This document shows positions 1 through 64,000 of a stretch of DNA of 64,000 bases, piece by piece. The notes beneath the pieces were generated by a model. The model had not been told where the DNA came from. It did no database searches and was given only the letters and a program-made list of their open reading frames with translations. The DNA is taken from assembly GCA_963706575.1 (NCBI GenBank), contig CAVPNL010000001.1:352001-416000 (forward strand). Direction: 5' to 3'. The translations under genes were made by a program, and so were the position numbers. This DNA is from an uncultured delta proteobacterium. Its GTDB lineage: Bacteria > Desulfobacterota > Desulfobacteria > Desulfobacterales > JAHEIW01. How positions within the stretch are numbered: position 1 is the stretch's first letter; the number at the start of each line of letters is the position of its first letter.

Positions 1-101
1 AGTTGATTCAGCGCGAGATTAATCTGGCTGAGATCAAAGACCAGTTTACCAGTGACCCGCTGGATACGGGTAGGTTGTTGATGACAAAACTCTGGCGTTA
101 G
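1..101 (+). CDS. C-terminal fragment of FAD/NAD-dependent oxidoreductase, PadH-like (partial at window edge)
   Basis: Frame from nt 3 reads LIQREINLAEIKDQFTSDPLDTGRLLMTKLWR*; resembles the end of the phenylglyoxylate dehydrogenase epsilon subunit and lies directly before a padI-like gene. Confidence 0.5.
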   Translation, partial: LIQREINLAEIKDQFTSDPLDTGRLLMTKLWR

Positions 102-158
102 CTTTCGGTGCCTCAATAGGCCAATTTTCAATTTTCAATTTTTTAAAGGAGTCAACCC

Positions 159-1493
159 GTGGGAAAAGGGTACAATACCATTGCTTTTTATCCGGACAAA
201 TGTGACGGCTGCAACGATTGTGTAAAAACATGTGCCTATCTGCATACCGAAAGCGTGGATCCTGCGCATTCACGCATTAAAATCGTATCGGATTCAATCG
301 AGAAATCCTATGGAATTGCCCAGTGCCGACAGTGTGGAGAGCCGCGCTGTGTGCAGGACTGCCCGGCCAAGGCATTGAGTAAAAATGAAGATACGGGTGT
401 GATTCAGTGGGATGAGGCCAGATGCGTCAATTGTCAGCTCTGTACCCTGGCATGTTCCTATGCCGGGATCACGTATAATTTCAAGGGCCGGCCATGTCAT
501 GAAATGCGATCATTGCGATGGAGATCCCGGCTGTGTCAAGGCCTGTAAGCCGGGCGCCCTGGAATACGTTACCACCGCCGACATTTACAACAAATGGGGT
601 GAACTGGAAGATCTTTTTGTTCCGGGGCTTTCGGCCTGCCTGGGGTGTAATTCCGAGCTTTTGATTCGTCACAGTTTGCGAAGAATCGGACCCAACACCG
701 TTGTCGCAACCCCACCGGGATGTATTCCCGGGGTCGGCACGGTTGGGGTAAACGGCCTGACAGGGACCAAAACCCCGGTGTTCCATCCCCTGTTAACCAA
801 TACGGCATCCATGCTGGCCGGTGCACGGCGCTATTATAATCGCATTGGGCGAGATGTGACCATGCTGGCCCTTGCGGGAGACGGCGGCACCGCTGATGTC
901 GGATTTCAATCGCTTTCGGGAGCCGCCGAGCGTGGCGAACAGATGATTTATATCTGTGTGGACAATGAGGGTTACATGAATACCGGTGTCCAGCGTTCCA
1001 GTACGACACCTTTTGGTGCCTGGACTTCAACAACGCCCGTCGGGTCGAATTTGCGTGGAAAGACCCGTGACTCCAAAGTATATGCCGATCATTATGTTGA
1101 TGCATAATTGTGAATATGTCGCAACGGCCTCAACGGCTTTTATGGAAGATTATTACGCCAAGCTGGATAAGGCCATGCAGGCATCCAAAACGCGGTATGG
1201 CCTATCTGCATGTGTTCTCGCCCTGTCCAACCGGTTGGCGGTTTCCCCCGAATCTGTTGATCGAAATCGGACGCAAGGCGGTCGAGGCAAATTTGGTGCC
1301 TTTGTGGGAATATTCGGTCGAGACAGGCAGGCTCCAATTTACCCATTCCATTGACAACCCGCTGCCGGTGAAAGAGTTTTTATCTTTGATCGGAAAATAC
1401 CGTCACTTAAATCAATCTGAAATTGACCATATTCAGAAGACCGCCGAACAACGTCTTGAGATGCTTGTCAGCTTTGAACACCAGAAGGCCTGA
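159..1493 (+). CDS. padI: 2-oxoacid:acceptor oxidoreductase beta subunit with N-terminal 4Fe-4S dicluster (PadI-like); split by three frameshifts (~481, ~1078, ~1190)
   Basis: ORFs 159-548, 412-1107, 986-1354 and 1110-1493 join into one protein: CxxCxxC motifs, ACLGC, TPP motif GDGG...DNEGYMNTGVQRS, FSPCPTGW. Confidence 0.75.
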
Positions 1494-1833
1494 ATCCACT
1501 TCAGGTCACCTTCAACCAAGTTTGAAAGCGCTAACCATCCATTGGGGCCGTACTCTCGCCGGAAATGATAAAGACACGCGGATGCCATTTTTCCGTTGAC
1601 AGGCCTAATTCCTAATATTAATAAACATATTAGATCTTTAGAAACCTAACCGAAAGTAAATGATTCCTTAATCTATGCTTTTTCTATCGCATTTCTTTCT
1701 GGATGATGCCCTTTGTAACCCTTTTAAAAAGGTTACCTCTTAGGAGACTCATAGCTTGAAACAGAAGCGGAATTGGCAGGATTTGCTTTTTTGATTTACG
1801 GTACAAAAAGCCATCAATAACAAGGAGATATCA

Positions 1834-2256
1834 ATGAATGTTAACAAAATCGATCATATCTGCATCGCCGTTAAAAATCTTGATGAGGCCAGAAAAGTAT
1901 GGGAGCCGGCGTTGGGAAAATCCAGGCCGGACGATGAATACATTGATGAGCCGGAAAAAATCAAGGTTGCCAGATATTGGCTTGGCGAGGTGGGGTTTGA
2001 GCTGATGGAGTCCACGGCCCCGGACGGTGATGTCGCTAAGTTTATTGAAAAAAGAGGCGAGGGAGTCATGCTCATCAGCCTCAATGTTGATAATACCCGT
2101 GAAGCCATGGAAGAATTAACGGCAAAAGACTACCCCATTATCGGCGGCATCCGGTCTTTCAGGGACTGTGAGTTTGCATTCGTCCATCCCAAGAAAATGA
2201 ATGGGGTCCTCCTTGAATTTATCGATTATAAATGGCGCGAGTTTGAAGATCGCTAA
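1834..2256 (+). CDS. VOC/glyoxalase family protein, methylmalonyl-CoA epimerase-like
   Basis: IDHICIAV, ELMES, FIEKRGEG, FVHPKKMNGVLLEF; RBS AGGAGA. Confidence 0.85.
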   Translation: MNVNKIDHICIAVKNLDEARKVWEPALGKSRPDDEYIDEPEKIKVARYWLGEVGFELMESTAPDGDVAKFIEKRGEGVMLISLNVDNTREAMEELTAKDYPIIGGIRSFRDCEFAFVHPKKMNGVLLEFIDYKWREFEDR

Positions 2257-2279
2257 TGCTTAGCAGATTACACCTTTTA

Positions 2280-2342
2280 TTCGTGGCTGGAAGCCACTCC
2301 CACCTCTCGGTGTCAAATGTGGGAGCGGCATCTTGCCGCGAT
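2280..2342. repeat. Inverted REP doublet (REPIN-like)
   Basis: TCGTGGCTGGAAGCCACTCCCAC ... GTGGGAGCGGCATCTTGCCGCGA form an imperfect inverted pair with GTGG ends. Confidence 0.7.
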
Positions 2343-2362
2343 ATTTGAGAGGAGTTATCAAA

Positions 2363-3544
2363 ATGACGATATCGAATAAAATAGAGGATATTATTTCCAG
2401 GGCGTCTTTTATTCGCAAAATGTTTGAAGAAGGGGCGCAGTTGAAGGCCGAATACGGCGCCGAAAACGTTTATGATTTCAGCCTGGGTAATCCCAATCTG
2501 CCGCCGCCCGAAAAATTCAACGAATTACTCAGAGACACGGTGGATTCATGCGGGTTGGGCGATCACTGTTATATGCCCAATACCGGGTATCCGATGGTGT
2601 GTGGTTCTGTAGCTGATTATCTCGCTGAAGAACAGCAGGCGCCGGTTACCGATAAGGAAGTGATGATGACCTGCGGTGCATCGGGGGCGCTGAACGTTGC
2701 CTTAAAAACAATTCTTGATCCTGGAGATGAAGTTCTCACGCCTATGCCTTGTTTTGTCGAATATAAATTCTATGCCGATAATCATGGTGGCACACTGAAA
2801 ACCGTTGCCACCAAACCCGACTTCCAGCTCGACCTCGACGCCCTGTCCGAGGCCATAAACAAAAAAACCAAAGCGGTATTGATCAATTCGCCCAATAATC
2901 CGACCGGGCAAGTTTATCCGGAAGAAGATCTGGTGGCCCTCGGTGAGCTGCTGGAGAAAAAGGGCAAAGAATACAATCGCACCATTTATTTAATCTCCGA
3001 TGAGCCCTATCGCAAAATCGTTTACGATGGTGTTCAGGTTCCGAGCATCTTTACCAGTTATAAAAACAGTATAATCGGCACTTCCTATTCCAAGGATATT
3101 TCTATTCCCGGAGAACGCATCGGCTTTATTGCGGTAAATCCGGCGGCGACATATAAAAAGGATTTGGTTGCCGGCATTGCAGTGGCCAATCGGATTCTGG
3201 GGTTTGTCAATGCGCCGGCCCTGATGCAACGGGTTGTCGCCTGTATGCAGGGAATGAGTGTGGAAATAGCCGAATACGCCCGGAAGAGAGAAATACTGTG
3301 TGATGGACTGGCGGGTTTTGGATACGAATTTATCAAGCCGCTGGGGACGTTTTACCTTTTTCCACGTTCACCGATTGCGGATGACGTTAAATTCGCGGAT
3401 GCCTTAAAAGATGAACGCGTGCTGGTGGTGCCGGGGAGTGGCTTTGACGGCCCCGGTCATTTCCGTATTGCATTTTGTGTGGATGATGACGTGATTCAGA
3501 ATTCAATGCCGGGTTTTGAACGGGCGATCAAAAAATTTAAATAG
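2363..3544 (+). CDS. PLP-dependent aminotransferase class I/II (aspartate aminotransferase-like)
   Basis: DFSLGNP, NSPNNPTG, SDEPY, SYSK...PGERIG; ATG at 2363 after GAGGAG. Confidence 0.9.
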   Translation: MTISNKIEDIISRASFIRKMFEEGAQLKAEYGAENVYDFSLGNPNLPPPEKFNELLRDTVDSCGLGDHCYMPNTGYPMVCGSVADYLAEEQQAPVTDKEVMMTCGASGALNVALKTILDPGDEVLTPMPCFVEYKFYADNHGGTLKTVATKPDFQLDLDALSEAINKKTKAVLINSPNNPTGQVYPEEDLVALGELLEKKGKEYNRTIYLISDEPYRKIVYDGVQVPSIFTSYKNSIIGTSYSKDISIPGERIGFIAVNPAATYKKDLVAGIAVANRILGFVNAPALMQRVVACMQGMSVEIAEYARKREILCDGLAGFGYEFIKPLGTFYLFPRSPIADDVKFADALKDERVLVVPGSGFDGPGHFRIAFCVDDDVIQNSMPGFERAIKKFK

Positions 3545-3681
3545 AATCCTTCTCAAAAATGCCTTTTGTAGTAATGTCTTTGCTGGAGCCTAGTTTCATA
3601 TCCTTGATTGATACGAATAATGAATTACCTTTATGGTTGTTCCACACCCGGCTGATTGTTTTCGCATAGAGGAGAGGGGAG

Positions 3682-4155
3682 ATGGATAAAGATAAATTGT
3701 TGGAAGGCAAACGCCTACTGATTGTAGACGATGAGCCCGATGTTTTGGATACGCTCGAAGATTTGCTGCCGATGTGCAGCATTACAAGGGCCGCCACATA
3801 TAATCAGGCCAAGACCTTACTGGAAGAACAATATTTTGACATGGCCATTTTGGATATTATGGGCGTCGAGGGATACGAATTGTTGAAGATTTGTAACCAG
3901 AAACGCGTCATCGGTGTGATGCTGACGGCCTATGCCGTGACGCCGGAAAATATCAAAAAGTCATACGAAGATGGGGCCGCCTCCTTCGTTCCCAAAGAGG
4001 AGATGCACAACATCACCACATTTTTAACCGACATTTACGAAGCCAAAGAAAAGGGTAAGAGTTTATGGTGGCGCTGGTTTGACCGGCTGGCCGATTATTG
4101 TGAACGCAAGTTCGGACCTGACTGGCAAAAGGAACACGGCTTTAAGGTGAGATAA
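3682..4155 (+). CDS. Response regulator receiver protein
   Basis: LIVDDEPD, LDIMG, MLTA, FVPK. Confidence 0.85.
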   Translation: MDKDKLLEGKRLLIVDDEPDVLDTLEDLLPMCSITRAATYNQAKTLLEEQYFDMAILDIMGVEGYELLKICNQKRVIGVMLTAYAVTPENIKKSYEDGAASFVPKEEMHNITTFLTDIYEAKEKGKSLWWRWFDRLADYCERKFGPDWQKEHGFKVR

Positions 4156-5014
4156 AAACAAATATCTGCAATTGAATTCCTTACAATTCATTCTTCGATT
4201 CGGATTGCCTGCCCGCCATCGTCATGCCACAAAGGTGATAGCGGCGGGTCGTTTCCCGTCATGACGTGTCCCCCCACGCCATGAACTGTCCCCCTGGGGC
4301 CATGAACTGCCTGCCGCGGCGAAGCTCAACAGAGCGAAGAGGCGTCGTTTTCCGCCATGAGCCGGCAAAGAAGTGAATTGCGTTGGTATCCTATTCACCC
4401 TTGAGGGGACCCCTGGAAGGGCACGCCATCCTGATCGATCTCTGCTTCGCCGCACCCAAATATTCATCGGTGGGTCCTCGGTTACGTCCTTGTTCCAGTC
4501 GTATTGAATTTCGGTGCCGATGCGAATCTGCCGGTCCAGGAGCAGGTCCGGGGTTCGGGTGCCCTCATCGGTGGGCAAGATGTCTATTGAGCGCGGCTAA
4601 TCATCTAATTTCCAAAAGCAAATCACCGGATTTGCTTTGCCGTTTTTTATTCTGGAGCAGCTTGACAAAGTGGATATAGATGCATAAGTTATTAATTAAA
4701 TTGACTATCGCAACATTTCTCTTTTCTACTTTTTAACTAACACCGGTTTGAATTTAGCCGGAGCTGGCCTCGCAACAGCCAACCACATTGCGCCCTATCA
4801 TTTGTTGATTTATTTCGGAAGATTACATTCTTTATCATTCTTTTCAAGAAAGACTTGATGCCATCAATCGCATTTACGATCGCTTTGGAAGGCAGGCTCG
4901 GGTAACAGCTTTTTCTTAGTGAAGGTGTAACCACCATGGTAGCTTTGTTAGATAGACGCAATGCGAAGCGTCACGGTTGCGATGGAGAAATAATTTAAAA
5001 GGAGAATTTGCACC

Positions 5015-5302
5015 ATGAAACTCAGACCATTACAGGATCGAATTTTAGTTCGACGGGCTAAAGAAGAGGAAAAAACAAAAGGTGGGATCATCATCCCGGA
5101 TACGGCCAAAGAAAAACCGATTGAAGGCAAAGTGATTGCTGCCGGCAATGGTAAAATCAGCGAAGAGGGAAAGCGAACAGCGCTTGAAGTCAAGAAAGGC
5201 GATCGGATTCTGTTCGGCAAATATTCGGGAACTGAAGTAACAATAGAGGGTGAAGAATGCCTTATCATGCGCGAGGATGACGTGCTTGGCGTCATCGAAT
5301 AA
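5015..5302 (+). CDS. groES: Co-chaperonin GroES
   Basis: [12 protein letters not shown]...[15 protein letters not shown]. Confidence 0.98.
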
Positions 5303-5321
5303 CAATTAAAATGGAGGTTAA

Positions 5322-6965
<1,644 letters not shown>

Positions 6966-7202
6966 ACCTCCGTCATTCCATAGCGTTTATGGTGGACATG
7001 ATGCAGGCCGATATTGCTTGTGAACCACTGTCGTACTTTGGGCAGCCGAATGAGAAGTTACCTTCATAAAGCGATAGCCAAGCTGGCTACCACCATAATC
7101 GCTAAAATGGCCAGATTGGGAAGAACGACGCTACGGTGCTCATTCTTCCCTTACCACTCGTGTAAATAGCGCCGGGCAATCAGTATAGCCTGATTTGCCT
7201 CG

Positions 7203-7544
7203 TTAATAACGCCCTCTGCCGCGTCGATCTCCCCCTCCGCGTCGATCTCTGTCCCCTTTTCTATCACGCGCTTCTTTTTTGTCTTTACCGCGACGGCTGT
7301 CAGCATGAGGTCGAGCCTCATTGACGGTAATCGTTCTCCCTTTCAAGGCCTTCCCATTTAAAACTTCGATTGCAGACTGAGCCTCAGCTTGAAAGGGCAT
7401 TTCCACGAATCCAAAGCCTTTTGATCGACCACTTTGTTCATCCTTGATAACAATTGCGGACGCGACCTGCCCGAAGGCCTCAAAAGCCTGGCGCAAATCA
7501 CCTTCGGTGACATTGTATGACAGGTTGCCAACGAAAATGTTCAT
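7203..7544 (-). CDS. RRM (RNP-1) RNA-binding protein with RGG-rich tail
   Basis: MNIFVGNLSY, RSKGFGFVEM, ITVNEARP. Confidence 0.93.
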   Translation of the reverse strand: MNIFVGNLSYNVTEGDLRQAFEAFGQVASAIVIKDEQSGRSKGFGFVEMPFQAEAQSAIEVLNGKALKGRTITVNEARPHADSRRGKDKKEARDRKGDRDRRGGGDRRGRGRY

Positions 7545-7819
7545 TTTAATCCCCTTTTTTAAAACCTAAATCTTTGACGCTTTTTAATACCTGCACTACT
7601 TGCCAAAATCGCAATTTGCGGTTTTACAGGGATTATCGCAGACATTTATATCACAAGGTTTTCAGTGCTGTCAAAAGCTGAGAGATATAGAACCAGATCT
7701 TTAAACTACCAAGCATGCAAGCTGAGCCCCAAAAAGATGTCTTTAAAAGTAACGGTTTCTTTATAAAAACAACCTTATTTCATGGACTTTGCACAATTCA
7801 TGCTTATGTTATTAATAGA

Positions 7820-7925
7820 TGTTAAGTGCCACACCAACTTCGACACCTATAAAAAAGCCATCGGCAGGCTTAGAGCCGCCAAAGGTTATACCTTAAAAAA
7901 GGGAGTTTGAACGTGGCACTTAACA
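7820..7925 (+). ncRNA. Candidate structured RNA, copy 1 (106-nt irregular hairpin)
   Basis: Perfect 13-bp terminal inverted repeat TGTTAAGTGCCAC/GTGGCACTTAACA, inner GGCAGGCT-TAG-AGCCGCC stem; identical in copy 2; promoter-like motif just upstream. Confidence 0.4.
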
Positions 7926-8322
7926 GGTTTCTCGGGTGTGCGTGCATCCTTTCTGATGGATTTTAACGGCACCTTTGATTCCACCTTTCTTTTAACCCCC
8001 AATAAGGGCCTTCCTGTGAGGAAACTACTCAAAATGCCTTAACTATGCTCCCAAATATGATTGCGATGTTCCGTCGCGAGGTGGTGACCCTTCATTTCTC
8101 TATTGGATACCACCAAGATCATCTTACCGCATTTTTAACCTTAACCAATTTGAGCCGTTCACCAAGACAAAGTTAACTCTATTTTACCTTTATAGGAAGA
8201 TTTTCCCTTGAAAAAATACTCAAATAGTGCCGGCGCTGCTTCTGATAGAATGAATGTGATCTGTCGTGAGCTTCAAATGCTATTTGGTTCATATACATAC
8301 TAAAATAAAATGGGGGTATTAA

Positions 8323-8673
8323 ATGAAACCAGAAAATGCGGGGAAAATTAAGTATGGAGTTTGGGGTCTTATTGTTGGGGCAGTCATCGCAATGATCATC
8401 GGTTTTGCGTGGGGGGGGTGGACAACCTCCAAGACTACCAAAACGATGTCCGAAGAGGCGGTCTTGGCGAGTCAGGCGGCGATCTGCGTCGCCCAATTTA
8501 TGAAGGAACCGAACCATAAAGAGAAACTTAAGGAATTAAGGGAACTAGATTCATGGAAGAGAGGTGAATTCATTGAAAAAGGCGGCTGGGATAAAATGCC
8601 CGGGCAGGAAAAGGCTGGCTATCTTGTCGCCCGAGCATGCTCCGATGGGCTTGAACTTCTTTTCGAAAAATGA
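8323..8673 (+). CDS. Membrane-anchored hypothetical protein (GFAWGGW / GGWDKMPG motifs), paralog 1
   Basis: N-terminal TM helix, two conserved Cys; near-identical paralog at 21267-21617. Confidence 0.85.
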   Translation: MKPENAGKIKYGVWGLIVGAVIAMIIGFAWGGWTTSKTTKTMSEEAVLASQAAICVAQFMKEPNHKEKLKELRELDSWKRGEFIEKGGWDKMPGQEKAGYLVARACSDGLELLFEK

Positions 8674-8835
8674 GATGAATGAAATAGCTGTTAAAGGTGA
8701 TTCATAATTTATTTTATGTGGGTCACCTTTTTGTTTCATGTCAAGTTCTTTTACCTTGCGAACGTATTCCAAAAACTCTTTTTCAAGTTGCCTAATTTTT
8801 CGTTCCAATTCGTTGTAAGTCGGTTTTGTTGCCAT
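8551..8835 (-). pseudogene. Probably truncated coiled-coil gene (MATKPTYNELERKIRQLEKE), interrupted by the end of the duplicated segment
   Basis: N-terminus typical of deltaproteobacterial PAS/sensor proteins; the frame runs into the repeat boundary at ~8732. Confidence 0.4.
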
Positions 8836-8980
8836 GAGAATGGCCTTTTCAAATTAATTTTAAATAATTTTTCCAATTGCCTGATCTTATTGGCGACAGC
8901 ATTTATAAAATGCTTTCCACTCATATCAAGGTTTATTAGAACTTTTTAAACATCTCTTCGGCTTCCGGGTCAACGTATTT

Positions 8981-10896
8981 TCAGGATGGCCGTCCAGGCG
9001 ATGTAACTGTCATTCCGGGTGTAGACGCGGACAACATTTTTCTCAGCTCCTCTCCCTGCACACTTTCATTCTGCGAAAGGAGATGAGCCAAATCATCCAG
9101 GACGTTCCGCCGCTCCGAGAGGATTTTTAGCACGCGTCTGATGGGCTTCCTCGACGAACCGGGCGACCTCTTCGTCTATTTGGGCGGCTTTGGCTTCACT
9201 GTAGTTTTTACCGGAAGCAAAACTTTCCGGCAGAAACATCGGCTGACGGGGGCGCTCATAGGCCACCAGTCCCAGGCGATCGCTCATTCCATATTCCGTG
9301 ACCATGGACCGCGCAATGTCGGTAGCCCGCTGCAGGTCGTTTTGGGCGCCGGTGGAGATTTCTTCGAAAACCAGCTCCTCCGCCACCCTGCCGCCTAAGA
9401 GTACGGCCAGCCGGTCCAGCAGCTCCGAGCGCGTCATTAAATAGCGGTCCTCGGTGGGTTGCTGTTGGGTATATCCGAGAGCCGCAATCCCCCGGGGAAT
9501 AATGGAGATCTTGTGCACCGGGTCGGCATGCTCAACAGACTCGGCCACAATCGCATGTCCGGACTCATGAAAGGCGACTGATTTCTTTCTCCTGCGGATT
9601 CATCACCCGGTTTTTTTTCTGCAGGCCCGCAACCACCCGGTCGATGGCCTCGTCGAAATCCGCCAGCCCCACCCATTCCTTATCTTTACGGGCAGCCAGA
9701 AGGGCGGCCTCATTGATGATGTTGGCCAGATCGGCTCCCACAAAGCCCGGAGTGCGGCCGGCGATCTTATGCAAATCAACCGCGGGGTCTAAAACAACAT
9801 TCTTGCAGTGAATTTTCAGGATGGCTTCGCGCCCGTTGATATCCGGCCGGTCTACCAGAACCTGCCGATCAAACCGCCCCGGGCGCAACAAGGCAGGATC
9901 CAGGATTTCCGGCCGATTGGTGGCGGCCATGATGATGACCCCTTTATTTGTCTCGAACCCATCCATCTCCACCAGAAGCTGGTTGAGCGTCTGCTCGCGT
10001 TCGTCATGACCGCCCATGACATTCATTCCCCGGGCTTTCCCCAACGCGTCCAGTTCATCGATAAAGATGATGCAGGGCGCCTGGGCGGCGGCCTGAGCAA
10101 AAAGATCGCGAACACGGGCTGCACCCACGCCGACAAACATCTCCACAAACTCAGACCCGCTGATGCTGAAAAAAGGCACTTCGGCCTCCCCGGCCACAGC
10201 CCTTGCCAGAAGGGTTTTGCCGGTCCCCGGCGGGCCAACCAGAAGCACCCCTTTGGGAATCCTGCCCCCCAGTTTCTGGAATTTTCCCGGATTGCTCAAA
10301 AATTCAACTACCTCCTGGAGCTCTTCTTTGGCCTCATCGATGCCGGCCGCATCGTCGAAATTAACCTTGGTTTCACTTTCGGCAAAAATTTTGGCTTTGC
10401 TTTTGCTAAAAGACATCACCCCCATGCCCGGCCCCATCTTTTTCATGGCGTAGCGCCAGATCAGGAAAAAAATGCCAATGGGGATAATCCAGGATAGAAG
10501 CGTGCTCAGAAGTTTGCTCTCATAGTGTCCGGAGTAATTGACTTTGTGTTCATCCAGATCCTTCACCAGGTCGGGATCATCCACACGAATGGTGGTGAAC
10601 TTCTGGACCGGCTCTCCCTTCAGCGTTCCGTTGATATTTTCTGGGCCGATAATCAATTTGCCAACGTTGCCTTCGGCGATGTAGTGTTTGAACTGGCTGT
10701 AGGGAATCGTCTCCACTTTTGCGGAAAAAAAATATTGTTGCAGGTAGGCGAATAAAAATATGGCGATCAGGAAATACCAGATGCTAAAATGAGCCTTAGG
10801 GGGCAAAGTATTTTTCTGGCGTTCCTTGAAACCGATAAGGGAACGCAAATTATCTAAGAAATTTTTCTGCGGATCTTTATTTCCATTGGATGCCAT
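8981..10896 (-). CDS. ftsH: ATP-dependent zinc metalloprotease FtsH; two +1 frameshifts (~9578, ~9137)
   Basis: [26 protein letters not shown]; removing one base restores VAFHESGH and later [10 protein letters not shown]...GRPS*. Confidence 0.93.
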
Positions 10897-11053
10897 TTTC
10901 ATATCCCTATATTTTTCTGCGATAACGCACCATGCCTGTTTGAAATTCAAGGCACCTCAATTAGACTCCCGAAGGACCCACTGCCGGTAAAAACGTACAA
11001 TTTTTGAAATTTGATTGAGCAGCCGACTGTTATTCAAACGCGCTTGATTGAAA

Positions 11054-11323
11054 TCAGGAAAGATATTTTGTCAATTCCCGCATGGCCTTCACAATATCCT
11101 GGATTGCCTCGTGCATACCCTCGGCACCGGAGTTTGTTTTCTTCTCGATCTTGCCTTGAACTTCGGATTTGATTTTTTTCAAGTTTTGTGCATGTTTTTC
11201 AAACTGCAGACGATGCTCTTCTTGCATGTCGTTGATGGCATCGGAATTAATCTGTTCGATGAGTTCATCGGCCTCTGCCAATAATTGCTCGATATTCTCA
11301 GATTCTACCTTCTCTGGCATCAT
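11054..11323 (-). CDS. Small helical hypothetical protein between hflC and ftsH
   Basis: 89 aa, RBS AAGGA, same strand as flanking genes. Confidence 0.7.
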   Translation of the reverse strand: MMPEKVESENIEQLLAEADELIEQINSDAINDMQEEHRLQFEKHAQNLKKIKSEVQGKIEKKTNSGAEGMHEAIQDIVKAMRELTKYLS

Positions 11324-11442
11324 GTTTCCTTTCCGATGTGTTTTTGCGCGTCATTGCATGGAATATGAGAGTCGTGGACGCTTTTCACAATCACCACCGT
11401 CATTTTCAGCCGGGGACCGCTTTTACGGGCAACGTTTCCTGC

Positions 11443-12441
11443 TTACGGTGTCGTTCCCCGTGAAACCGGAGCCGATAGGGTCTGCGTTTCGCCTGGACGC
11501 GCTTGCTTGATATATTGATAAAAGTCGCTGTCCGTGGTGAGGATCAGTACGGAATTCTTATTCGTCTTCTCTTTGTAGCTTTCAAGGGTGCGCAAGAAGG
11601 CATAAAATTCAGGATTTCGATTGTAAGCTTTGCCGTAAATGCGCGTGGCATCAGCGTCGGCCTGGCCCTGGATCTCCTGTACCGTGCGGTAGGCCGCAGA
11701 GCGGATCTGACGCAGCTCTTTTTCCATCGTCCCGAGGATCTCCGCACTGCGTCCTTCTCCCTCCGAGCGGAACTGCGCGGCGATGCGTTTGCGCTCGGAG
11801 ATCATGCGCTCATAGACCTTTTCGCGAACGCTTTCCACGTAATCGAGGCGCTTGATACGAACATCCACCAGCTCGATGCCGTATTGAGGAATGATCTTTT
11901 GGGCTTCAGTCAGTATCGTTCGGGTAATTTCCTCCCTGCCACGGGCAATCTCTTTCTTAAGCTCTTCTTCCCGCTCCTTGGGGATATCTTTCAGCGCTTC
12001 GTCCTTGGGGACTTCCCACGATGCGCTGCGGACAAGCTCCACGAGTTCGCTGCTCGACACCTGGTCGCGCACCACCGAATCGAGGATATCGTTCAAGCGG
12101 TTCTGAGCGCCCGCTTCGCTGGCCACATTCTCAAGGAATTTTTTCGCGTCTGCAATCCGCCATCGCGCCGTGGTGTCCACCCAGATAAACTCGCGCCCTT
12201 TGGTGGGGATCTGGTTCGGATCACCATCCCAGACGAGCAGGCGCTTTTCAAATCGCCGGACCTCTTGCACAAAGGGCAGTTTAATGTGCAGCCCCGCCTC
12301 GGTCACCGGTTCCCCCACCGGCCGGCCAAACTGCACGACAATCGCCTGCAGGCCCTCTTCCAAAGTGTAAAGCCCGCTATAGATTACGATAAGGATAACC
12401 ACCGCCAGGCCGATGATCGCCGTTTTCAAAGTAAACTTCAT
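11443..12441 (-). CDS. hflC: FtsH modulator HflC
   Basis: SPFH domain, VYERMISER, PEFYAFLRTLESY. Confidence 0.95.
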   Translation of the reverse strand: MKFTLKTAIIGLAVVILIVIYSGLYTLEEGLQAIVVQFGRPVGEPVTEAGLHIKLPFVQEVRRFEKRLLVWDGDPNQIPTKGREFIWVDTTARWRIADAKKFLENVASEAGAQNRLNDILDSVVRDQVSSSELVELVRSASWEVPKDEALKDIPKEREEELKKEIARGREEITRTILTEAQKIIPQYGIELVDVRIKRLDYVESVREKVYERMISERKRIAAQFRSEGEGRSAEILGTMEKELRQIRSAAYRTVQEIQGQADADATRIYGKAYNRNPEFYAFLRTLESYKEKTNKNSVLILTTDSDFYQYIKQARPGETQTLSAPVSRGTTP

Positions 12442-13484
12442 TGTGGCCTCCCTTCCGCTGATGGTTGTTGACTGGACTCCAGTGGGAGCCAGGGCACCAT
12501 GGCCTTCTGATCCCTATCCACGATATAGAGCCCCTTCATATCCGCCAGCAAACCCGTCATGGCCTCCAGATACAGACGTCGGCGCGTGACCTGCGGCGCC
12601 CCCAGGTACTCACCCAGAATGGCCATAAAACGCGTCGCCTCTCCTTCAGCCCGGTTGACGCGCTCAAGGGCGTAGCCCTCGGCCTCGCTGATACTCTGCG
12701 TAGCCACTCCGCGGGCCTTGGGAATTTCGCGGTTGGCCTGCTCCTGGGCCTTATTGATCGTCCTTTCTTTGTCCTGACGCGACTCGTTTACTTCATTGAA
12801 GGCCGGCTTCACGGTATCCGGCGGGGTCACATCCTGAAGTTCCACGGTAACCAAACGCACGCCGGTCTCATAGGCCGTCAGGATTTTCTGGATCTCAATT
12901 TTTGCTTCACTGGCAACCGCCACCCGGCCGGTTGTGAGCACATCGCTGCCGAGACGATTGCCGACCGCCCGGCGCATGATCGCCTCGGTGGTATCGCGGA
13001 TCGTTTTCGGTGTGTCGCGTACTTTAAACAAGTAGCGGATCGGGTCTTCGATGCGGTACTGGATGATCCACTGGACATCGATAACGTTTAAATCTCCGGT
13101 CAGCATCAGCGACTCGTCCTTATGTGAACCGCTCGTATCATACCGCGTCTTCTGGCCGGGCACGGTGGCCACCGTCCGGAAACCGAACTCCTCTTTAAGC
13201 ACACGGGCCGTGGGTAACAGACGAACCTTTTCGACACCGAAAGGCAGTTTGAAATGCAGTCCCGGGCCGGCCGTGCGCATGACTTTTCCAAAGCGCTGTA
13301 CAATCCCCGTCTCTTCCGGCTGGACGGTGAACCAGGCTGTCCACAAGATAATCACCACCACCGCCACCGCGCCGAGGATCAAGAACGGAGCGCCTTTGAA
13401 CCCCTCTAACTTCAGTCGAATTTTCTCCAGGATGTCATCCAAAGCCGGTGGTGATCCCCCTGGAGATTGATTCCATTCGGGCAT
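12438..13484 (-). CDS. hflK: FtsH modulator HflK
   Basis: MLTGDLNVIDVQW, VKPAFNEV, IPKARG, VTRRRLYLEAM; overlaps hflC start (ATGA). Confidence 0.95.
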   Translation of the reverse strand: MPEWNQSPGGSPPALDDILEKIRLKLEGFKGAPFLILGAVAVVVIILWTAWFTVQPEETGIVQRFGKVMRTAGPGLHFKLPFGVEKVRLLPTARVLKEEFGFRTVATVPGQKTRYDTSGSHKDESLMLTGDLNVIDVQWIIQYRIEDPIRYLFKVRDTPKTIRDTTEAIMRRAVGNRLGSDVLTTGRVAVASEAKIEIQKILTAYETGVRLVTVELQDVTPPDTVKPAFNEVNESRQDKERTINKAQEQANREIPKARGVATQSISEAEGYALERVNRAEGEATRFMAILGEYLGAPQVTRRRLYLEAMTGLLADMKGLYIVDRDQKAMVPWLPLESSQQPSAEGRPQ

Positions 13485-13628
13485 AGCTTACCTCCTTTGC
13501 GTCCACGCAATTCATGGAGCTTATGAATTTCGAACAGACCTTGCACATTGGCGCCTAATTATCATAATCATTGTCGAAACAAAACTATCAGGCATATCGT
13601 GCCATCTTGAATTCAGCACCCGGCAGGT

Positions 13629-13811
13629 TTAGCTTTTTTCAATTTTGAAGAATGCCAGGGCTTCATCTAATTTTTTCTCCATTCCATCTCTTTCAGCCTC
13701 AGTTAAATCGAAAAACATGGATGGGTCCTTGAGAAAATTATAGACAAAACCGGTCAACTTTTTGATATCTTTGACCCCGTTGCTTTCAAGATATTTATAA
13801 AATCCACTCAT
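13629..13811 (-). CDS. Small hypothetical protein
   Basis: 60 aa, RBS AAGGA upstream, co-directional with neighbours. Confidence 0.5.
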   Translation of the reverse strand: MSGFYKYLESNGVKDIKKLTGFVYNFLKDPSMFFDLTEAERDGMEKKLDEALAFFKIEKS

Positions 13812-13873
13812 GATAAATCCTTATTTGTTCGCGGTAAATGTCTGCCGGTTTCACAGGATATTTTCTACCCGGC

Positions 13874-15355
13874 TCAAAGAATATGTATCTCGCATATCCT
13901 GCGGAAGTGATAACCGTATATTGCAAGGGTGACGGCCAGAGGAAGCAGCCGGGGTTTACGCACCAGCGTCCAGGTCATTAAATGCCAGTAATGGAAACGC
14001 TCTTTGCCCAGAATTCCCAGTCGAATGCTGGAACGGAAAAATGCAAGAAATCGTTGAAGATCGATCCGTGTGTCCACCTTGGAATTGCCGAATTCTTTGA
14101 GAAATACTTTTACACGCCTATAATAATTCTTGGGAGAATAGATATGGCCCATGATGAACCGGTAGCCGGTCATTAACTGATCGAGCCCCATTTTGGGGTC
14201 AATGTTGGTTGTGCCATCCACATTATCGCCTGAGATCGTCATTCCCAATAAACGGTTATCTTTCTTCAGGCGATCAAACAGCCTTGTTCCCGGAGGGGCC
14301 TGGAGCAGCCCCACCATTGCGGTTACAATGCCGCTTTTTTGGATAAAATCGATAAGTTGCTGAAAAATTGAGGGGCTATCGCTGTCAAAGCCGACAATAA
14401 AGCCCCCTTGAACCTGTAAACCGGCGCGCTGCAAAATCTTTACATCATTAATGAGGTTGCGGTTCTTGTTTTGTATTTTTTGGCATTCGGTAAGGCTGTC
14501 ATTATTCGGTGTTTCGATTCCAATGAAAACCGAATCGAAACCCGCATTGACCATCAAGTCCAGAAGCTCGGCATCGTCGGCCAGGTTTATCGAAGCTTCT
14601 GTAAAAAATACACACCCCTTCTTGTCTTGGCGCCATTCGATCAGCGCCGGCAGCAACCTCGTTTTTAAGTAGCGCTTGTTCCCGATAAAATTGTCGTCAA
14701 CAAAAAAGATGTTACTGCGCCAACCCGCATCGTATATACGATCCAGCTCTGCGATCACCTGCTGGGCTGACTTCAGTCGGGGCCGGTGGCCGAAAAGAAC
14801 CGTCACATTACAAAAATCGCAGTTGAAGGGACACCCCCTGGAAAACTGAATGCTCATGGACGCATATTTTTTCATTTCGACAAGATCCCAAGCGGGTGGC
14901 GGAGTGTGGCCAAGATCACAGAAACCCGAGGCCCTGTATATTTTTTTGGGATGACCGTTTTTCAAGTCCTCAAGAAAAGACGGCAATGTTAGCTCGGCCT
15001 CGTCGAGGACCAGGTGATCGACGTCCTCAAACGCATCCGGTTCGGCAGTAAAGAGCGGTCCCCCCGCGATAACTTTCAAGCCCTCCGCCTTGCAACGCGC
15101 AATTATCTGTCTGGCGGATTCCCGTTGAACGGCCATCCCCCCGATGAAGGCAAAGTCTGCCCATGAGAGATCATCTTCGCTGAGGCCGTCCACGTTAACA
15201 TCCACCAGACGCCGCTGAAATTCATCCGGCAACATGGCCGCCACGGTGAGCAAGCCCAGCGGCGGGTATGCGGCTTTTTTGCGGATGAATTTTAAAGCGT
15301 ATGTGAAAGACCAAAAGGTGTCCGGAAACTTTGGGTAAATGAGAAGAACGTTCAT
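13874..15355 (-). CDS. B12-binding radical SAM protein (DUF4070-type)
   Basis: PPLGLLTVAA, SRGCPFNCDFC, FFVDDNF, FIGIET, GGFIVGFD. Confidence 0.92.
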   Translation of the reverse strand: MNVLLIYPKFPDTFWSFTYALKFIRKKAAYPPLGLLTVAAMLPDEFQRRLVDVNVDGLSEDDLSWADFAFIGGMAVQRESARQIIARCKAEGLKVIAGGPLFTAEPDAFEDVDHLVLDEAELTLPSFLEDLKNGHPKKIYRASGFCDLGHTPPPAWDLVEMKKYASMSIQFSRGCPFNCDFCNVTVLFGHRPRLKSAQQVIAELDRIYDAGWRSNIFFVDDNFIGNKRYLKTRLLPALIEWRQDKKGCVFFTEASINLADDAELLDLMVNAGFDSVFIGIETPNNDSLTECQKIQNKNRNLINDVKILQRAGLQVQGGFIVGFDSDSPSIFQQLIDFIQKSGIVTAMVGLLQAPPGTRLFDRLKKDNRLLGMTISGDNVDGTTNIDPKMGLDQLMTGYRFIMGHIYSPKNYYRRVKVFLKEFGNSKVDTRIDLQRFLAFFRSSIRLGILGKERFHYWHLMTWTLVRKPRLLPLAVTLAIYGYHFRRICEIHIL

Positions 15356-15493
15356 ATCGTAAATTCCTTATTCGTGTTCTAACAAGCAATGTTTAGGAAT
15401 ATTGGTGCAAATTTATGGCGATGACTGCACGGGTTGCGTGAATTTCGTTGGCCAAGGCAGTACATTAAGATATTTTGGTTCGTTCTTTTATTT

Positions 15494-15871
15494 TCAGGGA
15501 TGCAACAATCCTTGGACCGTTTTATCCATCTCCACTAAAGTAAAGGGCTTAAAAAGGGCCTTAGCCACAGCAGTGCCTTTTATTTTGGATAAAATGACCG
15601 CTTTATCAGCACCTGTCATAAGCACAACCTGTGTGGCGGGAGATTTTTCTTTGACGTAATCGGCCAGGTGGATACCGTCCATACCAGACATGTTAAAGTC
15701 AGTCATGACCAGGTCAAATTTGTTTTTAAGAAAAAGAGCTAATCCGTTTTCACCACTATCAGCTGATAATACTGCATAGCCGAGCCGACAAAGCATTTTT
15801 GAAACGACGTCTCGAATTGTATCATCGTCATCAACGACTAATATTTTTTCGCTGCCCGTATTCATTTTCAA
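15494..15871 (-). CDS. Single-domain response regulator
   Basis: ILVVDDD, TDFNMSGMDG, LMTG, FKPF. Confidence 0.9.
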   Translation of the reverse strand: MKMNTGSEKILVVDDDDTIRDVVSKMLCRLGYAVLSADSGENGLALFLKNKFDLVMTDFNMSGMDGIHLADYVKEKSPATQVVLMTGADKAVILSKIKGTAVAKALFKPFTLVEMDKTVQGLLHP

Positions 15872-15936
15872 ATCCTTTCATCTCTTATCCTTTGATGTTA
15901 CACACAGGGATATATTCCCATACAAAACGTAAACAA

Positions 15937-16266
15937 TTAGGCTGCTTTCCCCCTGGCGGCATTAACGGTCTCCATTCCTTCCGAATGGGAAACCGTGTGG
16001 ATTTCAATTTGCAGTGGTTCGCATAAAAGGCTCTTTGTTCCAAGCAAAACGCTGAATCTGTCTGACTTGATGTGATCGTTAAGATCTTCGCGGGTTTCCC
16101 ACTCCTCTATCAAACTGAAAACGTTCTTTTCTTCGATGTCCCGGAAAACGTGACAGCTCAGACAACCCCTCACATTTTCGATTGGTTCAATCATTGAGAG
16201 AAGTGTTTGCATAACCTCTGTCCGCTTATCTAAAAATACATTCATGGTTGTTCTGAAAATGATCAC
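15937..16266 (-). CDS. Antibiotic biosynthesis monooxygenase (ABM) family protein
   Basis: GCLSCHV...LIEEWETREDLNDH; GTG start after GAGGAGG. Confidence 0.8.
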   Translation of the reverse strand: MIIFRTTMNVFLDKRTEVMQTLLSMIEPIENVRGCLSCHVFRDIEEKNVFSLIEEWETREDLNDHIKSDRFSVLLGTKSLLCEPLQIEIHTVSHSEGMETVNAARGKAA

Positions 16267-16370
16267 GAGAACCCTCCTCTCAGCAAAGACATGACACACG
16301 TGTTAATATAGCTTGGGAATTTCCCCCCCAGCTGTTATCAAAAGAATTTAAACTGTCCAGAATCATACCT

Positions 16371-16519
16371 TCAAGCTTTGTGCCAGGCAGACTGAATTCA
16401 ACTTATATTAAGCTAACAAATTGATATTTAATATAATTTTTTATAAAAGAGCCTGATCGAGGAGGGATGAATGAGTGTAATAATATGGTCACATATGACC
16501 AATGGTCATATATGACCAT
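16371..16519 (-). promoter_or_regulatory. Sigma54 promoter with IHF site and two palindromic upstream activator sites
   Basis: Minus strand TGGCACAAAGCTTGA (16371-16385); IHF match TATCAATTTGTTA (16414-16426); palindromes TGGTCACATATGACCA (16486-16501) and ATGGTCATATATGACCAT (16502-16519). Confidence 0.7.
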
Positions 16520-16721
16520 GCTCGGCACCCTTGAAGTGATGTTTACAGCTCTGCGTGAGGGAATACAAATTGACAGGCTGTTGTTTGAGGAAAACCGTGA
16601 AAAATAGGCGACTTTGCGGAAAAATGGTCCTTTAACTGCGTACCTTCAGGTGGTGGGCCAAGACCCGGTTTTCGTTTCAGATATCATGGTTCGAGTAGCA
16701 AAATAAATCGACCCCACATGC

Positions 16722-18239
16722 TTATGGCTGCTGGATACCCAATTTTCGTATGCGGGCGCGCAGTGTGCTGCGGTTGAGCCCAAGGATTTCTGCAGCCCCG
16801 TTTTTGCCACTCACTTTCCAATTGGTCTGCTCAAGTACCCGGACAATATGGTCGCGTTCAACCGCTTCCAGCGTTTTTTGCGTGGTCGTTAAATCCTTAT
16901 GGGGTTTTTTCAGTTCATCCACCAGGTGCAGTTTGGGTCCCGAGGAGTTGATTACCGCCCGCTCGAGGACGTTTTCCAACTCCCTGACATTGCCGGGCCA
17001 TTGATAATCCTGCAAGGCATTCATGACGCTCGTCGGGATGCTCTCAATGGACTTGCCCAGTCTCTTGGAAATTTTATCTACGAAAAAATCTACCATCAGG
17101 GCAATGTCTTCCATCCGTTCTCGCAGCGGGGGCACCGTAATCGGAAAAATATTTAGCCGGTACCAAAGATCTTCCCGAAACCGGCCCCGGCGGACTTCCT
17201 CTTCCAGGTTACGATTGGTGGCGGCAATCACCCGCACATCGACTTTGATCGTACCGGAGCTGCCCAAGCGTTCAAACTCACCGTCCTGGATCACCCGCAG
17301 CAGTTTGGGCTGCAGTTCCAACGGCAGTTCCCCGATCTCATCCAGAAACAGGGTGGCGCCGTTGGCAACTTCAAATCGCCCCAGCTGTCTGGCATGGGCA
17401 CCGGTGAAGGCGCCTTTCTCGTGGCCGAACAGCTCACTTTCAATCAGGTTTGAAGGCAGTGTGGCACAATTCACTTTCACTAAGGTCCGATCTTTGCGCG
17501 GGCTCAAGCCATGAATGGCCCGGGCCACCAGCTCCTTGCCGGTTCCGGTCTCACCAAGAACGAGAACGGTCGTATCGCTGGAGGCAATTTGCTCAACCTT
17601 ATAGAGCACGTAATTGAGCCCGTCACTTTGACCGATAATGTTCTCATAGTTGTATTCTAATTTGATTTCTTCTTGCAGATAAGCTCTCTCGACCTCAAGT
17701 TTTTCTTTTAACTCGTTTATTTCGGAAAGTGCAACCTGGAGATTAAGCTCGGCCTGCTTGCGCTCGGTAATGTCCTGAATCCAACCGGACATCCGAATAG
17801 CTTTTCCCTCGGTATTCCAGATTGCCTGGCCACGCGCGAGGAACCACAGGTACTCGCCGGATTTTGTTCGCAGGCGGTATTCGACCTTGTATGCAACACG
17901 CTCTTTAAGATGGCGTTCGATCGCGGCCCAGATGGCCTCGGTGTCCTCAGGATGCAGTCGGCTGCGGAAAGAATCTATCGTGCCCGGAAACTCCTCGGAC
18001 GAATACCCCAGGATTTCTCTGAAACGATCCGAGTAAAAGACGGTGTTCGACAGCAGGTCCCAGTCCCAGAGGCCGTCGGTAGAGCCTGCGAGGGCCAAAA
18101 GATATCGCTCTTCACTGGTGCGCAATGCCTCTTTCGACCGGCCGTGTCGCGACCGCTGTATGAGCAGCCTGACAATAAGCAAGGTTGCGATCGCGCTAAA
18201 AGAGGCAAGACCGATGATATGCCATTGGTAAAGCGCCAA
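16722..18239 (-). CDS. Sigma54-dependent Fis-family activator with PAS domain (probably 5'-truncated)
   Basis: [32 protein letters not shown]-terminal HTH; PAS DGLWDWD. Confidence 0.92.
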
Positions 18240-18458
18240 AATTGACTCCTCGGGAACGAATGGTTGTACTTATTCGATATAATTACCATAAAAGTTATAG
18301 AATTTCAAAATTTTGGTGAACCAGGTGCGGATTGATCTGATCTTTTGGAAGTTTGTTGCCGGCAGTGGGATCAATCGGGTAAAGCTAAATATTTCAAAAG
18401 CATATCGCAAAGGTGTTTAGAAGATGGGGTGGTATGATTCGATACAGGTTTCTTGGCC

Positions 18459-18474
18459 GCAAAATTCATGCCGA
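18459..18474 (-). promoter_or_regulatory. Possible sigma54 -24/-12 element
   Basis: Minus strand TCGGCATGAATTTTGC (GG-N10-GC). Confidence 0.35.
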
Positions 18475-18778
18475 TATTATTGCTAACGCATTTTGCAGAT
18501 TGCACAACGACAAATATACAAAATTTCAGCCATGCAAAAATTGTGTCTTCGTGCCTAAGGGTGGAATTTGAAGGGGCTTAAAATTTGTTAGAGGTGTTGA
18601 CGCAATATACAAAATTCTAATTTTTTGGGTTCATAGAAGCCGGAAGATAAAATCGAGAAGACTTTAATATTGCGCATGCCTAATATAAAATTTCGAAAAA
18701 AAATAGTTGATGGAAGAAATATCATACAATGGGATCACAGATATGTCAGTAGTATCCCATGAAAATTGAATAGTGTTC

Positions 18779-19527
18779 GGCCTTGAACACGGGCAGAAGG
18801 GTCAGGACGGCCTCACCGGAGTCACGTTCGATCCAGTTGTTGGAAGTCAATGCTCCACGCCTATGAGTGAACGGAACTCCTCTTCCAGTTTCTCTTTCAG
18901 TGAGATGATGTCCTTCTTGAAGGCTTCTCTGGCCTTCTCCCACATTTCGGTTCGTTCCCGATAGAGACCTTTGACTGCGTGGAGTTCCGGATGCCTTGGA
19001 TCGATTGGATACGTCGTTATGTCGATGTATGTGTCGCGAGAGGAGAAAAAGAGTCGATCCATGATCTCGCAGGTGTCCTTTCCAAAGTAGATCTTGTTAC
19101 GGGCCACAGCACGGATGAACTGGTTGTGCGCGTCACGGAAGACTTGTGCCTTCTCGTCGAGACTCGGTTCGTCGGCGCCCTGGAAGTACTTCAGCAAAGA
19201 TTGCATCGAGTCGTAGAGATCAACCAGCTTCTCGTACAGAACTTTGATGACATGAGCGCGCTCAACGTGAAGCTGAGAGAAGCTTATTTCATGCTGTTTG
19301 GCGAGGCGGTTCAGTTCGGCCCGCTCTCTAGCGAGAATGCGCTGTCCCCAGACTTTGCCGAGCCATGAGGACAGGATCAAAATGATCGCGCTGGCGCCGC
19401 CCACCGCGGCGACCATTGCGAAGACAACCTTGAATGCTTCAGTCCATTTCATTTCTCAGATCTCCAACTTTGAATTTGACAGCGCTACATAACTGCGCGA
19501 AAACATGTTGCGCTCCCGAATGCTGTC
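18779..19527 (-). mobile_element. Orphan integron-type gene cassette with partial attC sites on both sides
   Basis: GTTGGAG just before the ATG; CTTCCAAC immediately after the stop, followed by an attC-like left arm AACTGGATCGAACGTGAC. Confidence 0.6.
18847..19452 (-). CDS. Cassette-borne hypothetical protein with N-terminal TM helix
   Basis: 201-aa ORF, hydrophobic N-terminus, flanked by attC-like sequences. Confidence 0.8.
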   Translation of the reverse strand: MKWTEAFKVVFAMVAAVGGASAIILILSSWLGKVWGQRILARERAELNRLAKQHEISFSQLHVERAHVIKVLYEKLVDLYDSMQSLLKYFQGADEPSLDEKAQVFRDAHNQFIRAVARNKIYFGKDTCEIMDRLFFSSRDTYIDITTYPIDPRHPELHAVKGLYRERTEMWEKAREAFKKDIISLKEKLEEEFRSLIGVEH

Positions 19528-20202
19528 TTACCATTCCTCCTCCTCTAGGAAGGGATCAATGAGCACCCTCACATTCAAATACACATTCCTCAAACCTATA
19601 TCCTCCAGTGAAAGCCTTATCTCCGTGCCATTTTTGACATTTGGTGGGGCGCTCAAGGAAAATTCTCTCTCCGATTGAACCCTTCCATGCCCGAAGCAGA
19701 CAGGACAGAAGAAATCCTCCCACAATCCCGCTCTTCTGCACCTCGGACAAGGCTCAACTACAGGAACGGTAACAGGAAAGAGCACTCCTTCTGCGGCTTC
19801 CCGCGGGGAAAGAATTGCCTCAAAATAGAGATCCTTGGCCCTTATTCTTCCCCTCTCGATGTCAAAGAAGCCGGGCAGGAACCCTTCGAAGAACTCATCG
19901 GTACGGGAGAAAAACCTGTCAATCTCATCAAGCAGCGATCTCCTGCTTTCTATGATCTCGGAAACTCGTGTGATTCTTACCTCCGATCCCTGTCGAGCAA
20001 GCTCTTCGTCATATCTCCTGCGTTTCACCTCGTCACCCAAGGTCTCATAAGCTTCCCTGATCTCCCGGAACTTCTCCGCGCCCTCCTGCAACGCGGAAAC
20101 ATCGGGATGGTGCTTCTTTACAACCCTTCTGTGGGCCTTCTTGATTTTGTTTAAATCGGCCCCTCTGCTGATACCCAATACGAGGTAGTAATCCTTTGGC
20201 AT
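19528..20202 (-). CDS. DnaJ-domain protein with partial zinc finger
   Basis: DYYLVLG, HPD motif, CPRC...CPVCFGHG; ATG at 20202 after GAGGAGGA. Confidence 0.88.
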   Translation of the reverse strand: MPKDYYLVLGISRGADLNKIKKAHRRVVKKHHPDVSALQEGAEKFREIREAYETLGDEVKRRRYDEELARQGSEVRITRVSEIIESRRSLLDEIDRFFSRTDEFFEGFLPGFFDIERGRIRAKDLYFEAILSPREAAEGVLFPVTVPVVEPCPRCRRAGLWEDFFCPVCFGHGRVQSEREFSLSAPPNVKNGTEIRLSLEDIGLRNVYLNVRVLIDPFLEEEEW

Positions 20203-20304
20203 TGCATGTTCCTCCTCGGTCGGGGAATGCGCCGAATCTCCGAAATCACATGAGATTCCGAGCATGTGCTCTCTCGGGGAAATTGCACGTTTCTGAGTTA
20301 CCAT

Positions 20305-20485
20305 TTACCCTGTCTTCACCTCGATCTTCTGGAGCACCGCCGCTTTGACCTTGGGCACGCTTAACCGGAGAACCCCTTCTTTCAGCTCAGCCTCGATCTT
20401 GGATTGGTCAATTATTCCTGAGAGGTTAGACTGCCTGTATTACTCCCCTGACATTGTATGACAAATTGCCAATGAAAATATTCAC
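20305..20485 (-). pseudogene. Chimeric remnant: 5' end of RRM gene joined to 3' end of an Hsp20 gene
   Basis: GTG at 20485 gives VNIFIGNLSYNV; another frame gives YRQSNLSGIIDQSKIEAELKEGVLRLSVPKVKAAVLQKIEVKTG*. Confidence 0.8.
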
Positions 20486-20762
20486 TTTAATCCCCTTTTT
20501 TAAAACCTAAATCTTAGATGCCTTTTAATACCTGCAATACTATCCAAAATCTCAATTTGCGGTTTTACTGGGGTTATTGCAGACACTTATATCACAAGGT
20601 TTTCATTGCTGTCAAAAGCTGCGAGATATAGAACCATATCGCTCAACCACCAAGCATGCAAAGGTGAGCCCCCCAAAAGATGTCTTTAAAAGTAACGGTT
20701 TCTTTATAAAAACAACTTTATTTCGTGGACTTTGCACAATTCATGCTTATATTATAAATAGA

Positions 20763-20868
20763 TGTTAAGTGCCACACCAACTTCGACACCTATAAAAAAG
20801 CCATCGGCAGGCTTAGAGCCGCCAAAGGTTATACCTTAAAAAAGGGAGTTTGAACGTGGCACTTAACA
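20763..20868 (+). ncRNA. Candidate structured RNA, copy 2
   Basis: Identical to 7820-7925. Confidence 0.4.
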
Positions 20869-21266
20869 GGTTTCTCGGGTGTGCGTGCATCCTTTCTGAT
20901 GGATTCTAACGCCACCTTTGATTCCAGCCTTCTTTTAACCCCTAATAAGGGCCTTCCCGTTAAGAAACTACTCAAAACGGGTTAACTATGCTCTCAAACA
21001 TGATGGGGATGTTCTGATGGGTGGCGACGACCCTTCATTTCTCTATTGGATACCACCAAGATCATCTTACCGCATTTTTAACCTTAACCAATTTGAGCCG
21101 TTCACCAAGACAAAGTTAACTCTATTTTACCTTTATAGGAAGATGTTCCCTTGAAAAAATACTCAAATGGTGCCGGCGCTGCTTCTGATAGAATGAAGGT
21201 GATCTGTCGTGAGCTTCAAATGCTATTTGGTTCATATACATAATAAAATAAAATGGGGGGTATCAA

Positions 21267-21617
21267 ATGAAACCAGAAACTGCAGGGAAGCTTAAGTTTG
21301 GAGTTTGGGGCCTTATTTGCGGGGCAGTCATCGCAATGATCATCGGTTTTGCGTGGGGGGGGTGGACAACCTCCAAGACGACCCAAAAGGTGTCCGAAGA
21401 GGCGGTCTTGGCAAGTCAGGCGGCGATCTGTGTTGCCCAATTTATGAAGGACCCGAACCATAAAGAGAAATTTAAAGAATTTAGGGAATTAAATACCTAT
21501 CAGAGATTTGAATTCATTCAAAAAGGAGGCTGGGATAAAATGCCCGGGCAAGAAAAGGCTGGCTATTCTGTAGCCCGACCATGCGCCGATGGGCTTGAAC
21601 TTCTTATCAAAGAATGA
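21267..21617 (+). CDS. Membrane-anchored hypothetical protein, paralog 2
   Basis: Paralog of 8323-8673, same length (116 aa). Confidence 0.85.
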   Translation: MKPETAGKLKFGVWGLICGAVIAMIIGFAWGGWTTSKTTQKVSEEAVLASQAAICVAQFMKDPNHKEKFKEFRELNTYQRFEFIQKGGWDKMPGQEKAGYSVARPCADGLELLIKE

Positions 21618-22198
21618 GATAAATGATATAGCTGTTAAAGGTGATTCATAATTTATTTTATGTGGGTCACCTTTTTTTGCTGATGATCTTCTTTCAGAGA
21701 TCTGCGTTACCTACCCAGCCCACCAGCCCTTAATTAAGGCCTACCCGCACCTTACCGACTGAGGCAGGATTCAATCTGTCGCCATCAGAAGATACTGTTC
21801 GGTTTCCGTATCGCTAATTTAACTCTTCGGCTTTCCCTGCCCATCCCAATAGTGCGTGATTGCTTGAACCTGCCATCAGTTTATGGCTGCTTGCCGAAGT
21901 GCTCTAAATTTTATAAAATAAGGCAGTTACCAGATTGTTTGCCAGCCCTTGAACAATTTGAAATCCCCTTAAAAATTACATATACGGACTTGATATTCAT
22001 AATCTCCAATATGGTTTAAACGCTAAATCATCATCGTATCCTATAATTCCATTGATTTATTAAACAAAAAAGCCAATGATTGAGCACAAAGATGGTGCGG
22101 GTGTATTGTAGAATTTCCAGGGACACTCCAATCATTAAGCCGGCATTGAAGAAAATAAGGAGAAACCGCAAAACCCTATCTATCGCTGAGAGCACACC

Positions 22199-23575
22199 AT
22201 GCGACTCTATCTGATCAACCCCTCCAACCCGCTGGTAAGCATTCTCAAAGTCAAGGAGAGCCGGTGGAACCGTTTTCGTGTGTGGAAACCGCTCAGCCTT
22301 ATGGCTCTCGCGGGCCTGACCCCACCGGAGTGGGAAATTACAATCGTGGACGAGAACCTCGGGGCACCGGACTATCCGGCCATGCCTCGACCTGACCTGG
22401 TGGGCATTACCGCTTTCACCTCTCAGGCGACCCGCGCCTATGAAATATCTACTTACTTCCGGCGTCATGGTGTGCCCGTCGTCATGGGCGGCATTCACGC
22501 AACCATGTGTATAGACGAGGCCATGGAACGGGTGGACGCGGTTGTTACCGGTGAAGCCGAGGGCATCTGGCCGCAGGTCTTAGAGGAGGCCCGCCATGGC
22601 AGCCTGAAACTCCGGTATGACGGAGGGCTCGCCGAGATAAACGATGTCCCGTTCGCCCGGCATGATTTGTTGGCCGGAGGATATGCCTGCGGGGCCATTC
22701 AGACCACCCGCGGCTGTCCATTGAACTGCAGCTTTTGCAGCGTGACGGCCTTCAATGGGGCCCACTACCGGCAGCGACCCATTGCGGATGTGGTGCGGGA
22801 ATTTAAGTTGATCCGTGAAAAGCATGTGCTGGTGGTGGACGACAACCTTATCGGCACGCGCCGTGAACACATCGCCCGCGCCAAGGACCTGTTCCGCGCC
22901 ATGGCACAGGCGAATCTGCGAAAACAATGGGTTAGCCAAGTCGGCATTAACTTCGCCGATGACGAGGAACTGCTATCGTTGGCCGCGAAGGCCGGGTGCA
23001 GCGGCGTCTTCATCGGCTTTGAAACCCCCTCGCCGGAGGGGCTTCTGGAGCTCGGCAAGAAATACAACCTTCTGAAGGGCCGAGATTTCCGAGCCTCCGT
23101 GCGGCGCATACAACATCACAACATATTTGTCGTGGGTTCCTTTATCATTGGTTTGGACATAGACGAGCCGGGCATCGGCAAGCGTATCGCCGGGGTGGCC
23201 AGCCAATGCGGCGTGGACAATCTCAACGTGCTGTTCCTGACACCCTTGCCCGGCACACGCCTGTGGGACCGGATGAAATCAGAGGACCGCATTGCCCTCG
23301 ATGCGTTCCCGCAGGACTGGAAATATTACACGCTGACCTTCCCGGTAGCCAGGTATAAGCATTTGTCTCTGGACGGCATCATCGATGAAATGATCTCCTG
23401 CGACCGGGACTTCTATTCCATGCCGCGGATTGTGCGCAGGCTGTGGGGCAACTTATGGCAACGCCGCAAACCGCTGATCAGCTTGGTAGGCAATTTCTCA
23501 TACCGCAACAATCTGCGGCTGAACCGCAGGGCATACGCGGACTTCAAGCGTCAACGGGGCAATAGGCACGATTGA
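22199..23575 (+). CDS. B12-binding radical SAM protein
   Basis: MGGIHAT, TRGCPLNCSFC, VVDDN, FIGFET, LTPLPGT. Confidence 0.9.
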   Translation: MRLYLINPSNPLVSILKVKESRWNRFRVWKPLSLMALAGLTPPEWEITIVDENLGAPDYPAMPRPDLVGITAFTSQATRAYEISTYFRRHGVPVVMGGIHATMCIDEAMERVDAVVTGEAEGIWPQVLEEARHGSLKLRYDGGLAEINDVPFARHDLLAGGYACGAIQTTRGCPLNCSFCSVTAFNGAHYRQRPIADVVREFKLIREKHVLVVDDNLIGTRREHIARAKDLFRAMAQANLRKQWVSQVGINFADDEELLSLAAKAGCSGVFIGFETPSPEGLLELGKKYNLLKGRDFRASVRRIQHHNIFVVGSFIIGLDIDEPGIGKRIAGVASQCGVDNLNVLFLTPLPGTRLWDRMKSEDRIALDAFPQDWKYYTLTFPVARYKHLSLDGIIDEMISCDRDFYSMPRIVRRLWGNLWQRRKPLISLVGNFSYRNNLRLNRRAYADFKRQRGNRHD

Positions 23576-23811
23576 GTCAGTATAATCCAATCCATAAATT
23601 GTGGATTCCGAAGTACAATCAAAACAATTTGAAAATTTAAATTTTCATCCAATTACCTTGACTTGATTTAGAATCAGCTGCTAATTTCACCATAATTAAT
23701 AAATGCACGCCTTCAATCAGGGCCGGTTTTTATCTGAGGGTAAAATCTATTTGTCATTGTGGCAACCCGAAGTTGGGAACCATGATAATATTTTGAGAAG
23801 AGGGTGACACT

Positions 23812-23942
23812 ATGGCGAACGGAACTGTAAAATGGTTTGACGAAAAAAAGGATTTGGCTTCATTGAACAAAATGATGAGCCCGATGTATTCGTTCATCAC
23901 ACAGCCATCAATGCATCTGGGTTCGGAAGCGCGCCGTTGTAA
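23812..23942 (+). pseudogene. Cold-shock protein remnant (frameshifted and 3'-truncated)
   Basis: MANGTVKWFDEKK/FGFIEQNDEPDVFVHHTAINASGF, then diverges and stops. Confidence 0.85.
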
Positions 23943-23971
23943 CGGAGTCTGTGGATAGAAAAGGGAGGCGC

Positions 23972-25261
23972 ATGGATGTTCCATTGATCGAATTCAAGGA
24001 AGTCACAAAACGGTTCGGTTCCCGAACCATCCTTGATCATGTCAACCTGCAGATATATGAAGGACAGATCACCACCATTATCGGTCTTAGCGGTTCCGGT
24101 AAGAGCGTTTTGCTCAAACACATCATCGGGTTGCTCAAGCCGGACGAGGGCACCATTCTTTTCCGAGGCAAGCCTCTCAACCGGATGAAGAAGAATGAAA
24201 TGGAAGCCTGTTTGGGCCAGATGAGTTACATGTTTCAAGGCAACGCCCTCTTTGACTCGATGACGGTCTATGAGAATGTCGCCTTGCGCTTGCGGAAAAC
24301 GACAAACTTGAGAAATGCGGAAATCGGTCGCAGGGTTATGGCCAGAATCGAGCAAGCAGAACTCAGCGGGTCGACCTACAAGTATCCCTCGCAGATCTCA
24401 GGGGGCATGCAGAAGCGGTTGGCCATTGCGCGGGCCTTGATCACTGATCCTCAGATTGTCCTTTTTGACGAACCCACCACCGGCTTGGACCCTGTCCGAA
24501 AAAATGCAATCTTGAGTATGATTGCCCAATATCACAAAAAATTCGGGTTTACTGCGATTCTGGTCAGCCACGAGATCCCGGATATTTTTTTTATATCAAA
24601 CCGAATTCTCTCCCTCTATGATCGAAGGATCGTTTTTCAGGGTACACCGGAGGAACTGGAAGCGTTTGAGCACCCATTCAAAGAAGACGTCATCCACAGT
24701 ATCGAGGGTTTGGAGGAAGAATTAACCGGCCTTTACTCCAGGCGATATTTCAAAACACGGTATCAAACCGAATTGAAATACGGAGCGCTCCGTGGAATTT
24801 ACGTGGTTCTGGCTTTTACTCTGGATAACCTGGATGCAATCAGTGCCAGCTTGGGATACGAAGTGGCACCGGAAGCCATACGATGCATGGGCGCGTATAT
24901 CGATAAGCACTTTGGTGTGTTGGGAGGGTTCTCCACCCGCCAGAGCACCAATGAATTTGTTACGGTGCTTCCCAATGCAGATCTGGCTGAAGTTGGGGGC
25001 ATTCTAGAGGGATTTACCAAGGACTTCCAACAGCAGGGCCTTCGTGACATTCAGACTGCCGTGAGCCAGAGGGCGGTTTCGGTGGAATGCGTTGAATTCG
25101 TGATTCTTGTCGGACTTGCCCAGGGTCAACCCGGTGTCGAGTTAGAATCCATCATAACGCTCGCAAAAAATCACCACAAGGAGATCGCCCGATTCAGCTG
25201 CGACGCGGGGAGCATCCGATTGGCTCGATCTTTCCCAAACCAGAACTCATTATACAGCTGA
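23972..25261 (+). CDS. MlaF/Mkl-type ABC ATPase fused to a degenerate GGDEF-like domain
   Basis: GLSGSGKS, FQGNALFDSMTV, ISGGMQKR, DEPTTGLDP; then ELTGLYSRR and RQSTNEFVTVLP. Confidence 0.85.
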   Translation: MDVPLIEFKEVTKRFGSRTILDHVNLQIYEGQITTIIGLSGSGKSVLLKHIIGLLKPDEGTILFRGKPLNRMKKNEMEACLGQMSYMFQGNALFDSMTVYENVALRLRKTTNLRNAEIGRRVMARIEQAELSGSTYKYPSQISGGMQKRLAIARALITDPQIVLFDEPTTGLDPVRKNAILSMIAQYHKKFGFTAILVSHEIPDIFFISNRILSLYDRRIVFQGTPEELEAFEHPFKEDVIHSIEGLEEELTGLYSRRYFKTRYQTELKYGALRGIYVVLAFTLDNLDAISASLGYEVAPEAIRCMGAYIDKHFGVLGGFSTRQSTNEFVTVLPNADLAEVGGILEGFTKDFQQQGLRDIQTAVSQRAVSVECVEFVILVGLAQGQPGVELESIITLAKNHHKEIARFSCDAGSIRLARSFPNQNSLYS

Positions 25262-25536
25262 TCGAATATGGTAATATCTTCCTTGCGGTAAATGAGATTG
25301 ATCCGTAGTAGGCACCTAAATTGGTTTGGCTTGAAGATATCAATCAAGGGCAATCCCTGGAGGGTACAGGTATCTTGAATTGAAGATTCATGCTTCAATC
25401 GTAGCTTATGCTTTTTGCAGATTACACAATGACAAATACATTCTTTTTTGAGTATTTATTTTTGTTAGATTTCGTGCTGAACCAAATCTTGGGTTTCGGT
25501 TTGAAATCATTGTAGATATGACTCGCTAATCTAAAT

Positions 25537-25572
25537 AAAAAGCCGCATACAAATTGGTGTATACGGCCTTTT
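25537..25572. terminator. Possible bidirectional intrinsic terminator
   Basis: AAAAAGCCGCATACA-AATTGG-TGTATACGGCCTTTT between convergent genes. Confidence 0.5.
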
Positions 25573-25633
25573 GTTGAAAGGCGTTTAAATTAAAGCCAAT
25601 CTGGCTTTTTCAAATATAGCTCTTAGTGTTACA

Positions 25634-26239
25634 CTAATCACGTCTACATAGAAACTCCCTTACCCCATTCCGATAAATAAAGGATTTTACTGTGTGAAAT
25701 TCTGACAGCATGTTTGTAATAATTCTGTTGCTGCGGTAATAATACGGTAGATCGAGGTGATCTTGAAGACGAAAGGTCAGCTGATCGCCCTCCTGAATGA
25801 CGAAGGAATGAATTTGCGATGGTGCCGCTTGCTCTTCAAAACTGGTTACCATCATCATTCCCCTTGGTTCTAAAGCGGTGTGGCAAAGGCCTACCAATTT
25901 GCCGATGTCATCATCATTTAAATGATCGATAAAATCCCACAGATTGATCCCATCGAAACGATGTGGCGCATAATCTAAGTGCTCCCACAGCTTTTTGGCC
26001 GGCAAACCTTTACGCCGGTTCCGGGTCAGCCGTATAAACATATCACAGACATGCAACCGCTTCACCCGTTGCGCGAAATACCTGATATTTTCTTCACAAA
26101 CGGGTCCCAAATCAAGAATCTGAACTGTCGAATAACGGGCAAGGGTTTCAATATACATTTGTAGCATCATGCTGGTATAGTCAGCGAGGGAGGGTTCAGC
26201 ATGTGAATATTCATGAACTGGTGCAGTTGGGGCTGCCAA
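25634..26239 (-). CDS. Class I SAM methyltransferase-like protein
   Basis: ILDLGP, FDGINLWD, LEPRG. Confidence 0.65.
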   Translation of the reverse strand: MAAPTAPVHEYSHAEPSLADYTSMMLQMYIETLARYSTVQILDLGPVCEENIRYFAQRVKRLHVCDMFIRLTRNRRKGLPAKKLWEHLDYAPHRFDGINLWDFIDHLNDDDIGKLVGLCHTALEPRGMMMVTSFEEQAAPSQIHSFVIQEGDQLTFRLQDHLDLPYYYRSNRIITNMLSEFHTVKSFIYRNGVREFLCRRD

Positions 26240-26242
26240 AAA

Positions 26243-26770
26243 TCAATTCTCCTTAGCATCCTCTGTGGCCGTTTGTGTCTTTGGCTCATTAGCTGGTTGA
26301 GCGGCTGTGGAGGTCGTCGATTTTCCGACCGATGCAGTTTTTCTGTGAGGTTCTTTATCGAGTTCGATTGATCCCTTAAAATAAGCACCATCTTCCACCG
26401 AGATGCTTTTTGACCGAATATCACCCATAAAATCGGCCTCTTTGGTGATCTCAACCTTGCCTTGTGTTTTGATATTTCCAATCATTTGGCCGCTGATCTT
26501 TACATTCTGTGCTTTGATCTGGCCTTCAACCCGTCCTTTGGTACCCACCGTAAAATTATGCTTTTCCATTTCTACGTTACCGTTCATCGAACCCTCGATA
26601 ACAAGATGTTCAGATCCACGAATGTTGCCTTCAATGCAGATATTAACGCCAATGACTGTCTGTTCTGCATTGGTTTCTGTGCGCGGAAACGGTGTAAGCG
26701 GTTTCTGTTCTGTGATTTCGTCATAGGGAGTGCCTTTATCATCTTCAGGTTTTTTACTTTTTTTAAGCAT
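26243..26770 (-). CDS. Bactofilin (polymer-forming cytoskeletal protein)
   Basis: TVIG..ICIEGNI, VEGQI, ISVEDGAYFKGSI; RBS AGGAGG. Confidence 0.92.
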   Translation of the reverse strand: MLKKSKKPEDDKGTPYDEITEQKPLTPFPRTETNAEQTVIGVNICIEGNIRGSEHLVIEGSMNGNVEMEKHNFTVGTKGRVEGQIKAQNVKISGQMIGNIKTQGKVEITKEADFMGDIRSKSISVEDGAYFKGSIELDKEPHRKTASVGKSTTSTAAQPANEPKTQTATEDAKEN

Positions 26771-27105
26771 GTCGCCTCCTTTCGCATTAGGCAAACTATA
26801 ATTTTTTATAACGCTTCGTTGTGTGGTTTTTTTAAATTAATCTAATTGCCAGTGCGGAGTTTGCGCAGTTACCGATTGAATGAATAGAAGATACAGGAAA
26901 CGGGTTGAGATTGCAATGAAGCTGGCTGAACATGAAAAGGCGCGTCAATTTGGATTGAAAAATCTTAAAGTAACAATTCTAAGGTCTTACGATCAAAAAT
27001 CAAAAATTCCTGCTGTATATGCTTTTAAATAAAAGATTTGATCGGTCATCTCAAAACATCTGAAGTATTTTTCCTCTTTACTCCTTGTGATTTTATATAT
27101 GAAGT

Positions 27106-29364
27106 TCAAGTATACTTCTTAAGGGGATAAATCCTGCATAGAAGCGGGCCGAATGTGACCGCACCGGTGGCCGGGTCACAAAAGTCCTCTGAGTCCGGTG
27201 TCAGGACGTTCACGTTGACTTCGAAAGTGCCGAAAAGTACCGGATCTTCGCCAATCTCTTCCGGAAGCCACCACCCGTGCTGGCATTCAACCATGCGGGG
27301 AAGGATACGGGATGTCAGCTTGGCCTTCTGTTTTATCTTGCCTCTCAAGGTTTCGATTACCACCCAGTCGCCTTCACCGATGCCGAGTTGCCGGGCAGTA
27401 TCCGGATTGATTTCAACAGTAGGGTAGGGGTACAGCTTTCGTAGCGATCTTATTTGCCGGTGTTCGGAGTGGTGCATCGGGCGGAATCGGGCGCCGGTGA
27501 TCAGAATAAAGGGATACTTCCGGGCCATTTCCGGCTGGCTGACAGGTGTTTCCGGTGGTTCCGTATAATCCGGCAAGGGATCGTAACCCAGTTTTTCTAG
27601 AATGGTGGAATATAGTTCAACCTTACCGGTGGGTGTCGCAAATCCTTTGGACTTGCCGGTATCAGGATCGATCTGTTCGTAACGTTTTTCAACCGCCGGC
27701 GGTGACCAGAAGCGTTGTTTGACAGCAAATTCTTCTGCTGAATTCAAATTCAGTTCGCCGAGCAAAGGCTCCAGGCAATAGTCCCATTCCTTTTCCAGAC
27801 TCGTGCGCCAGTATTTTTCCTGACCCAAGCGCACACCCAATCCGCGGTAGAATTCGAAGTCACTGCGGCGCTCACCCAGAGGTTGGACCACGCGTTGCCC
27901 CATAGCCGCCGCACTTCCGCTGCCCTGGAAGGTCTGGGTGTACATCTGGGGATGTTCCAGCCAGTTAGTGATCGGAAATACGTAATCCGCCAGCATGGCC
28001 GAAGGGGTCATCCATTGTTCGGCGACAATGAAAAGCTCAAGATTGGCACTTTTAAGAGCCTCATAAATCCGTTTGGTATTGGGATAGGCGATTAAGGGGT
28101 TGCAGGCCCCGCAGATCAATCCTTTAATCGGATATGGCTTTTGATCGAGAATTGCCGTCCAGATAGACGGTTCGTGGCATCCGGGCAGAAAACCGGCCGA
28201 CAATCCTTTGTCATACCAGTAAGGTTTGGCGGCTTCTTGAACCATTTCATATCCCGGAAAGCACCACAGCTTGTGATCTTCGGCACCCAGTTGCTTTATG
28301 CGCTGTTCATCCGGCAGCAAATCCATGTGTTCCATCAGGGCGCCGTAGTTGGCTTTCTCACAGGGACCCGACAACATATCGCCGCCGATCACATCCAGAT
28401 TGCCGCTGATGGCGCGCAAGATGCATTTGGCCTGGGTGATGCTGGTGACATTGACGCCCTGCATATCCGACTTTACGCCCCAGATGATCGATGCCGGTCT
28501 GCTGGTGGCATAAAGCCGGGCGGTTTGCACAATCTGTTCCGGCGGAACCCAGGTTATTTCAGCAACTTTCTCTGGCGGGTATTGTTTAACGCGTTCCTTG
28601 AGCTGATCGAAACCATGGCACCACTTTTCAACGAAGTCCCTGTCATACAGGTTTTCTTCGATAATCACGTTCAACCAACCCAGAGCCAGGGCGGCATCAG
28701 TGCCGGGTCGCAGTCTTAACCAGTGATCGGCCAGCCGGGCGGCAGTCTCAGAATACTTGGGATCAATGACGATATATCGGGTGCCTTTGCGTTTGGCTTT
28801 CACGTGCTGCGGGAAAATACAGGCAAACGCCTCGGCGGGATTGCCTCCCCAGATGACGGCACATTTGCAGGGCTCCTTAACCGCCCGGCTGGCGCCGGCG
28901 CCGTAGACAGCAGCATGAATCTGACGGCTGACCACCGAACACCATTGTCCGGCATTGGCGTGATTGGGGCTTCCAAAAAGATTCATGAATCTGACTTTGA
29001 ACATTTCTGAAAAACCCCTGCCGGTACCGCCGACGCTGGCGACGGCTTCGGCGCCGCTTTCAGTTCGAATTTGCTCAAGTTTAGCCGAAACTTCATCCAG
29101 GGCATCTTCCCATGAGATTTTTTCCCATTTTCCTTCGCCGCGTTTGCCCATGCGTTTCAGGGGGGTGTTCAGACGATCTTCGTGGTAAAGGTGCTCGATG
29201 AAGGCCTTGGAGCGCTCGCAAATCCAGCCCTTGTTTACCGGATGGCCGGGTTCTCCCTTTAATTTAACGACTTTGCCGTTTTCAACGGTGGCCAGTACCC
29301 CGGCCTGAAGCCAGCAACCGAAACACAGGGCACGTCTTTCTTCGGAATTCGCAGATTTTTCCAT
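27106..29364 (-). CDS. Molybdopterin oxidoreductase, DMSO reductase superfamily (acetylene hydratase-like clade)
   Basis: DRLNTPLKR, WGGNP, RPGTDAALAL, TPTGKVEL, YPFILITG..HHS, HGWW; no TAT signal. Confidence 0.9.
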   Translation of the reverse strand: MEKSANSEERRALCFGCWLQAGVLATVENGKVVKLKGEPGHPVNKGWICERSKAFIEHLYHEDRLNTPLKRMGKRGEGKWEKISWEDALDEVSAKLEQIRTESGAEAVASVGGTGRGFSEMFKVRFMNLFGSPNHANAGQWCSVVSRQIHAAVYGAGASRAVKEPCKCAVIWGGNPAEAFACIFPQHVKAKRKGTRYIVIDPKYSETAARLADHWLRLRPGTDAALALGWLNVIIEENLYDRDFVEKWCHGFDQLKERVKQYPPEKVAEITWVPPEQIVQTARLYATSRPASIIWGVKSDMQGVNVTSITQAKCILRAISGNLDVIGGDMLSGPCEKANYGALMEHMDLLPDEQRIKQLGAEDHKLWCFPGYEMVQEAAKPYWYDKGLSAGFLPGCHEPSIWTAILDQKPYPIKGLICGACNPLIAYPNTKRIYEALKSANLELFIVAEQWMTPSAMLADYVFPITNWLEHPQMYTQTFQGSGSAAAMGQRVVQPLGERRSDFEFYRGLGVRLGQEKYWRTSLEKEWDYCLEPLLGELNLNSAEEFAVKQRFWSPPAVEKRYEQIDPDTGKSKGFATPTGKVELYSTILEKLGYDPLPDYTEPPETPVSQPEMARKYPFILITGARFRPMHHSEHRQIRSLRKLYPYPTVEINPDTARQLGIGEGDWVVIETLRGKIKQKAKLTSRILPRMVECQHGWWLPEEIGEDPVLFGTFEVNVNVLTPDSEDFCDPATGAVTFGPLLCRIYPLKKYT

Positions 29365-29399
29365 TAAATCTCCTTAACGCTCGAAAATCTCTGTCTTTG

Positions 29400-29564
29400 T
29401 TATTTTAGCCAGAAACGATCCGGGTGTCTTTGTTTGCCATAGCCGAAAAGATCATCCATCCACAGAAAAAACGGTCGGCAGAACATTTCGTTTTTCTGAT
29501 AAAACGAGGTCGCATTCCCAGCCACATAACGGCCGGCGCCCTGTTCAATAAATCTTGCTTTCAT
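29400..29564 (-). pseudogene. 54-aa ORF resembling the fused N- and C-termini of a reductive-dehalogenase-like protein
   Basis: RBS GAGGTG; MKARFIEQGAGRYVAGNATSFYQKNEMFCRPFFLWMDDLFGYGKQRHPDRFWLK*. Confidence 0.5.
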
Positions 29565-29667
29565 TATTCTGTCACCTCATTGCCGGATTTGCCGGATCTG
29601 AAATCAAATGCCTGATCACAAATTGATGAAGTATTGTTAAGAAGGGCCGAGGGCAGGGTACCCAACC

Positions 29668-29732
29668 GTCATTCCCGCGCAGGCGGGAATCCAGGCGTCT
29701 TTGAACTGGACTCCCGCCTGCGCGGGAGTGAC
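29668..29732. repeat. ATTCCC-N8-GGGAAT type palindromic repeat pair
   Basis: GTCATTCCCGCGCAGGCGGGAATCCAG ... CTGGACTCCCGCCTGCGCGGGAGTGAC. Confidence 0.85.
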
Positions 29733-29773
29733 AATCGTTTTGTAACTTATTTATAGGCTATAACTTTAGAAGA

Positions 29774-31081
29774 CTAAAGCATTTTCGCCGGCAGCCACAG
29801 GGCCAACTGCGGGAATAACATCGTTATAATCAGGACGATCAGCTGGATGACGACAAACGGCGGCACCGCCTGCCAGATATTCTTCGTATGGATTTCCGGC
29901 GGCGCCACGCCTTTCATTAATATTAACGCCCAGCCAAAAGGCGGGGTTAAATAGGCGACCTGCATGTTGAGGATAAAAACGATGGAAAACCAGACCGGGT
30001 CAAACCCCAAGAACACGGCGATGGGAATAAAGATCGGAGCGCAGATGGTCAAAACGGCATAGTCGTCCATGAACATGCCGAATATGAGCAGGATGATTTG
30101 CATCACTGCCAAAATCAACCACCGATTCACCTCCAGGTCCTGGACCATGCCCATGACCATATCCTGGGCGCCCGCACTGGTGTAGACAACACCGAAAAGG
30201 GTTGCCGCCACCAGTATCCACAATGCCAAGCCGCTTATTTTCATCGTTTCAATACAGGATTCAGAAATCACCTTCCAGCTAATCCGGCCATGGATAACAC
30301 AGACTAAAAAAGAGCCAAAGGCGCCGACTCCCGCGGCTTCGGTCGGGGTGGCAATCCCTAAAAATATAGAACCCAACACCAAAACCACCAGTAAAAACGG
30401 CAGGACGATATCTTTGACGGAAGTCCAGCGGGCCTTCCATGTTGTTTCTTCCACCGCTCTGGGGGCGAGTTCGGGCTTGAGGTAGCATATGACCAGAATA
30501 TAGATAATATACAGACATGCGGTAATGAAACCGGGAATGGCTCCTCCAAAGAAAATTTTGCCGATGGATATGCGGGAGATGTAGGCAAAAATGATCATGA
30601 TAATGCTGGGTGGAATAATTTCGCCCAGAACCCCACCGGCCATTACACAGCCGAGCGCCAGGGATTTGTTGTATCGCTGTTTGAGCATGGCCGGCACGGC
30701 AATGAGTCCCATGGTGAGTATTCCCGGGCCGAATCCACCGCACATGGCCAGGGCCACACACACGCCCACTGACACAAGAGCGAGACCGCCTCTTATACCT
30801 GAAAGCCACAGATTGAGTGCACGAAATAAGCGATCTGAAATACCGGAGTGGATTAAAAAATTACCCATCAGAAGAAACAGCGGAATGGTGATCAGGCCGG
30901 GGTCGGTAATTTGTCGATATGTTGTGGTGGCGACGATGTATAAATCGTTTAGGTCACCTGTTAAAAAAGTTATGAGGACACTGATGCCGCCGAGCGCAAA
31001 AACCACCGGAACGCCTAAAGCTAAAAGAATAAGTAATCCTCCAAATAAAAGAACCGTGGTCAGCTCGATGCTCATATTCAT
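29774..31081 (-). CDS. dctM: TRAP transporter large permease
   Basis: IPLFLLMG, IIPPS, TPTEAA, LTPPFG. Confidence 0.93.
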   Translation of the reverse strand: MNMSIELTTVLLFGGLLILLALGVPVVFALGGISVLITFLTGDLNDLYIVATTTYRQITDPGLITIPLFLLMGNFLIHSGISDRLFRALNLWLSGIRGGLALVSVGVCVALAMCGGFGPGILTMGLIAVPAMLKQRYNKSLALGCVMAGGVLGEIIPPSIIMIIFAYISRISIGKIFFGGAIPGFITACLYIIYILVICYLKPELAPRAVEETTWKARWTSVKDIVLPFLLVVLVLGSIFLGIATPTEAAGVGAFGSFLVCVIHGRISWKVISESCIETMKISGLALWILVAATLFGVVYTSAGAQDMVMGMVQDLEVNRWLILAVMQIILLIFGMFMDDYAVLTICAPIFIPIAVFLGFDPVWFSIVFILNMQVAYLTPPFGWALILMKGVAPPEIHTKNIWQAVPPFVVIQLIVLIITMLFPQLALWLPAKML

Positions 31082-31133
31082 CTTCCTCTGAGATCACATT
31101 CGACTGAACAGAATGAAAGTTCGGATTCGTTCG

Positions 31134-31622
31134 TTACTTACCATTTCTGCGAAACGCGGAAATGCCTTCAAGCAAGAATAGAAAAGCTACTGCTGGGATC
31201 AGAAGTTTAAACGGGTACCACGGAATTCGAAATGCGCCGGCCGCTTTTTCATTCATCATCAGGGAATTCCAACCCATCCAGGATGCCTGCCAGACCAATA
31301 CGCCCATGAAAGAAACAAAGGCCAGCAACCCGATCCATTTGGCGACTGTTTTCAACCCCTGCGGGAAGTGATCGTACAATATTTCTATGCGGATGTGCTC
31401 GCCTTTAAATAATGTAAAAACTCCCGCAAAAAGGATAAAAACGCCGAAAAGCTGTCGGTTTACAAGCCATCCCCAGAGAAGCGGTCGGTTAAATACATAC
31501 CGCGCCACAACATCCAGGGTCGTAACCAGCATCATAATAAAAACCAAATAGCTGGTGATTTTTGCTGACTTTTCGACAATGGCATCAATCCAGTCGAAAA
31601 ACGCATTCACTAGATTCGACAT
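31134..31622 (-). CDS. dctQ: TRAP transporter small permease
   Basis: DVVARYVFNRP, HIRIE, four TM segments. Confidence 0.9.
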   Translation of the reverse strand: MSNLVNAFFDWIDAIVEKSAKITSYLVFIMMLVTTLDVVARYVFNRPLLWGWLVNRQLFGVFILFAGVFTLFKGEHIRIEILYDHFPQGLKTVAKWIGLLAFVSFMGVLVWQASWMGWNSLMMNEKAAGAFRIPWYPFKLLIPAVAFLFLLEGISAFRRNGK

Positions 31623-31677
31623 CTCACGAGGTCCTCGAATTTAGATGGATTTGCTCAAATTAACAAGGGATGAAAAG

Positions 31678-31707
31678 ACCAGGAGGGTGTAAGTCCACCC
31701 TCCTGGT
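31678..31707 (-). terminator. Strong hairpin between dctP and dctQ (attenuator or mRNA stabiliser)
   Basis: ACCAGGAGGGTG-N6-CACCCTCCTGGT, followed by CTTTT on the minus strand. Confidence 0.6.
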
Positions 31708-31758
31708 TATCTTCCGGTTTAGAGATTCTCTCAATCTTGTCGTTTAAAAGGCCTTTTT

Positions 31759-32816
31759 CTATTTTAAGGTTTTTCTCCAGCCCTTGATAATTTCGATCGC
31801 CTCGGCAGCAGCTGGATCTCTTGCTCCGATTTCGTCCCACAGCTTGAGGGCCGCCGCTTCATGGGCCTTGTCACAGGCATCATCTATCGGGCTGTTGATG
31901 ACTTTGCCGGCTTTTACCAGCTCAGCGACTTTCTTAAGCTCACTGTCATAGATCTTGTTTAAGTCGTGAAAATATTGTTCCGCTGCATCGGCCATTGCTT
32001 TTTTTAGATCATCCGGCAGAGAGTTCCAGGTTTCCATGTTCATCAGGATGTGTCCGGGAACCACGTCGTTTTGCCCGCCCAGTATTCGGTAGGGTGCGAC
32101 CTCATGCCATTTGAGACCGGTTACGGCACTCACATCCCACTGGGAGGCATCGATGGTGCCCAGCTTGAGGCCCATATAAGCTTCCATGCCGCTAATATTC
32201 GTTCCGCGAGCGCCTAATGCATTGTAATAATCGGCCCAGGATCCCTCAACCCTGAATTTTAGTCCCTTCATGTCCGCACAAGAGGTGATTTTTTTGGTGG
32301 ACAAGGTGAAAAGCGGTCCGTAGGAATGGACATCCAGCCAATAGAGCCCCTGTTTGGCGTATTCCTTGCGCAGCAGATCCGCAAACCCGGTTTCCAAAAA
32401 GAAGCTGCGAATTGCTTCCCCGGCCTGGTATACATCCGGTTCTCCGGGAAGGTTATAGGCATAGGGCAGGCCGAATTCCACTTCACCCACCGGAACGATA
32501 CCGCCCCACATGGCAGCCACTGCATGCAGCATGGTCAGCGTGCCTTTCTTGGTCGCTTCGAAGAGCTGTTCACCGGGAACCAGCTCCGGATCGGCAAACA
32601 CCTGGATTTTGATGCGCCCTTTGCTGAGTTTATCCGCAGTCGCTGCAAATTCTTTTAATAACTCCATGGAAAGATCGCCGCGCGGATAGGCAGATTGAAT
32701 CTTCATGCGATAAACTTTTTCGGCTGCGTCGGCAGTTAAACTTCCAAAGGTGATACTGATGACAAAAAATGCCCTATCAGTAAAGCGCCGAGCAGAAATA
32801 CTTTTTTCGCTTTCAT
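31759..32816 (-). CDS. dctP: TRAP substrate-binding protein; one frameshift in the signal peptide (~32773)
   Basis: MKAKKVFLLGALLI/AFFVISITFGSLTADAAEK..., DMKGLKFR, LKLGTIDA. Confidence 0.9.
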
Positions 32817-33144
32817 ATCTTACCTCCTTATTTGATAATTAATGCGTAATTTCAGAAATTGATTTTCTAATTTATCACCCCCCTTGCAATTAAATGAAAC
32901 CCCACAGATATCTACCTGTTTATTAGGCTGTCGTTGGAAATGAACTTAAAAATGCGTGAATATGAATATGCATCATTGATGACAGGGCGGCCACCAGTGC
33001 TGCTCTGCCAATTTGGATCTGCTATATGAATTGTGGTTGCGCTGAATCTATCTGCTTTCAGAAGATTAAGCCTTACGACGAATGAAATTTATTATCTGAT
33101 TTGAGAAAATATATTTAAATTCGTTTATTTCATATCCGCGGCAT

Positions 33145-33564
33145 CTATGTCAACCGGGAAGTTCGGTAGGAGCCGACCACTGCGTCGGCTTCAATTTCCA
33201 CCAGATGATCCGGACGGGCCAGGGCCTTTACTTCTGCCATGGTAATCACGGGCCGGATCTCTTTAAACCATTCAGAGTAAGCTTTAATGTATTCCTGCCC
33301 CCTGGTGATATCGGTGACGTAAAAACGGACTCTGACCACATCCGAGATTCTGGCACCGGCCCGCTTCAACACCGCTTCAATTTTCTGTAGAATTATTTTG
33401 GTTTGCAGATAGGCATCGCCGACGCCCTCTACCTCACCCTCAGCGTTGGTGGTCGTTGTTCCGCCCACAAAGACCATATTTCCGACCCTCACCGCGCGGC
33501 TGTAACCGGCTTTTTCCTCAAAAGGTGCACCGGATGAAAAATTTTGTCTTTTTAATAAATCCAT
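33145..33564 (-). CDS. Rid family imine/enamine deaminase
   Basis: GYSRAVRVG, RPVITMAEV, LVEIEADA. Confidence 0.9.
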   Translation of the reverse strand: MDLLKRQNFSSGAPFEEKAGYSRAVRVGNMVFVGGTTTTNAEGEVEGVGDAYLQTKIILQKIEAVLKRAGARISDVVRVRFYVTDITRGQEYIKAYSEWFKEIRPVITMAEVKALARPDHLVEIEADAVVGSYRTSRLT

Positions 33565-33625
33565 TGCTCGGCTGCCGCCCTTTCAGTCATACAATCCGGA
33601 TTCCTTATCCTCTGACTTTGAAATC

Positions 33626-35086
33626 TTATGCCCTTTTTTCAGTCCCATAGCGGTATCGCAGATCATCGGTCATCACGCAGCGTCGAATCTGGGTAAATAT
33701 TCTGGGCCGGGTGTGTCCTTCGCCATTGGTGGCGATATGAAATGAAACAAATCCTTCACCGGTAACGCCAACGCCGCCGAGGCCGCAGGCCCCATTTTTA
33801 ACAAATGAGGCACAGCGCGCTTTGCTGGCCATTTTCTGGATGTTGGTAATGCTGTTGGAATGGATGGCCATGGTGTGGCCCATATTTTGCTCGGCGGCCA
33901 ATGCCCATTCGATGGCCTGATCGACATTCGCACAACGGACCAGTGGCAGGACCGGCATAATCTGTTCGGTCCAAACCAGGGGATGATTTTGGTCGGTTTC
34001 CAGAATGACGATTTGGGCATCGTTTCCCACTTCCAGGCCGATGGAGTTGAGTATGAATCCCGGCGTTTTGCCGATAAAGTCCATATTAATAACGCCCGGT
34101 TCAGCCGGTCCTTTGACTTCCTTGAAGATATGTTTGAGCAGCTTTTTGCCCTGATCCGCAGAAATTTCGTAGGCGCCGTATTTTTTTAGATGTTCTTTAA
34201 GTTGTTCCGCCGCGGATTCAACGACAAAAATTTCCTTTTCACTGGCGCAGGCGGTACAATTTGAAAAGGAAGCGCCCTGGATAATGCATTTTGCTGCACG
34301 GTCCAGATCCGCTGTTTCGTCAACCACAACCGGAGGATTACCGGGCCCACCGGCGATAACGCGTTTGCCGGTTGAGGTCGCAAAGTCGACCACCCCATGG
34401 CCGCCGGTTACCGCAATCATGCCGACGTCTGGATGGGTCATCAGCTCTTGGGCGGAGGGCACCGTCGGTTCTTCCAGGCAGCAGATGCAATTTGGCGGTC
34501 CCCCGGCGTTTACGATGGCATGGTTCAGATCCCGAATGACGCGGGCGGATACCTTCTTAGTTTTGGGGTGAGGATTATCGATTACCGTGTTGCCGCCGGA
34601 CATCATCATAATGGCATTGAAAATTATGGTGGGAGCGCCGTTGGTGACCGGATTAACCGAGGCAATCACGCCGATCGGCAGTCGTTCTATAATGGTGACA
34701 CCCTTATCACCGGCATAGACCTCGGGAGTTAGATCCTCCATTCCCGGCACATTGCAGGCAGAGCGGACCTTGGCCACATTGTCGTCCGGTTTGCCCAGCC
34801 CGGTTTCTTCAAATTCCATGCGGCCGTATTCATCAGCATTGGCCAGACCGGTTTCGCGAATGGCCTGGATGAACCTCCGGCGGTCTTCAACCGGTGCATC
34901 CAACAGTTTTTTCTGAGCGCTGACAGCCGCATTTATGCAGGTTCCCATGTCCCGGAAAACGCCGTCGCCTGCAGCCGGCTTTTTTTTAGAGGGATTTTCC
35001 ATCTGATGGTCATCGATATTCTGCTCGGCAAGCTTTGCAATAACCTTTTCCACGATTTGGGTGACAACTTTTTCATCAAAATCCAT
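33626..35086 (-). CDS. CoA-acylating aldehyde dehydrogenase (EutE/PduP family) with N-terminal encapsulation peptide
   Basis: PVTN, GPGNPPVVVDETAD, GASFSNCTACASEK, MPVLP, HTMAIHS, RRCV; N-terminus FDEKVVTQIVEKVIAKL. Confidence 0.92.
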   Translation of the reverse strand: MDFDEKVVTQIVEKVIAKLAEQNIDDHQMENPSKKKPAAGDGVFRDMGTCINAAVSAQKKLLDAPVEDRRRFIQAIRETGLANADEYGRMEFEETGLGKPDDNVAKVRSACNVPGMEDLTPEVYAGDKGVTIIERLPIGVIASVNPVTNGAPTIIFNAIMMMSGGNTVIDNPHPKTKKVSARVIRDLNHAIVNAGGPPNCICCLEEPTVPSAQELMTHPDVGMIAVTGGHGVVDFATSTGKRVIAGGPGNPPVVVDETADLDRAAKCIIQGASFSNCTACASEKEIFVVESAAEQLKEHLKKYGAYEISADQGKKLLKHIFKEVKGPAEPGVINMDFIGKTPGFILNSIGLEVGNDAQIVILETDQNHPLVWTEQIMPVLPLVRCANVDQAIEWALAAEQNMGHTMAIHSNSITNIQKMASKARCASFVKNGACGLGGVGVTGEGFVSFHIATNGEGHTRPRIFTQIRRCVMTDDLRYRYGTEKRA

Positions 35087-35140
35087 GTGGCTTCTCTTTC
35101 CTTTTAAATAAAAATCGCTTCGCGTCTCGTTACACAGAGA

Positions 35141-36064
35141 TCAGCTGTCGTTATAATAATCCTTATTTAGCGGATCATAATCTGCCAGCTCTTCTTTTTC
35201 CTCTGAAAAGAAATCCTGCCGTCTTCTGACACCGTCTTCAATTCTCGACAGGCGCTCGGCGGTGGCATCTTTGTCCGTGTATGCGATTTCATGAACCAGG
35301 GCACCTAAAAAGGTAATGATATGTGAAAAGGGATCAATAAATGAAAAGCCTTCCATATCGACAACGACATAGTGATCCGCCAGATTAATTATGGGTGACT
35401 TCAAGGCGTCGCTCAAGCAAACCACCTGGGCCTGATACTGTTTGGCGTACTCAATGATTTCAATGGCCCGCATGGGATAGCGCGGAAAGGCAATCACAAA
35501 CAACAGCAAGGACTTACCATGCACCGCGATGTGATCCAGATTGTCGGAGGTATAAGCCGTGTCGATCAGCACCCCTTCTTTGATTTTTTTTAAGAGATAT
35601 CCCAAATAAAAGGCCAGGGAGGCTGAGGCTTTATAGCCGACCACCAGGACCGATTCTGCCTGAAAAATCATTTGCGCAAGATTTTTTATCTCTGCTTCGG
35701 AAACCGATTTCACCATATTTTCCAGGTTCGTTACCGTGTTTTGGCTGTACGCGTTTAACGTGTTAGTTGTTTTGGTTTCCGGGTCAACTTTCAGCAGCCT
35801 TTCTACACTGGTCAATTCATCGCGCAGCATTCCCTTAAGATATTGCTCAAATTCACCGTAACCGTTGAAACCCAAATCCATCACGAAACGGGTGATGGTG
35901 GGCTCACTCACCTGGCATTTTTGAGCGATTTCCTTGGCGGTTGTCAAAAAAAGCCGTTTGTAATCCTCCATCATAAAGTCCGCCACCCGGCGTTTTTTGG
36001 GTGACAGGCTGGGACGAATGCGGACAATTTGTTCAAAAAGCTCTTTTCTGACGGTTTCAATCAT
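35141..36064 (-). CDS. RpiR/MurR family transcriptional regulator
   Basis: LSPKKRRVADF, VSEPTITRF..LGFNGY, SIS domain FPRYP. Confidence 0.92.
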   Translation of the reverse strand: MIETVRKELFEQIVRIRPSLSPKKRRVADFMMEDYKRLFLTTAKEIAQKCQVSEPTITRFVMDLGFNGYGEFEQYLKGMLRDELTSVERLLKVDPETKTTNTLNAYSQNTVTNLENMVKSVSEAEIKNLAQMIFQAESVLVVGYKASASLAFYLGYLLKKIKEGVLIDTAYTSDNLDHIAVHGKSLLLFVIAFPRYPMRAIEIIEYAKQYQAQVVCLSDALKSPIINLADHYVVVDMEGFSFIDPFSHIITFLGALVHEIAYTDKDATAERLSRIEDGVRRRQDFFSEEKEELADYDPLNKDYYNDS

Positions 36065-36087
36065 ATTTTAGCTCATTTTATATTTTT

Positions 36088-36708
36088 CTAGTGCTCACGC
36101 CCGGACAAGGCAGCCAGGGCTGACTCTGCCGCCAGTTTACCACTGAGGACATCCGATGGCTCACCGGCGAAGTAAACCCGGCCGCTGGCACCATATACCG
36201 TGACATGATTGAGGGTGATATTGGCTGCCTTTTCGGCTTCATTGGCAGCATATCCGGCATATCCGGCCGGGACGACTTCCAGAATATAAAGGGTTTCATC
36301 GCTTAGCGATAGACTGGCAGCCCGAAACCGGTTTACGATTTGGCTCATATGCGGATCGATTCGTTCGACGGTCTCGGTGGCTAGGATCTTGGGTTTAAGA
36401 CGGTCGGTTTCTTTGCAACCCAGATAATCCAGGATAACCTCGCCGGCCTGTTTCACATCGGCGGGCGAATCGGCGTGAACCTCCAGCATGCCATAGGTTC
36501 TTTCCACTACCAGCGCCCCGGGCCGCACATTGGACCTTTTCATGACCGCATCGGTGATTGAGTTAATCTCAATGCCCGGCGCGATTTCCACAAAAAGGGC
36601 AGCCTGACCGGTTATCGGATAATAGCCGCGTGAGGTCGAGCCGATATAACCGACCATCTGTTTTTGTAATTGATCGATGTAGGCAAATGCTCTAAGATCT
36701 ATCTTCAT
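36088..36708 (-). CDS. BMC-T shell protein, CcmP/CsoS1D-type (double-stacking)
   Basis: LRAFAYIDQLQ, VEIAPG, VERTYGMLEVH, ANEAEKAA, GASGR. Confidence 0.9.
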   Translation of the reverse strand: MKIDLRAFAYIDQLQKQMVGYIGSTSRGYYPITGQAALFVEIAPGIEINSITDAVMKRSNVRPGALVVERTYGMLEVHADSPADVKQAGEVILDYLGCKETDRLKPKILATETVERIDPHMSQIVNRFRAASLSLSDETLYILEVVPAGYAGYAANEAEKAANITLNHVTVYGASGRVYFAGEPSDVLSGKLAAESALAALSGREH

Positions 36709-36711
36709 AAT

Positions 36712-37917
36712 TTATATGCTCTTCAGCCATTCGCGTTTGTTCGGACAGACAGCCGTTATGGTGGTACAGGCTGCATTTCCCTGACAGGCGCACTCTTTGT
36801 CGCCGCCCTTGCTGAATCGGCCGTAACAGAAATCGGTAATGGGTATCGACGGTTGACAATCCATGATCAGTTGGCTGATCAGCCGGCCGATTACCGGGGC
36901 CAATCCGAAGCCGTGGCCGCTAAAGCCGGTGGCAAAAACAAAACCGGGGACTTCTTCTGCAAAGCCTAACACCGGCAGGGCGTCTGACATCTGGGCGATA
37001 AGGCCTGACCACATCCGAATCACGTTTAAATTCTTCAGTATCGGGAAATAATCAATAACCATCTCGGAAATCGCCGGCCCGATGAAATGAAACAGCGGCT
37101 TGCCTTCGCGATGGATGAATTGTTCGGTGCCGACAAATCCTCCCCAAAAGAAGGAACCGTGTCCGGTTTGCCGGCCGTAAAACAACCCTTTGGCATGTCC
37201 GACCATCTGCTGAAATAACGGAGGGTAGGGCTCAGTAATCAGGGCCTCGGAAAATACAGGTCGCATCGGCAAATCCAGGCCGGCCATGTTGGCCACTTTT
37301 CGTCCGGCTACACCGGCGGCATCCACCACCAGGTCAGTTTCAAAAATGTGCTTATCGGTTACCACACCGCTAATTTTACTTTTTTTTAGTCGAACCTCCA
37401 TGACTTCTTCATGCGTAAAAAACCGGGCCCCGAGATTCTTGGCCTTTTTAAAAAAGCCGTAAGTGACCAAAAACGGATTGACATGACCGTCCGTGGGGCA
37501 GAAACTGGCACCGAGAACCTTCTCTCCGATATGAGGATTAATTTCCAACACCTGTTTGCGATCCAGCATCGTCAGCTCGAGTCCAACAGTCTTTTGGTTT
37601 TCTACCGACTGACGCATGGTTTCCAGCTCTTCTTCTGAAGTGCAGAGCCGCAGATTGCCCGCCCTTACATATTCCACATCCATATCCAGTTCTTCATGGA
37701 GGTGGCCGTATATCTGTATGCTTTCCATGGCCAACGGCATTTCTTTAAGATTGCGTGCAGACTGGCGTACACCACCGCCATTGCTGCCAGATGCTTCTCC
37801 ACCGATGTCTGATTTTTCAATCACCACCGGTTTCAGGCCTTCTTTGGCCAGATTGTAAGCGATGGCGCAGCCCATCACGCCTCCGCCGATTATAACTGCA
37901 TCTGCTTTTTCAGGCAT
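36712..37917 (-). CDS. FAD-dependent amine/amino-acid dehydrogenase (sarcosine oxidase beta / proline dehydrogenase beta-like)
   Basis: IIGGGVMG, ASGSNGGGVR, DGHVNP, WSG, GFSGHGFGLAP. Confidence 0.9.
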   Translation of the reverse strand: MPEKADAVIIGGGVMGCAIAYNLAKEGLKPVVIEKSDIGGEASGSNGGGVRQSARNLKEMPLAMESIQIYGHLHEELDMDVEYVRAGNLRLCTSEEELETMRQSVENQKTVGLELTMLDRKQVLEINPHIGEKVLGASFCPTDGHVNPFLVTYGFFKKAKNLGARFFTHEEVMEVRLKKSKISGVVTDKHIFETDLVVDAAGVAGRKVANMAGLDLPMRPVFSEALITEPYPPLFQQMVGHAKGLFYGRQTGHGSFFWGGFVGTEQFIHREGKPLFHFIGPAISEMVIDYFPILKNLNVIRMWSGLIAQMSDALPVLGFAEEVPGFVFATGFSGHGFGLAPVIGRLISQLIMDCQPSIPITDFCYGRFSKGGDKECACQGNAACTTITAVCPNKREWLKSI

Positions 37918-38007
37918 CTGTTCTCCTGTTTGAAACGTCAGGAATTCAATATTCGCTATTCGTTATTCAAAATCTTTTAAAACAATTAAAGATGTGACAA
38001 TTAAAAA

Positions 38008-38688
38008 CTAGCTATTGGCAAATGCGGACAACCTCAGCGGCCGTACCGGCCCTCTGGCGGTTGTCGGCTCTATTTCGGCAAGGCTCAATCCCAATTCTTC
38101 AGCCAGGATCTGGCTTACAAGGCGCTGACAGGTTTGCCCCTGGCACAGCCCCATTCCGGCCCGGGTGATCCGTTTAATGCCGTTTAGGGTTTGCATGCCA
38201 TTGCGAATGGCGTCTTTAATTACGCCTTTGGTAATTTCTTCACAGCGGCATATGATCATATCATCGTCATCCGATGGGATTTGTCGGGATTCAGTCGATG
38301 TCTCCTTTTTACGATTCGGTTTATCCGGTTCACGCCCTTTCAGCTGTTTAATTCGTTCGACAACCCGATTGGCAAGGGCCTCGATGGCTTCTTCTGAGAA
38401 TTGGCCACCCGATATGCCCGGCGCATGGCTTTTCGATGGTCTGTTAGCAGAGGTAGGCCGGGTAGATCGGTGCATCTTTGCTTTTTTACCAGCCGGCTGT
38501 TTAGCCGGCTGAATTGCCGCAGTCAGCGATACGGCTCCTGGAGGCGTGGTTTTGATGTGGAGCTGATGTTCTTTAATCAAATCAGCGGCGGCGGCAGATA
38601 GAATTGCACCCTCGGGAACCTCAATTTCTTTGTTAGCGCCATCGATGATTTGTTTTACCTGCTGTGAGAATATGAATACACGGGCCAT
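38008..38688 (-). CDS. BFD-like [2Fe-2S] subunit with encapsulation peptide and EutQ-N-like module
   Basis: ICRCEEIT...GMGLCQGQTC...RGPVRP; internal amphipathic helix SEEAIEALANRVVERIKQL. Confidence 0.85.
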   Translation of the reverse strand: MARVFIFSQQVKQIIDGANKEIEVPEGAILSAAAADLIKEHQLHIKTTPPGAVSLTAAIQPAKQPAGKKAKMHRSTRPTSANRPSKSHAPGISGGQFSEEAIEALANRVVERIKQLKGREPDKPNRKKETSTESRQIPSDDDDMIICRCEEITKGVIKDAIRNGMQTLNGIKRITRAGMGLCQGQTCQRLVSQILAEELGLSLAEIEPTTARGPVRPLRLSAFANS

Positions 38689-38700
38689 TTAGTTCTCCCT

Positions 38701-39318
38701 TTATGGTGTTCGACCTTTTATCTTTCCAAGTGTTTCGACGACTTTTTGGGCTGCCGCCTGAATTTCCGACTCGGTGCCGGCCATATAGATGCGTCCGGAA
38801 GCCCCAAAAAAACGGATATCAACCAGCCGGACACCGCAATGCTTCTCAGCTTCATTGGCAGCGATGGATGAATAGGCCGCCGGTGTGACCTCCAGCAGAT
38901 AGACATCGTCACCGCCTAAAATCAACATTCCCTTGCTGTTGCGGTTGATAATCACCGCCTGGTATGGATCAATTTTATTGATGATGCTGGTTGCCAGAAC
39001 ACTGGGCGCCAGACGTTCTTCCTCTTTGAGCCCCAGCTCATCCAATATCATGCTGCCGGCATGCAGAACTTCTGCCTGTTCAAACGAGTGGATTTCCAGC
39101 ATGCCATAGCGTCTTTCAACAATCATTTCCCCGGGTTTTGAATTGGTGGCCTTGAGCGCAATATCCGACAAGCGGTTGATCTCGACGCCGGGGACGACCT
39201 CCACGAAAAGGGAAGCCATGCCCTCTACAGAAAGAAAACCTCGACAGGCGCTTGCAAACAAAGATGCAAACTGGGGTTGCAACCGATCCAGATAGCAATA
39301 GGCTCTGAGTTCAGCCAT
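38701..39318 (-). CDS. Second CcmP/CsoS1D-type BMC-T shell protein
   Basis: ELRAYCYLDRLQPQ, VERRYGMLEIH, ANEAEK, GASGR. Confidence 0.9.
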   Translation of the reverse strand: MAELRAYCYLDRLQPQFASLFASACRGFLSVEGMASLFVEVVPGVEINRLSDIALKATNSKPGEMIVERRYGMLEIHSFEQAEVLHAGSMILDELGLKEEERLAPSVLATSIINKIDPYQAVIINRNSKGMLILGGDDVYLLEVTPAAYSSIAANEAEKHCGVRLVDIRFFGASGRIYMAGTESEIQAAAQKVVETLGKIKGRTP

Positions 39319-39360
39319 TCATTTGTCTCCTTGGTAGCAGTTTAATATCTCCATCTAATG

Positions 39361-39516
39361 TTGATAATCTCGTAAAAAGTTAGAAAAGCAGCTGTTTACG
39401 AGTGTGTTTTGTATTTGGTGTTTAGTGTTTAGTATTCTAACATGCCGATATAGCATCATCTATTTCATGCCAAACACCAAACACTTGATGAATTCGGCTT
39501 TTTACGAATTCATCAA
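39361..39516. mobile_element. MITE-like element
   Basis: Imperfect terminal inverted repeats TTGATAATCTCGTAAAAAG / CTTTTTACGAATTCATCAA; internal 7-nt-period repeats. Confidence 0.6.
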
Positions 39517-40349
39517 TGTTCAGTCTTAATAATTTGAATCGAATACTCCTTCGCTAAATCCCGGGCCAATGGTGTCACGATTCCCCCGGGTGCCAGCGTG
39601 ATTGCATTCTGGTTTTCAGCAACGGCCATATAAATTACTTTGGCTGTAACCAGTTTTATCGCACCGGTGCTATTTTCTGTTTGCGTTTTAATTGTTGCGG
39701 GTGAAGGGATGGGGACGGTTTTGGCTGGTTTAATACCGGATAACATTTTCTGAAATGTTGAATGTAATTGATCTGTTGGACAAAAAACCATCCCGAAGCT
39801 CTCAAGTTTTCTTAAAATTTGGTCGATTTCACTGCGCAGGGCTTCATTGGCAAGGATGTCACACACCAGAAATCCGTCGCTGGCAGCCAGAACCCGTTTG
39901 CCCTGCAGCAATGCGGTGAACACGATACCGGACTCTTGATCATCACAGATCAGGCTGGCGATTTTGGCGGCTGTTTTCAGACAGAAGGTGGGTAAAACCA
40001 GTATATCGGCCTTTTGCAAAGCCTTCTCCAACCCCGCCGGTTTGACCGTATCCAAAATACATTTGATGCCGGCGCCCTCTTTGACATCGGCGCCGCAAAC
40101 CCAGGAACGGGCAGATTCAACCGTATAGACGCTGGACCGGCGGGCGGTCTCTTCTATTTTTTGGATCTGTGCAAGTGCCTGATCCAATTTGCGGACACCG
40201 GCATGAAAAATATTTAATACCGCCGGCCCTTTGCCGGGGGAATCTACAGGTCGGGACGGCGGGTTGCGCGATGATCCTTTGGGCAAGCCGGTTTCGTTGA
40301 GAACCTGTCGAACGATTTTGCTGATTTCTTTTTTGAGCTTATCCGTCAT
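39513..40349 (-). CDS. BMC-associated flavoprotein-like protein with N-terminal encapsulation peptide
   Basis: LKKEISKIVRQVLNE; ADILVLP..KTAAKIA..ALLQGKRVLA; C-terminal GIVTPLARDLA. Confidence 0.75.
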   Translation of the reverse strand: MTDKLKKEISKIVRQVLNETGLPKGSSRNPPSRPVDSPGKGPAVLNIFHAGVRKLDQALAQIQKIEETARRSSVYTVESARSWVCGADVKEGAGIKCILDTVKPAGLEKALQKADILVLPTFCLKTAAKIASLICDDQESGIVFTALLQGKRVLAASDGFLVCDILANEALRSEIDQILRKLESFGMVFCPTDQLHSTFQKMLSGIKPAKTVPIPSPATIKTQTENSTGAIKLVTAKVIYMAVAENQNAITLAPGGIVTPLARDLAKEYSIQIIKTEH

Positions 40350-40388
40350 AATTTCCTTAAAATCTCCGGCAAACGGCTGCCGAATTCA

Positions 40389-41228
40389 TCACGCCTGCAT
40401 ATTGGCGGTCGCCGTATCCCGGCAGGATAACGCGATGCCGAAGGGGGTGATGAATTGAGGAATATGCGGCCGAAACGTTTCCATACCGATGTTTTCGGCG
40501 ACGATATCTGCAAAGCCCCGCAATTCACATGTTCCGCCCACCAGACAGACTTTTTCCAGATTATCGAATTCTGCTAAATAGGAAGCCGCGATACTGGCAA
40601 TTTTTTCGATAACCGGCTGAACGATTGCCAGAACTTCCCCGTTTTTCTGGGGATTCGTTTTTATTTTCTCAGCCTGTTCGTAGTTGATTTTTTGATTGCC
40701 CGCCAAAACGAGAGACAGATGAACACCTCCTGTGGCTTCGTCATTGGAATAAATGACTTCTCCATTTTTGATAACGGCAACTCCTGTTGTGCCGCCGCCC
40801 ACATCGACAATGGCCCCGTTTTCGATTTTAAGGACCTGATTGGCGGCTGTGGGCTCATCCAAGACATTGAGCACTTCCAAACCGACCCCCTCCAGGATAT
40901 GGGTGGTGGTTCTAAGGTTGGCGGATTCGGTCTGCGGCGGGTAGGATGTCGCGCCTCTTTCGATCGGCACAGGGCTGTGCTTTCTGATTTCTTCCATCAG
41001 CTCGCGGACGGTGTTCAAGGCCCCGACATAATCGACAATCATACCGCTGCGGGCGACTTCGGTCCGGCGCATGTTGGCCGCCCGCGGCGTGCCGGTTTCA
41101 TCGATAATGATGGCGATGGTTTTATAGGTTCCCACATCAACACCGGCATATAACTGCTCGGCACCGGCAAAATTCCAGTTGTCCGGCCGGTTTACAAGTT
41201 GGCTGAGCATGTTGATCGCATCCGTCAT
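40389..41228 (-). CDS. eutJ: EutJ actin/Hsp70-like BMC protein
   Basis: GVDVGT, VDYVGA, DEPTAAN, DVGGGTTG, EATGGVH, LVGGT, TPFGIA. Confidence 0.93.
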   Translation of the reverse strand: MTDAINMLSQLVNRPDNWNFAGAEQLYAGVDVGTYKTIAIIIDETGTPRAANMRRTEVARSGMIVDYVGALNTVRELMEEIRKHSPVPIERGATSYPPQTESANLRTTTHILEGVGLEVLNVLDEPTAANQVLKIENGAIVDVGGGTTGVAVIKNGEVIYSNDEATGGVHLSLVLAGNQKINYEQAEKIKTNPQKNGEVLAIVQPVIEKIASIAASYLAEFDNLEKVCLVGGTCELRGFADIVAENIGMETFRPHIPQFITPFGIALSCRDTATANMQA

Positions 41229-41779
41229 AAAATACTCCTGGAAATTTCATCAGTGGGCGAGGGGATTACCACATGGCTCAAAACCAACCCGGTGCCTTCC
41301 AGAATATCAATGCCGGCTTCTACCGCCGCCTCTACCGAATCCACACTGCCGGTTAAATATAAAAATGACTTTCCGCCCAGGCCGGTGGCGCAACGTATTT
41401 CAATGATTTCGACATTCGCCGCTTTAACTCCGGCATCGGCGGCCATAATCGAAGAGGCCACCGAGAATGTTTCAATAATTCCCAGTGAATCGACGCGTTT
41501 AATCCTGGTGGTCGCGGTGATGGCTGCAAATATGGAAGCATGCACATTGGGAATCACGAAATCATCTACCAGAAATTCCCCGGCCACCGCCTTGCCCACT
41601 TCATTTGCGCGTTCGATAGAGTCCACATCGCCGGAAACCATCACCATGTATTTTCCGGCGCAAATGGGTTGGGCGAAAACCAGCTCGACATCGGCCGCTT
41701 TCAGCATTTCATCGCCGGCCGCCACGCCCTTGGCGATACTGTTCAGTTCGATCATGGCAATTGCTTTGAGCTCTTCCAT
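41225..41779 (-). CDS. PduT-like tandem BMC shell protein
   Basis: IELNSIAKG..DEMLK, PICAGKY, GLGGK, VIPSP. Confidence 0.9.
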   Translation of the reverse strand: MEELKAIAMIELNSIAKGVAAGDEMLKAADVELVFAQPICAGKYMVMVSGDVDSIERANEVGKAVAGEFLVDDFVIPNVHASIFAAITATTRIKRVDSLGIIETFSVASSIMAADAGVKAANVEIIEIRCATGLGGKSFLYLTGSVDSVEAAVEAGIDILEGTGLVLSHVVIPSPTDEISRSIL

Positions 41780-41791
41780 TTTTTATATCCG

Positions 41792-43129
41792 TCAGCGGGA
41801 TTGGATTACAATTTGTTTATCATCGACAGCTGATACGGTTCCATCGATACTGGCATGCACCCTGGCACCCAGGGCGCCTTCGGGAATTTCGCCGAGCAGG
41901 TCACCTTTTTGTACACGATCACCTTCGGCGACGACAGGAAGCGCGGGTTCTCCAAGATGCTGGTTTAAAAGAATTTTAACCTGTCTGATCTTGATTTCAT
42001 CTGGAAAAAACGCCGGATGGGTATCATATTTCATGACTTCCAGACGCTCCATCAGTCTTCGAAGAGGCACCTTACGGTTGTCGAAAAACGGCGACACCCG
42101 GTATGTTTCACGTTTGGCCTCGCGTTTAACGCCTTCTGCCAGGCATTTTTGCTTCAACACCGCGTTGATTTCCCGGGGCGAGAGCATCATGGGGCAGGCG
42201 AATTTTTCGCAAACGCCGCATTCCGAACAAATCAAAGCATCTTCCAGAATTTCTCCGTTCATTCCGGGCTTATACGCCAGGTGTCGCATGATCTTATGGG
42301 GCTCAAGCGAGTGCCCGATTAAATTGCGCGGGCAAAGATCCGTGCAGCGGGAGCACTGGGTACAGGCGGACTTGGCGATAAAGCGCATGCGTTCAATGTC
42401 TTTTTGTTTATCTCTGATGATATTGTGCTCCGGCGGCAATACAATAATGCCGCTCGTTGTTTTGGTTACCGGTTCCTGCTCACCAGTGAGCACCTTGCCC
42501 ATCATGGGGCCGCCCCTCACGATTCCATAATCGGGGATAAGGGAACCGCCGGCCAGCTGGATGACCTCGTCGACAGGTGTACCGATGGGCACCTTGCAGA
42601 CCATCGGGGTGCGAACCTCTCCGCAAACCGTTAGAAAGCGTTCGGTTACCGGCTGCTGCGTCATGGCGTGCGAGACATTTAACAGAGATTCAACATTGCA
42701 AACCACTGCCAGAACATTCAGCGGGATACCGCCCTCTGGGACAACGTGGCCGATGACTTCATTGACTAAAATAAACTCATCACCTGCCGGGTAATAGTCA
42801 TCCAGTTCATAAACATCGATATGAGGGGCGTAACCGTTGCCGGCAATTTTACTTTTAAGGATTTCAAGGGCCCGCTGGTGTTTTGACTTAACGCAAACCG
42901 TGCCTTTACCGGCATTGGTGCAATCCATTACGGTGCTCAGACCGTTTAAAATGAGATCGGTGTGATGTTCGAGCAGATGCGGATCACTTACGAGCAGCGG
43001 CTCACAGGAGGCTCCGTTTGCCAGTACCTGTTCGACTTCAAACTGCAGCTTCACGTGCGTCGGAAATCCGGCGCCCCCAGCACCAACAACACCGGCAGCC
43101 CGGATCTTATCGACAATATCTGCTCTCAT
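41792..43129 (-). CDS. PduS / RnfC-like Fe-S flavoprotein
   Basis: GVVGAGGAGFPTHVK, CEPLL, GGPMMG, CTQCSRCTDLCP, CSECGVCE..ACP. Confidence 0.92.
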   Translation of the reverse strand: MRADIVDKIRAAGVVGAGGAGFPTHVKLQFEVEQVLANGASCEPLLVSDPHLLEHHTDLILNGLSTVMDCTNAGKGTVCVKSKHQRALEILKSKIAGNGYAPHIDVYELDDYYPAGDEFILVNEVIGHVVPEGGIPLNVLAVVCNVESLLNVSHAMTQQPVTERFLTVCGEVRTPMVCKVPIGTPVDEVIQLAGGSLIPDYGIVRGGPMMGKVLTGEQEPVTKTTSGIIVLPPEHNIIRDKQKDIERMRFIAKSACTQCSRCTDLCPRNLIGHSLEPHKIMRHLAYKPGMNGEILEDALICSECGVCEKFACPMMLSPREINAVLKQKCLAEGVKREAKRETYRVSPFFDNRKVPLRRLMERLEVMKYDTHPAFFPDEIKIRQVKILLNQHLGEPALPVVAEGDRVQKGDLLGEIPEGALGARVHASIDGTVSAVDDKQIVIQSR

Positions 43130-43419
43130 TTTTTCTTCACAGGCGCGTCGTCGACCAGTTCTAGATTATCAGCAATACCGATAACGACTGCGTCTATCGG
43201 GATCGGTGTCCCCTTGTTTAGTGCTTGCATGGCCGGTGCACCCCGGGTGACAATTACCATTTCACCGAATCCGGCGCCGACTTCATCGGCAGCAACCAGG
43301 ACGTTGCCGGCCGGTTTGAGGTCCTTTCCCAGAGGCTGGATGAACAATAGCCGTAACGCGGATATCGTATCCAGCTTCTTGGTGGACCAAACGTTTCCGA
43401 TAACTTTAGCAAGTAACAT
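43126..43419 (-). CDS. BMC-P vertex protein (EutN/CcmL)
   Basis: MLLAKVIGNVWSTKK, VAADEVGAGFGE, IDAVVIGI. Confidence 0.95.
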   Translation of the reverse strand: MLLAKVIGNVWSTKKLDTISALRLLFIQPLGKDLKPAGNVLVAADEVGAGFGEMVIVTRGAPAMQALNKGTPIPIDAVVIGIADNLELVDDAPVKKK

Positions 43420-43469
43420 TCTGATGACCCTCCAGCCTCCGAGTAAACATTAACTTTCGATCGGGATTT

Positions 43470-43781
43470 CTATTTAAGATGTTCGGCTTCCTCGATGGCT
43501 TTAAGGCTGGCTTTGACATCAGCGATATCGCCAAAAATTCCGATCATGGTTACATGCTGCGGGCAAATCCCCTTCAGGTCGAAAACACGCACCGAAGCCG
43601 CTTTTTCGGCAACATCAGCGGCTGCGATCATGTCGACCACTTTTCCCTGAATGAGTCCAACAGCTGAATAAGGGACCTCAGCCTCGGATAAGATTTTTTT
43701 CCCGACGGCACCAACACGCTGTCTGAGAAATTCAAAGACTCCCGGGGAAGGATGGGAAATTAAATGGGTACTAAATGCCAT
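43470..43781 (-). CDS. GrpU-like BMC-H shell protein (GxCPQ Fe-S motif)
   Basis: AVGLIQG, AADVAEKAA, GICPQH, GDIADV; ATG at 43781 after GAGGT. Confidence 0.85.
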   Translation of the reverse strand: MAFSTHLISHPSPGVFEFLRQRVGAVGKKILSEAEVPYSAVGLIQGKVVDMIAAADVAEKAASVRVFDLKGICPQHVTMIGIFGDIADVKASLKAIEEAEHLK

Positions 43782-44024
43782 GATAGACCTCTCAGCATTC
43801 TGTTTTTTGCGAATCGTAAGCTGCGCTGCGGCGCTAAAATTATTGAATTCACCTTTTGATTCGGCATTTTCAGTGCTATTGATGACATGCGCTGATTTCA
43901 GCCGATTGCATGCAGACAAACTCCGGCCGATCTGGTCACTGGCCACGACACATTATTTTTCACGGCGTCACCGACCAAGCCGCACGCGCTTGCAGACCAA
44001 TCCGCTTCAGAACTTCCCGGAAAA

Positions 44025-44306
44025 TTATTCTTCGGCTTTCGGAATGGTATACTCGATGTCGCTGTGCGGTCTGGGGATAACGTGCACCGAAACCAGTTCG
44101 CCGACACGTTCGGCCGCTGCGCCACCGGCATCCGTGGCCGCCTTGACGGCACCGACGTCGCCGCGCACAAACACGGCAACCAGACCGCCGCCGACAAACT
44201 CTCTACCGACAAATCGTACTTTCGCTGCTTTTACCATTGCATCGGCGGCCTCAATCGCGCCGGCCAGACCTTTGGTTTCCACCATACCTAATGCTTGTTC
44301 AGCCAT
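44025..44306 (-). CDS. Major BMC-H shell protein (PduA/EutM-like)
   Basis: [34 protein letters not shown]. Confidence 0.97.
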
Positions 44307-44330
44307 TCTTGTTTACCTCCTGATTATAGA

Positions 44331-44834
44331 TTAGCGTTTCAATCGAATTGCGCGGGCCGTCATAGACCAGTCTCTGGGGATTTCTATGATAACCGTTGCG
44401 GTTTGATCCATTTTTTTCGTTTGTTTGACTGCGGTAACGACCGCTTCTCCTAATTCCTGCCCTGCTCTATCCAGGGCGATCACGGTTTCTCCTTTTTCCG
44501 GCAAGGGCCGATATTCATAAGGCATCTCGAGCGCCGCCATATTATCCGGCAGGCTTTCATCGACAATAAAGATGGCCTGGCCGGGGCAGATGGGCAAACA
44601 GCTGCGGCAGCCCACACAGTTATCTTCCGTTAGCACGGGAGGGGTGGTGATATCCTCACCGACGGTAATGGCATCATATTTACAGCTGGCTTCACAGGGA
44701 TTGCACGGAATGTCTTCCAGACATTCGAGCACGGCCACCGCACCCATGCGGCGCCGCGTCTCCGACGGTATGCCTTTGCCGTTTTTTAGTTCTTTTTGCG
44801 AAAGGAATCCGGTTTTGGTTGAATCAGCGGCCAT
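44331..44834 (-). CDS. 4Fe-4S ferredoxin subunit of the dehydrogenase complex
   Basis: ECLEDIPCNPCEASC, CVGCRSCLPICPGQAIF, PYEYRPLP. Confidence 0.88.
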   Translation of the reverse strand: MAADSTKTGFLSQKELKNGKGIPSETRRRMGAVAVLECLEDIPCNPCEASCKYDAITVGEDITTPPVLTEDNCVGCRSCLPICPGQAIFIVDESLPDNMAALEMPYEYRPLPEKGETVIALDRAGQELGEAVVTAVKQTKKMDQTATVIIEIPRDWSMTARAIRLKR

Positions 44835-45928
44835 TATGCTTGCGCTTTCATTGTGTCATTCAGGTATTGCTTGGCTTTGCCCCTGGCTTCTCCATGGCTG
44901 CCGCTGCGCAAACCGACCATGCTTTTAAGTTGCACTTCGCGCTGCTTTAAAAACTCAGGCTCATCCAGATAACCGAGTCTGCAGGCAATTGCCAGTCCGG
45001 CGATACGGCCTTCGATAATTGCCGTGCTGGCCTCTTCAATGCCGGATGCATCACCGGCCACGTAAACGCCATTAACAGATGTTTCCTGGTTCAGGTTATG
45101 TGACGGTACCTTGCCGCCTAGCACCGGAGAGTCGACGATCTGGCAGCCGGTCATTCTGAGCAACTGGTTCATGGGGTTGAGGCCGACGGCGATACATACC
45201 GTATCGACATCGAATTGTTTCTCCGTACCGTGTATCGGTTTCCAATTTTCATCCACTTCAATTATCGTGGCGCCCTCAACCCGTTCTGTGCCATGCGCTG
45301 CCTTAATCGTGTGTGACATAAAAAAAGGGACTCCGGTCCGGGCGATCTTGGCAGCGTGCACAGCGTAACCGCCGATTTCGGGTGCGGCATCGATAACGGC
45401 TGCAACCTGGCAGCCGGCTTGCAGCATCTGGTAGCTGACAATGACACCGACATTGCCCGATCCCACCATAAGAATGGCTTTGCCCGGTCGGATGCCATGG
45501 ATATTGGCCATGGTCTGAGCGGCGCCGGCGCCGATGACCCCCGGCAGGGTCCAGCCGGGGAAGGGGATCATGTTCTCTGATGCGCCGGTGGCCACCAGGG
45601 TACACTGGGCCTTTACGTGCTCAATGCGATCCCGGATCAGGACGTTGAGGGCGCCGTTTTCGTAGATACCTAAAACCACTGAATTCAAAGAAACTTCAAC
45701 GTTCAGTTCCCGGGCGTCGCTCAGGAAACTGTTGCCAATATCAAATCCGCGTTCCTTGGCGTGGTGCTCCTGGGAGCCGAAAAACTTGTGGATCTGTTTG
45801 AAAAGCTGACCGCCGGGGCGGTCGTTTTCATCATAGACGACAACCTCAACGCCGTATTTAGCAGCTTCGACGGCGGCTGCCAGTCCGGCGGGACCGGCGC
45901 CGACGCATACCATTTCACATCTTCTCAC
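44834..45928 (-). CDS. FAD/NAD(P)-dependent oxidoreductase (sarcosine oxidase alpha N-part / proline dehydrogenase alpha-like)
   Basis: GAGPAG, GGQLFKQIHKFFGS, ATGASE..PFPGWTLPGV, GSGNVG, AGD; no GcvT domain. Confidence 0.9.
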   Translation of the reverse strand: MRRCEMVCVGAGPAGLAAAVEAAKYGVEVVVYDENDRPGGQLFKQIHKFFGSQEHHAKERGFDIGNSFLSDARELNVEVSLNSVVLGIYENGALNVLIRDRIEHVKAQCTLVATGASENMIPFPGWTLPGVIGAGAAQTMANIHGIRPGKAILMVGSGNVGVIVSYQMLQAGCQVAAVIDAAPEIGGYAVHAAKIARTGVPFFMSHTIKAAHGTERVEGATIIEVDENWKPIHGTEKQFDVDTVCIAVGLNPMNQLLRMTGCQIVDSPVLGGKVPSHNLNQETSVNGVYVAGDASGIEEASTAIIEGRIAGLAIACRLGYLDEPEFLKQREVQLKSMVGLRSGSHGEARGKAKQYLNDTMKAQA

Positions 45929-46248
45929 GGCTTGCCTCGTGATAAATCCGGCCCGTTGCCATGTTGCGTTTCAACCACCATGCCTTCTCTTAGCGGTTCG
46001 ATACACGTTCGAATATTGGGTATGCCGTCCACCACCATGATACAATCGGTGCAACGGCCAATGGCACAAAACACGCCCCGGGGCTCATTTCGTTTGGTGG
46101 TGTAACGGTGGATCAGCACCCCGTTGCTTCGCAGCGCAATCGCAATCGGTTCGCCGGCAAAACCTTCCATGGTTTTGCCGTCAAAGGTGAAGCGGACCTT
46201 GGGACCTTTTTCGAACACTCCCAGAATCGGATGTTCTTCAATGCGCAT
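45925..46248 (-). CDS. (2Fe-2S)-binding subunit
   Basis: GEPIAIAL, PRGVFCAIGRCTDC, RTC. Confidence 0.9.
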   Translation of the reverse strand: MRIEEHPILGVFEKGPKVRFTFDGKTMEGFAGEPIAIALRSNGVLIHRYTTKRNEPRGVFCAIGRCTDCIMVVDGIPNIRTCIEPLREGMVVETQHGNGPDLSRGKP

Positions 46249-46283
46249 TATCAAGAATCCAATAAAAATTTATATTCATCCGA

Positions 46284-47594
46284 CTAACAGAAACCAAACA
46301 TTTCACCAAAAGTATAATTGCTGCCCACCAGAGGGATACCGGTCATGGCGCAGGCTTCAAGGGTCAAGGACCGCAGGTCTTCTCTTTCCATGCTGTGCAA
46401 TTTGGTTTTGCCGGCGGCTTTGGCAATAATGACGGCTTCATTCGTCAGGGCCTGAATATAGTTCGCAACTCGTTGGGCGGCTTTTTCGATATCGAGCCGT
46501 TGTCTTAATTGAGGATCCTGGGTTCCGATCCCGTAGGCGCAGCGGCCTTCGTGACACCGTAAACAAACCACACATCCCATGGCAACCATGGCGCCGGTGC
46601 CGATGGCAACCGCATCCGCCCCGATGGCAATGGCTTTGGCAACATCGGCGCCGTCTTTGATGCCGCCTGAGACAATCAGGCTGACTTCGTCCTTCACACC
46701 CATGTCTTCCAAGGCGCGCACGGCCTGGACCAGTGCCGGCAGGGTCGGTATTCCCAGGTTGTTCGAAGCCACCACCGGCGCAGCGCCCGTGCCGGCTTCG
46801 CCACCGTCGATGACAATACCGTCTATGCCCGCTTTGACGGCAATTTTTACGTCTTCCCAGACTCTACCCGCGGCTATTTTTAAAAATATGGGAATCTGAC
46901 TGTCGGTAATGTCCCGCAGTTCTTCCATTTTCAGGCATAGATCATCGGCTCCGAAAATATCGCCGTGGCGGGGGTGGCTGTGTAAATCAATGCCTTCCGG
47001 CAGCTGCCGGAAAGCGGCGATTTCCTTGGTGATTTTGCTGGCCATCAAATGGCCGGCCAGACCCGGTTTGGCGCCGATGCCCACAATGATTTCGAGTGCA
47101 TCGGCAGCCTCGATGTTGCGCAGGGTAAATGCCATACGACTGGGCAGAATTTGGACCACCTGCTTATAGGAATTGTCTCTTTCTTCAGGCAGCAAGCCGC
47201 CCTCACCGTTGTTGATGGATGTGCCGACGATATCGGTGGCTTTTGCCAGCGCCGTTTTGGCTTCTTTGCTCAGCGCGCCGTAAGACATTCCGGAAATCAA
47301 AATAGGCGTTTCAACGACCAGCGGTTTTTTGGCAAAACGGGCTCCCAAGACGGTCTGGGTTTTGCAATCCTCGCGATAGGTGTCGATGGACATTCGCGTC
47401 AGCTGGGAGGGCAGAACCAGTAAATCGTCAAAATTGGGGTATTTTCTGGGGGTGCCGCAGCCACGGATGCGGTGTTTGCCCATCTGGGCCTTATATTTGA
47501 CTTCTGAAATCGATTCCGGGTTCCAGACCCCTCTTTGAACATCTTTGACCCGAGGCGTTTTATCGGTTGCTTTTTTTTCGTCTTTTTTTGCCAT
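46284..47594 (-). CDS. FMN-binding glutamate-synthase-family protein, N-methylglutamate synthase C-like (MgsC/GlxD)
   Basis: FDDL, YREDC, LGARFAKKP, GMSYGALS, GAKPG, SGGIKDGADVAKA, CxxCxxC..C. Confidence 0.85.
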   Translation of the reverse strand: MAKKDEKKATDKTPRVKDVQRGVWNPESISEVKYKAQMGKHRIRGCGTPRKYPNFDDLLVLPSQLTRMSIDTYREDCKTQTVLGARFAKKPLVVETPILISGMSYGALSKEAKTALAKATDIVGTSINNGEGGLLPEERDNSYKQVVQILPSRMAFTLRNIEAADALEIIVGIGAKPGLAGHLMASKITKEIAAFRQLPEGIDLHSHPRHGDIFGADDLCLKMEELRDITDSQIPIFLKIAAGRVWEDVKIAVKAGIDGIVIDGGEAGTGAAPVVASNNLGIPTLPALVQAVRALEDMGVKDEVSLIVSGGIKDGADVAKAIAIGADAVAIGTGAMVAMGCVVCLRCHEGRCAYGIGTQDPQLRQRLDIEKAAQRVANYIQALTNEAVIIAKAAGKTKLHSMEREDLRSLTLEACAMTGIPLVGSNYTFGEMFGFC

Positions 47595-48295
47595 TATTCC
47601 TGAGCCCTTTGTTTATGGGTTGGTTTAAAAAGGACGTATTCGTGGCGGCCATAAATTTTTGGAACAATGCTTTGAAACTCGTTGACATCCTGATCGATCC
47701 CGTATTTTTGAAACAGGGGCTTTAGCACCTTTTTTTCTTTTGGATCGATGGGAACGATGCGGACGTTGCCGCCCAGCTTTTTTTCGACCGCAGGATCCAT
47801 CACATGAATAACGCCGTCATACATGGATTCCCCGATACCTTCGCCGACTTCTCCTAAAACAACGATTCGGCCGCCGAGCGTCATCTTTCCGGTCCAGCGT
47901 CCGACACTGCCGCAGACAATCAGGGTGCCGCCTTTCATGCCCCAGCCGGCTCGGCTGCCGCTGTTGCCCTTGATCACCACAGTGCCGCCGACCATCGAAG
48001 GCGCCGCATTGCTGCCGGTGTTCATTTCGACGATGATTTCGCCGGCCGTCATGTTGTCGCCCGTATACCAGCCGGTATTTCCCTCCACCACAATGGTCGG
48101 CCCTTCAAGAAATCCGCCCGTGTAAAATCCGGTGCTGCCGTGAACGGTAATCGTTCCCTTTCCGATCAAGGCCGTGGCGAAGTTGTGCATGGAATGGGGG
48201 TTGTCAATTTCAATTTGGTCTTCGGTTTTAATCAATTCCTTAAGCTTGCGATTGACTTCTCGGGAGCTCATTTTTTTTAAATCTAAACGGACCAT
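47594..48295 (-). CDS. GXGXG-domain protein, N-methylglutamate synthase B-like (MgsB/GlxC)
   Basis: Beta-helix repeats (VEGNTG, IKGNSG..GWGMKGG); start overlaps the end of the mgsA-like gene. Confidence 0.85.
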   Translation of the reverse strand: MVRLDLKKMSSREVNRKLKELIKTEDQIEIDNPHSMHNFATALIGKGTITVHGSTGFYTGGFLEGPTIVVEGNTGWYTGDNMTAGEIIVEMNTGSNAAPSMVGGTVVIKGNSGSRAGWGMKGGTLIVCGSVGRWTGKMTLGGRIVVLGEVGEGIGESMYDGVIHVMDPAVEKKLGGNVRIVPIDPKEKKVLKPLFQKYGIDQDVNEFQSIVPKIYGRHEYVLFKPTHKQRAQE

Positions 48296-49183
48296 ACCTG
48301 CACGCCTCCTGGATCCATCTCCGTTGCATAAACATCGGAGACAATTGGGGTTAAACAAATTTGCTCAGACCCAAAGAGCACGGTGGCATCACCTTTTTCA
48401 AAATACAACATCGGCTTTATGCCCAGCCGATCTCTCAAGGCACCCAGCTGATTCTCCGTGCTGACAAGCAAGGTGAAGACACCGTCGAATGTATCCAATC
48501 CCAGGTTAAGGGCCTGTTCCAGATCCAATCCTTTTTCCTTCATGTGATAGGCAATGAAATGGGCGGCCATTTCCGAGTCATTGTTGGTTTTGAAGCGGAT
48601 CCCCCAGTTTTGCATTTTGCGGCGCATGTTGAAGTAATTGGTGAATTGTCCGTTGTGCACAATTGCCAGCTCCGGATAAAGGTAGGACACAAAGGGATGG
48701 GCAAAATTGATGTTTTCCACGCTTTCGGTGGCCAGGCGTACATGGCCGATTCCGTGGCTGCCTTTGACTTCCGGAATTTTGTGGCATTGCCGCAATTCTT
48801 CAGCGGAGCCCTCATCCTTGTATATCTTGATGCGTTTACCGATGGAGTGGACACACAGATTTGGATGCGAATCAATTGCCCAATTCAAATCGCTGATTTT
48901 ATGCCGGATCCATATCGATGGACGCCTCGTAAAAGGTGAAAATGCCCTGTCCCTGATAGATCCGGTAATCAGACGGCGTGCCGAATTTTTGAATAATTTC
49001 TTCAAGCGCCTGCTGATAACTTGCCTCCGTCAGGGAAACGCGCAGGTCGATGGTGTCGCGGTTTTCGTAAATGGCCACGCCGGTGGCATCTTTGCCCCGG
49101 TGGATGAGCTCATTTAGCATGTTAATCAGATCATTGCCCAGGGTAGGGGAGTCTTTGGTAATAATGCCTGCAATTCCACACAC
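48283..49183 (-). CDS. Class II glutamine amidotransferase, N-methylglutamate synthase A-like (MgsA/GlxB); one frameshift (~48905)
   Basis: MCGIAG, HRGKDATG, GHVRLATES, AHPF, HNG, NDSE, RDRLGIKP. Confidence 0.85.
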
Positions 49184-49220
49184 AACACACCTCCCATTTT
49201 TGACGGCTTATCCGTGAATG

Positions 49221-50561
49221 TTACAAGTGATATGAATATTCATTAAATTCCCAATCGGTGACGTGAGTCCGGAAGCGTTCAAGTTCGTGTTCTTTAAGGG
49301 CCAGAAAGGCCTGAATCAATTCCGGCCCTAATGCTTCACAGAGGACGGTGTCTTCCTTCAGGTCCTGCAGCGCATCACGCAGGTGGAAGGTGACGGTTTC
49401 ATAAGTTCCGGGTTCAGATCCGTAAATATCGTCCGGTGCAGGTTCGCCGGGATCAATCTTATTTTGGATGCCATCCAGGCCAGCGGCCAATACGGCAGCC
49501 ATCGCCAGGTACGGGTTGGCCGATGCACAGGGCGCCCTGTTCTCCACGCGGGTGCCCGAACCTCTTTCAGCGGGTACGCGGCAATACACCGTGCGATTGT
49601 CCCAGCCCCAGGCCAGGTAAAATGGACAAAATGCACCCAGCACAAAACGGGCGTAAGAATTAATCGTAGGCGCCAAAATGGCCGACATCCCCCTGGCATG
49701 GACCATCTGGCCGCCCAGAAAGTGGCGCAACTGGTCGGATACGCCATCTTTTCCTTTGGGATCGTCAAATAGATTTTTCCTGGACTTCGGATCACTGACA
49801 GATACGTGAATGTGGTACCCGCTGCCGCCGCTTTCGGTCTTAGGACGTCCCATGAACGTCAGCAGAAGGTTATTCATGGCAGCGACTTCTTTGCATACAT
49901 ATTTGAAGGTGAAGGTCTGGTCGGCCATTTTGAGGGCTTCTTCGTACTTCCAGTTCACTTCATACTGGCCCGGGAAGAATTCATGGTTTAAGTAGATGAT
50001 TTCAAGGCCCAGTTCGATAAAGGTATTCTGAAGCAGTCGCAGCATACCTTGTGGGTCAACAAGCGGGTTTACCTGGTAGACGCAGGAAGGGCTGGTATTG
50101 TAAGACTGGCCGTCAGCATCGCCACCCTGGTTGAAAAGAAAAAATTCGAGCTCCGAGGCTGCTACGGGGTCCAGTTTCAGGTCCTGATATTGTTTTATAA
50201 TGCGCTGCAAAACATAACGCGGATCCATGGGCAGGGGTTCTCCGTCAGGCCCATAGGTGTTGCCGATGAAACGAGCAGTGCCCTCCAAATGCGGCAAGAC
50301 AGCAAAGGTATTCAGATCCGGTTTGACCGTCATGTCGCGCCATTGGATTTCATCTCCCACCCCGGAGCCCATGGCCACATCATTGGCAAAATCAATCGCA
50401 TAGGTGGCCTGAACGTGCTGCACACCTTCTTCGATCATTTCTTCCAGTCGACCGGCCGGAATGAGCTTGCTGCGACATATACCGTGAAGATCAGGAAAAT
50501 CAACGCGCAGGGAATCCACATTTGCCGCTATAATTCTCTCCTTAATCTGCTTAAGGTCCAT
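49221..50561 (-). CDS. Glutamine-synthetase-like gamma-glutamyl-amine ligase
   Basis: DLHGICRSK, ELEFFL, HEFFPGQYE, GSGYHIH, WGWDNRT, RVENR, NPYLA. Confidence 0.88.
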   Translation of the reverse strand: MDLKQIKERIIAANVDSLRVDFPDLHGICRSKLIPAGRLEEMIEEGVQHVQATYAIDFANDVAMGSGVGDEIQWRDMTVKPDLNTFAVLPHLEGTARFIGNTYGPDGEPLPMDPRYVLQRIIKQYQDLKLDPVAASELEFFLFNQGGDADGQSYNTSPSCVYQVNPLVDPQGMLRLLQNTFIELGLEIIYLNHEFFPGQYEVNWKYEEALKMADQTFTFKYVCKEVAAMNNLLLTFMGRPKTESGGSGYHIHVSVSDPKSRKNLFDDPKGKDGVSDQLRHFLGGQMVHARGMSAILAPTINSYARFVLGAFCPFYLAWGWDNRTVYCRVPAERGSGTRVENRAPCASANPYLAMAAVLAAGLDGIQNKIDPGEPAPDDIYGSEPGTYETVTFHLRDALQDLKEDTVLCEALGPELIQAFLALKEHELERFRTHVTDWEFNEYSYHL

Positions 50562-50632
50562 ATTCCCCCCTTTCTGAGGAAGCATGAATGATGTTCATAT
50601 AATAAATATTTCTAATCAATTGGGACGAACTG

Positions 50633-50694
50633 ATGTAATTGATCATTCATAATGGGGCTTGATATGTAATATCTCATTCATTTTCTTGAGTCAA
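50633..50694 (-). promoter_or_regulatory. Promoter of the BMC cluster with two repeated operator boxes
   Basis: Minus strand TTGACT-N17-TATTAC; ATGTAAT-N4-CATTCAT at 50633-50650 and 50664-50681. Confidence 0.55.
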
Positions 50695-50941
50695 GTAAAA
50701 TTTGAGGTTCCATGTTCAATTGACAATACTTAAATTAAAAGTTTTGAATAATTATATATTATACTGTAATAATTAATAAAATATTTTATAGGCCTAAAGA
50801 TAGAACATGCAGAATTGAGAAAAGTATTGACTATTTTTCCTGGGAATTATTACTAGAACCGGGTAGAATCCAGATAGGAACGAAAACGACTTGAGCAAAA
50901 CCAAGGCAAAAAGTGGAAAAGTTTCACATTGGAGGTAAGTC

Positions 50942-51880
50942 ATGCATGACAACCGAATGGCGGTTATCGGAATAGGGGCTACCGGGACGGTTTTGGCTGC
51001 GATGCTTTTGCGTAACTATCCCGACACCTTTCTTATCGGCAGCACCCCGGCTTTGGGTGAAAAGCTGAGTAGAAAGGGTATTTTTGTTTCAGGCGAAATT
51101 TCTTGTAAAGCCTCAGTCAAAAATTATTCCTGTCAAATCGGATCTCTTAAAGATTTCAGACCGTCTTCAATCTTTCTGACCACTAAAACCTTTCACCTGG
51201 AAGGAATTCTCAATCACCTGCGAACGGTGTTTGAGCCCGGAATGAAAATAATTTCCTGTCAGAACGGATTGGGACCTGAGGATCTTGTCGCGGATCGATT
51301 CGGCCGGGATTCGACCCTGCGAATGTCGCTAAATTATGGCGTATCATTGAAGCGTGCCGCAGAAGCTCAAGTCACTTTTTTCAATCGGCCCAATCATTTA
51401 GGCAGCCTGTCGGGGGTAAATCAAAACCTGGGGCTACAACTCGCTGATCGGATCAGCGGCTGCGGATTGGAAACCGAACTTGTTGATGACATAAAATTAT
51501 TTGTATGGAAAAAAATGATTATGAAATGTACCATGGCGTCAATATGTGCGGTGACAGATAAGACCATCAAGGAAGCTTTGGAATATCCGCCCACACGGGA
51601 AATCGCAGATGCCTGCTTTAAGGAAGCCCTCGCGGTTGCCAGGGCAATGGGCTATGACCTGGGAGAAGATTACCTCCAACAGGCGCTCGGCTATCTGCAA
51701 AAGGTCGGCATCCATAAAGATTCGATGTGCAATGATATCGAAAACAAAACGCCAACCGAAATTGATTTTTTGGGCGCCAAAGTCGTCGAGTATGCGCGCC
51801 TCAAAGGGATTTCAACCCCATTTTATGCCACCATGACCAACCTGGTTAAGGCGATTGAAAGTAATTATTTGGAGAAGTAA
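50942..51880 (+). CDS. panE: 2-dehydropantoate 2-reductase family
   Basis: GIGATG, TKT, QNGLG, VWKK, SM..D, TEIDFL. Confidence 0.85.
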   Translation: MHDNRMAVIGIGATGTVLAAMLLRNYPDTFLIGSTPALGEKLSRKGIFVSGEISCKASVKNYSCQIGSLKDFRPSSIFLTTKTFHLEGILNHLRTVFEPGMKIISCQNGLGPEDLVADRFGRDSTLRMSLNYGVSLKRAAEAQVTFFNRPNHLGSLSGVNQNLGLQLADRISGCGLETELVDDIKLFVWKKMIMKCTMASICAVTDKTIKEALEYPPTREIADACFKEALAVARAMGYDLGEDYLQQALGYLQKVGIHKDSMCNDIENKTPTEIDFLGAKVVEYARLKGISTPFYATMTNLVKAIESNYLEK

Positions 51881-52022
51881 ACGTTTCAAACAATAGCTAG
51901 TTTTTTCCTCATTCTGTAATTTTCCAGGACTTGCCCTAAGGTACCTCCGACGCTTTCATTCGTGCACATTGGTTGAGAATTTTTAGAGATGCTACCCATG
52001 GCCTTGTCTTTGAAAGAAAATC

Positions 52023-52054
52023 TTGACCCCAAATTTGGTATACAGTATACAAAA
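52023..52054 (+). promoter_or_regulatory. Sigma70 promoter overlapped by a GntR-like palindrome
   Basis: TTGACC-N17-TATACA; TTGGTATACAGTATACAAAA. Confidence 0.55.
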
Positions 52055-52116
52055 CTCTTCAGGTGATCCTAAAAAACGTTATCCTTTTATTTTTGGTTTA
52101 GCCAAAAGGCATTGCG

Positions 52117-52620
52117 ATGAATGAAAACTCAATTATGGACCAGCTGGTGTATGATTCTGCCTCCGGCGCATTGACTTACCGAGATATCAGGTATGTGGTC
52201 ATCCGTCCTGAGACGATTGTCGGTTTTCAGAAAACCATAGAAAAACACAGCCGGAAGGGGGCTCAGGATGCCCTGTTTCAAGGAGGCTATCAGGGGGGAT
52301 ATCTCTCGGCCAAAAAATTCAAAGAAATGCAAAACCTTTCAGACAGTGAGACCATCAACTTTATGATGACCATGGGGGCTGAAATCGGATGGGGACATTT
52401 TCAACTGATAGATTATGATTTTGAAAACGACAAATTGCAAATCAAGGTTGAAAATTCTGCTTTTGCAGAAGCATACGGTGAATCAACGGAAGGTGTGTGT
52501 CATTTAATCAACGGCGTGCTCAGCGGCCTTGCCACAGTTCTTTTTGGGCGCAATTGTATGGGTTCCGAAATCGAGTGTTTGGCCAAGGGGGATAAGCATT
52601 GTGTTTTTCACATCAGATAA
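52117..52620 (+). CDS. V4R-domain protein
   Basis: GWG, NSAFAE, VCH..G, EIECLAKGDKHCVF. Confidence 0.9.
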   Translation: MNENSIMDQLVYDSASGALTYRDIRYVVIRPETIVGFQKTIEKHSRKGAQDALFQGGYQGGYLSAKKFKEMQNLSDSETINFMMTMGAEIGWGHFQLIDYDFENDKLQIKVENSAFAEAYGESTEGVCHLINGVLSGLATVLFGRNCMGSEIECLAKGDKHCVFHIR

Positions 52621-52632
52621 AAGGGGTTTCCA

Positions 52633-54177
52633 ATGATCCGGTCTATGAATATTGCCTGGTGGGTGCAACGCTGGAGTGATCTGCATCCGGACAAACCGGC
52701 TGTCATTTTTGAAGAAGAACAAATTTCCTATTCCGAACTGAACCAACGTGCCAATCGGGCCAGTTGCTGGTTGCAGTCGTTGGGAATCGAAAAAGGCGAT
52801 CGCGTGACGGTTATGCTGAACAACTGCCCTGAGTTTCTTGAACTTTTCCTGGCCTGCGCACGGCTGGGGGCCATTTTTGTGCCGCTTAATTTTCGGTCGG
52901 CCCCCCCGGAGCTGGATTATTTTCTTAAAAACTGTCGTCCCCGGCTGTTTGTATTCGGACACGAATTTATGGATAACGTAAAAAAACTGGATTTTGAAAA
53001 TACCCGACCGCAGGTGTTGTTATCATCGGTCGGCAAAGCGCCGGCCGATACAACAGTTGTAGATTATATCCGCGAATCGGCTGTCTTTGACGGCCGCAAA
53101 CCTTTTCTCACGCCTTCTTTGGGCCCGACCGATCCGGAAGAGCCCCAGGTCATCATGTATACCTCCGGCACCACCGGTCGGCCAAAAGGTGCCGTGCTCA
53201 GTCACCGCAAGACGTTTTTCAACTGCCTGAATGCCGACATCTTTTTTAAGATGCATTTTGACGACATCATGCTCGTCATATTGCCCCTGTTTCATTCCGG
53301 CGGTCTTTTTATCCAGGCATCGCCTGTCATCTACAAAGGCGCTACCATGGTCATGCATCCCAAATTTGACCCGCTAAAAGTCTATCAGGATATAGAGCGA
53401 TACAAGGTTACCAAATTTTTAGGTGTTCCGACCGTTTATCGGGCGCTTGTTAAAGTTGACCCGCAAGAAAGAGGAGATATTTCGTCCTTAAAGGTATGCG
53501 CCGGAGGAGGGGAGAAGACCACTCCCGAGTTGTTTGAAAAATGCAGAGAAGCCGGACTGGCGTTTCGCCAGGTCATGGGGCAAACGGAAACCTCGATATT
53601 GCTGTGGGCTTCGGAGGAAGATTCTTTTCGCAAACCGGGCACGGTGGGTCGGCCGGTATTTCACGCTGAAGTCAATATCGTGGATAAAAACGGTCGTCCG
53701 GTAAAACCTGGAGACGTCGGTGAGATCGTTGTGCGCGGCTCCATTATGATGAAGGAATACTGGCAGGACCCGGTCAGAACCGAAGAAACTATTCGAAACG
53801 GAATGCTCTACACCGGGGATCTTGCCCGTAGGGATGAAGAAGGCTATTATTTTCTGATCGACCGCGCAAGGGATATGTATATTACCGGCGGAGAAAATGT
53901 CTATCCGGCCGAAGTTGAGCGTATCTTAAGAGAGCACCCCGAAATTGAAGATATTGCCGTGGTGGGTGTGCCGGACGAAAGATGGGGGGAAGTCGGTCAG
54001 GCTTTTGTCATTCCCAAAAAAGATTTAAATTTCAGTGCTGATGGCCTCATTGGGTATTGCAAAGAGCGGATGGCAAAATTTAAATGCCCCAAACAGGTTG
54101 TACTCTGTGAAGATTTTCCACGGACTTCTCTTGGTAAAGTCCGTAAGCGGGAACTCATTAAAAATTCAAACAGCTAA
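52633..54177 (+). CDS. Acyl-CoA synthetase (AMP-binding)
   Basis: YTSGTTGRPKG, GQTET, TGDL, GGENVYPAEVE, GKVRK. Confidence 0.93.
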   Translation: MIRSMNIAWWVQRWSDLHPDKPAVIFEEEQISYSELNQRANRASCWLQSLGIEKGDRVTVMLNNCPEFLELFLACARLGAIFVPLNFRSAPPELDYFLKNCRPRLFVFGHEFMDNVKKLDFENTRPQVLLSSVGKAPADTTVVDYIRESAVFDGRKPFLTPSLGPTDPEEPQVIMYTSGTTGRPKGAVLSHRKTFFNCLNADIFFKMHFDDIMLVILPLFHSGGLFIQASPVIYKGATMVMHPKFDPLKVYQDIERYKVTKFLGVPTVYRALVKVDPQERGDISSLKVCAGGGEKTTPELFEKCREAGLAFRQVMGQTETSILLWASEEDSFRKPGTVGRPVFHAEVNIVDKNGRPVKPGDVGEIVVRGSIMMKEYWQDPVRTEETIRNGMLYTGDLARRDEEGYYFLIDRARDMYITGGENVYPAEVERILREHPEIEDIAVVGVPDERWGEVGQAFVIPKKDLNFSADGLIGYCKERMAKFKCPKQVVLCEDFPRTSLGKVRKRELIKNSNS

Positions 54178-54254
54178 ACCTTTAGAAATGGTTTCAAAAC
54201 CACTTCTAGGGTCATGATACGCAAGCAATTTACAAAACACGGTTTTATTTTAGG

Positions 54255-54365
54255 TTTCAGGTGTCAGGTGTAAGACGACAGAAGACAGATGAACAAACTG
54301 CAAGATGAAGCAACCTATCCGCCTCTGTTTTCTGTTCTCTGTCATCTGTTTACTGACACCTGAAA
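54255..54365. repeat. Inverted repeat with 7-nt-period internal repeats, between convergent genes
   Basis: TTTCAGGTGTCAG ... CTGACACCTGAAA; inner CAGAAGA-CAGATGA versus TCTGTTT-TCTGTTC-TCTGTCA. Confidence 0.6.
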
Positions 54366-54381
54366 ACATAAACACTAATTG

Positions 54382-55530
54382 CTATTTCGCCTTGCCCAGC
54401 AAATTATTGGAAATGATTACTTTCTCTACCTCTTTTGTGCCTTCGTAGATTTCGAGAACTTTACAGTCCCGGTAAAAGCGGGCAATATCATACTCGTTGA
54501 AAAAACCGTACCCGCCGTGCATTTGTAACGCCTCCTGGGCGACTGTGACGGCATTTTGGGCACAATACCATTTGGCCATTGCAATCAGGCCATGGTCCTC
54601 CTGGCCACTGTCGATGGTCCAGGCCGCTCGGTAGTATAGTGAACGTCCGGCTTCAATCAGAGTTGCCATTTCAGCAATCTTAAACCGAATGCCTTGAAAT
54701 GAAGCTATTTTTTTGCCAAATTGTTCTCTTTCCTTGATATGTTTGACGGCCTGCTCCAAAGCTCCCTGTGCAAGACCGACACCCTGAGCGCACACGGTAA
54801 TTCTTTCACGATTAAAAAGCCCCAGAATATGAGCAAAGCCTTCCTGCTCTTTTCCAATTAGATTGGTTGTCGGCACGCGCACATCTTTGAACACGACTTC
54901 AGCACAATCGGCTGCGCGGATACCCAGTTTATTTTTTAATTTGTTGGCTTGATATCCTGCTCTGTCGGTTTCAACCATGATGAGACTATATTGTCTATGG
55001 CGGGGCGCTTCCGGATGCGTTTTGCAAAACACCAGAATATAATCTGCCAGGGTGGCATTGCTGATGAACATTTTGCTACCGTTGATGATATACTCGTCCC
55101 TATCTCTAACAGCGGTTGTCTGGGCACTGGTGACATCCGATCCGGCATCCGGCTCGGTGATGGCGGTCCCCATAATCGCTTTAGCTTCCACCAGCGGTGT
55201 CAGATATTTTTTCTTTTGCTCCTCGCTGGCATGATCAATGATAATCTCGGCGCCAAAGGTCGTGGAGATGATGGCCTGGGATAGTCCGGGATCAATTCGC
55301 CAGAACTCTTCAACAATTAGGGCCTTTTCAAAAAAACCCAAGCCAAAACCGCCATATTCTTCAGGGATATACGACCCCACAAAACCAAGTTCCCGGGCCT
55401 TTTCAAGCAGGGCCATATCCAGTTCTTCCTTTAGGTCACATTCCTGAGCTACTGCAGGGAATTCGCCTTCGGCAAATTCCCTGGCCGCAAGTTTGATACC
55501 CTGCTGCTCCTTGTTCAATTTAAAATCCAT
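54382..55530 (-). CDS. Acyl-CoA dehydrogenase
   Basis: TEPDAGSD, NGSKMFISN, KLGIR, REQFGK, MHGGYG, IYEGT. Confidence 0.95.
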   Translation of the reverse strand: MDFKLNKEQQGIKLAAREFAEGEFPAVAQECDLKEELDMALLEKARELGFVGSYIPEEYGGFGLGFFEKALIVEEFWRIDPGLSQAIISTTFGAEIIIDHASEEQKKKYLTPLVEAKAIMGTAITEPDAGSDVTSAQTTAVRDRDEYIINGSKMFISNATLADYILVFCKTHPEAPRHRQYSLIMVETDRAGYQANKLKNKLGIRAADCAEVVFKDVRVPTTNLIGKEQEGFAHILGLFNRERITVCAQGVGLAQGALEQAVKHIKEREQFGKKIASFQGIRFKIAEMATLIEAGRSLYYRAAWTIDSGQEDHGLIAMAKWYCAQNAVTVAQEALQMHGGYGFFNEYDIARFYRDCKVLEIYEGTKEVEKVIISNNLLGKAK

Positions 55531-55637
55531 AATTAAAATCCTCCTCAAAAAACGGAATCGATTGAAAAGCGCAATTTGAATTTATATGACATCTGTTTGT
55601 GCAAAGCGATTCGTCGGGAACACAGCGATTGATAAAA

Positions 55638-56396
55638 TCAGGGAATCGTTAATCCGCCGTCAATGATGACATGCTCGCCAACAATATAACCGGCAAGATC
55701 TGATGCCAGGAATACAACCAGATTGGCGATCTCGGCGGGATCAGCGAACCGTTTGATGGGCACTCCTTTTAAAATCAATTCCCGTGATCCTTTTTGTAGA
55801 AATTGATCCACCAATTCTGTGTCGACAGGACCCGGCCCCACAGCGTTGACATTGATATTGTATTTGATCCATTCAATCGCCACTGACCGGGTAAAATGAA
55901 TAATGGCGGCCTTGCTGGAATGATAGGACGCATTTTTCGGTCCGGCGATGACGCCTCCCGTAGAGGCCATGTTGATGATTTTTCCGTACTTTTGTTCAAT
56001 CATATAGCGGCCGGCTGCCTGTGCACACAAGAAATAGGCCTTTAAGTTGACCGCCATCACTTTATCCCAGTCATCCTCGGTCTGTTCCATTAAGGCTGCG
56101 GGGGCCATGATGGCCGCGTTGTTAACTAAAATATGCAAACCGCCCAGCTGATCGATGGCCGTCGACATGAGTCGATCGACGGCTTCCTTGCGAGTCACAT
56201 CGGTGGGCACCGGCACTCCCTGGCATCCTTTTGACCGGATTTCTTCGGCCGTCTTTTCCAGTTGAACAGCCGTTCTGGCGGCCAAAACGACATCAGCACC
56301 GGCTTCAGCCAGGGCAATGGCGATGGCCTTTCCGATACCCCGTCCGGCGCCGGTGACAACCGCCACTTTTCCTTTCAGGTCGATTTCTATTGCCAT
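55638..56396 (-). CDS. SDR oxidoreductase
   Basis: TGAGRGIG, NNA, YHSSK, DGG. Confidence 0.93.
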   Translation of the reverse strand: MAIEIDLKGKVAVVTGAGRGIGKAIAIALAEAGADVVLAARTAVQLEKTAEEIRSKGCQGVPVPTDVTRKEAVDRLMSTAIDQLGGLHILVNNAAIMAPAALMEQTEDDWDKVMAVNLKAYFLCAQAAGRYMIEQKYGKIINMASTGGVIAGPKNASYHSSKAAIIHFTRSVAIEWIKYNINVNAVGPGPVDTELVDQFLQKGSRELILKGVPIKRFADPAEIANLVVFLASDLAGYIVGEHVIIDGGLTIP

Positions 56397-56439
56397 GCGT
56401 ATTTTCCTCCTGACGCTGCAGTAGCAAAAATCTCAGCTT

Positions 56440-56563
56440 GAAGCCATCTCGAAAATAGGATTTTGGTTCAAGATTCCGTCTTCGCCAAAAGGCTTCGCCG
56501 GGACATGCGAGGCACCAATCCCGCCAAAGGCGGGAGGTCAAAAGACATTTTTGAGATGGCTTC
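56440..56563. mobile_element. MITE-like element
   Basis: 17-bp terminal inverted repeats GAAGCCATCTCGAAAAT / ATTTTTGAGATGGCTTC (one mismatch); internal hairpin TCCCGCCAAAGGCGGGA. Confidence 0.65.
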
Positions 56564-57304
56564 TTACATCATAAAAGAGCCACCATCACAATTTATCGTT
56601 TGCCCGGTAATATAAGAAGCTTCATCCGAAGCCAGAAATACGGCCAGATTGGCCACTTCCATCGGATCTCCGAATCTGCCGAGGGGAATCCCGGATTTAA
56701 GTTTTTCCTGGGCTTCCGGTGGGACTGCTTTAAGCATGTCTGTCCAGATGGTTCCCGGAGAGATGCAGTTGCAGGTCACATTCTTACGACAAAGCTCTTT
56801 GGCCGCGGTGCGGGTCATGCCGACCACACCACCTTTAGAGGTCGCATAGTTCAGCTGTCCCGGGTTGCCAAATCTCGAAGTTGATGAAACATTAATGATG
56901 GTTCCTTTGCCTTGTTGCCGCATGTAGATCGCTGCCGCTTGCAGACAATTAAAACTGCCCTTCAAATTTACGTCTATCACCTGGTCCCATTGTTCCTCGG
57001 TCATTTTGTGCAGAATCGCATCCCTTGTGATGGCCGCATTATTTACCAGTATATCAAGATCACCCAAAATTTTAACCGTATCCGCCACCATGGATTCAAC
57101 AAACGCCTTTTGCGAAATATCACCGACAGCCATAAAGCATTTTCCGTTCATATCATTGACTTTGGACGCCACTTCTTTGAGGGCGTGCTCATCTATATCG
57201 CACAGGGTCACTTTAGCGCCTTCAGCAATAAACCTCAAAACCATGGCTTCACCGATGCCACGCGCTGCTCCGGTAACAATTGCCACTTTTTCTTTAAGTC
57301 GCAT
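56564..57304 (-). CDS. SDR, FabG/PhaB-like 3-oxoacyl reductase
   Basis: TGAARGIG, ITRD, GQLNYATSK, IPLGRFG. Confidence 0.93.
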   Translation of the reverse strand: MRLKEKVAIVTGAARGIGEAMVLRFIAEGAKVTLCDIDEHALKEVASKVNDMNGKCFMAVGDISQKAFVESMVADTVKILGDLDILVNNAAITRDAILHKMTEEQWDQVIDVNLKGSFNCLQAAAIYMRQQGKGTIINVSSTSRFGNPGQLNYATSKGGVVGMTRTAAKELCRKNVTCNCISPGTIWTDMLKAVPPEAQEKLKSGIPLGRFGDPMEVANLAVFLASDEASYITGQTINCDGGSFMM

Positions 57305-57323
57305 CGTTTTCTCCTTTTAAAAA

Positions 57324-57758
57324 TTATGATTTATCCATGGGGTAGAGGACTTCAAACTGCCCGGTCAACTTGATCTCTCCCTTTTGATCTTTGGCCTCGG
57401 TATGACACAAAATGCGAAGGTTTTCGTCTTCTGCGACTTTCTCAGTTACGGTGGCACTGACTGAAATCGTATCGCCCGCAAATGTCATCCCCTTAAAACG
57501 CACCTGAAACCGCTTCAAATATCGTTTCGGCGCCCAGCAGGTAATGGCCTGGCCGACAAAGCCCATAATCAATAGCCCCTGTGCAATTACGCCCTTTAAA
57601 CCCGCCTTTTGAGCGACAGCGTCATCGGTATGCAGGGGATTAAAATCGCCTGAGGCCCCGGCATAGCGAACCAGTTGAGTCTTCGTTACCGGATCTTTTA
57701 CAACGATAGGGAGCATATCGCCAACTTCTATTTCACTAAAATTTACGTAAGGCGCCAT
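57324..57758 (-). CDS. MaoC-family (R)-hydratase
   Basis: YAGASGDFNPLH. Confidence 0.9.
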   Translation of the reverse strand: MAPYVNFSEIEVGDMLPIVVKDPVTKTQLVRYAGASGDFNPLHTDDAVAQKAGLKGVIAQGLLIMGFVGQAITCWAPKRYLKRFQVRFKGMTFAGDTISVSATVTEKVAEDENLRILCHTEAKDQKGEIKLTGQFEVLYPMDKS

Positions 57759-57779
57759 GTTGTTATTCTGTTTCTATTT

Positions 57780-58229
57780 CTATAATCGTTCTATTATTAA
57801 AGATCTGGCCTTTAGGACGGTCTGGTCTTTTTGGTTGGTGAAAATGGTTTGCAGTGTAATCAGATCAAGACTTCCCGATTTGGTTTCCTTTTCAACAATC
57901 GATTCACAGGACATCTGACAGTGCAACACATCTCCGGGAAAAATTTCACCGATATATTCATATTCTTCCTCTCCATGCAGAACGCGCTCAAGCGGCACAT
58001 CGAGCATTTTGAAGATTTCGAGGTAAGCGCCGGTGAACTCCTGAAATGCCATCGTAATGTAAGTGGGCGGGCAGGGGGTATCCGGGTAACCTTCAGCTTC
58101 CGCCTTAGATCTGTCCAGGTAGATCGGGTTGTCATCCCCGATGGCAGCCATCAATTCCCGGATCTTTACGCGCTCGACTTCCAAGAGATAGGTCGGCAAT
58201 TTTACACCGATCTTTGATTTGTCTGCCAT
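57780..58229 (-). CDS. MaoC-like dehydratase partner subunit
   Basis: AIGDDNPIY, PPT, LHGE. Confidence 0.88.
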   Translation of the reverse strand: MADKSKIGVKLPTYLLEVERVKIRELMAAIGDDNPIYLDRSKAEAEGYPDTPCPPTYITMAFQEFTGAYLEIFKMLDVPLERVLHGEEEYEYIGEIFPGDVLHCQMSCESIVEKETKSGSLDLITLQTIFTNQKDQTVLKARSLIIERL

Positions 58230-58254
58230 AGGTTCAGTCTTTCATTCGCCTTCA

Positions 58255-59475
58255 TTAAACTTGTAAAATAATGGATTCTCCCTGGCCAAGTCCACCACAA
58301 ATGGCGGCTGCACCGCTGCCGCCTCCCCGGCGCATCAATTCATACATCAATGTCATGGTGATACGCGCTCCACTGGCCCCAACCGGGTGCCCAATGGCAA
58401 TGGCGCCGCCGTTGACATTGGTGATCTCCTGAAGGGCGTTGTATTTATAGGCATCCATTTCGGCCAAGGCCTTTAACGAAACCAGGGTAACGGCCGCAAA
58501 CGCCTCGTTGATTTCGATGAGATCCAGGTCGTCGATAGTTTTTTGGGTGTTGGAAAGCGCCTTATTAATGGCCTTGGCGGGCAGGGTGGCCATATAGTTG
58601 GGTTCCGCCGCATCCCAGGCCATGGTTTCAATGGCGGCCAGGGGTTGAAGACCCAGTTTGTCGGCCTTCTTGCGGCTCATGATCACAATCGCCGAACCAC
58701 CGGCGTTCATCCCCGGCGCATTTCCGGCAGTCACGGTTGGGCTGCCGTATATGGTCCTGAGTTTTGCCAGTTTTTCCAAAGAGGTCTTGCGCGGCGGTTC
58801 GTCTCGGTCGAAGACAATGGGATCACCCTTGCGCTGGGGGATCTCAAGTGCCATGATTTCTTGGCCGACTTTATATTTTCCTTCTTCATAGGCTGCTGCC
58901 CAGCGTTCTTGGCTTCTCAGGCCCCAATTGTCTTGCTCCGCCCTGTCAATTTCGAATTCCAAAGCGACTTCACCGGCATCCAGCGCCACCGGATTGAAGC
59001 CTTTTTTGCCGTACCCCAGCTCAAACAGGATATCGACCATCTGGATATGGCCCAACCGGTTACCCCAGCGGCCGCTTTTGGCTTCCACCAGGTGACAGGC
59101 GTTGCCCATATTTTCTGCCCCGCAGGCAATTGCCACATCTGCTTCCCCGGAACGGATGGCACGAAACCCTAATCGCAGTGCCGTCATGGACGAACAGCAC
59201 GCCCGATCGAGGGTCAGGGAGATGCTGTCGGACGGAAATCCCGCCAGCAGGGTGATTTGCCTGGCCGGGACATTCAAATAGGGGGCATATTCGGCGGGAA
59301 TACAGGTTCCGTAATAAAGCTCATCCACCTCCGCAGGATCGAGTTGAATCCGATTGAGCGCTTCCTTAACCACCATGACACCCAGATCGATGCTGGGAAC
59401 ATCCTTGAGAACCCCGTCAAAGCGACCGAAAGGGGTTCTGACCGCACTGACAATGACCGCATCGGTACTATCCAT
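58255..59475 (-). CDS. Thiolase
   Basis: RTPFG, RACCSS, NEAF, GHPVGASG, ICGGLGQG. Confidence 0.93.
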   Translation of the reverse strand: MDSTDAVIVSAVRTPFGRFDGVLKDVPSIDLGVMVVKEALNRIQLDPAEVDELYYGTCIPAEYAPYLNVPARQITLLAGFPSDSISLTLDRACCSSMTALRLGFRAIRSGEADVAIACGAENMGNACHLVEAKSGRWGNRLGHIQMVDILFELGYGKKGFNPVALDAGEVALEFEIDRAEQDNWGLRSQERWAAAYEEGKYKVGQEIMALEIPQRKGDPIVFDRDEPPRKTSLEKLAKLRTIYGSPTVTAGNAPGMNAGGSAIVIMSRKKADKLGLQPLAAIETMAWDAAEPNYMATLPAKAINKALSNTQKTIDDLDLIEINEAFAAVTLVSLKALAEMDAYKYNALQEITNVNGGAIAIGHPVGASGARITMTLMYELMRRGGGSGAAAICGGLGQGESIILQV

Positions 59476-59506
59476 AATGTTTTCCTTGTTTTTACGCGTT
59501 AACGGT

Positions 59507-61091
59507 TTAAACCGGCATGATGCCGTGCTTGCGGGGCGATTGCGATGCACTGCTTTTTATCAAGCATCTTAAGGGCCTGGATCGTTTTTATTCGGGTCTC
59601 GGCCGGATCGATGATGTCGTCAATCACCCGTAAACCTGCTGCCAGGTAAGGCGTTGCGTAATTTTTTTCATATTCTGCAATAAATTTTTGACGGGCAGCT
59701 GCAGGATCCGACGCGCTGGCAATTTCTTTGGCCCAGATGACCTCAGCAGCGCCTTCCGGGCCCATGGAAGCGCATTCCGCCGTGGGCCAGGCGTAGACCA
59801 GGTCGATCCCCAGTTCCTTGGGGCCCATAGCCGACCAACCGCCACCGTACGCCTTGCGCAGGATGATCGTGATCATGGGCACCGTGGCTTCAGAATAGGC
59901 GTAGAGCATTTTTGCGCCGTGGCGGATGATTCCTCCGTACTCCTGGTCAATGCCCGGCAGAAAGGCAGTCGTGTCCATTAAGGTGACGATGGGGATGTTA
60001 AATGCATCCAGGATCTGAATAAATCGGGCACCCTTATCGGATGCATTGATATCGATGCTGCCACCTAAAAATTTGGACTGGTTGGCAATAATGCCGATAC
60101 TGCGACCATCCATTCTGGCAAGGCCGATCACCAGATTGGGCGCATATTCCGGTTTGATTTCTAAAAACTGTCCATCATCTACAATTTCCTGAATGACCCG
60201 ACGCACATCATAGACTTTTTTCTTTTCAGCCGGCACGATTTCCAGCAGCCCCGGGCATCGTCTCCCAGGGTCATCTGTGGTGGCGATCCTGGGCGGTTTC
60301 TCAAAGCAATTGGGCGGAAAATAGGACAATAGCGCTTTGATCGTTTCCAGACAATCATCGTCATTTTCGGTTTCAAGGTCGGCCACGCCGCTCTTTCTGC
60401 AGTGAATCTGTGAGCCGCCCAACTCATCGGGGCTGGTTTCCGCTCCGGTGACCGCCTTGATCGCTGCCGGTCCGGTAATGAACATGAAGCTGGTCTTTTT
60501 GGTCATCAGGATAAAGTCCATTAGCGCCGGTGAGTAAACAGACCCCCCCGCCGAAGGTCCCATAATGGCCGCAATTTGGGGGATGACGCCGGAACACCTC
60601 GCGTTTTGGTAAAATAGCCGGGCAAAGGTAATATTTTCAGATCCCTCCTGAAGTCGTGCACCGGCCGAATCATAAAGGCCGATCAAGGGAACCTTTTGTT
60701 CATACGCCATGGCAGCCAGATCCGCCATTTTCTTCTGGTGCACCGGGCCGGCAGAACCGCCCATCACCGTAAAATCCTGGGAATATATAAAAACGGTCTG
60801 GCCTTGAATCTCCCCGTAGCCGGTAACCACCCCATCTGCCGGAAGCATCTTTTTATCCATGCCCAGACGATTGCAGCGATGGTATGCAAAAAGTCCCAAT
60901 TCAACGAATGTGTCCGGATCCAGCAGTTTTTGAATCCGCTCTCGGGCAGTCAGCTTTCCTTTTTTATGCTGGGCTTCAATTTTGGCCGAACCGCCCCCTA
61001 GTTCCAATTCGGCGCGTCGCTCTTTCAGTTCTTGGATTTTATCTTTCATCAAGCTCATCACTTTGCCTTTCGAATTGATGCGTGAATCCAT
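59507..61091 (-). CDS. Acyl-CoA carboxyltransferase (PccB/MmdA-like); frameshift near the 3' end (~59545)
   Basis: LTARERI, DFTVMGGS, GARLQEG, GIIRHGAK, KAYGG; shifted frame restores PRKHGIMPV*. Confidence 0.92.
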
Positions 61092-61101
61092 CCGGTTTGA
61101 C

Positions 61102-62319
61102 TCAGATTACCCCTTCATCTTTCAATCGCTGAATATCTTCCTTGCCATAATCCAAAAAATTCCGAAGGATATCCTCTGTATGCTCTCCCAGCAGCGGTGC
61201 TGCCTTGCGGATATCACCGGGGGTTTTAGACATTTTTACCGGTGGGCCAGCAATCTGAAGCAGGCCTGCAATAGGATGCTGGACTTCGACCAGCATTTCT
61301 CTGGCCTTAACCTGAGGACATTTGAAGATATCATCCACCGTTTGCACCGGTGCGACCGGCACATCATGTTTGATCAACAATTCAACCAGCGCATCCCGAT
61401 TGTTGGATTTGACCCAGGTCTCGATGATGGGTCTGAGATAATGGTAATTTTCAGCGCGTCCCGACATGGATTGGAGTTCGGGTTTTTCGAGCAGATGATC
61501 CTGTTTCATGGTATGGCAGAAGTTTTGCCAATGTTTTTCCCAGTGGCCGGCAATAACGATATATTTTCCATCCTTTGTTTCGAAACAATCATAAGGCGCA
61601 TAAAGGGGATGTGCATTTCCTTCCCGGCCTGAAATGATACCGGATATGGAGTACATCATGATCGCGCGTTCGATCATATAAAGCATGGTATCATACATGG
61701 CGCAATCCACATGTTGTCCCTTACCGGTTTTGTTGGCATCGTGTAAAGCCACCATTGTCGCAAATGCGGCAATGGTGGACGTCCAGATATCGCCAATCCC
61801 CGGGCCGACCTTATAGGGCATCCCGCCTTTGGGGCCGGTCATGGCCATTACTCCGCCCATGGCCTGGGCGATTAGATCAAAGGCGGGTCGTTCTCGATAG
61901 GGGCCGGTATGGCCAAATCCCGAAATGCTGGTATAGACAATTCTGGGGTTTATGGCGCTTAACGTTTCGTAGTCCAACCCCAGACGATCCATTACAGCGG
62001 GTCGGAAATTTTCGACAACAATATGGGCGGATTTCACCAATTCTTTTACAATGGCAACACCTTTTGGGTGTTTGAGATTGAGCGTCATGCTTTTTTTGTT
62101 ACGGCTGATGGATAGAAAGAATCCTCCCGCGCGGTGGTCATTGTCTTGCTGGGAAAAGGGTCCGATACTTCGCGTATTATCTCCGGTGCCCGGCTGTTCG
62201 ATTTTAATAACTTCGGCGCCATAATCACCCAGCATCATGGTGGCATATGGGCCGGCCAGCATCAGTGTGAAATCAAGCACCCGGATATCTTTGAGCGCCT
62301 GCTGAGAAGGTGGATTCAT
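61102..62319 (-). CDS. Class III CoA-transferase (CaiB/BaiF)
   Basis: LAGP, GAEVIKIE, RNKKS, ENFRP, SGFG, PLLGEHT. Confidence 0.94.
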   Translation of the reverse strand: MNPPSQQALKDIRVLDFTLMLAGPYATMMLGDYGAEVIKIEQPGTGDNTRSIGPFSQQDNDHRAGGFFLSISRNKKSMTLNLKHPKGVAIVKELVKSAHIVVENFRPAVMDRLGLDYETLSAINPRIVYTSISGFGHTGPYRERPAFDLIAQAMGGVMAMTGPKGGMPYKVGPGIGDIWTSTIAAFATMVALHDANKTGKGQHVDCAMYDTMLYMIERAIMMYSISGIISGREGNAHPLYAPYDCFETKDGKYIVIAGHWEKHWQNFCHTMKQDHLLEKPELQSMSGRAENYHYLRPIIETWVKSNNRDALVELLIKHDVPVAPVQTVDDIFKCPQVKAREMLVEVQHPIAGLLQIAGPPVKMSKTPGDIRKAAPLLGEHTEDILRNFLDYGKEDIQRLKDEGVI

Positions 62320-62399
62320 TTCCAGCTCATCATCGTTGTTCGGATCACCCGTTTGAGATGGGCTTCTGGTTTAGGAAGAGCGCAATTTTATTGCCATTA

Positions 62400-62458
62400 A
62401 AAATTTAATTAAATTTTGAATTATTTTTGGATTATATTCGGCGGTCTGAGGATGTCAA
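62400..62458 (-). promoter_or_regulatory. Sigma70 promoter with consensus hexamers and a downstream 18-bp palindromic operator
   Basis: Minus strand TTGACA-N16-TATAAT (62458-62431); AAAATTTAATTAAATTTT (62400-62417). Confidence 0.7.
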
Positions 62459-63026
62459 GAAAAATTTTTTCTTAGACGCATGGCGACCAGCTTTTATATA
62501 AATCTTATCATTTATATTGTAAACAAGGAATGTTACCGGTGAAATGGCGTTAAGAACAGATTGAACTTTTGCTTGACAGGAATTAATTATTGAATTAAAG
62601 AAAAAATTAAATTTTATTCATTTTTTGAAGCTCAGGCAATTAGGGATACAACTTGAGGTAACCGAATTAAATTCAACGTCTACAAATCAAACAGCACCGC
62701 TTTACAAAAGAGACAGAGTAGGATAATAAACGCATTTGATTGTATTCCCGAAATTTCTACAAACTAATATTTCGCTAAGCGATTGATAAAATTTATAATT
62801 AATTTTTTAAGCGGATAGACTTCTTGCGCTTTCGCCGGGTCGGACGGATAGCAAATCTAAGCACCTAAAAGGCTTTACCGGTTTTATAAATTAATAATTT
62901 GGGGGGAAATCCATGAAAGGAGGTGTGAGAATCTAAAAGGATTTATTTTCAGTCATATTGCTAAAACGAAGGGCATGGGTTGTTGATGTCTAAATAGTGC
63001 ATAAAATAAATTTAAGGAGGGTTCTT

Positions 63027-64000
63027 ATGAAAACTAAAAAGATTTTTTTGCCTGAGTCTGAGTTGCCGCGGTACTGGTATAATATTTTGCCCGACATGCC
63101 GACACCGATGGAGCCACCTCTTCATCCGGGGACCGGCCAACCGGTGGGGCCAGATGATCTGGAACCGCTTATCCCCATGGCAATAATCGAACAAGAAGTG
63201 AGTCAAGAACGCGAGATCCCTATCCCGGAAGAGGTCCTTGAAAAATATGCCATCTGGCGACCCTCACCCCTTTATCGCGCCTTTGCCCTTGAGGAAGCGC
63301 TTGGCACGCCTGCCAAGATCTATTTCAAGAACGAGGGGGTTAGTCCTGCTGGAAGCCATAAGCCCAACACAGCGGTTGCCCAGGCGTATTACAATAAAGT
63401 AGCCGGAACCAAGCAAATATATACGGAGACCGGAGCCGGCCAATGGGGAAGTGCGCTCTCTTTTGCCTGCGCCCTCTTTGGGTTGCCCGTTCAAGTCTTC
63501 ATGGTCAAAGTCAGTTTTTTTCAGAAACCCATGCGGCGGGTGATGATGGAGACCTGGGGGGGCAAATGCGTACCCAGTCCCTCCACCGAAACCCAGGTGG
63601 GCCGAAATATCCTTGAAAAAGACCCGGATAACCTGGGCAGTCTGGGTATCGCCATCAGTGAAGGCGTGGAAAAAGTCGTACAAGACCCGGACGCCAAATA
63701 CTGTCTGGGAAGTGCCTTAAATCATGTGCTTCTGCATCAGACCATAAATGGTCTTGAATGCCAAAAACAGATGAAAATTGCCGGAGACTATCCGGATGTG
63801 ATTATCGGGTGCTCAGGCGGTGGAAGTAATTTTGGCGGCATCATGCTTCCGTTTGCCAGAGATAAGATCAATGGCAAAGATATTGATATTATCGGCGTCG
63901 AACCCACCTCCTGTCCGACCATGACCCGGGGACCGTTTGCCTACGACTTTGCCGACACTGCTGGAACCACACCGCTTTTCCCCATGCATACCGTGGGTCA
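63027..64000 (+). CDS. trpB2: TrpB-like PLP enzyme (TrpB2), runs off the window end
   Basis: MKTKKIFL...[43 protein letters not shown]; absent from the ORF track because there is no stop in the window. Confidence 0.93.

Follow-up and report, generated by a model that had tools for sequence, protein, structure and literature searches.

We have analysed a cluster of 21 genes in a 64,000-nucleotide window (the whole stretch of DNA under study) from an uncultured delta proteobacterium. Judged by its gene content, the cluster is a bacterial microcompartment (BMC) locus of the already catalogued MIC6 type and not a new type. MIC6 was catalogued from three loci, with no function assigned (Sutter et al. 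2021, PMC8217296, Supplementary Data 2). On balance we consider it probable that the MIC6 enzyme set degrades a primary amine, probably one larger than methylamine, via an N-alkylglutamate, and the resulting aldehyde is predicted to be trapped in the shell. The basis of this reading is gene content, co-conservation, motifs and the distribution of an encapsulation-like helix, from which we infer every reaction, enzyme location and the substrate.

The locus occupies positions 33145-50561 of the minus strand. Its genes are co-directional and less than 100 bp apart throughout, save for two gaps of 243 and 194 bp. All the parts that a sequence-only reading had listed for a co-directional cluster were recovered on this strand, and profile matches gave the same count of six shell genes (BMC-H, GrpU-like, BMC-P, PduT and two CcmP-like trimers). 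The features are as follows.

49221..50561, minus: GS-like ligase, predicted gamma-glutamylamide synthetase (PF00120)
48283..49183, minus: class II glutamine amidotransferase (GATase) subunit, MgsA/GlxB-like, N-terminal Cys (PF13522/PF13537)
47594..48295, minus: GXGXG subunit, MgsB/GlxC-like (PF01493)
46284..47594, minus: FMN-binding glutamate-synthase-type subunit, MgsC-like, with CxxCxxCx4C Fe-S motif (PF01645)
45925..46254, minus: 2Fe-2S subunit (Fer2_4) of flavin/Fe-S dehydrogenase (PF13510)
44834..45928, minus: FAD/NAD(P) pyridine-nucleotide oxidoreductase subunit, SoxA N-terminal-like (PF07992)
44331..44834, minus: 4Fe-4S ferredoxin subunit (PF12838/PF00037)
44025..44306, minus: BMC-H hexamer, EutM/PduA-like (PF00936, NF012018)
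43470..43781, minus: GrpU-like BMC protein, GICPQH (PF00936)
43126..43419, minus: BMC-P pentamer (PF03319)
41792..43129, minus: PduS/MNdh NADH dehydrogenase (PF01512+PF13375+PF10531)
41225..41779, minus: PduT-type BMC-T, pore Cys (ICAGK; two PF00936, TIGR02526)
40389..41228, minus: EutJ chaperone-like ATPase (TIGR02529 and NF011660, both above cut-off)
39513..40349, minus: eut_hyp/flavoprotein-like protein (TIGR02536, weak)
38701..39318, minus: BMC-Tdp 1, CcmP-like gated trimer (NF053796, E 1.4e-70)
38008..38688, minus: BFD 2Fe-2S subunit with BMC-specific N-domain (PF04324/PF17806)
36712..37917, minus: FAD amine/imine dehydrogenase catalytic subunit (DAO family), proposed signature enzyme (PF01266)
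36088..36708, minus: BMC-Tdp 2, CcmP-like (NF053796, E 3.4e-70)
35141..36064, minus: RpiR-family regulator (PF01418+PF01380)
33626..35086, minus: CoA-acylating aldehyde dehydrogenase (AldDH), PduP type, N-terminal encapsulation peptide (NF011927, 525 bits, cut-off 403)
33145..33564, minus: Rid-family protein (PF01042; score below the RidA cut-off)
29774..32816, minus: TRAP transporter dctPQM, accessory, probably linked (PF03480/PF04290/PF06808)

The product of 43470-43781 was named from its GICPQH sequence, GxCPQ being what we take to be the marker of GrpU; the gene lies between BMC-H and BMC-P, the position of the catalogue's MIC6 grpU-like1. At 39513-40349, called a flavoprotein in the sequence-only reading, a gene is indeed present, but its eut_hyp assignment is weak, at 51.8 bits against a cut-off of 152.6. 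The small C-terminal domain of this protein recurs N-terminally in the BFD subunit, and the BFD N-domain profile matches 43 of 61 eut_hyp orthologues. The role given to PduS/MNdh follows the available text of PMC11626177. Downstream of Rid lie the TRAP transporter and a molybdoenzyme, kept in part of the related loci; the transporter follows Rid in many of them, at 63-98% identity. Two genes are frameshifted in this assembly. The GATase frameshift, near 48903-48905, is probably an assembly error, because contigs of three of the four runs compared (X1, X3 and X15) have one base fewer at this site and a length of exactly 299 aa is shared by 30 of 52 homologous ORFs. The dctP leader is frameshifted near 32773, where contigs of runs X1 and X3 have an inserted base.

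The sequence-only reading had not recognised the locus among known BMC types; this fails because the locus matches catalogued MIC6 in shell set, enzymes and peptide extensions. AldDH has an N-terminal encapsulation peptide, and a PF04324 protein is accompanied by a PF01266 oxidoreductase with a C-terminal extension of ~30 aa carrying four cysteines (4xCys). The shell set includes a PduT-type BMC-T, a GrpU-type protein, one BMC-P and two BMC-Tdp of the CcmP clade, a clade assigned by match to NF053796 and not by the catalogue's HMMs. MIC6 is listed with two standard BMC-H: one is in the window, and the second is found in most relatives and missing in some. In contigs L064 and L065 (95-96% identical) a second BMC-H gene of 377 bp is present that is absent from the window. 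By profile matches, none of the locus genes is an alcohol dehydrogenase, and neither EutB nor a PTAC was found in the genome. Since no PduL-type PTAC was found in this genome (92% complete), CoA recycling lacks an explanation.

A synteny search upheld the proposed linkage of the ligase/GATase/GXGXG/FMN module with shell genes. Among 301 genomes searched, which are related and thus not independent samples, the FMN gene occurs in 18 of the 19 having the MIC6 trimer, and all 18 FMN-gene carriers have the trimer; the two genes are at most 8 kb apart on one contig in 12 of the 18. In the single trimer genome without the FMN gene, the trimer gene lies on a contig of 1.9 kb. Shell genes were present at 39 of 44 informative genome loci found via the FMN gene (8 of 52 were too short to judge). 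This clustering is far beyond chance. One genome (G686) retains all parts in shuffled order, with the ligase beside AldDH and the trio (GATase, GXGXG and FMN subunits) between BMC-H and BMC-P. Another (G023) keeps trio and shell, with AldDH 1.4 Mb away; the ligase was not found in this genome. Different loci add amide hydrolases of unrelated families (Amidohydro_3, class I GATase, CN-hydrolase, C45 and the deacetylase family), a variety that fits an amine set free from an amide.

The ligase is predicted to be a gamma-glutamylamide synthetase. It scores below the cut-offs for GlnA (320 against 429 bits), GmaS (TIGR03105, 313 against 470) and PuuA-type gamma-glutamylputrescine synthetase (257 against 650). 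Asp177 of GmaS is catalytic, and Ala48 and Trp300 of RhGmaS replace Asp50 and the flap Glu of GS (PMC7948447). All three positions are changed in 43 of 43 ligase homologues: Asp50 to Ala/Val/Cys and the flap Glu to Phe/Leu, a GmaS-type loss of both GS ammonium motifs, and Asp177 to Asn/Ser/Ala. Type I glutamine synthetase was ruled out by the missing Asp50 loop (FDGSS) and Glu flap (GYEAP) and a score below the TIGR00653 cut-off; GmaS was ruled out by its score and the absence of Asp177. The replacement of both ammonium motifs also counts against ligase and trio as an extra GS/GOGAT re-assimilating ammonium from a shell-held amino-acid or amine dehydrogenase that acts on free substrate. We regard such an arrangement as very unlikely, since a canonical housekeeping GlnA and a split GOGAT-like cluster already exist on contig C6 and the trio has a scattered distribution, in 18 of 301 genomes, that follows the shell. 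It draws some support from the best PDB matches of the ligase, which are GS I-alpha enzymes, from the FMN subunit, where the Fe-S cysteines of GltB are retained along with the motifs GAKPG, Arg and GTGA, and from the want of an encapsulation helix on ligase and trio. The sequence-only reading had also set the module apart from ordinary GS/GOGAT, and this stands.

A Puu-type protection is another use to which such a ligase could be put. The ligase would gamma-glutamylate a diamine or amino alcohol, the dehydrogenase would oxidise the free far end in the shell, acyl-CoA would come from AldDH, and removal of the cap, by either the trio or a class I GATase, would save the nitrogen. PuuB is a DAO-family enzyme, a class I GATase is present in 18 of the loci fetched, and one locus has a deacetylase-family hydrolase with an APC permease. 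We find the scheme quite unlikely all the same: many loci, the one in this window among them, have no class I GATase, whereas the reductive FMN/Fe-S trio is nearly universal, and the PuuA-type score is far below cut-off.

Behind the ligase, the class II GATase (Cys1), GXGXG and FMN subunits follow in the order of the glnT/gmaS-mgsABC clusters of A. caldus and C. metallidurans. Their identities to the R. etli proteins are 47%/36% (GATase to GlxB) and 31% (GXGXG subunit to GlxC), and the FMN subunit is 47-49% identical to rhizobial GlxD. CxxCxxCx4C is found in 61 of 61 members of the FMN-subunit clade, which is separate from MgsC (FastTree support 0.999), and is absent from MgsC of R. etli, C. 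metallidurans and SAR324. An identification as MgsC was rejected, the subunit lying outside that clade and retaining Fe-S cysteines where MgsC has AYDDWHEG. For N-methylglutamate synthase, the available text of PMC6237917 proposes the conversion of gamma-glutamylamide and 2-oxoglutarate to N-methylglutamate and glutamate.

The flavin/Fe-S dehydrogenase likely generates the aldehyde as shell cargo, in keeping with the earlier proposal of a flavin amine dehydrogenase as signature enzyme. Its DAO subunit has 1y56_B as best PDB match (E 3e-56), and the 4xCys tail is present in 64 of 67 complete orthologues. The pyridine-nucleotide subunit matches TIGR01372 solely over positions 168-500 and has no folate-binding domain. 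MgdABCD and heterotetrameric sarcosine oxidase were rejected as candidates: a profile search of MIC6 loci found no SoxD, SoxG or GcvT, and TIGR01373 scored 136 against 529 bits. The BFD subunit bears an internal encapsulation-peptide-like helix at residues ~97-116. By a threshold chosen after the scores had been seen (shuffled sequences reached 20.8), this helix is scored in 85 of 89 orthologues and in none of 7 shell-less forms; the 28 of 29 AldDH above threshold are circular, AldDH having supplied the seeds. No such helix was scored in 39 ligases, 52 GATases, 47 GXGXG subunits or 58 FMN subunits, and 9 of 25 Rid proteins also exceeded the threshold, at an internal helix. The loading steps (ligase and trio) are probably located outside the shell. 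Of the earlier scheme, in which an amine is loaded on glutamate and oxidised in the shell to an aldehyde trapped as acyl-CoA, the link of module to shell and the dehydrogenase cargo are retained. In the predicted model the N-terminal helix of AldDH spans residues 5-22. AldDH matches the structure 5jfl (E 2.6e-100), and catalytic Cys280, Glu374, His404 and Thr405 are present in 30 of 30. The first-shell acyl-pocket residues Pro327/Val329 of RpPduP (available text of PMC6298115) correspond to Ala/Ala in 26 of 30 AldDH, giving smaller side chains in the pocket.

Shell-less cousins of the locus retain the ligase, the trio and a related dehydrogenase, GGxRQSAR being common to both dehydrogenases. 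An aldehyde:ferredoxin oxidoreductase ends all six shell-less loci that extend far enough, including those of marine SAR324 and gammaproteobacterial-type genomes; the same front end precedes two unrelated aldehyde sinks. A common substrate is unproven because identity to the cousin dehydrogenase is no more than 34-38% and the same clade takes in an unrelated paralogue from the window's own genome. The cousins bear on the suggestion, made in the sequence-only reading, that methylamine gives N-methylglutamate and then formaldehyde, trapped by the shell as formyl-CoA. The gmaS-mgsABC gene order would agree with it, as would the JGI label 'methylamine-glutamate N-methyltransferase subunit C' on 3 of 120 FMN homologues among the matches listed, and the dehydrogenase is without a folate-binding domain, so formaldehyde would be free. 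Of 6 shell-less loci, 2 have the formaldehyde-detoxifying frmA/frmB adjacent to the ligase, but both loci are from sister SAR324 taxa, and besides its shell-less cousin one SAR324 genome (G342) carries a canonical GmaS-MgsABC cluster elsewhere. With Asp177 replaced, the FMN subunit in its own clade and the acyl-pocket side chains smaller, we now disfavour methylamine as unlikely; furthermore, purU, folD and GcvT were found in no MIC6 locus fetched, and purU flanks three of three canonical clusters. The pathway might also run backwards, from acyl-CoA to an aldehyde joined to glutamate, making an N-alkylglutamate or amine as electron sink or solute. In principle, both acylating AldDH and flavin/Fe-S enzymes can work in either direction, and the host is anaerobic, but the ATP-dependent ligase commits the amine inward, uptake systems and amide hydrolases lie alongside the loci, and the shell-less version ends in an aldehyde:ferredoxin oxidoreductase, which makes reversal highly improbable.

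In the favoured N-alkylglutamate route, the ligase would use ATP in the cytosol to form the gamma-glutamylamide of the amine. The trio would then free the amine and join it reductively to 2-oxoglutarate, yielding N-alkylglutamate and glutamate, with electrons entering via its retained Fe-S cluster. N-alkylglutamate may enter through the large gated CcmP-like trimers, to be oxidised by the five-subunit FAD/Fe-S dehydrogenase, anchored by the BFD helix, to glutamate and free aldehyde. The encapsulated PduP-type enzyme would convert aldehyde to acyl-CoA, and electrons could leave through PduS/PduT (and GrpU) in place of an alcohol dehydrogenase. The net result would be an ATP-driven transamination of amine nitrogen to glutamate, followed by aldehyde oxidation. 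Whether MIC6 is a metabolosome with a new signature-enzyme class, an encapsulated five-subunit flavin/Fe-S dehydrogenase of N-alkylglutamate that is supplied by an ATP-driven glutamate relay in the cytosol, working through an anaerobic Fe-S branch of the N-methylglutamate pathway, is to us an evenly balanced proposition; neither such a branch nor the system as a whole was found described in the literature searched. If true, marine sulfate reducers and a worm symbiont could draw on an amine for nitrogen as well as acyl-CoA and would need neither B12 nor glycyl radicals nor pyrrolysine to do so, and MIC6, hosted by relatives of sediment sulfate reducers, would gain its first testable chemistry.

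The N-methylglutamate pathway of methylotrophs and rhizobia (GmaS, MgsABC, MgdABCD) has the same ligase/GATase-II/GXGXG/FMN order and a flavin dehydrogenase of the sarcosine-oxidase superfamily. Its ligase has Asp177 and its FMN subunit no Fe-S motif, the reverse of what is found here; here, moreover, the dehydrogenase consists of five Fe-S/FAD subunits and lacks both a folate-binding domain and SoxD/SoxG, purU/folD are missing, and a shell-enclosed acylating AldDH serves as aldehyde sink. A similar Fer2/Pyr_redox/Fer4/BFD/DAO architecture is found in archaeal dye-linked proline dehydrogenase, opine dehydrogenase and HcnABC-type flavoenzymes, to which 1y56_B presumably belongs. In MIC6, by contrast, a glutamyl-loading module and a shell are joined to it, and the 4xCys tail and encapsulation-like helix are specific to MIC6. 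PDU, EUT and GRM metabolosomes share the PduP-type AldDH, PduS/PduT, EutJ and encapsulation peptides, but the present locus is without B12 lyase or glycyl-radical enzyme. MIC2 likewise has a PF00120 glutamine-synthetase-like gene, AldDH and BMC-Tdp, and differs in its PF02866 and 6PGD-like enzymes, minimal shell, AldDH without encapsulation peptide and hosts among other Proteobacteria. MIC6 as catalogued (PMC8217296) agrees with the locus in its anaerobic deltaproteobacterial hosts and in the gene order BMC-H, GrpU, BMC-P (locus tags B1H13_00905-00915). For MIC6, neither the available catalogue text nor its HMM table mentions a GS, GATase, GXGXG or FMN subunit, whereas here these are core genes, the BFD subunit has a second encapsulation-like helix, and the system is carried by at least 39 genome loci, against three in the catalogue.

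The microcompartment locus consists of 21 genes, all on the minus strand, running from 50561 down to 33145 of the window. The sequence-only reading had described a co-directional cluster of ligase, glutamate-synthase-like trio, dehydrogenase, shell, aldehyde dehydrogenase (AldDH) and Rid genes, and Pfam and NCBIfam searches find all of these in place.

Genes of the locus in reading order (50561 down to 33145), as assigned by Pfam and NCBIfam
Genes 1-7, minus strand: GS-like ligase, class II GATase, GXGXG, FMN glutamate-synthase domain, Fer2_4, Pyr_redox, Fer4
Genes 8-14, minus strand: BMC-H, GrpU-like BMC protein, BMC-P, PduS, PduT, EutJ, eut_hyp-like
Genes 15-21, minus strand: BMC-Tdp, BFD, DAO, BMC-Tdp, RpiR, acylating AldDH, Rid

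Only two intergenic gaps within the locus exceed 100 bp. A promoter scan of the locus stayed at chance level (19 vs 20.8), and contigs from RNA libraries covered 28 and 26 of 30 bins, these contigs coming from relatives and possibly representing DNA. In the window assembly the GATase gene is broken by a frameshift near 48903-48905. This is likely an assembly error, since contigs from three of the four sequencing runs compared have one base fewer at the site and 30 of 52 homologous GATase ORFs are 299 aa long. Public contigs of the same population lack both this single-base frameshift and another at 32773, which suggests that the two are indel errors of the window assembly. An imperfect inverted-repeat element of about 160 bp lies at 39360-39517, between the eut_hyp-like gene and a BMC-Tdp gene; it has 21 BLAST matches in the same genome, depth spikes over it in each of the four runs, and its appearance is that of a REP/MITE-type repeat.

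The locus had been put forward as an unrecognised microcompartment type. Comparison with the catalogue of Sutter et al. 2021 (PMC8217296) overturns this claim: the organelle type is already catalogued, as MIC6. The MIC6 entry comprises three loci from anaerobic Deltaproteobacteria. Its enzymes are an AldDH with an N-terminal encapsulation peptide, a PF04324 protein and a PF01266 oxidoreductase whose C-terminus carries a 4xCys extension, and its shell consists of two BMC-H, BMC-P, two CcmP-clade BMC-Tdp, PduT and a GrpU-type protein. The window matches every feature given there, enzymes, shell set and extension alike, save that it has one BMC-H instead of two. A second BMC-H gene (377 bp), present in contigs 95-96% identical, is missing from the window, and no further shell genes were found beyond the locus in the genome (92% complete). 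Of 67 complete DAO orthologues, 64 keep the 4xCys tail. Close relatives come from Desulfobacterales and other deltaproteobacterial bins. Some MIC6 loci (L069, L088, L090) share, at 81-88%, the molybdopterin oxidoreductase gene found at 27106-29364, next after the TRAP genes; others have a paralogue of it (39-40%) upstream of the ligase.

Loci were sampled by way of the FMN gene, giving 52 genome loci, eight of which were too short and were left out of the shell count. Shell genes occur in 39 of the remaining 44 (FMN identity at least 77%), the other five being shell-less (67-75%). The ligase is present in 28 of 30 loci with sufficient upstream DNA. Among 301 genomes of the order, in which related genomes are not independent, the MIC6 trimer (at least 81%) was found in 19 and the FMN gene in 18, all within those 19. 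The expected co-conservation of trio and shell genes is thus borne out. Trimer and FMN gene share a contig, at most 8 kb apart, in 12 of the 18 genomes (five candidates per genome were scored) and are on separate contigs in six; in the one trimer genome without an FMN match the trimer sits on a 1.9-kb contig. Nine other genomes have trimer matches at 42-50% only and no FMN match. Against the coupling counts genome G023, which has trio and shell; no ligase was found in it, and its AldDH is 1.4 Mb away. A Clostridia bin carries ligase, trio and Fer2/Pyr on short contigs (L146, that is G344:C189, and L062) on which no shell gene is seen.

AldDH follows DAO in 27 of 32 metagenome loci of sufficient length; three of the other five have a shuffled arrangement and two represent a decayed copy. 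In the shuffled locus of genome G686 all parts are retained; the ligase adjoins AldDH, and BMC-H and BMC-P flank the trio. In the decayed copy (contigs L108 and L109) shell, BFD helix, DAO tail and AldDH were lost together. There, at L108:3014-4959 and in L109, a remnant similar to the start of BMC-H is joined to BFD and one trimer is reduced to a stub; FMN, Fer2, Pyr and Fer4 are still present.

The nearest PDB structure to DAO, the proposed signature enzyme, is 1y56_B, which we take to be an archaeal proline dehydrogenase subunit. The MIC6 loci fetched for this search contain no match to SoxD, SoxG, GcvT, purU or folD, so the dehydrogenase is expected to release its aldehyde free; purU flanks all three canonical clusters. 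A helix profile was built from 24 AldDH N-terminal helices. At a threshold of 20, which we set ourselves and which shuffled sequences reach (up to 20.8), it is passed by 85 of 89 BFD orthologues (through an internal helix), 20 of 61 eut_hyp-like proteins (the window's own excepted) and 9 of 25 Rid proteins. None of 39 ligases, 52 GATases, 47 GXGXG subunits, 58 FMN subunits, 81 DAO or seven shell-less BFD forms passes. The predicted layout has dehydrogenase and AldDH within the shell, ligase and trio outside it. A genome-wide peptide scan (5,840 ORFs) places AldDH and BFD on top, a ranking that is circular for both, and neither of the genome's glycyl-radical genes is in the top 25. PduS and PduT would be the electron exit that recycles NADH, a role described in PMC11626177. 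A search of the genome found neither PTAC nor EutB.

BFD begins with a small domain for which Pfam has no model; the same domain also lies at the C-terminus of the eut_hyp-like protein and is fused to NifB/NifX-type PF02579 in five loci (L028:744-1292, L120, L121, L125, L149). Shell-less cousins of the locus, from SAR324, a proteobacterial bin and Chloroflexi, have a ligase, a trio and a DAO 34-38% identical, with GGxRQSAR in common. All six of sufficient length end in an aldehyde:ferredoxin oxidoreductase; with the acylating AldDH of the shell loci, this gives one front end and two unrelated aldehyde sinks. Two Fer2/Pyr/BFD/DAO clusters of the window's own genome (G000:C1:159545-164844 and G000:C14:72260-75800) also adjoin aldehyde:ferredoxin oxidoreductase genes, and have no ligase or trio.

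The ligase scores under the NCBIfam cut-offs for GlnA, GmaS and gamma-glutamylputrescine synthetase; a canonical GlnA (659 bits) is encoded on contig C6 of the same genome, together with a split GOGAT-like cluster. At the positions named in PMC7948447, all 43 ligase homologues have other residues in place of GS Asp50 and the flap Glu, as GmaS does; GmaS Asp177 is replaced as well (Asn in 41, Ser in one, Ala in one). The FMN subunit retains the GltB motifs and cysteines. It is 47-49% identical to rhizobial GlxD/MgsC, and a FastTree tree places it in a clade of its own, apart from MgsC. All 61 window-type FMN sequences have CxxCxxCx4C where MgsC of R. etli, C. metallidurans and SAR324 has AYDDWHEG. 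From these features we infer that the trio would be a paralogous, externally reducible N-alkylglutamate synthase. Absence of PF04898 was dropped as a discriminator because the housekeeping split GOGAT-like cluster also lacks it, and a lead from Embleya/Streptomyces had neither trio nor dehydrogenase nearby. Further paralogous trios, each with its own Cys pattern and 47-53% identical to MgsC or the window FMN subunit, occur in L037, L144, L156 and L158, some in tandem with a MIC6-type trio; they suggest that N-alkylglutamate synthases form a family whose members serve different amines.

Methylamine, trapped as formyl-CoA, had been offered as one option for the substrate, and the adjacency of frmA/frmB to the ligase in two of six shell-less loci, both SAR324, speaks for it. 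Against it are the missing GmaS Asp177, the lack of folate genes in the MIC6 loci fetched and genome G342, which besides its cousin locus has a canonical GmaS (646 bits) and an MgsC at 86%. The AldDH pocket points the same way. Pro327 and Val329, first-shell pocket residues of RpPduP (PMC6298115), align with Ala/Ala in 26 of 30 AldDH, which suggests a pocket roomier than that of RpPduP. Together these observations disfavour methylamine. An extra Cys277 and His450 are invariant in the 30 sequences; the AlphaFold model has pLDDT <50 at 276-281 and 425-460, and the pocket is described independently of it. PMC5311937 supplied catalytic residues but no pocket list, and PMC13740247 no usable residue rule. 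A second acylating AldDH, 51-60% identical to the first and in tandem with it (L070, L086, L099, L105, L165, L168), has the pocket motif NCTPCS in four cases and possibly serves a second aldehyde. Three MtmB-family methyltransferase genes of the genome (C12:17256, C4:159929, C13:86217) are pyrrolysine-free, as they have no in-frame stop, and offer nothing firm on methylamine.

Substrate candidates are ethanolamine, C2-C4 alkylamines, omega-amino acids, taurine and diamines. The TRAP binding protein retains the Arg of the RV motif seen in SiaP, a residue with a carboxylate role, so the imported compound may be an anionic amine or an N-acyl amine. Accessory amide hydrolases include Amidohydro_3 in ten loci and class I GATase in 18, some of these loci being from the same organism; a CN-hydrolase, a C45 protein and a deacetylase-family protein each occur in a single locus. 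Transporter and amidohydrolase homology was rejected as a guide to the substrate, PDB and plasmid matches being too distant (DctP 26-31%).

The 2021 catalogue names MIC2-7 among the many microcompartments that have an aldehyde dehydrogenase but whose aldehyde source is unassigned (PMC8217296). MIC6 now gains a complete, assayable pathway hypothesis, with a candidate signature enzyme whose class is absent from those listed for these organelles. Where three loci were catalogued, at least 39 genome loci are now counted; the type occurs in about 6% of the order sampled (19/301 genomes). If the hypothesis is true, coastal sediments and the Olavius delta-1 symbiont (L015) would have an anaerobic way of using the nitrogen and carbon of amines, and N-methylglutamate chemistry would have paralogues that act on other amines. 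Tests of the soluble enzymes are feasible in E. coli, with no need to cultivate the host.

In the text of the MIC6 entry there is neither a functional assignment nor any mention of a GS or glutamate-synthase subunit, and the catalogue's HMM table has PF00120 under MIC2 only and PF01645 nowhere (PMC8217296). The window thus differs from the MIC6 entry text in having the ligase and trio, which the catalogue's locus diagrams may already show. In the literature we searched, no paper connects a microcompartment with GS-like or MgsABC-like genes; Axen 2014, BMC Caller, PMC8318568, PMC12137691 and bioRxiv 2021.03.22.436540 contributed nothing further. The order ligase-GATase-GXGXG-FMN is the same as in the canonical clusters of A. 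caldus and C. metallidurans, and the proposed chemistry would, by analogy, resemble the known N-methylglutamate pathway.

Follow-up and report, generated by a model that had tools for sequence, protein, structure and literature searches.

Related Enzymes, Pathways and Compartments

Enzymes related to the dehydrogenase considered here release pyrroline-carboxylate, 2-oxoacids or HCN. The N-methylglutamate pathway is composed of GmaS, MgsABC and MgdABCD/SoxBDAG, and Puu is a gamma-glutamylation pathway for polyamines. The archaeal dye-linked L-proline dehydrogenases include the alpha4beta4 complex of P. horikoshii (PDB 1Y56) and the alpha-beta-gamma-delta complex PdhABFX of T. profundus, and there are related opine, D-hydroxyproline and HCN-forming heteromers. 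The available text on the Phaeobacter ETAGA cluster describes an ethanolamine gene set with RpiR, TRAP, a gamma-glutamylase, dehydrogenases and a gamma-glutamylglycine hydrolase (PMC10132767). The MIC6 type of bacterial microcompartment was catalogued by Sutter et al. in 2021, and the supplement gives 3 loci with no function assigned (PMC8217296, supplementary file 4).

The window, a stretch of 64,000 nucleotides, holds a locus of the MIC6 type. Reading five of its genes as one dehydrogenase provides a testable candidate function for this uncharacterised microcompartment. At a probability of roughly 0.45, a primary amine other than methylamine, as candidate substrate, would be glutamylated, converted to an N-alkylglutamate, oxidised to an aldehyde inside the shell and turned into acyl-CoA.

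The MIC6 Locus and Its Shell

All genes described here lie on the minus strand. The features claimed in an earlier note on this DNA were all found, and its observation as a whole was confirmed. Shell proteins are represented by a BMC-H protein (44025–44306, PF00936), a GrpU-type BMC-Hp (43470–43781, assigned from a weak PF00936 match, the GICPQ motif and the MIC6 definition), a BMC-P vertex protein (43126–43419, PF03319), a PduT-type BMC-Ts (41225–41779, TIGR02526 below cut-off) whose Cys40 is, from its position, the likely pore Cys, and two BMC-Tdp proteins of the CcmP clade (38701–39318 and 36088–36708; NF053796, 237 and 236 bits). The MIC6 definition in the supplement to PMC8217296 has two BMC-H proteins, whereas the window has one; 25 of 34 loci have the second. 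Among the shell genes are those for PduS/MNdh, a predicted NADH-oxidising flavoprotein (41792–43129; Complex1_51K, SLBB, Fer4 and RnfC_N, role from PMC11626177), EutJ (40389–41228, NF011660 over cut-off) and a TIGR02536-like BMC accessory protein (39513–40349) with an N-terminal helix resembling an encapsulation peptide (EP).

An RpiR-family regulator (35141–36064, HTH_6 and SIS) is followed by an acylating aldehyde dehydrogenase of the PduP/EutE type (33626–35086, NF011927 over cut-off) with an N-terminal EP-like helix. This enzyme is 44% identical to E. coli EutE, its nearest solved chain is 5JFL, and the Cys aligning with the modified residue of 5JFN is kept. A Rid-family protein (33145–33564, PF01042) is present in 27 of 39 loci. 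The TRAP transporter DctP-Q-M (29774–32816) has a dctP gene that is frameshifted near 32773 in this assembly, with the frame restored in contigs of 3 runs. DctP was found in 20 of the 39 loci, and the Arg aligned with the carboxylate-binding position is kept in 11 of 12 sequences. The imported solute may therefore be a carboxylate and not a bare alkylamine, which speaks against the preferred reading.

A Probable Five-Part Flavoenzyme

Five subunits are encoded separately. Subunit 1 is a [2Fe-2S] Fer2_4 protein of the gamma-subunit type (45925–46248, PF13510), and its motif Cys63-x4-Cys68-x2-Cys71-x12-Cys84 fits the motif in PMC4575208. Subunit 2 is an FAD/NAD(H) alpha protein (44834–45928). 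Subunit 3 is a 2x[4Fe-4S] ferredoxin-like protein of the PdhF type (44331–44834, Fer4 families, 8 Cys), fused to alpha in many homologues. Subunit 4 is a 226-aa BFD [2Fe-2S]/SoxA-A3 protein with a 140-residue BMC-type extension (38008–38688), and subunit 5 is the FAD catalytic beta of the DAO family with an Arg-x-Trp FMN motif (36712–37917, PF01266), in which R301 and W303 are invariant among 27 sequences. In alpha, a second GSGNVG motif is followed by Asp, and the nucleotide site is read as NAD-type on this pattern.

The set suggests one complex of the L-proline/opine-dehydrogenase type, Fer2-alpha-Fer4-BFD-beta, and the five parts likely form a single flavoenzyme of this kind and not a truncated MgdC/SoxA. 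All five are fused in this order in 2 of 150 alpha homologues (P0278 and P0350), and the first four in 12 further ones. A non-BMC paralogue in the same genome (on C14) also has the first four parts fused, ahead of a beta gene; the window has this order too, interrupted by the shell block between Fer4 and BFD. The DAO beta with Arg-x-Trp, the FAD/NAD alpha, the [2Fe-2S], ferredoxin-like and BFD-like parts and the absence of a folate domain are shared with the L-proline dehydrogenase family. Unlike those enzymes, the window has five separate genes split by the shell block, the BFD extension, a 4-Cys tail on beta and linkage to a ligase and MgsABC-like genes. Fer2, alpha, Fer4, the ligase and MgsABC are not listed in the MIC6 description of the supplement (PMC8217296).

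The nearest solved relative of beta is 1Y56_B, the L-proline dehydrogenase beta of P. horikoshii (195 bits; SoxB, 95 bits), and in a tree the MIC6 betas form their own clade (100/100) inside an unresolved polytomy. A truncated MgdC/SoxA identity was rejected on this relationship and on the lack of the SoxA GcvT region in alpha homologues. The C-terminal 4-Cys tail (Cys376/378/384/391; 36712–36810) is specific to MIC6 and was missed in the earlier note; it is given as a defining feature in the supplement to PMC8217296. Of 39 loci, 35 have the full tail and 3 a reduced one, and in 1 a contig end truncates it.

The earlier note was right that alpha is only 364 aa long and carries no GcvT domain, and that the window has no GcvT gene. 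A domain search of alpha gives PF07992 (Pyr_redox_2) alone, with neither GCV_T nor BFD. The protein aligns to positions 168–500 of the 996 of TIGR01372 SoxA, and its length is 362–367 aa in 26 of 27 loci, the remaining one ending at a contig edge. Six GcvT-domain stretches from this genome were used to build a GcvT profile, which had no match in the window, in any of the 39 related loci or in another 10 MIC6 stretches, and it matched 4 of 4 canonical gmaS/mgs/sox loci as a positive control; other contigs of the genome have 7 GCV_T matches. Nevertheless, the claim that the folate domain was lost and a peptide acquired instead was not supported. The SoxA GcvT region was matched by none of the 150 best alpha homologues, and a Pfam search of 30 of them (29 of at least 580 aa) gave no GCV_T. 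Among 116 near-full-length alpha homologues, 27 are stand-alone proteins of 330–400 aa. For the L-proline dehydrogenase with four subunits, a free delta subunit of the BFD-like kind is already on record (PMC4575208, S2 Table legend). The lack of GcvT and a free BFD subunit are thus normal in L-proline/opine-type complexes. For this reason, the absence of GcvT permits the free aldehyde that the note deduced from it and does not show its release. It is the neighbouring genes that argue for an aldehyde, namely the ligase, the MgsABC-like genes and the acylating aldehyde dehydrogenase.

The Extended BFD Subunit

The BFD gene was correctly described in the earlier note as separate, with a linker and an amphipathic helix, directly upstream of the FAD beta gene; 90 bp separate the two, and the helix appears in the model. 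Fer2_BFD covers residues 145–197 and SO_alpha_A3 residues 150–224. The microcompartment-specific feature is the 140-residue extension, which consists of a EutQ/EutT-like mini-domain and an internal helix. That the helix is internal and preceded by a folded 49-residue mini-domain had been missed. The mini-domain (residues 1–49; 38542–38688) is modelled as an alpha/beta unit with a pLDDT of 77–89, and no solved fold matched it. Its profile matches E. coli EutQ (E 5e-5) and EutT (E 7e-5) at about 18 bits, where the best of 500 EutQ shuffles reached 3.5 bits. EutQ and EutT likewise carry a mini-domain of 45–50 residues at the N-terminus of a BMC protein, and in EutQ a linker and a helix-like stretch follow, as on BFD. 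Unlike these proteins, the window fuses the mini-domain to a dehydrogenase subunit. The TIGR02536-like protein holds a further copy at its C-terminus.

The EP-like amphipathic helix spans residues 98–116 (SEEAIEALANRVVERIKQL; 38341–38397) between two variable linkers. AlphaFold2 places it at 99–116, with block pLDDT values of 85 (residues 101–110) and 71 (111–120) and values below 50 on either side. Its hydrophobic moment of 0.50 ranks at the 97.8th percentile among 6257 18-mers taken from proteins of the locus. When its own 18 residues were shuffled 10,000 times, about 5.4% of the shuffles reached this moment, which leaves amphipathicity on its own a borderline signal. Stronger evidence comes from conservation: the column mean is 0.75 within the helix, compared with 0.34 and 0.39 in the linkers on its two sides, and all 157 aligned orthologues (related sequences, not independent ones) retain the helix. 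Outside this locus type, the helix and mini-domain profiles stayed below 4 bits on 71 of 71 BFD-bearing proteins, and relatives have stand-alone BFD genes of 93–115 aa directly before beta genes without the extension. These controls support a tie between the extension and the microcompartment, and this part of the earlier interpretation was upheld.

Docking of the BFD part onto beta is predicted, with a model score of 0.78 (best control, 0.01). Of 157 solved pairs, 116 reached the mark, as did 2 of 215 mismatched ones; the pass obtained here may reflect likeness to solved complexes. The runs share at least 50% of contacts, with a partner pLDDT of at least 63. The predicted interface involves BFD residues 150–226 and beta residues 294–303, including the Arg-x-Trp motif. 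With such docking, one tagged subunit could carry the complex in.

The consulted text of a review (PMC4594438) gives a definition of EPs that the helix matches, and a precedent for piggy-backing in EutBC and PduCDE; by analogy, the helix likely acts as a putative targeting signal that would carry the flavoenzyme into the shell. In the MIC6 description in the supplement (PMC8217296), the PF04324 protein is given neither an EP nor a mini-domain. Two points in the same review text weigh against targeting: the EPs are terminal, whereas this helix is internal, and PduE, although predicted to bear an EP, is not encapsulated by itself (PMC4594438). The mini-domain and helix might instead be an oligomerisation or outer-surface docking module, with the dehydrogenase outside the shell feeding aldehyde inwards, an arrangement that fits any of the chemistries considered below. 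The internal position agrees with this, as does sequence conservation above that of typical EPs (R112 in 157/157, R108 in 152/157). The helix profile matched just 4 aldehyde-dehydrogenase EPs among 331 proteins, weakly (E 0.014–0.41), and did not match the EP of the window's own aldehyde dehydrogenase. Related complexes are membrane-associated dodecamers of about 360 kDa (PMC4575208). However, the extension is found only in the BMC-linked form, the mini-domain recurs on other BMC proteins, the helix pattern is similar to the EutC and EutE N-termini, and aldehyde released outside would defeat the shell. We consider outer docking unlikely.

Ligase, MgsABC-like Proteins and the Candidate Substrate

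A glutamine-synthetase-like ligase (49221–50558, Gln-synt_C) is likely an amine gamma-glutamylase. It falls below the cut-offs of TIGR00653, TIGR03105 and NF045547, is 31–32% identical to GmaS and has Phe in place of the GS flap Glu; judged by these features, it is neither a canonical GS nor a canonical GmaS. The ligase and beta are at most 38% and 36% identical, respectively, to anything annotated on plasmids. An MgsA/GlxB-like class II amidotransferase (48283–49183, GATase_6/7) is frameshifted near 48905 in this assembly by an extra base that is missing from contigs of 3/3 DNA runs; the product of about 299 aa is intact in 28 of 30 compared genomes, broken in one and partly masked in one. 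MgsB/GlxC-like (47594–48295, PF01493, GXGXG, 30–32% to canonical MgsB) and MgsC/GlxD-like FMN (46284–47594, PF01645) subunits follow. Canonical N-methylglutamate loci have the same order, ligase-mgsA-mgsB-mgsC, and full-length MgsC is 47–48% identical to MgsC of gmaS-mgs-sox loci (MgsA and MgsB, 30–34%).

In the preferred reading, the ligase would couple a primary amine to glutamate with ATP, the amine probably being a C2-C3 compound such as ethylamine or ethanolamine. The MgsABC-like proteins would transfer it to 2-oxoglutarate or glutamate, giving an N-alkylglutamate as in the N-methylglutamate pathway; this step is probably cytosolic, since no EP is seen on them. The product would enter through the two gated CcmP-type BMC-Tdp proteins, and beta may then oxidise the C-N bond to yield glutamate and free aldehyde, a putative cleavage direction. 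As in the family, electrons would pass from FMN over the Fe-S subunits to NAD+ on alpha. The EP-bearing aldehyde dehydrogenase, whose family is clear, would trap the presumed aldehyde as acyl-CoA. PduS/PduT may export electrons from NADH (PMC11626177), which would explain why the locus has no alcohol dehydrogenase.

The likeness of MgsC and of the gene order would also suit methylamine itself, through an anaerobic N-methylglutamate pathway in which formaldehyde is freed into the shell, not onto tetrahydrofolate, and becomes formyl-CoA. Formaldehyde would plausibly explain the need for a shell, and the available text of PMC6237917 describes NMG dehydrogenase as giving it. This route is nevertheless quite improbable. 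Asp177, strictly conserved in GmaS (PMC7948447), is Asn, and Gln175 is Tyr, in 27/27 ligase orthologues with the motif (30 loci). Beta lies outside the SoxB/MgdA-type clade (25–27% to SoxB). The aldehyde dehydrogenase is PduP/EutE-like, and its placement next to SPU2 in the Sutter supplement (PMC8217296) was also counted against methylamine. Unlike canonical loci, this one shows no purU, folD or GcvT-bearing SoxA and adds a shell and an acylating aldehyde dehydrogenase, and the genome holds a separate SoxA-GcvT system and methyltransferase-like genes elsewhere. GmaS takes ethylamine almost as well as methylamine (PMC7948447); the Asp177 change is therefore not specific to C2 amines, a point against the preferred reading.

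A free proline-, glycine- or sarcosine-like amino acid imported by TRAP is a very unlikely substrate. The ligase and the three glutamate-synthase-like genes would then assimilate released nitrogen, possibly with Fer2-alpha-Fer4 as an NADH electron module. The L-proline dehydrogenase relationship of beta and the DctP Arg would agree, as would the position of Fer2-alpha-Fer4 directly after mgsC in most loci; the redox partner of Mgs is unknown in the available text of PMC6237917. However, ammonia assimilation is improbable for a ligase without the GS flap Glu and the Asp50-loop motif, the five-part fusions link Fer2-alpha-Fer4 to BFD-beta, and in one genome (G055) these genes do not follow mgsC.

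It is also unlikely that the system is Puu/Ipu-like. The ligase would then serve only to protect a single amino group on a diamine, amino alcohol or amino acid; inside the shell, beta would oxidise the gamma-glutamyl amide at its distal end, forming an aldehyde, a class I glutamine amidotransferase would remove the glutamyl group and MgsABC would recover nitrogen. Such an amidotransferase is encoded in 11 of 39 loci and flanks others, and a haloarchaeal match of the ligase adjoins one together with aminotransferases. The ETAGA cluster shares with the window the GS-like ligase, RpiR, TRAP transporter, aldehyde dehydrogenase and, often, a glutamyl hydrolase-like gene; its available description includes no MgsABC, Fe-S flavoenzyme complex or shell (PMC10132767). 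The amidotransferase is missing from the operon of the window, and 28 of 39 loci, some of them truncated, showed none, whereas mgsABC, in its canonical order, follows the ligase almost everywhere.

No component has a close characterised relative, and the substrate is not readable from sequence. Two further points weigh against the preferred reading. Nopaline dehydrogenase, the family's one N-substituted-glutamate precedent, frees arginine (PMC4575208), which means a glutamate-side cut and no aldehyde. PTAC was not found in the genome (92% complete), and CoA recycling is not accounted for.

Linkage across Genomes

Among 28 loci with more than 9 kb upstream, alpha and Fer4 are present in 26 and mgsC in 22. 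One genome (G008, 87% complete) has the extended BFD with no ligase or mgsC match, which counts against the preferred reading. Of 40 relatives, 9 have the extended BFD, and 8 of these also carry an mgsC orthologue, against 0 of the other 31. Within 300 genomes of the phylum, mgsC and Tdp1 orthologues are found in the same 3; co-occurring genomes are kin, and some of these matches may repeat genomes already counted. The two phylum genomes with canonical gmaS/mgs and a GcvT-bearing SoxA of roughly 1000 aa had no Tdp match. All 30 chosen MIC6 genomes have mgsA, with the ligase adjoining in 28. In G041, ligase-mgsABC adjoins two copies of the aldehyde dehydrogenase. The genes of G055 are shuffled, and the ligase, mgsABC, Fer2-alpha-Fer4, shell genes and aldehyde dehydrogenases are still interleaved.

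Locus Layout and MIC6 Membership

A closely packed run of genes occupies the minus strand of the window from position 50558 to 33145 and is followed by a TRAP transporter (DctP-Q-M, 29774..32816). It begins with a glutamine synthetase (GS)-like ligase (49221..50558) and a split glutamate synthase, which comprises a class II amidotransferase (mgsA, 48283..49183), a GXGXG protein (mgsB, 47594..48295), and an FMN protein (mgsC, 46284..47594). A Fer2_4 protein (Fer2, 45925..46248), a 364-aa Pyr_redox_2 protein (alpha, 44834..45928), and a 2x[4Fe-4S] protein (Fer4, 44331..44834) come next. The shell block encodes BMC-H, a GrpU-type BMC-Hp, BMC-P, PduS, PduT, EutJ, a TIGR02536-like protein, and a first BMC-Tdp (Tdp1, 38701..39318). 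The run ends with a 226-aa BFD protein (38008..38688), a 401-aa DAO protein (beta, 36712..37917), a second BMC-Tdp, RpiR, an acylating aldehyde dehydrogenase, and a Rid protein (33145-33564).

This is a locus of the catalogued MIC6 type, with every defining feature present except a second BMC-H. MIC6 was catalogued from three loci of anaerobic Deltaproteobacteria, and its description in supplementary file 4 of PMC8217296 gives neither signature enzyme nor function. The PF01266 oxidoreductase with a C-terminal extension of about 30 aa and four cysteines is found here as beta (Cys376, Cys378, Cys384, and Cys391), and the tail is complete in 35 of 39 loci. The PF04324 [2Fe-2S] protein is also present (36 of 39 loci), as is an aldehyde dehydrogenase above the NF011927 cut-off with a putative encapsulation peptide (EP) at its N-terminus. 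The shell set matches as well (BMC-P, two CcmP-clade BMC-Tdp, a BMC-Ts of the PduT type, and a BMC-Hp of the GrpU type); BMC-H, GrpU, and BMC-P follow the order of the catalogued locus tags and are of similar size. The MIC6 description has two BMC-H, whereas the window holds one, with a single tblastn match in the 92%-complete genome. Since the second copy is found in 25 of 34 orthologous loci and is missing in nine, the BMC-H copy number appears to vary within MIC6.

One pattern search placed the MIC6 locus in 39 species-level genomes, and it also occurs in estuary and marine-sediment runs. In agreement with anaerobic Deltaproteobacteria as hosts, the orthologous loci carry the titles Desulfobacterales, Desulfobacteraceae, Desulfatiglandales, Desulfarculia, and Syntrophobacteraceae; a single bin bears the title Alphaproteobacteria. 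A further record with the locus (L070) is titled Olavius sp. associated proteobacterium Delta 1, a worm symbiont with published proteomes. No published function for MIC6 was found in the literature searched, a body that leaves most subscription journals outside, and the main text of PMC8217296 contains no match for proline, sarcosine, methylamine, or glutamate synthase.

MIC6 may be an amine-utilisation metabolosome of sulfate-reducer relatives. Its signature enzyme would be a five-subunit flavin/Fe-S C-N dehydrogenase that oxidises a glutamate-tagged amine to an aldehyde in the lumen, is drawn in by a EutQ-like mini-domain and an internal helix, and is coupled to PduS/PduT electron export. 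We put the probability of this reading slightly below one half (about 0.45).

The Dehydrogenase and Its Family

The dehydrogenase had been described in the earlier note as a split MgdC/SoxA enzyme that lacks the folate-binding domain. The absence itself is real. Pfam detected no GCV_T in the 364-aa alpha subunit or elsewhere among the 28 window proteins scanned, and a GcvT profile gave no match in the six frames of the window. The profile also found nothing in 39 related loci and 10 further MIC6 stretches; it matched four of four canonical control loci. The seven GCV_T matches in the genome, including a 972-aa SoxA, all lie on other contigs.

The proposed ancestry did not survive. The alpha subunit of SoxBDAG/MgdABCD is about 1000 aa long and ends in a GcvT domain, unlike that of the window, and the window beta falls outside the SoxB clade (TIGR01373, 136 bits vs. 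a cut-off of 529). The closest solved match of beta is the beta subunit of Pyrococcus horikoshii L-proline dehydrogenase (195 bits; SoxB, 95). In a 28-row tree, the 10 MIC6 betas group together (100/100) and separately from the five SoxB rows; because their clade sits in an open polytomy, no sister group can be named. The GcvT-less clusters L104-L107 branch as the SoxB sister in the tree. The GcvT region of SoxA was matched by none of the 150 best alpha homologues. Together, the beta match, the tree, and the alpha homologues argue against a shortened SoxA/MgdC.

It had also been claimed that the BFD domain is usually fused to alpha. It is indeed often fused (61 of 116 near-full-length alpha homologues), but a separate BFD and a missing GcvT are family traits and nothing special: 27 of these homologues are stand-alone proteins of 330-400 aa, and relatives have stand-alone BFD genes of 93-115 aa directly before a beta gene, where the stretch fetched contains no shell genes. 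A four-subunit Thermococcus enzyme is described in PMC4575208 and PMC4364671 as having a delta subunit that resembles the C-terminal 90 residues of the fused alpha. The loss of a folate domain and its replacement by a peptide is rejected, since alphas without GcvT and BFD subunits encoded on their own are what this family normally has. What had looked like a novelty is therefore ordinary; the new element is that, judged from sequence, the missing folate domain is a family trait of this dehydrogenase.

Two alpha homologues carry Fer2-alpha-Fer4-BFD-beta in a single chain, and in a paralogue on contig C14 of the source genome the first four parts are fused, with a beta gene behind. The window preserves this order, with the shell genes inserted between Fer4 and BFD. 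Motifs of L-proline, opine, and D-hydroxyproline dehydrogenases are also present: the Arg-x-Trp FMN motif in beta, the ADP-binding motif in alpha, the [2Fe-2S] motif Cys-x4-Cys-x2-Cys-x11-12-Cys, and the BFD-type Cys-x-Cys...Cys-x4-Cys. The cysteine spacing of BFD is 32 residues in the window vs. 15-20 in the legend published in PMC4575208. The source genome contains three more GcvT-less amine-dehydrogenase clusters without shell genes (C1:95057-97970, C1:161698-164847, and C14:72233-75494), two of them near methyltransferase-like genes.

The Extended BFD Subunit

The BFD protein consists of a mini-domain (residues 1-49), a variable linker, a helix (98-116), a second linker, and the BFD domain. 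In an alignment of 157 sequences, made up of the window protein, its 36 orthologues from the loci, and the 120 homologues listed out of 773, column conservation is 0.73 for the mini-domain, 0.34 for the linker, 0.75 for the helix, 0.39 for the second linker, and 0.86 for BFD. The helix is kept in all 157, with a mean moment of 0.55; the moment of the window helix is borderline, being reached by 5.4% of shuffles. Profiles of the helix and mini-domain scored below 4 bits on all 71 control BFD proteins, 62 of which came without genomic context.

A EutQ/EutT-like mini-domain on the BFD subunit is, as a sequence-level prediction, new here. Further copies of the mini-domain are found at the C-terminus of the TIGR02536 protein and, in 3 of 39 loci, on a third protein. 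A first profile built from the BFD orthologues did not match EutQ. Widened with the TIGR02536 C-termini and three other fusions, it matches the N-termini of Escherichia coli EutQ and EutT at about 18 bits (best of 500 shuffles, 3.5). A search of the ESM Atlas with the mini-domain returned unnamed clusters only (0.81-0.82). The model of the whole BFD protein (9 sequences; mean pLDDT 60, pTM 0.41) gave nothing usable in fold searches (Foldseek best E 1.2; VIA best Z 5.2). Some MIC6 loci also encode a 190-200-aa protein that begins with the BFD-type mini-domain (L058:15375, L062:14942, L066:16850, and L026:7114-7719) and is without NCBIfam match; we take its second domain to resemble the NifB/NifX-type Fe-Mo-cofactor-binding fold.

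The helix had been regarded as an EP. Judged by the criteria in PMC4594438 and PMC11585597, it is a plausible candidate, with an amphipathic helix of 15-20 residues, a poorly conserved linker, and confinement to BMC-linked homologues. Terminal position is absent, as the helix forms residues 98-116 of 226 and lies behind a folded mini-domain. Internal EPs occur in glycyl-radical enzymes. The proposal agrees with published sequence criteria but departs from the review in PMC4594438, where EPs are described as terminal. The same review states that one EP may bring in a holoenzyme and that the predicted EP of PduE fails alone. The MIC6 description in supplementary file 4 of PMC8217296 does not mention an EP on the PF04324 protein.

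The beta-BFD complex was modelled at 0.78 (best control, 0.01), with runs agreeing in at least 50% of contacts and a partner pLDDT of at least 63; among reference pairs, 116 of 157 solved ones and 2 of 215 mismatched ones attain this mark. Because similar complexes are solved, the pass may show likeness and not binding. The confident contacts lie within BFD 150-226, so the helix and mini-domain fall outside them and the model is uninformative about these parts either way.

The Ligase and Split Glutamate Synthase

The ligase scores below the GmaS cut-off (TIGR03105, 313 bits vs. 470). By our own transfer of numbering, with residue roles from PMC7948447, it keeps the GmaS positions Glu179, Glu186, and Asn188, while Asp177 is replaced by Asn and Gln175 by Tyr in all 27 ligase orthologues. 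It lacks the canonical glutamine synthetase flap Glu (reading F[AC]P) and the Asp50 loop, and the FDG motif is replaced. Because of the missing flap Glu and the two replacements, an amine other than ammonia or methylamine is the probable substrate. The ESM Atlas returned only generic GS-family clusters for the ligase, and its plasmid neighbourhoods name no amine.

The GATase-GXGXG-FMN set that adjoins the ligase resembles MgsABC, with high MgsC identity. On the evidence of gene neighbourhood, the ligase and the mgs genes upstream belong to the MIC6 system. Where over 9 kb of upstream sequence is available (28 loci), alpha and Fer4 occur in 26 and mgsC in 22; in three of the six exceptions mgsC lies just past the flank, and in two it adjoins MIC6 genes elsewhere. 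In a set of 30 genomes, of which four are relatives and 26 come from the 39 loci (long flanks predominating), mgsA is present in all and the ligase is adjacent in 28; by coordinates, these genes abut the shell locus in 23 of 26. Even where the gene order is shuffled (genome G055), ligase, mgs, and dehydrogenase genes are interleaved with shell genes. In a sample not chosen for these features, mgsC orthologues occur in 8 of 9 relatives with an extended BFD and in 0 of 31 others, and the ligase occurs in 7 of the 9. Among 300 genomes of the phylum, mgsC and Tdp1 orthologues fall in the same three genomes from two genera. Two phylum genomes that carry the canonical gmaS-mgs together with a long SoxA gave no Tdp match. 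In all these samples, related genomes do not count as independent.

Reading away from the ligase promoter region on the plus strand (50942-54177), a ketopantoate-reductase-like gene precedes V4R and acyl-CoA ligase genes; at least one relative (L113) has comparable genes upstream.

Proposed Pathway and Counter-Evidence

In the N-methylglutamate pathway, as outlined in PMC6237917, GmaS forms a gamma-glutamyl amide, MgsABC converts it to N-methylglutamate, and a dehydrogenase releases formaldehyde. The window shares the ligase-mgsABC order with two of three canonical loci fetched. The canonical pathway uses a folate-linked dehydrogenase with purU/folD, whereas the window has a complex that lacks GcvT, together with a shell and an aldehyde dehydrogenase of the PduP type. 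A primary amine could accordingly be glutamylated, converted to an N-alkylglutamate, and oxidised inside the shell to an aldehyde and then to acyl-CoA. The lumen aldehyde would arise from oxidation of the glutamate-tagged amine, with no part played by B12, glycyl radical, or aldolase. The EutQ-like mini-domain and internal helix, grafted on the BFD subunit, would pull the dehydrogenase into the shell, and PduS/PduT would reoxidise lumen NADH (a role taken from PMC11626177). The locus contains no alcohol dehydrogenase, and a search of the genome for PTAC gave no match. The observation that started this work is confirmed, and its earlier interpretation is partly supported.

Several points count against this reading. 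Opine dehydrogenases, according to PMC4575208, cleave N-substituted glutamates on the glutamate side. DctP keeps an Arg aligned with the carboxylate site (role from PMC4646407), and its comparison with solved structures named no ligand (best, lactate-binding 2ZZV). There is no close characterised relative to fix the substrate. The data also allow a Puu-like route in place of the N-alkylglutamate route: a class I amidotransferase is encoded in 11 of 39 loci, and PMC10132767 describes a precedent pathway. Sulfoacetaldehyde is only weakly disfavoured (SauS, 150 bits vs. 525).

The N-alkylglutamate reading has the merit that the conserved operon would form a complete, assayable pathway that runs from ligase and synthase through the dehydrogenase to an aldehyde trap and electron export. 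Should this reading be true, oxidative C-N cleavage would join the known ways in which microcompartments make aldehydes and would open a new way into metabolosome chemistry; the logic of N-methylglutamate would extend to other amines in anoxic sediments. It would be the first N-alkylglutamate pathway for non-methyl amines in anaerobes within the literature searched, mostly outside subscription journals. The internal targeting module would also be a candidate for shell engineering.

Further Genes and State of This Copy

Many loci carry a second aldehyde dehydrogenase (about 57% identical) with an EP-like N-terminus and the His motif RHTIVFHS (L043, L046, L063, L071, L072, L025, L027-L029, L031, L110, and L111). 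A 570-585-aa amidohydrolase lies downstream in 9 of 39 loci (L066:15068-16825 and eight others, some of them partial copies) and could release an amine from an amide. The Rid protein of the window reads RPVIT at what we take to be the RidA motif holding the catalytic Arg, so it may not be an imine deaminase. A DMSO-reductase-family molybdoenzyme (27106-29364) behind the TRAP genes is probably outside the system, because a 42-44% identical gene lies nearby in only 2 of 39 loci. Genome G023 carries the locus as two pieces separated by about 2.9 Mb (C1:4296000-4316000 and 1392000-1412000), with masked stretches where it breaks. Behind the first piece come genes for a 4-aminobutyrate aminotransferase and a protein resembling dimethylamine methyltransferase. 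The split may be an assembly join.

The window copy carries two single-base frameshifts, an additional base in mgsA near 48905 and a missing one in dctP near 32773. Near-identical contigs of close strains from three runs keep both frames, so pseudogenisation is not favoured; mgsA is intact in 28 of 30 compared genomes. The frameshifts are likely assembly errors, or a private strain lesion. In an RNA run (X18), short contigs reached 13 of 30 bins and 5% of the words were present, which is too thin to read expression. Between the TIGR02536-like gene and Tdp1 lies a dispersed repeat of about 170 bp (39340-39520), which the genome matches 36 times, in about 10 cases over nearly the full length. 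Since it is partly or wholly missing from close strains, it has the look of a small mobile insertion.
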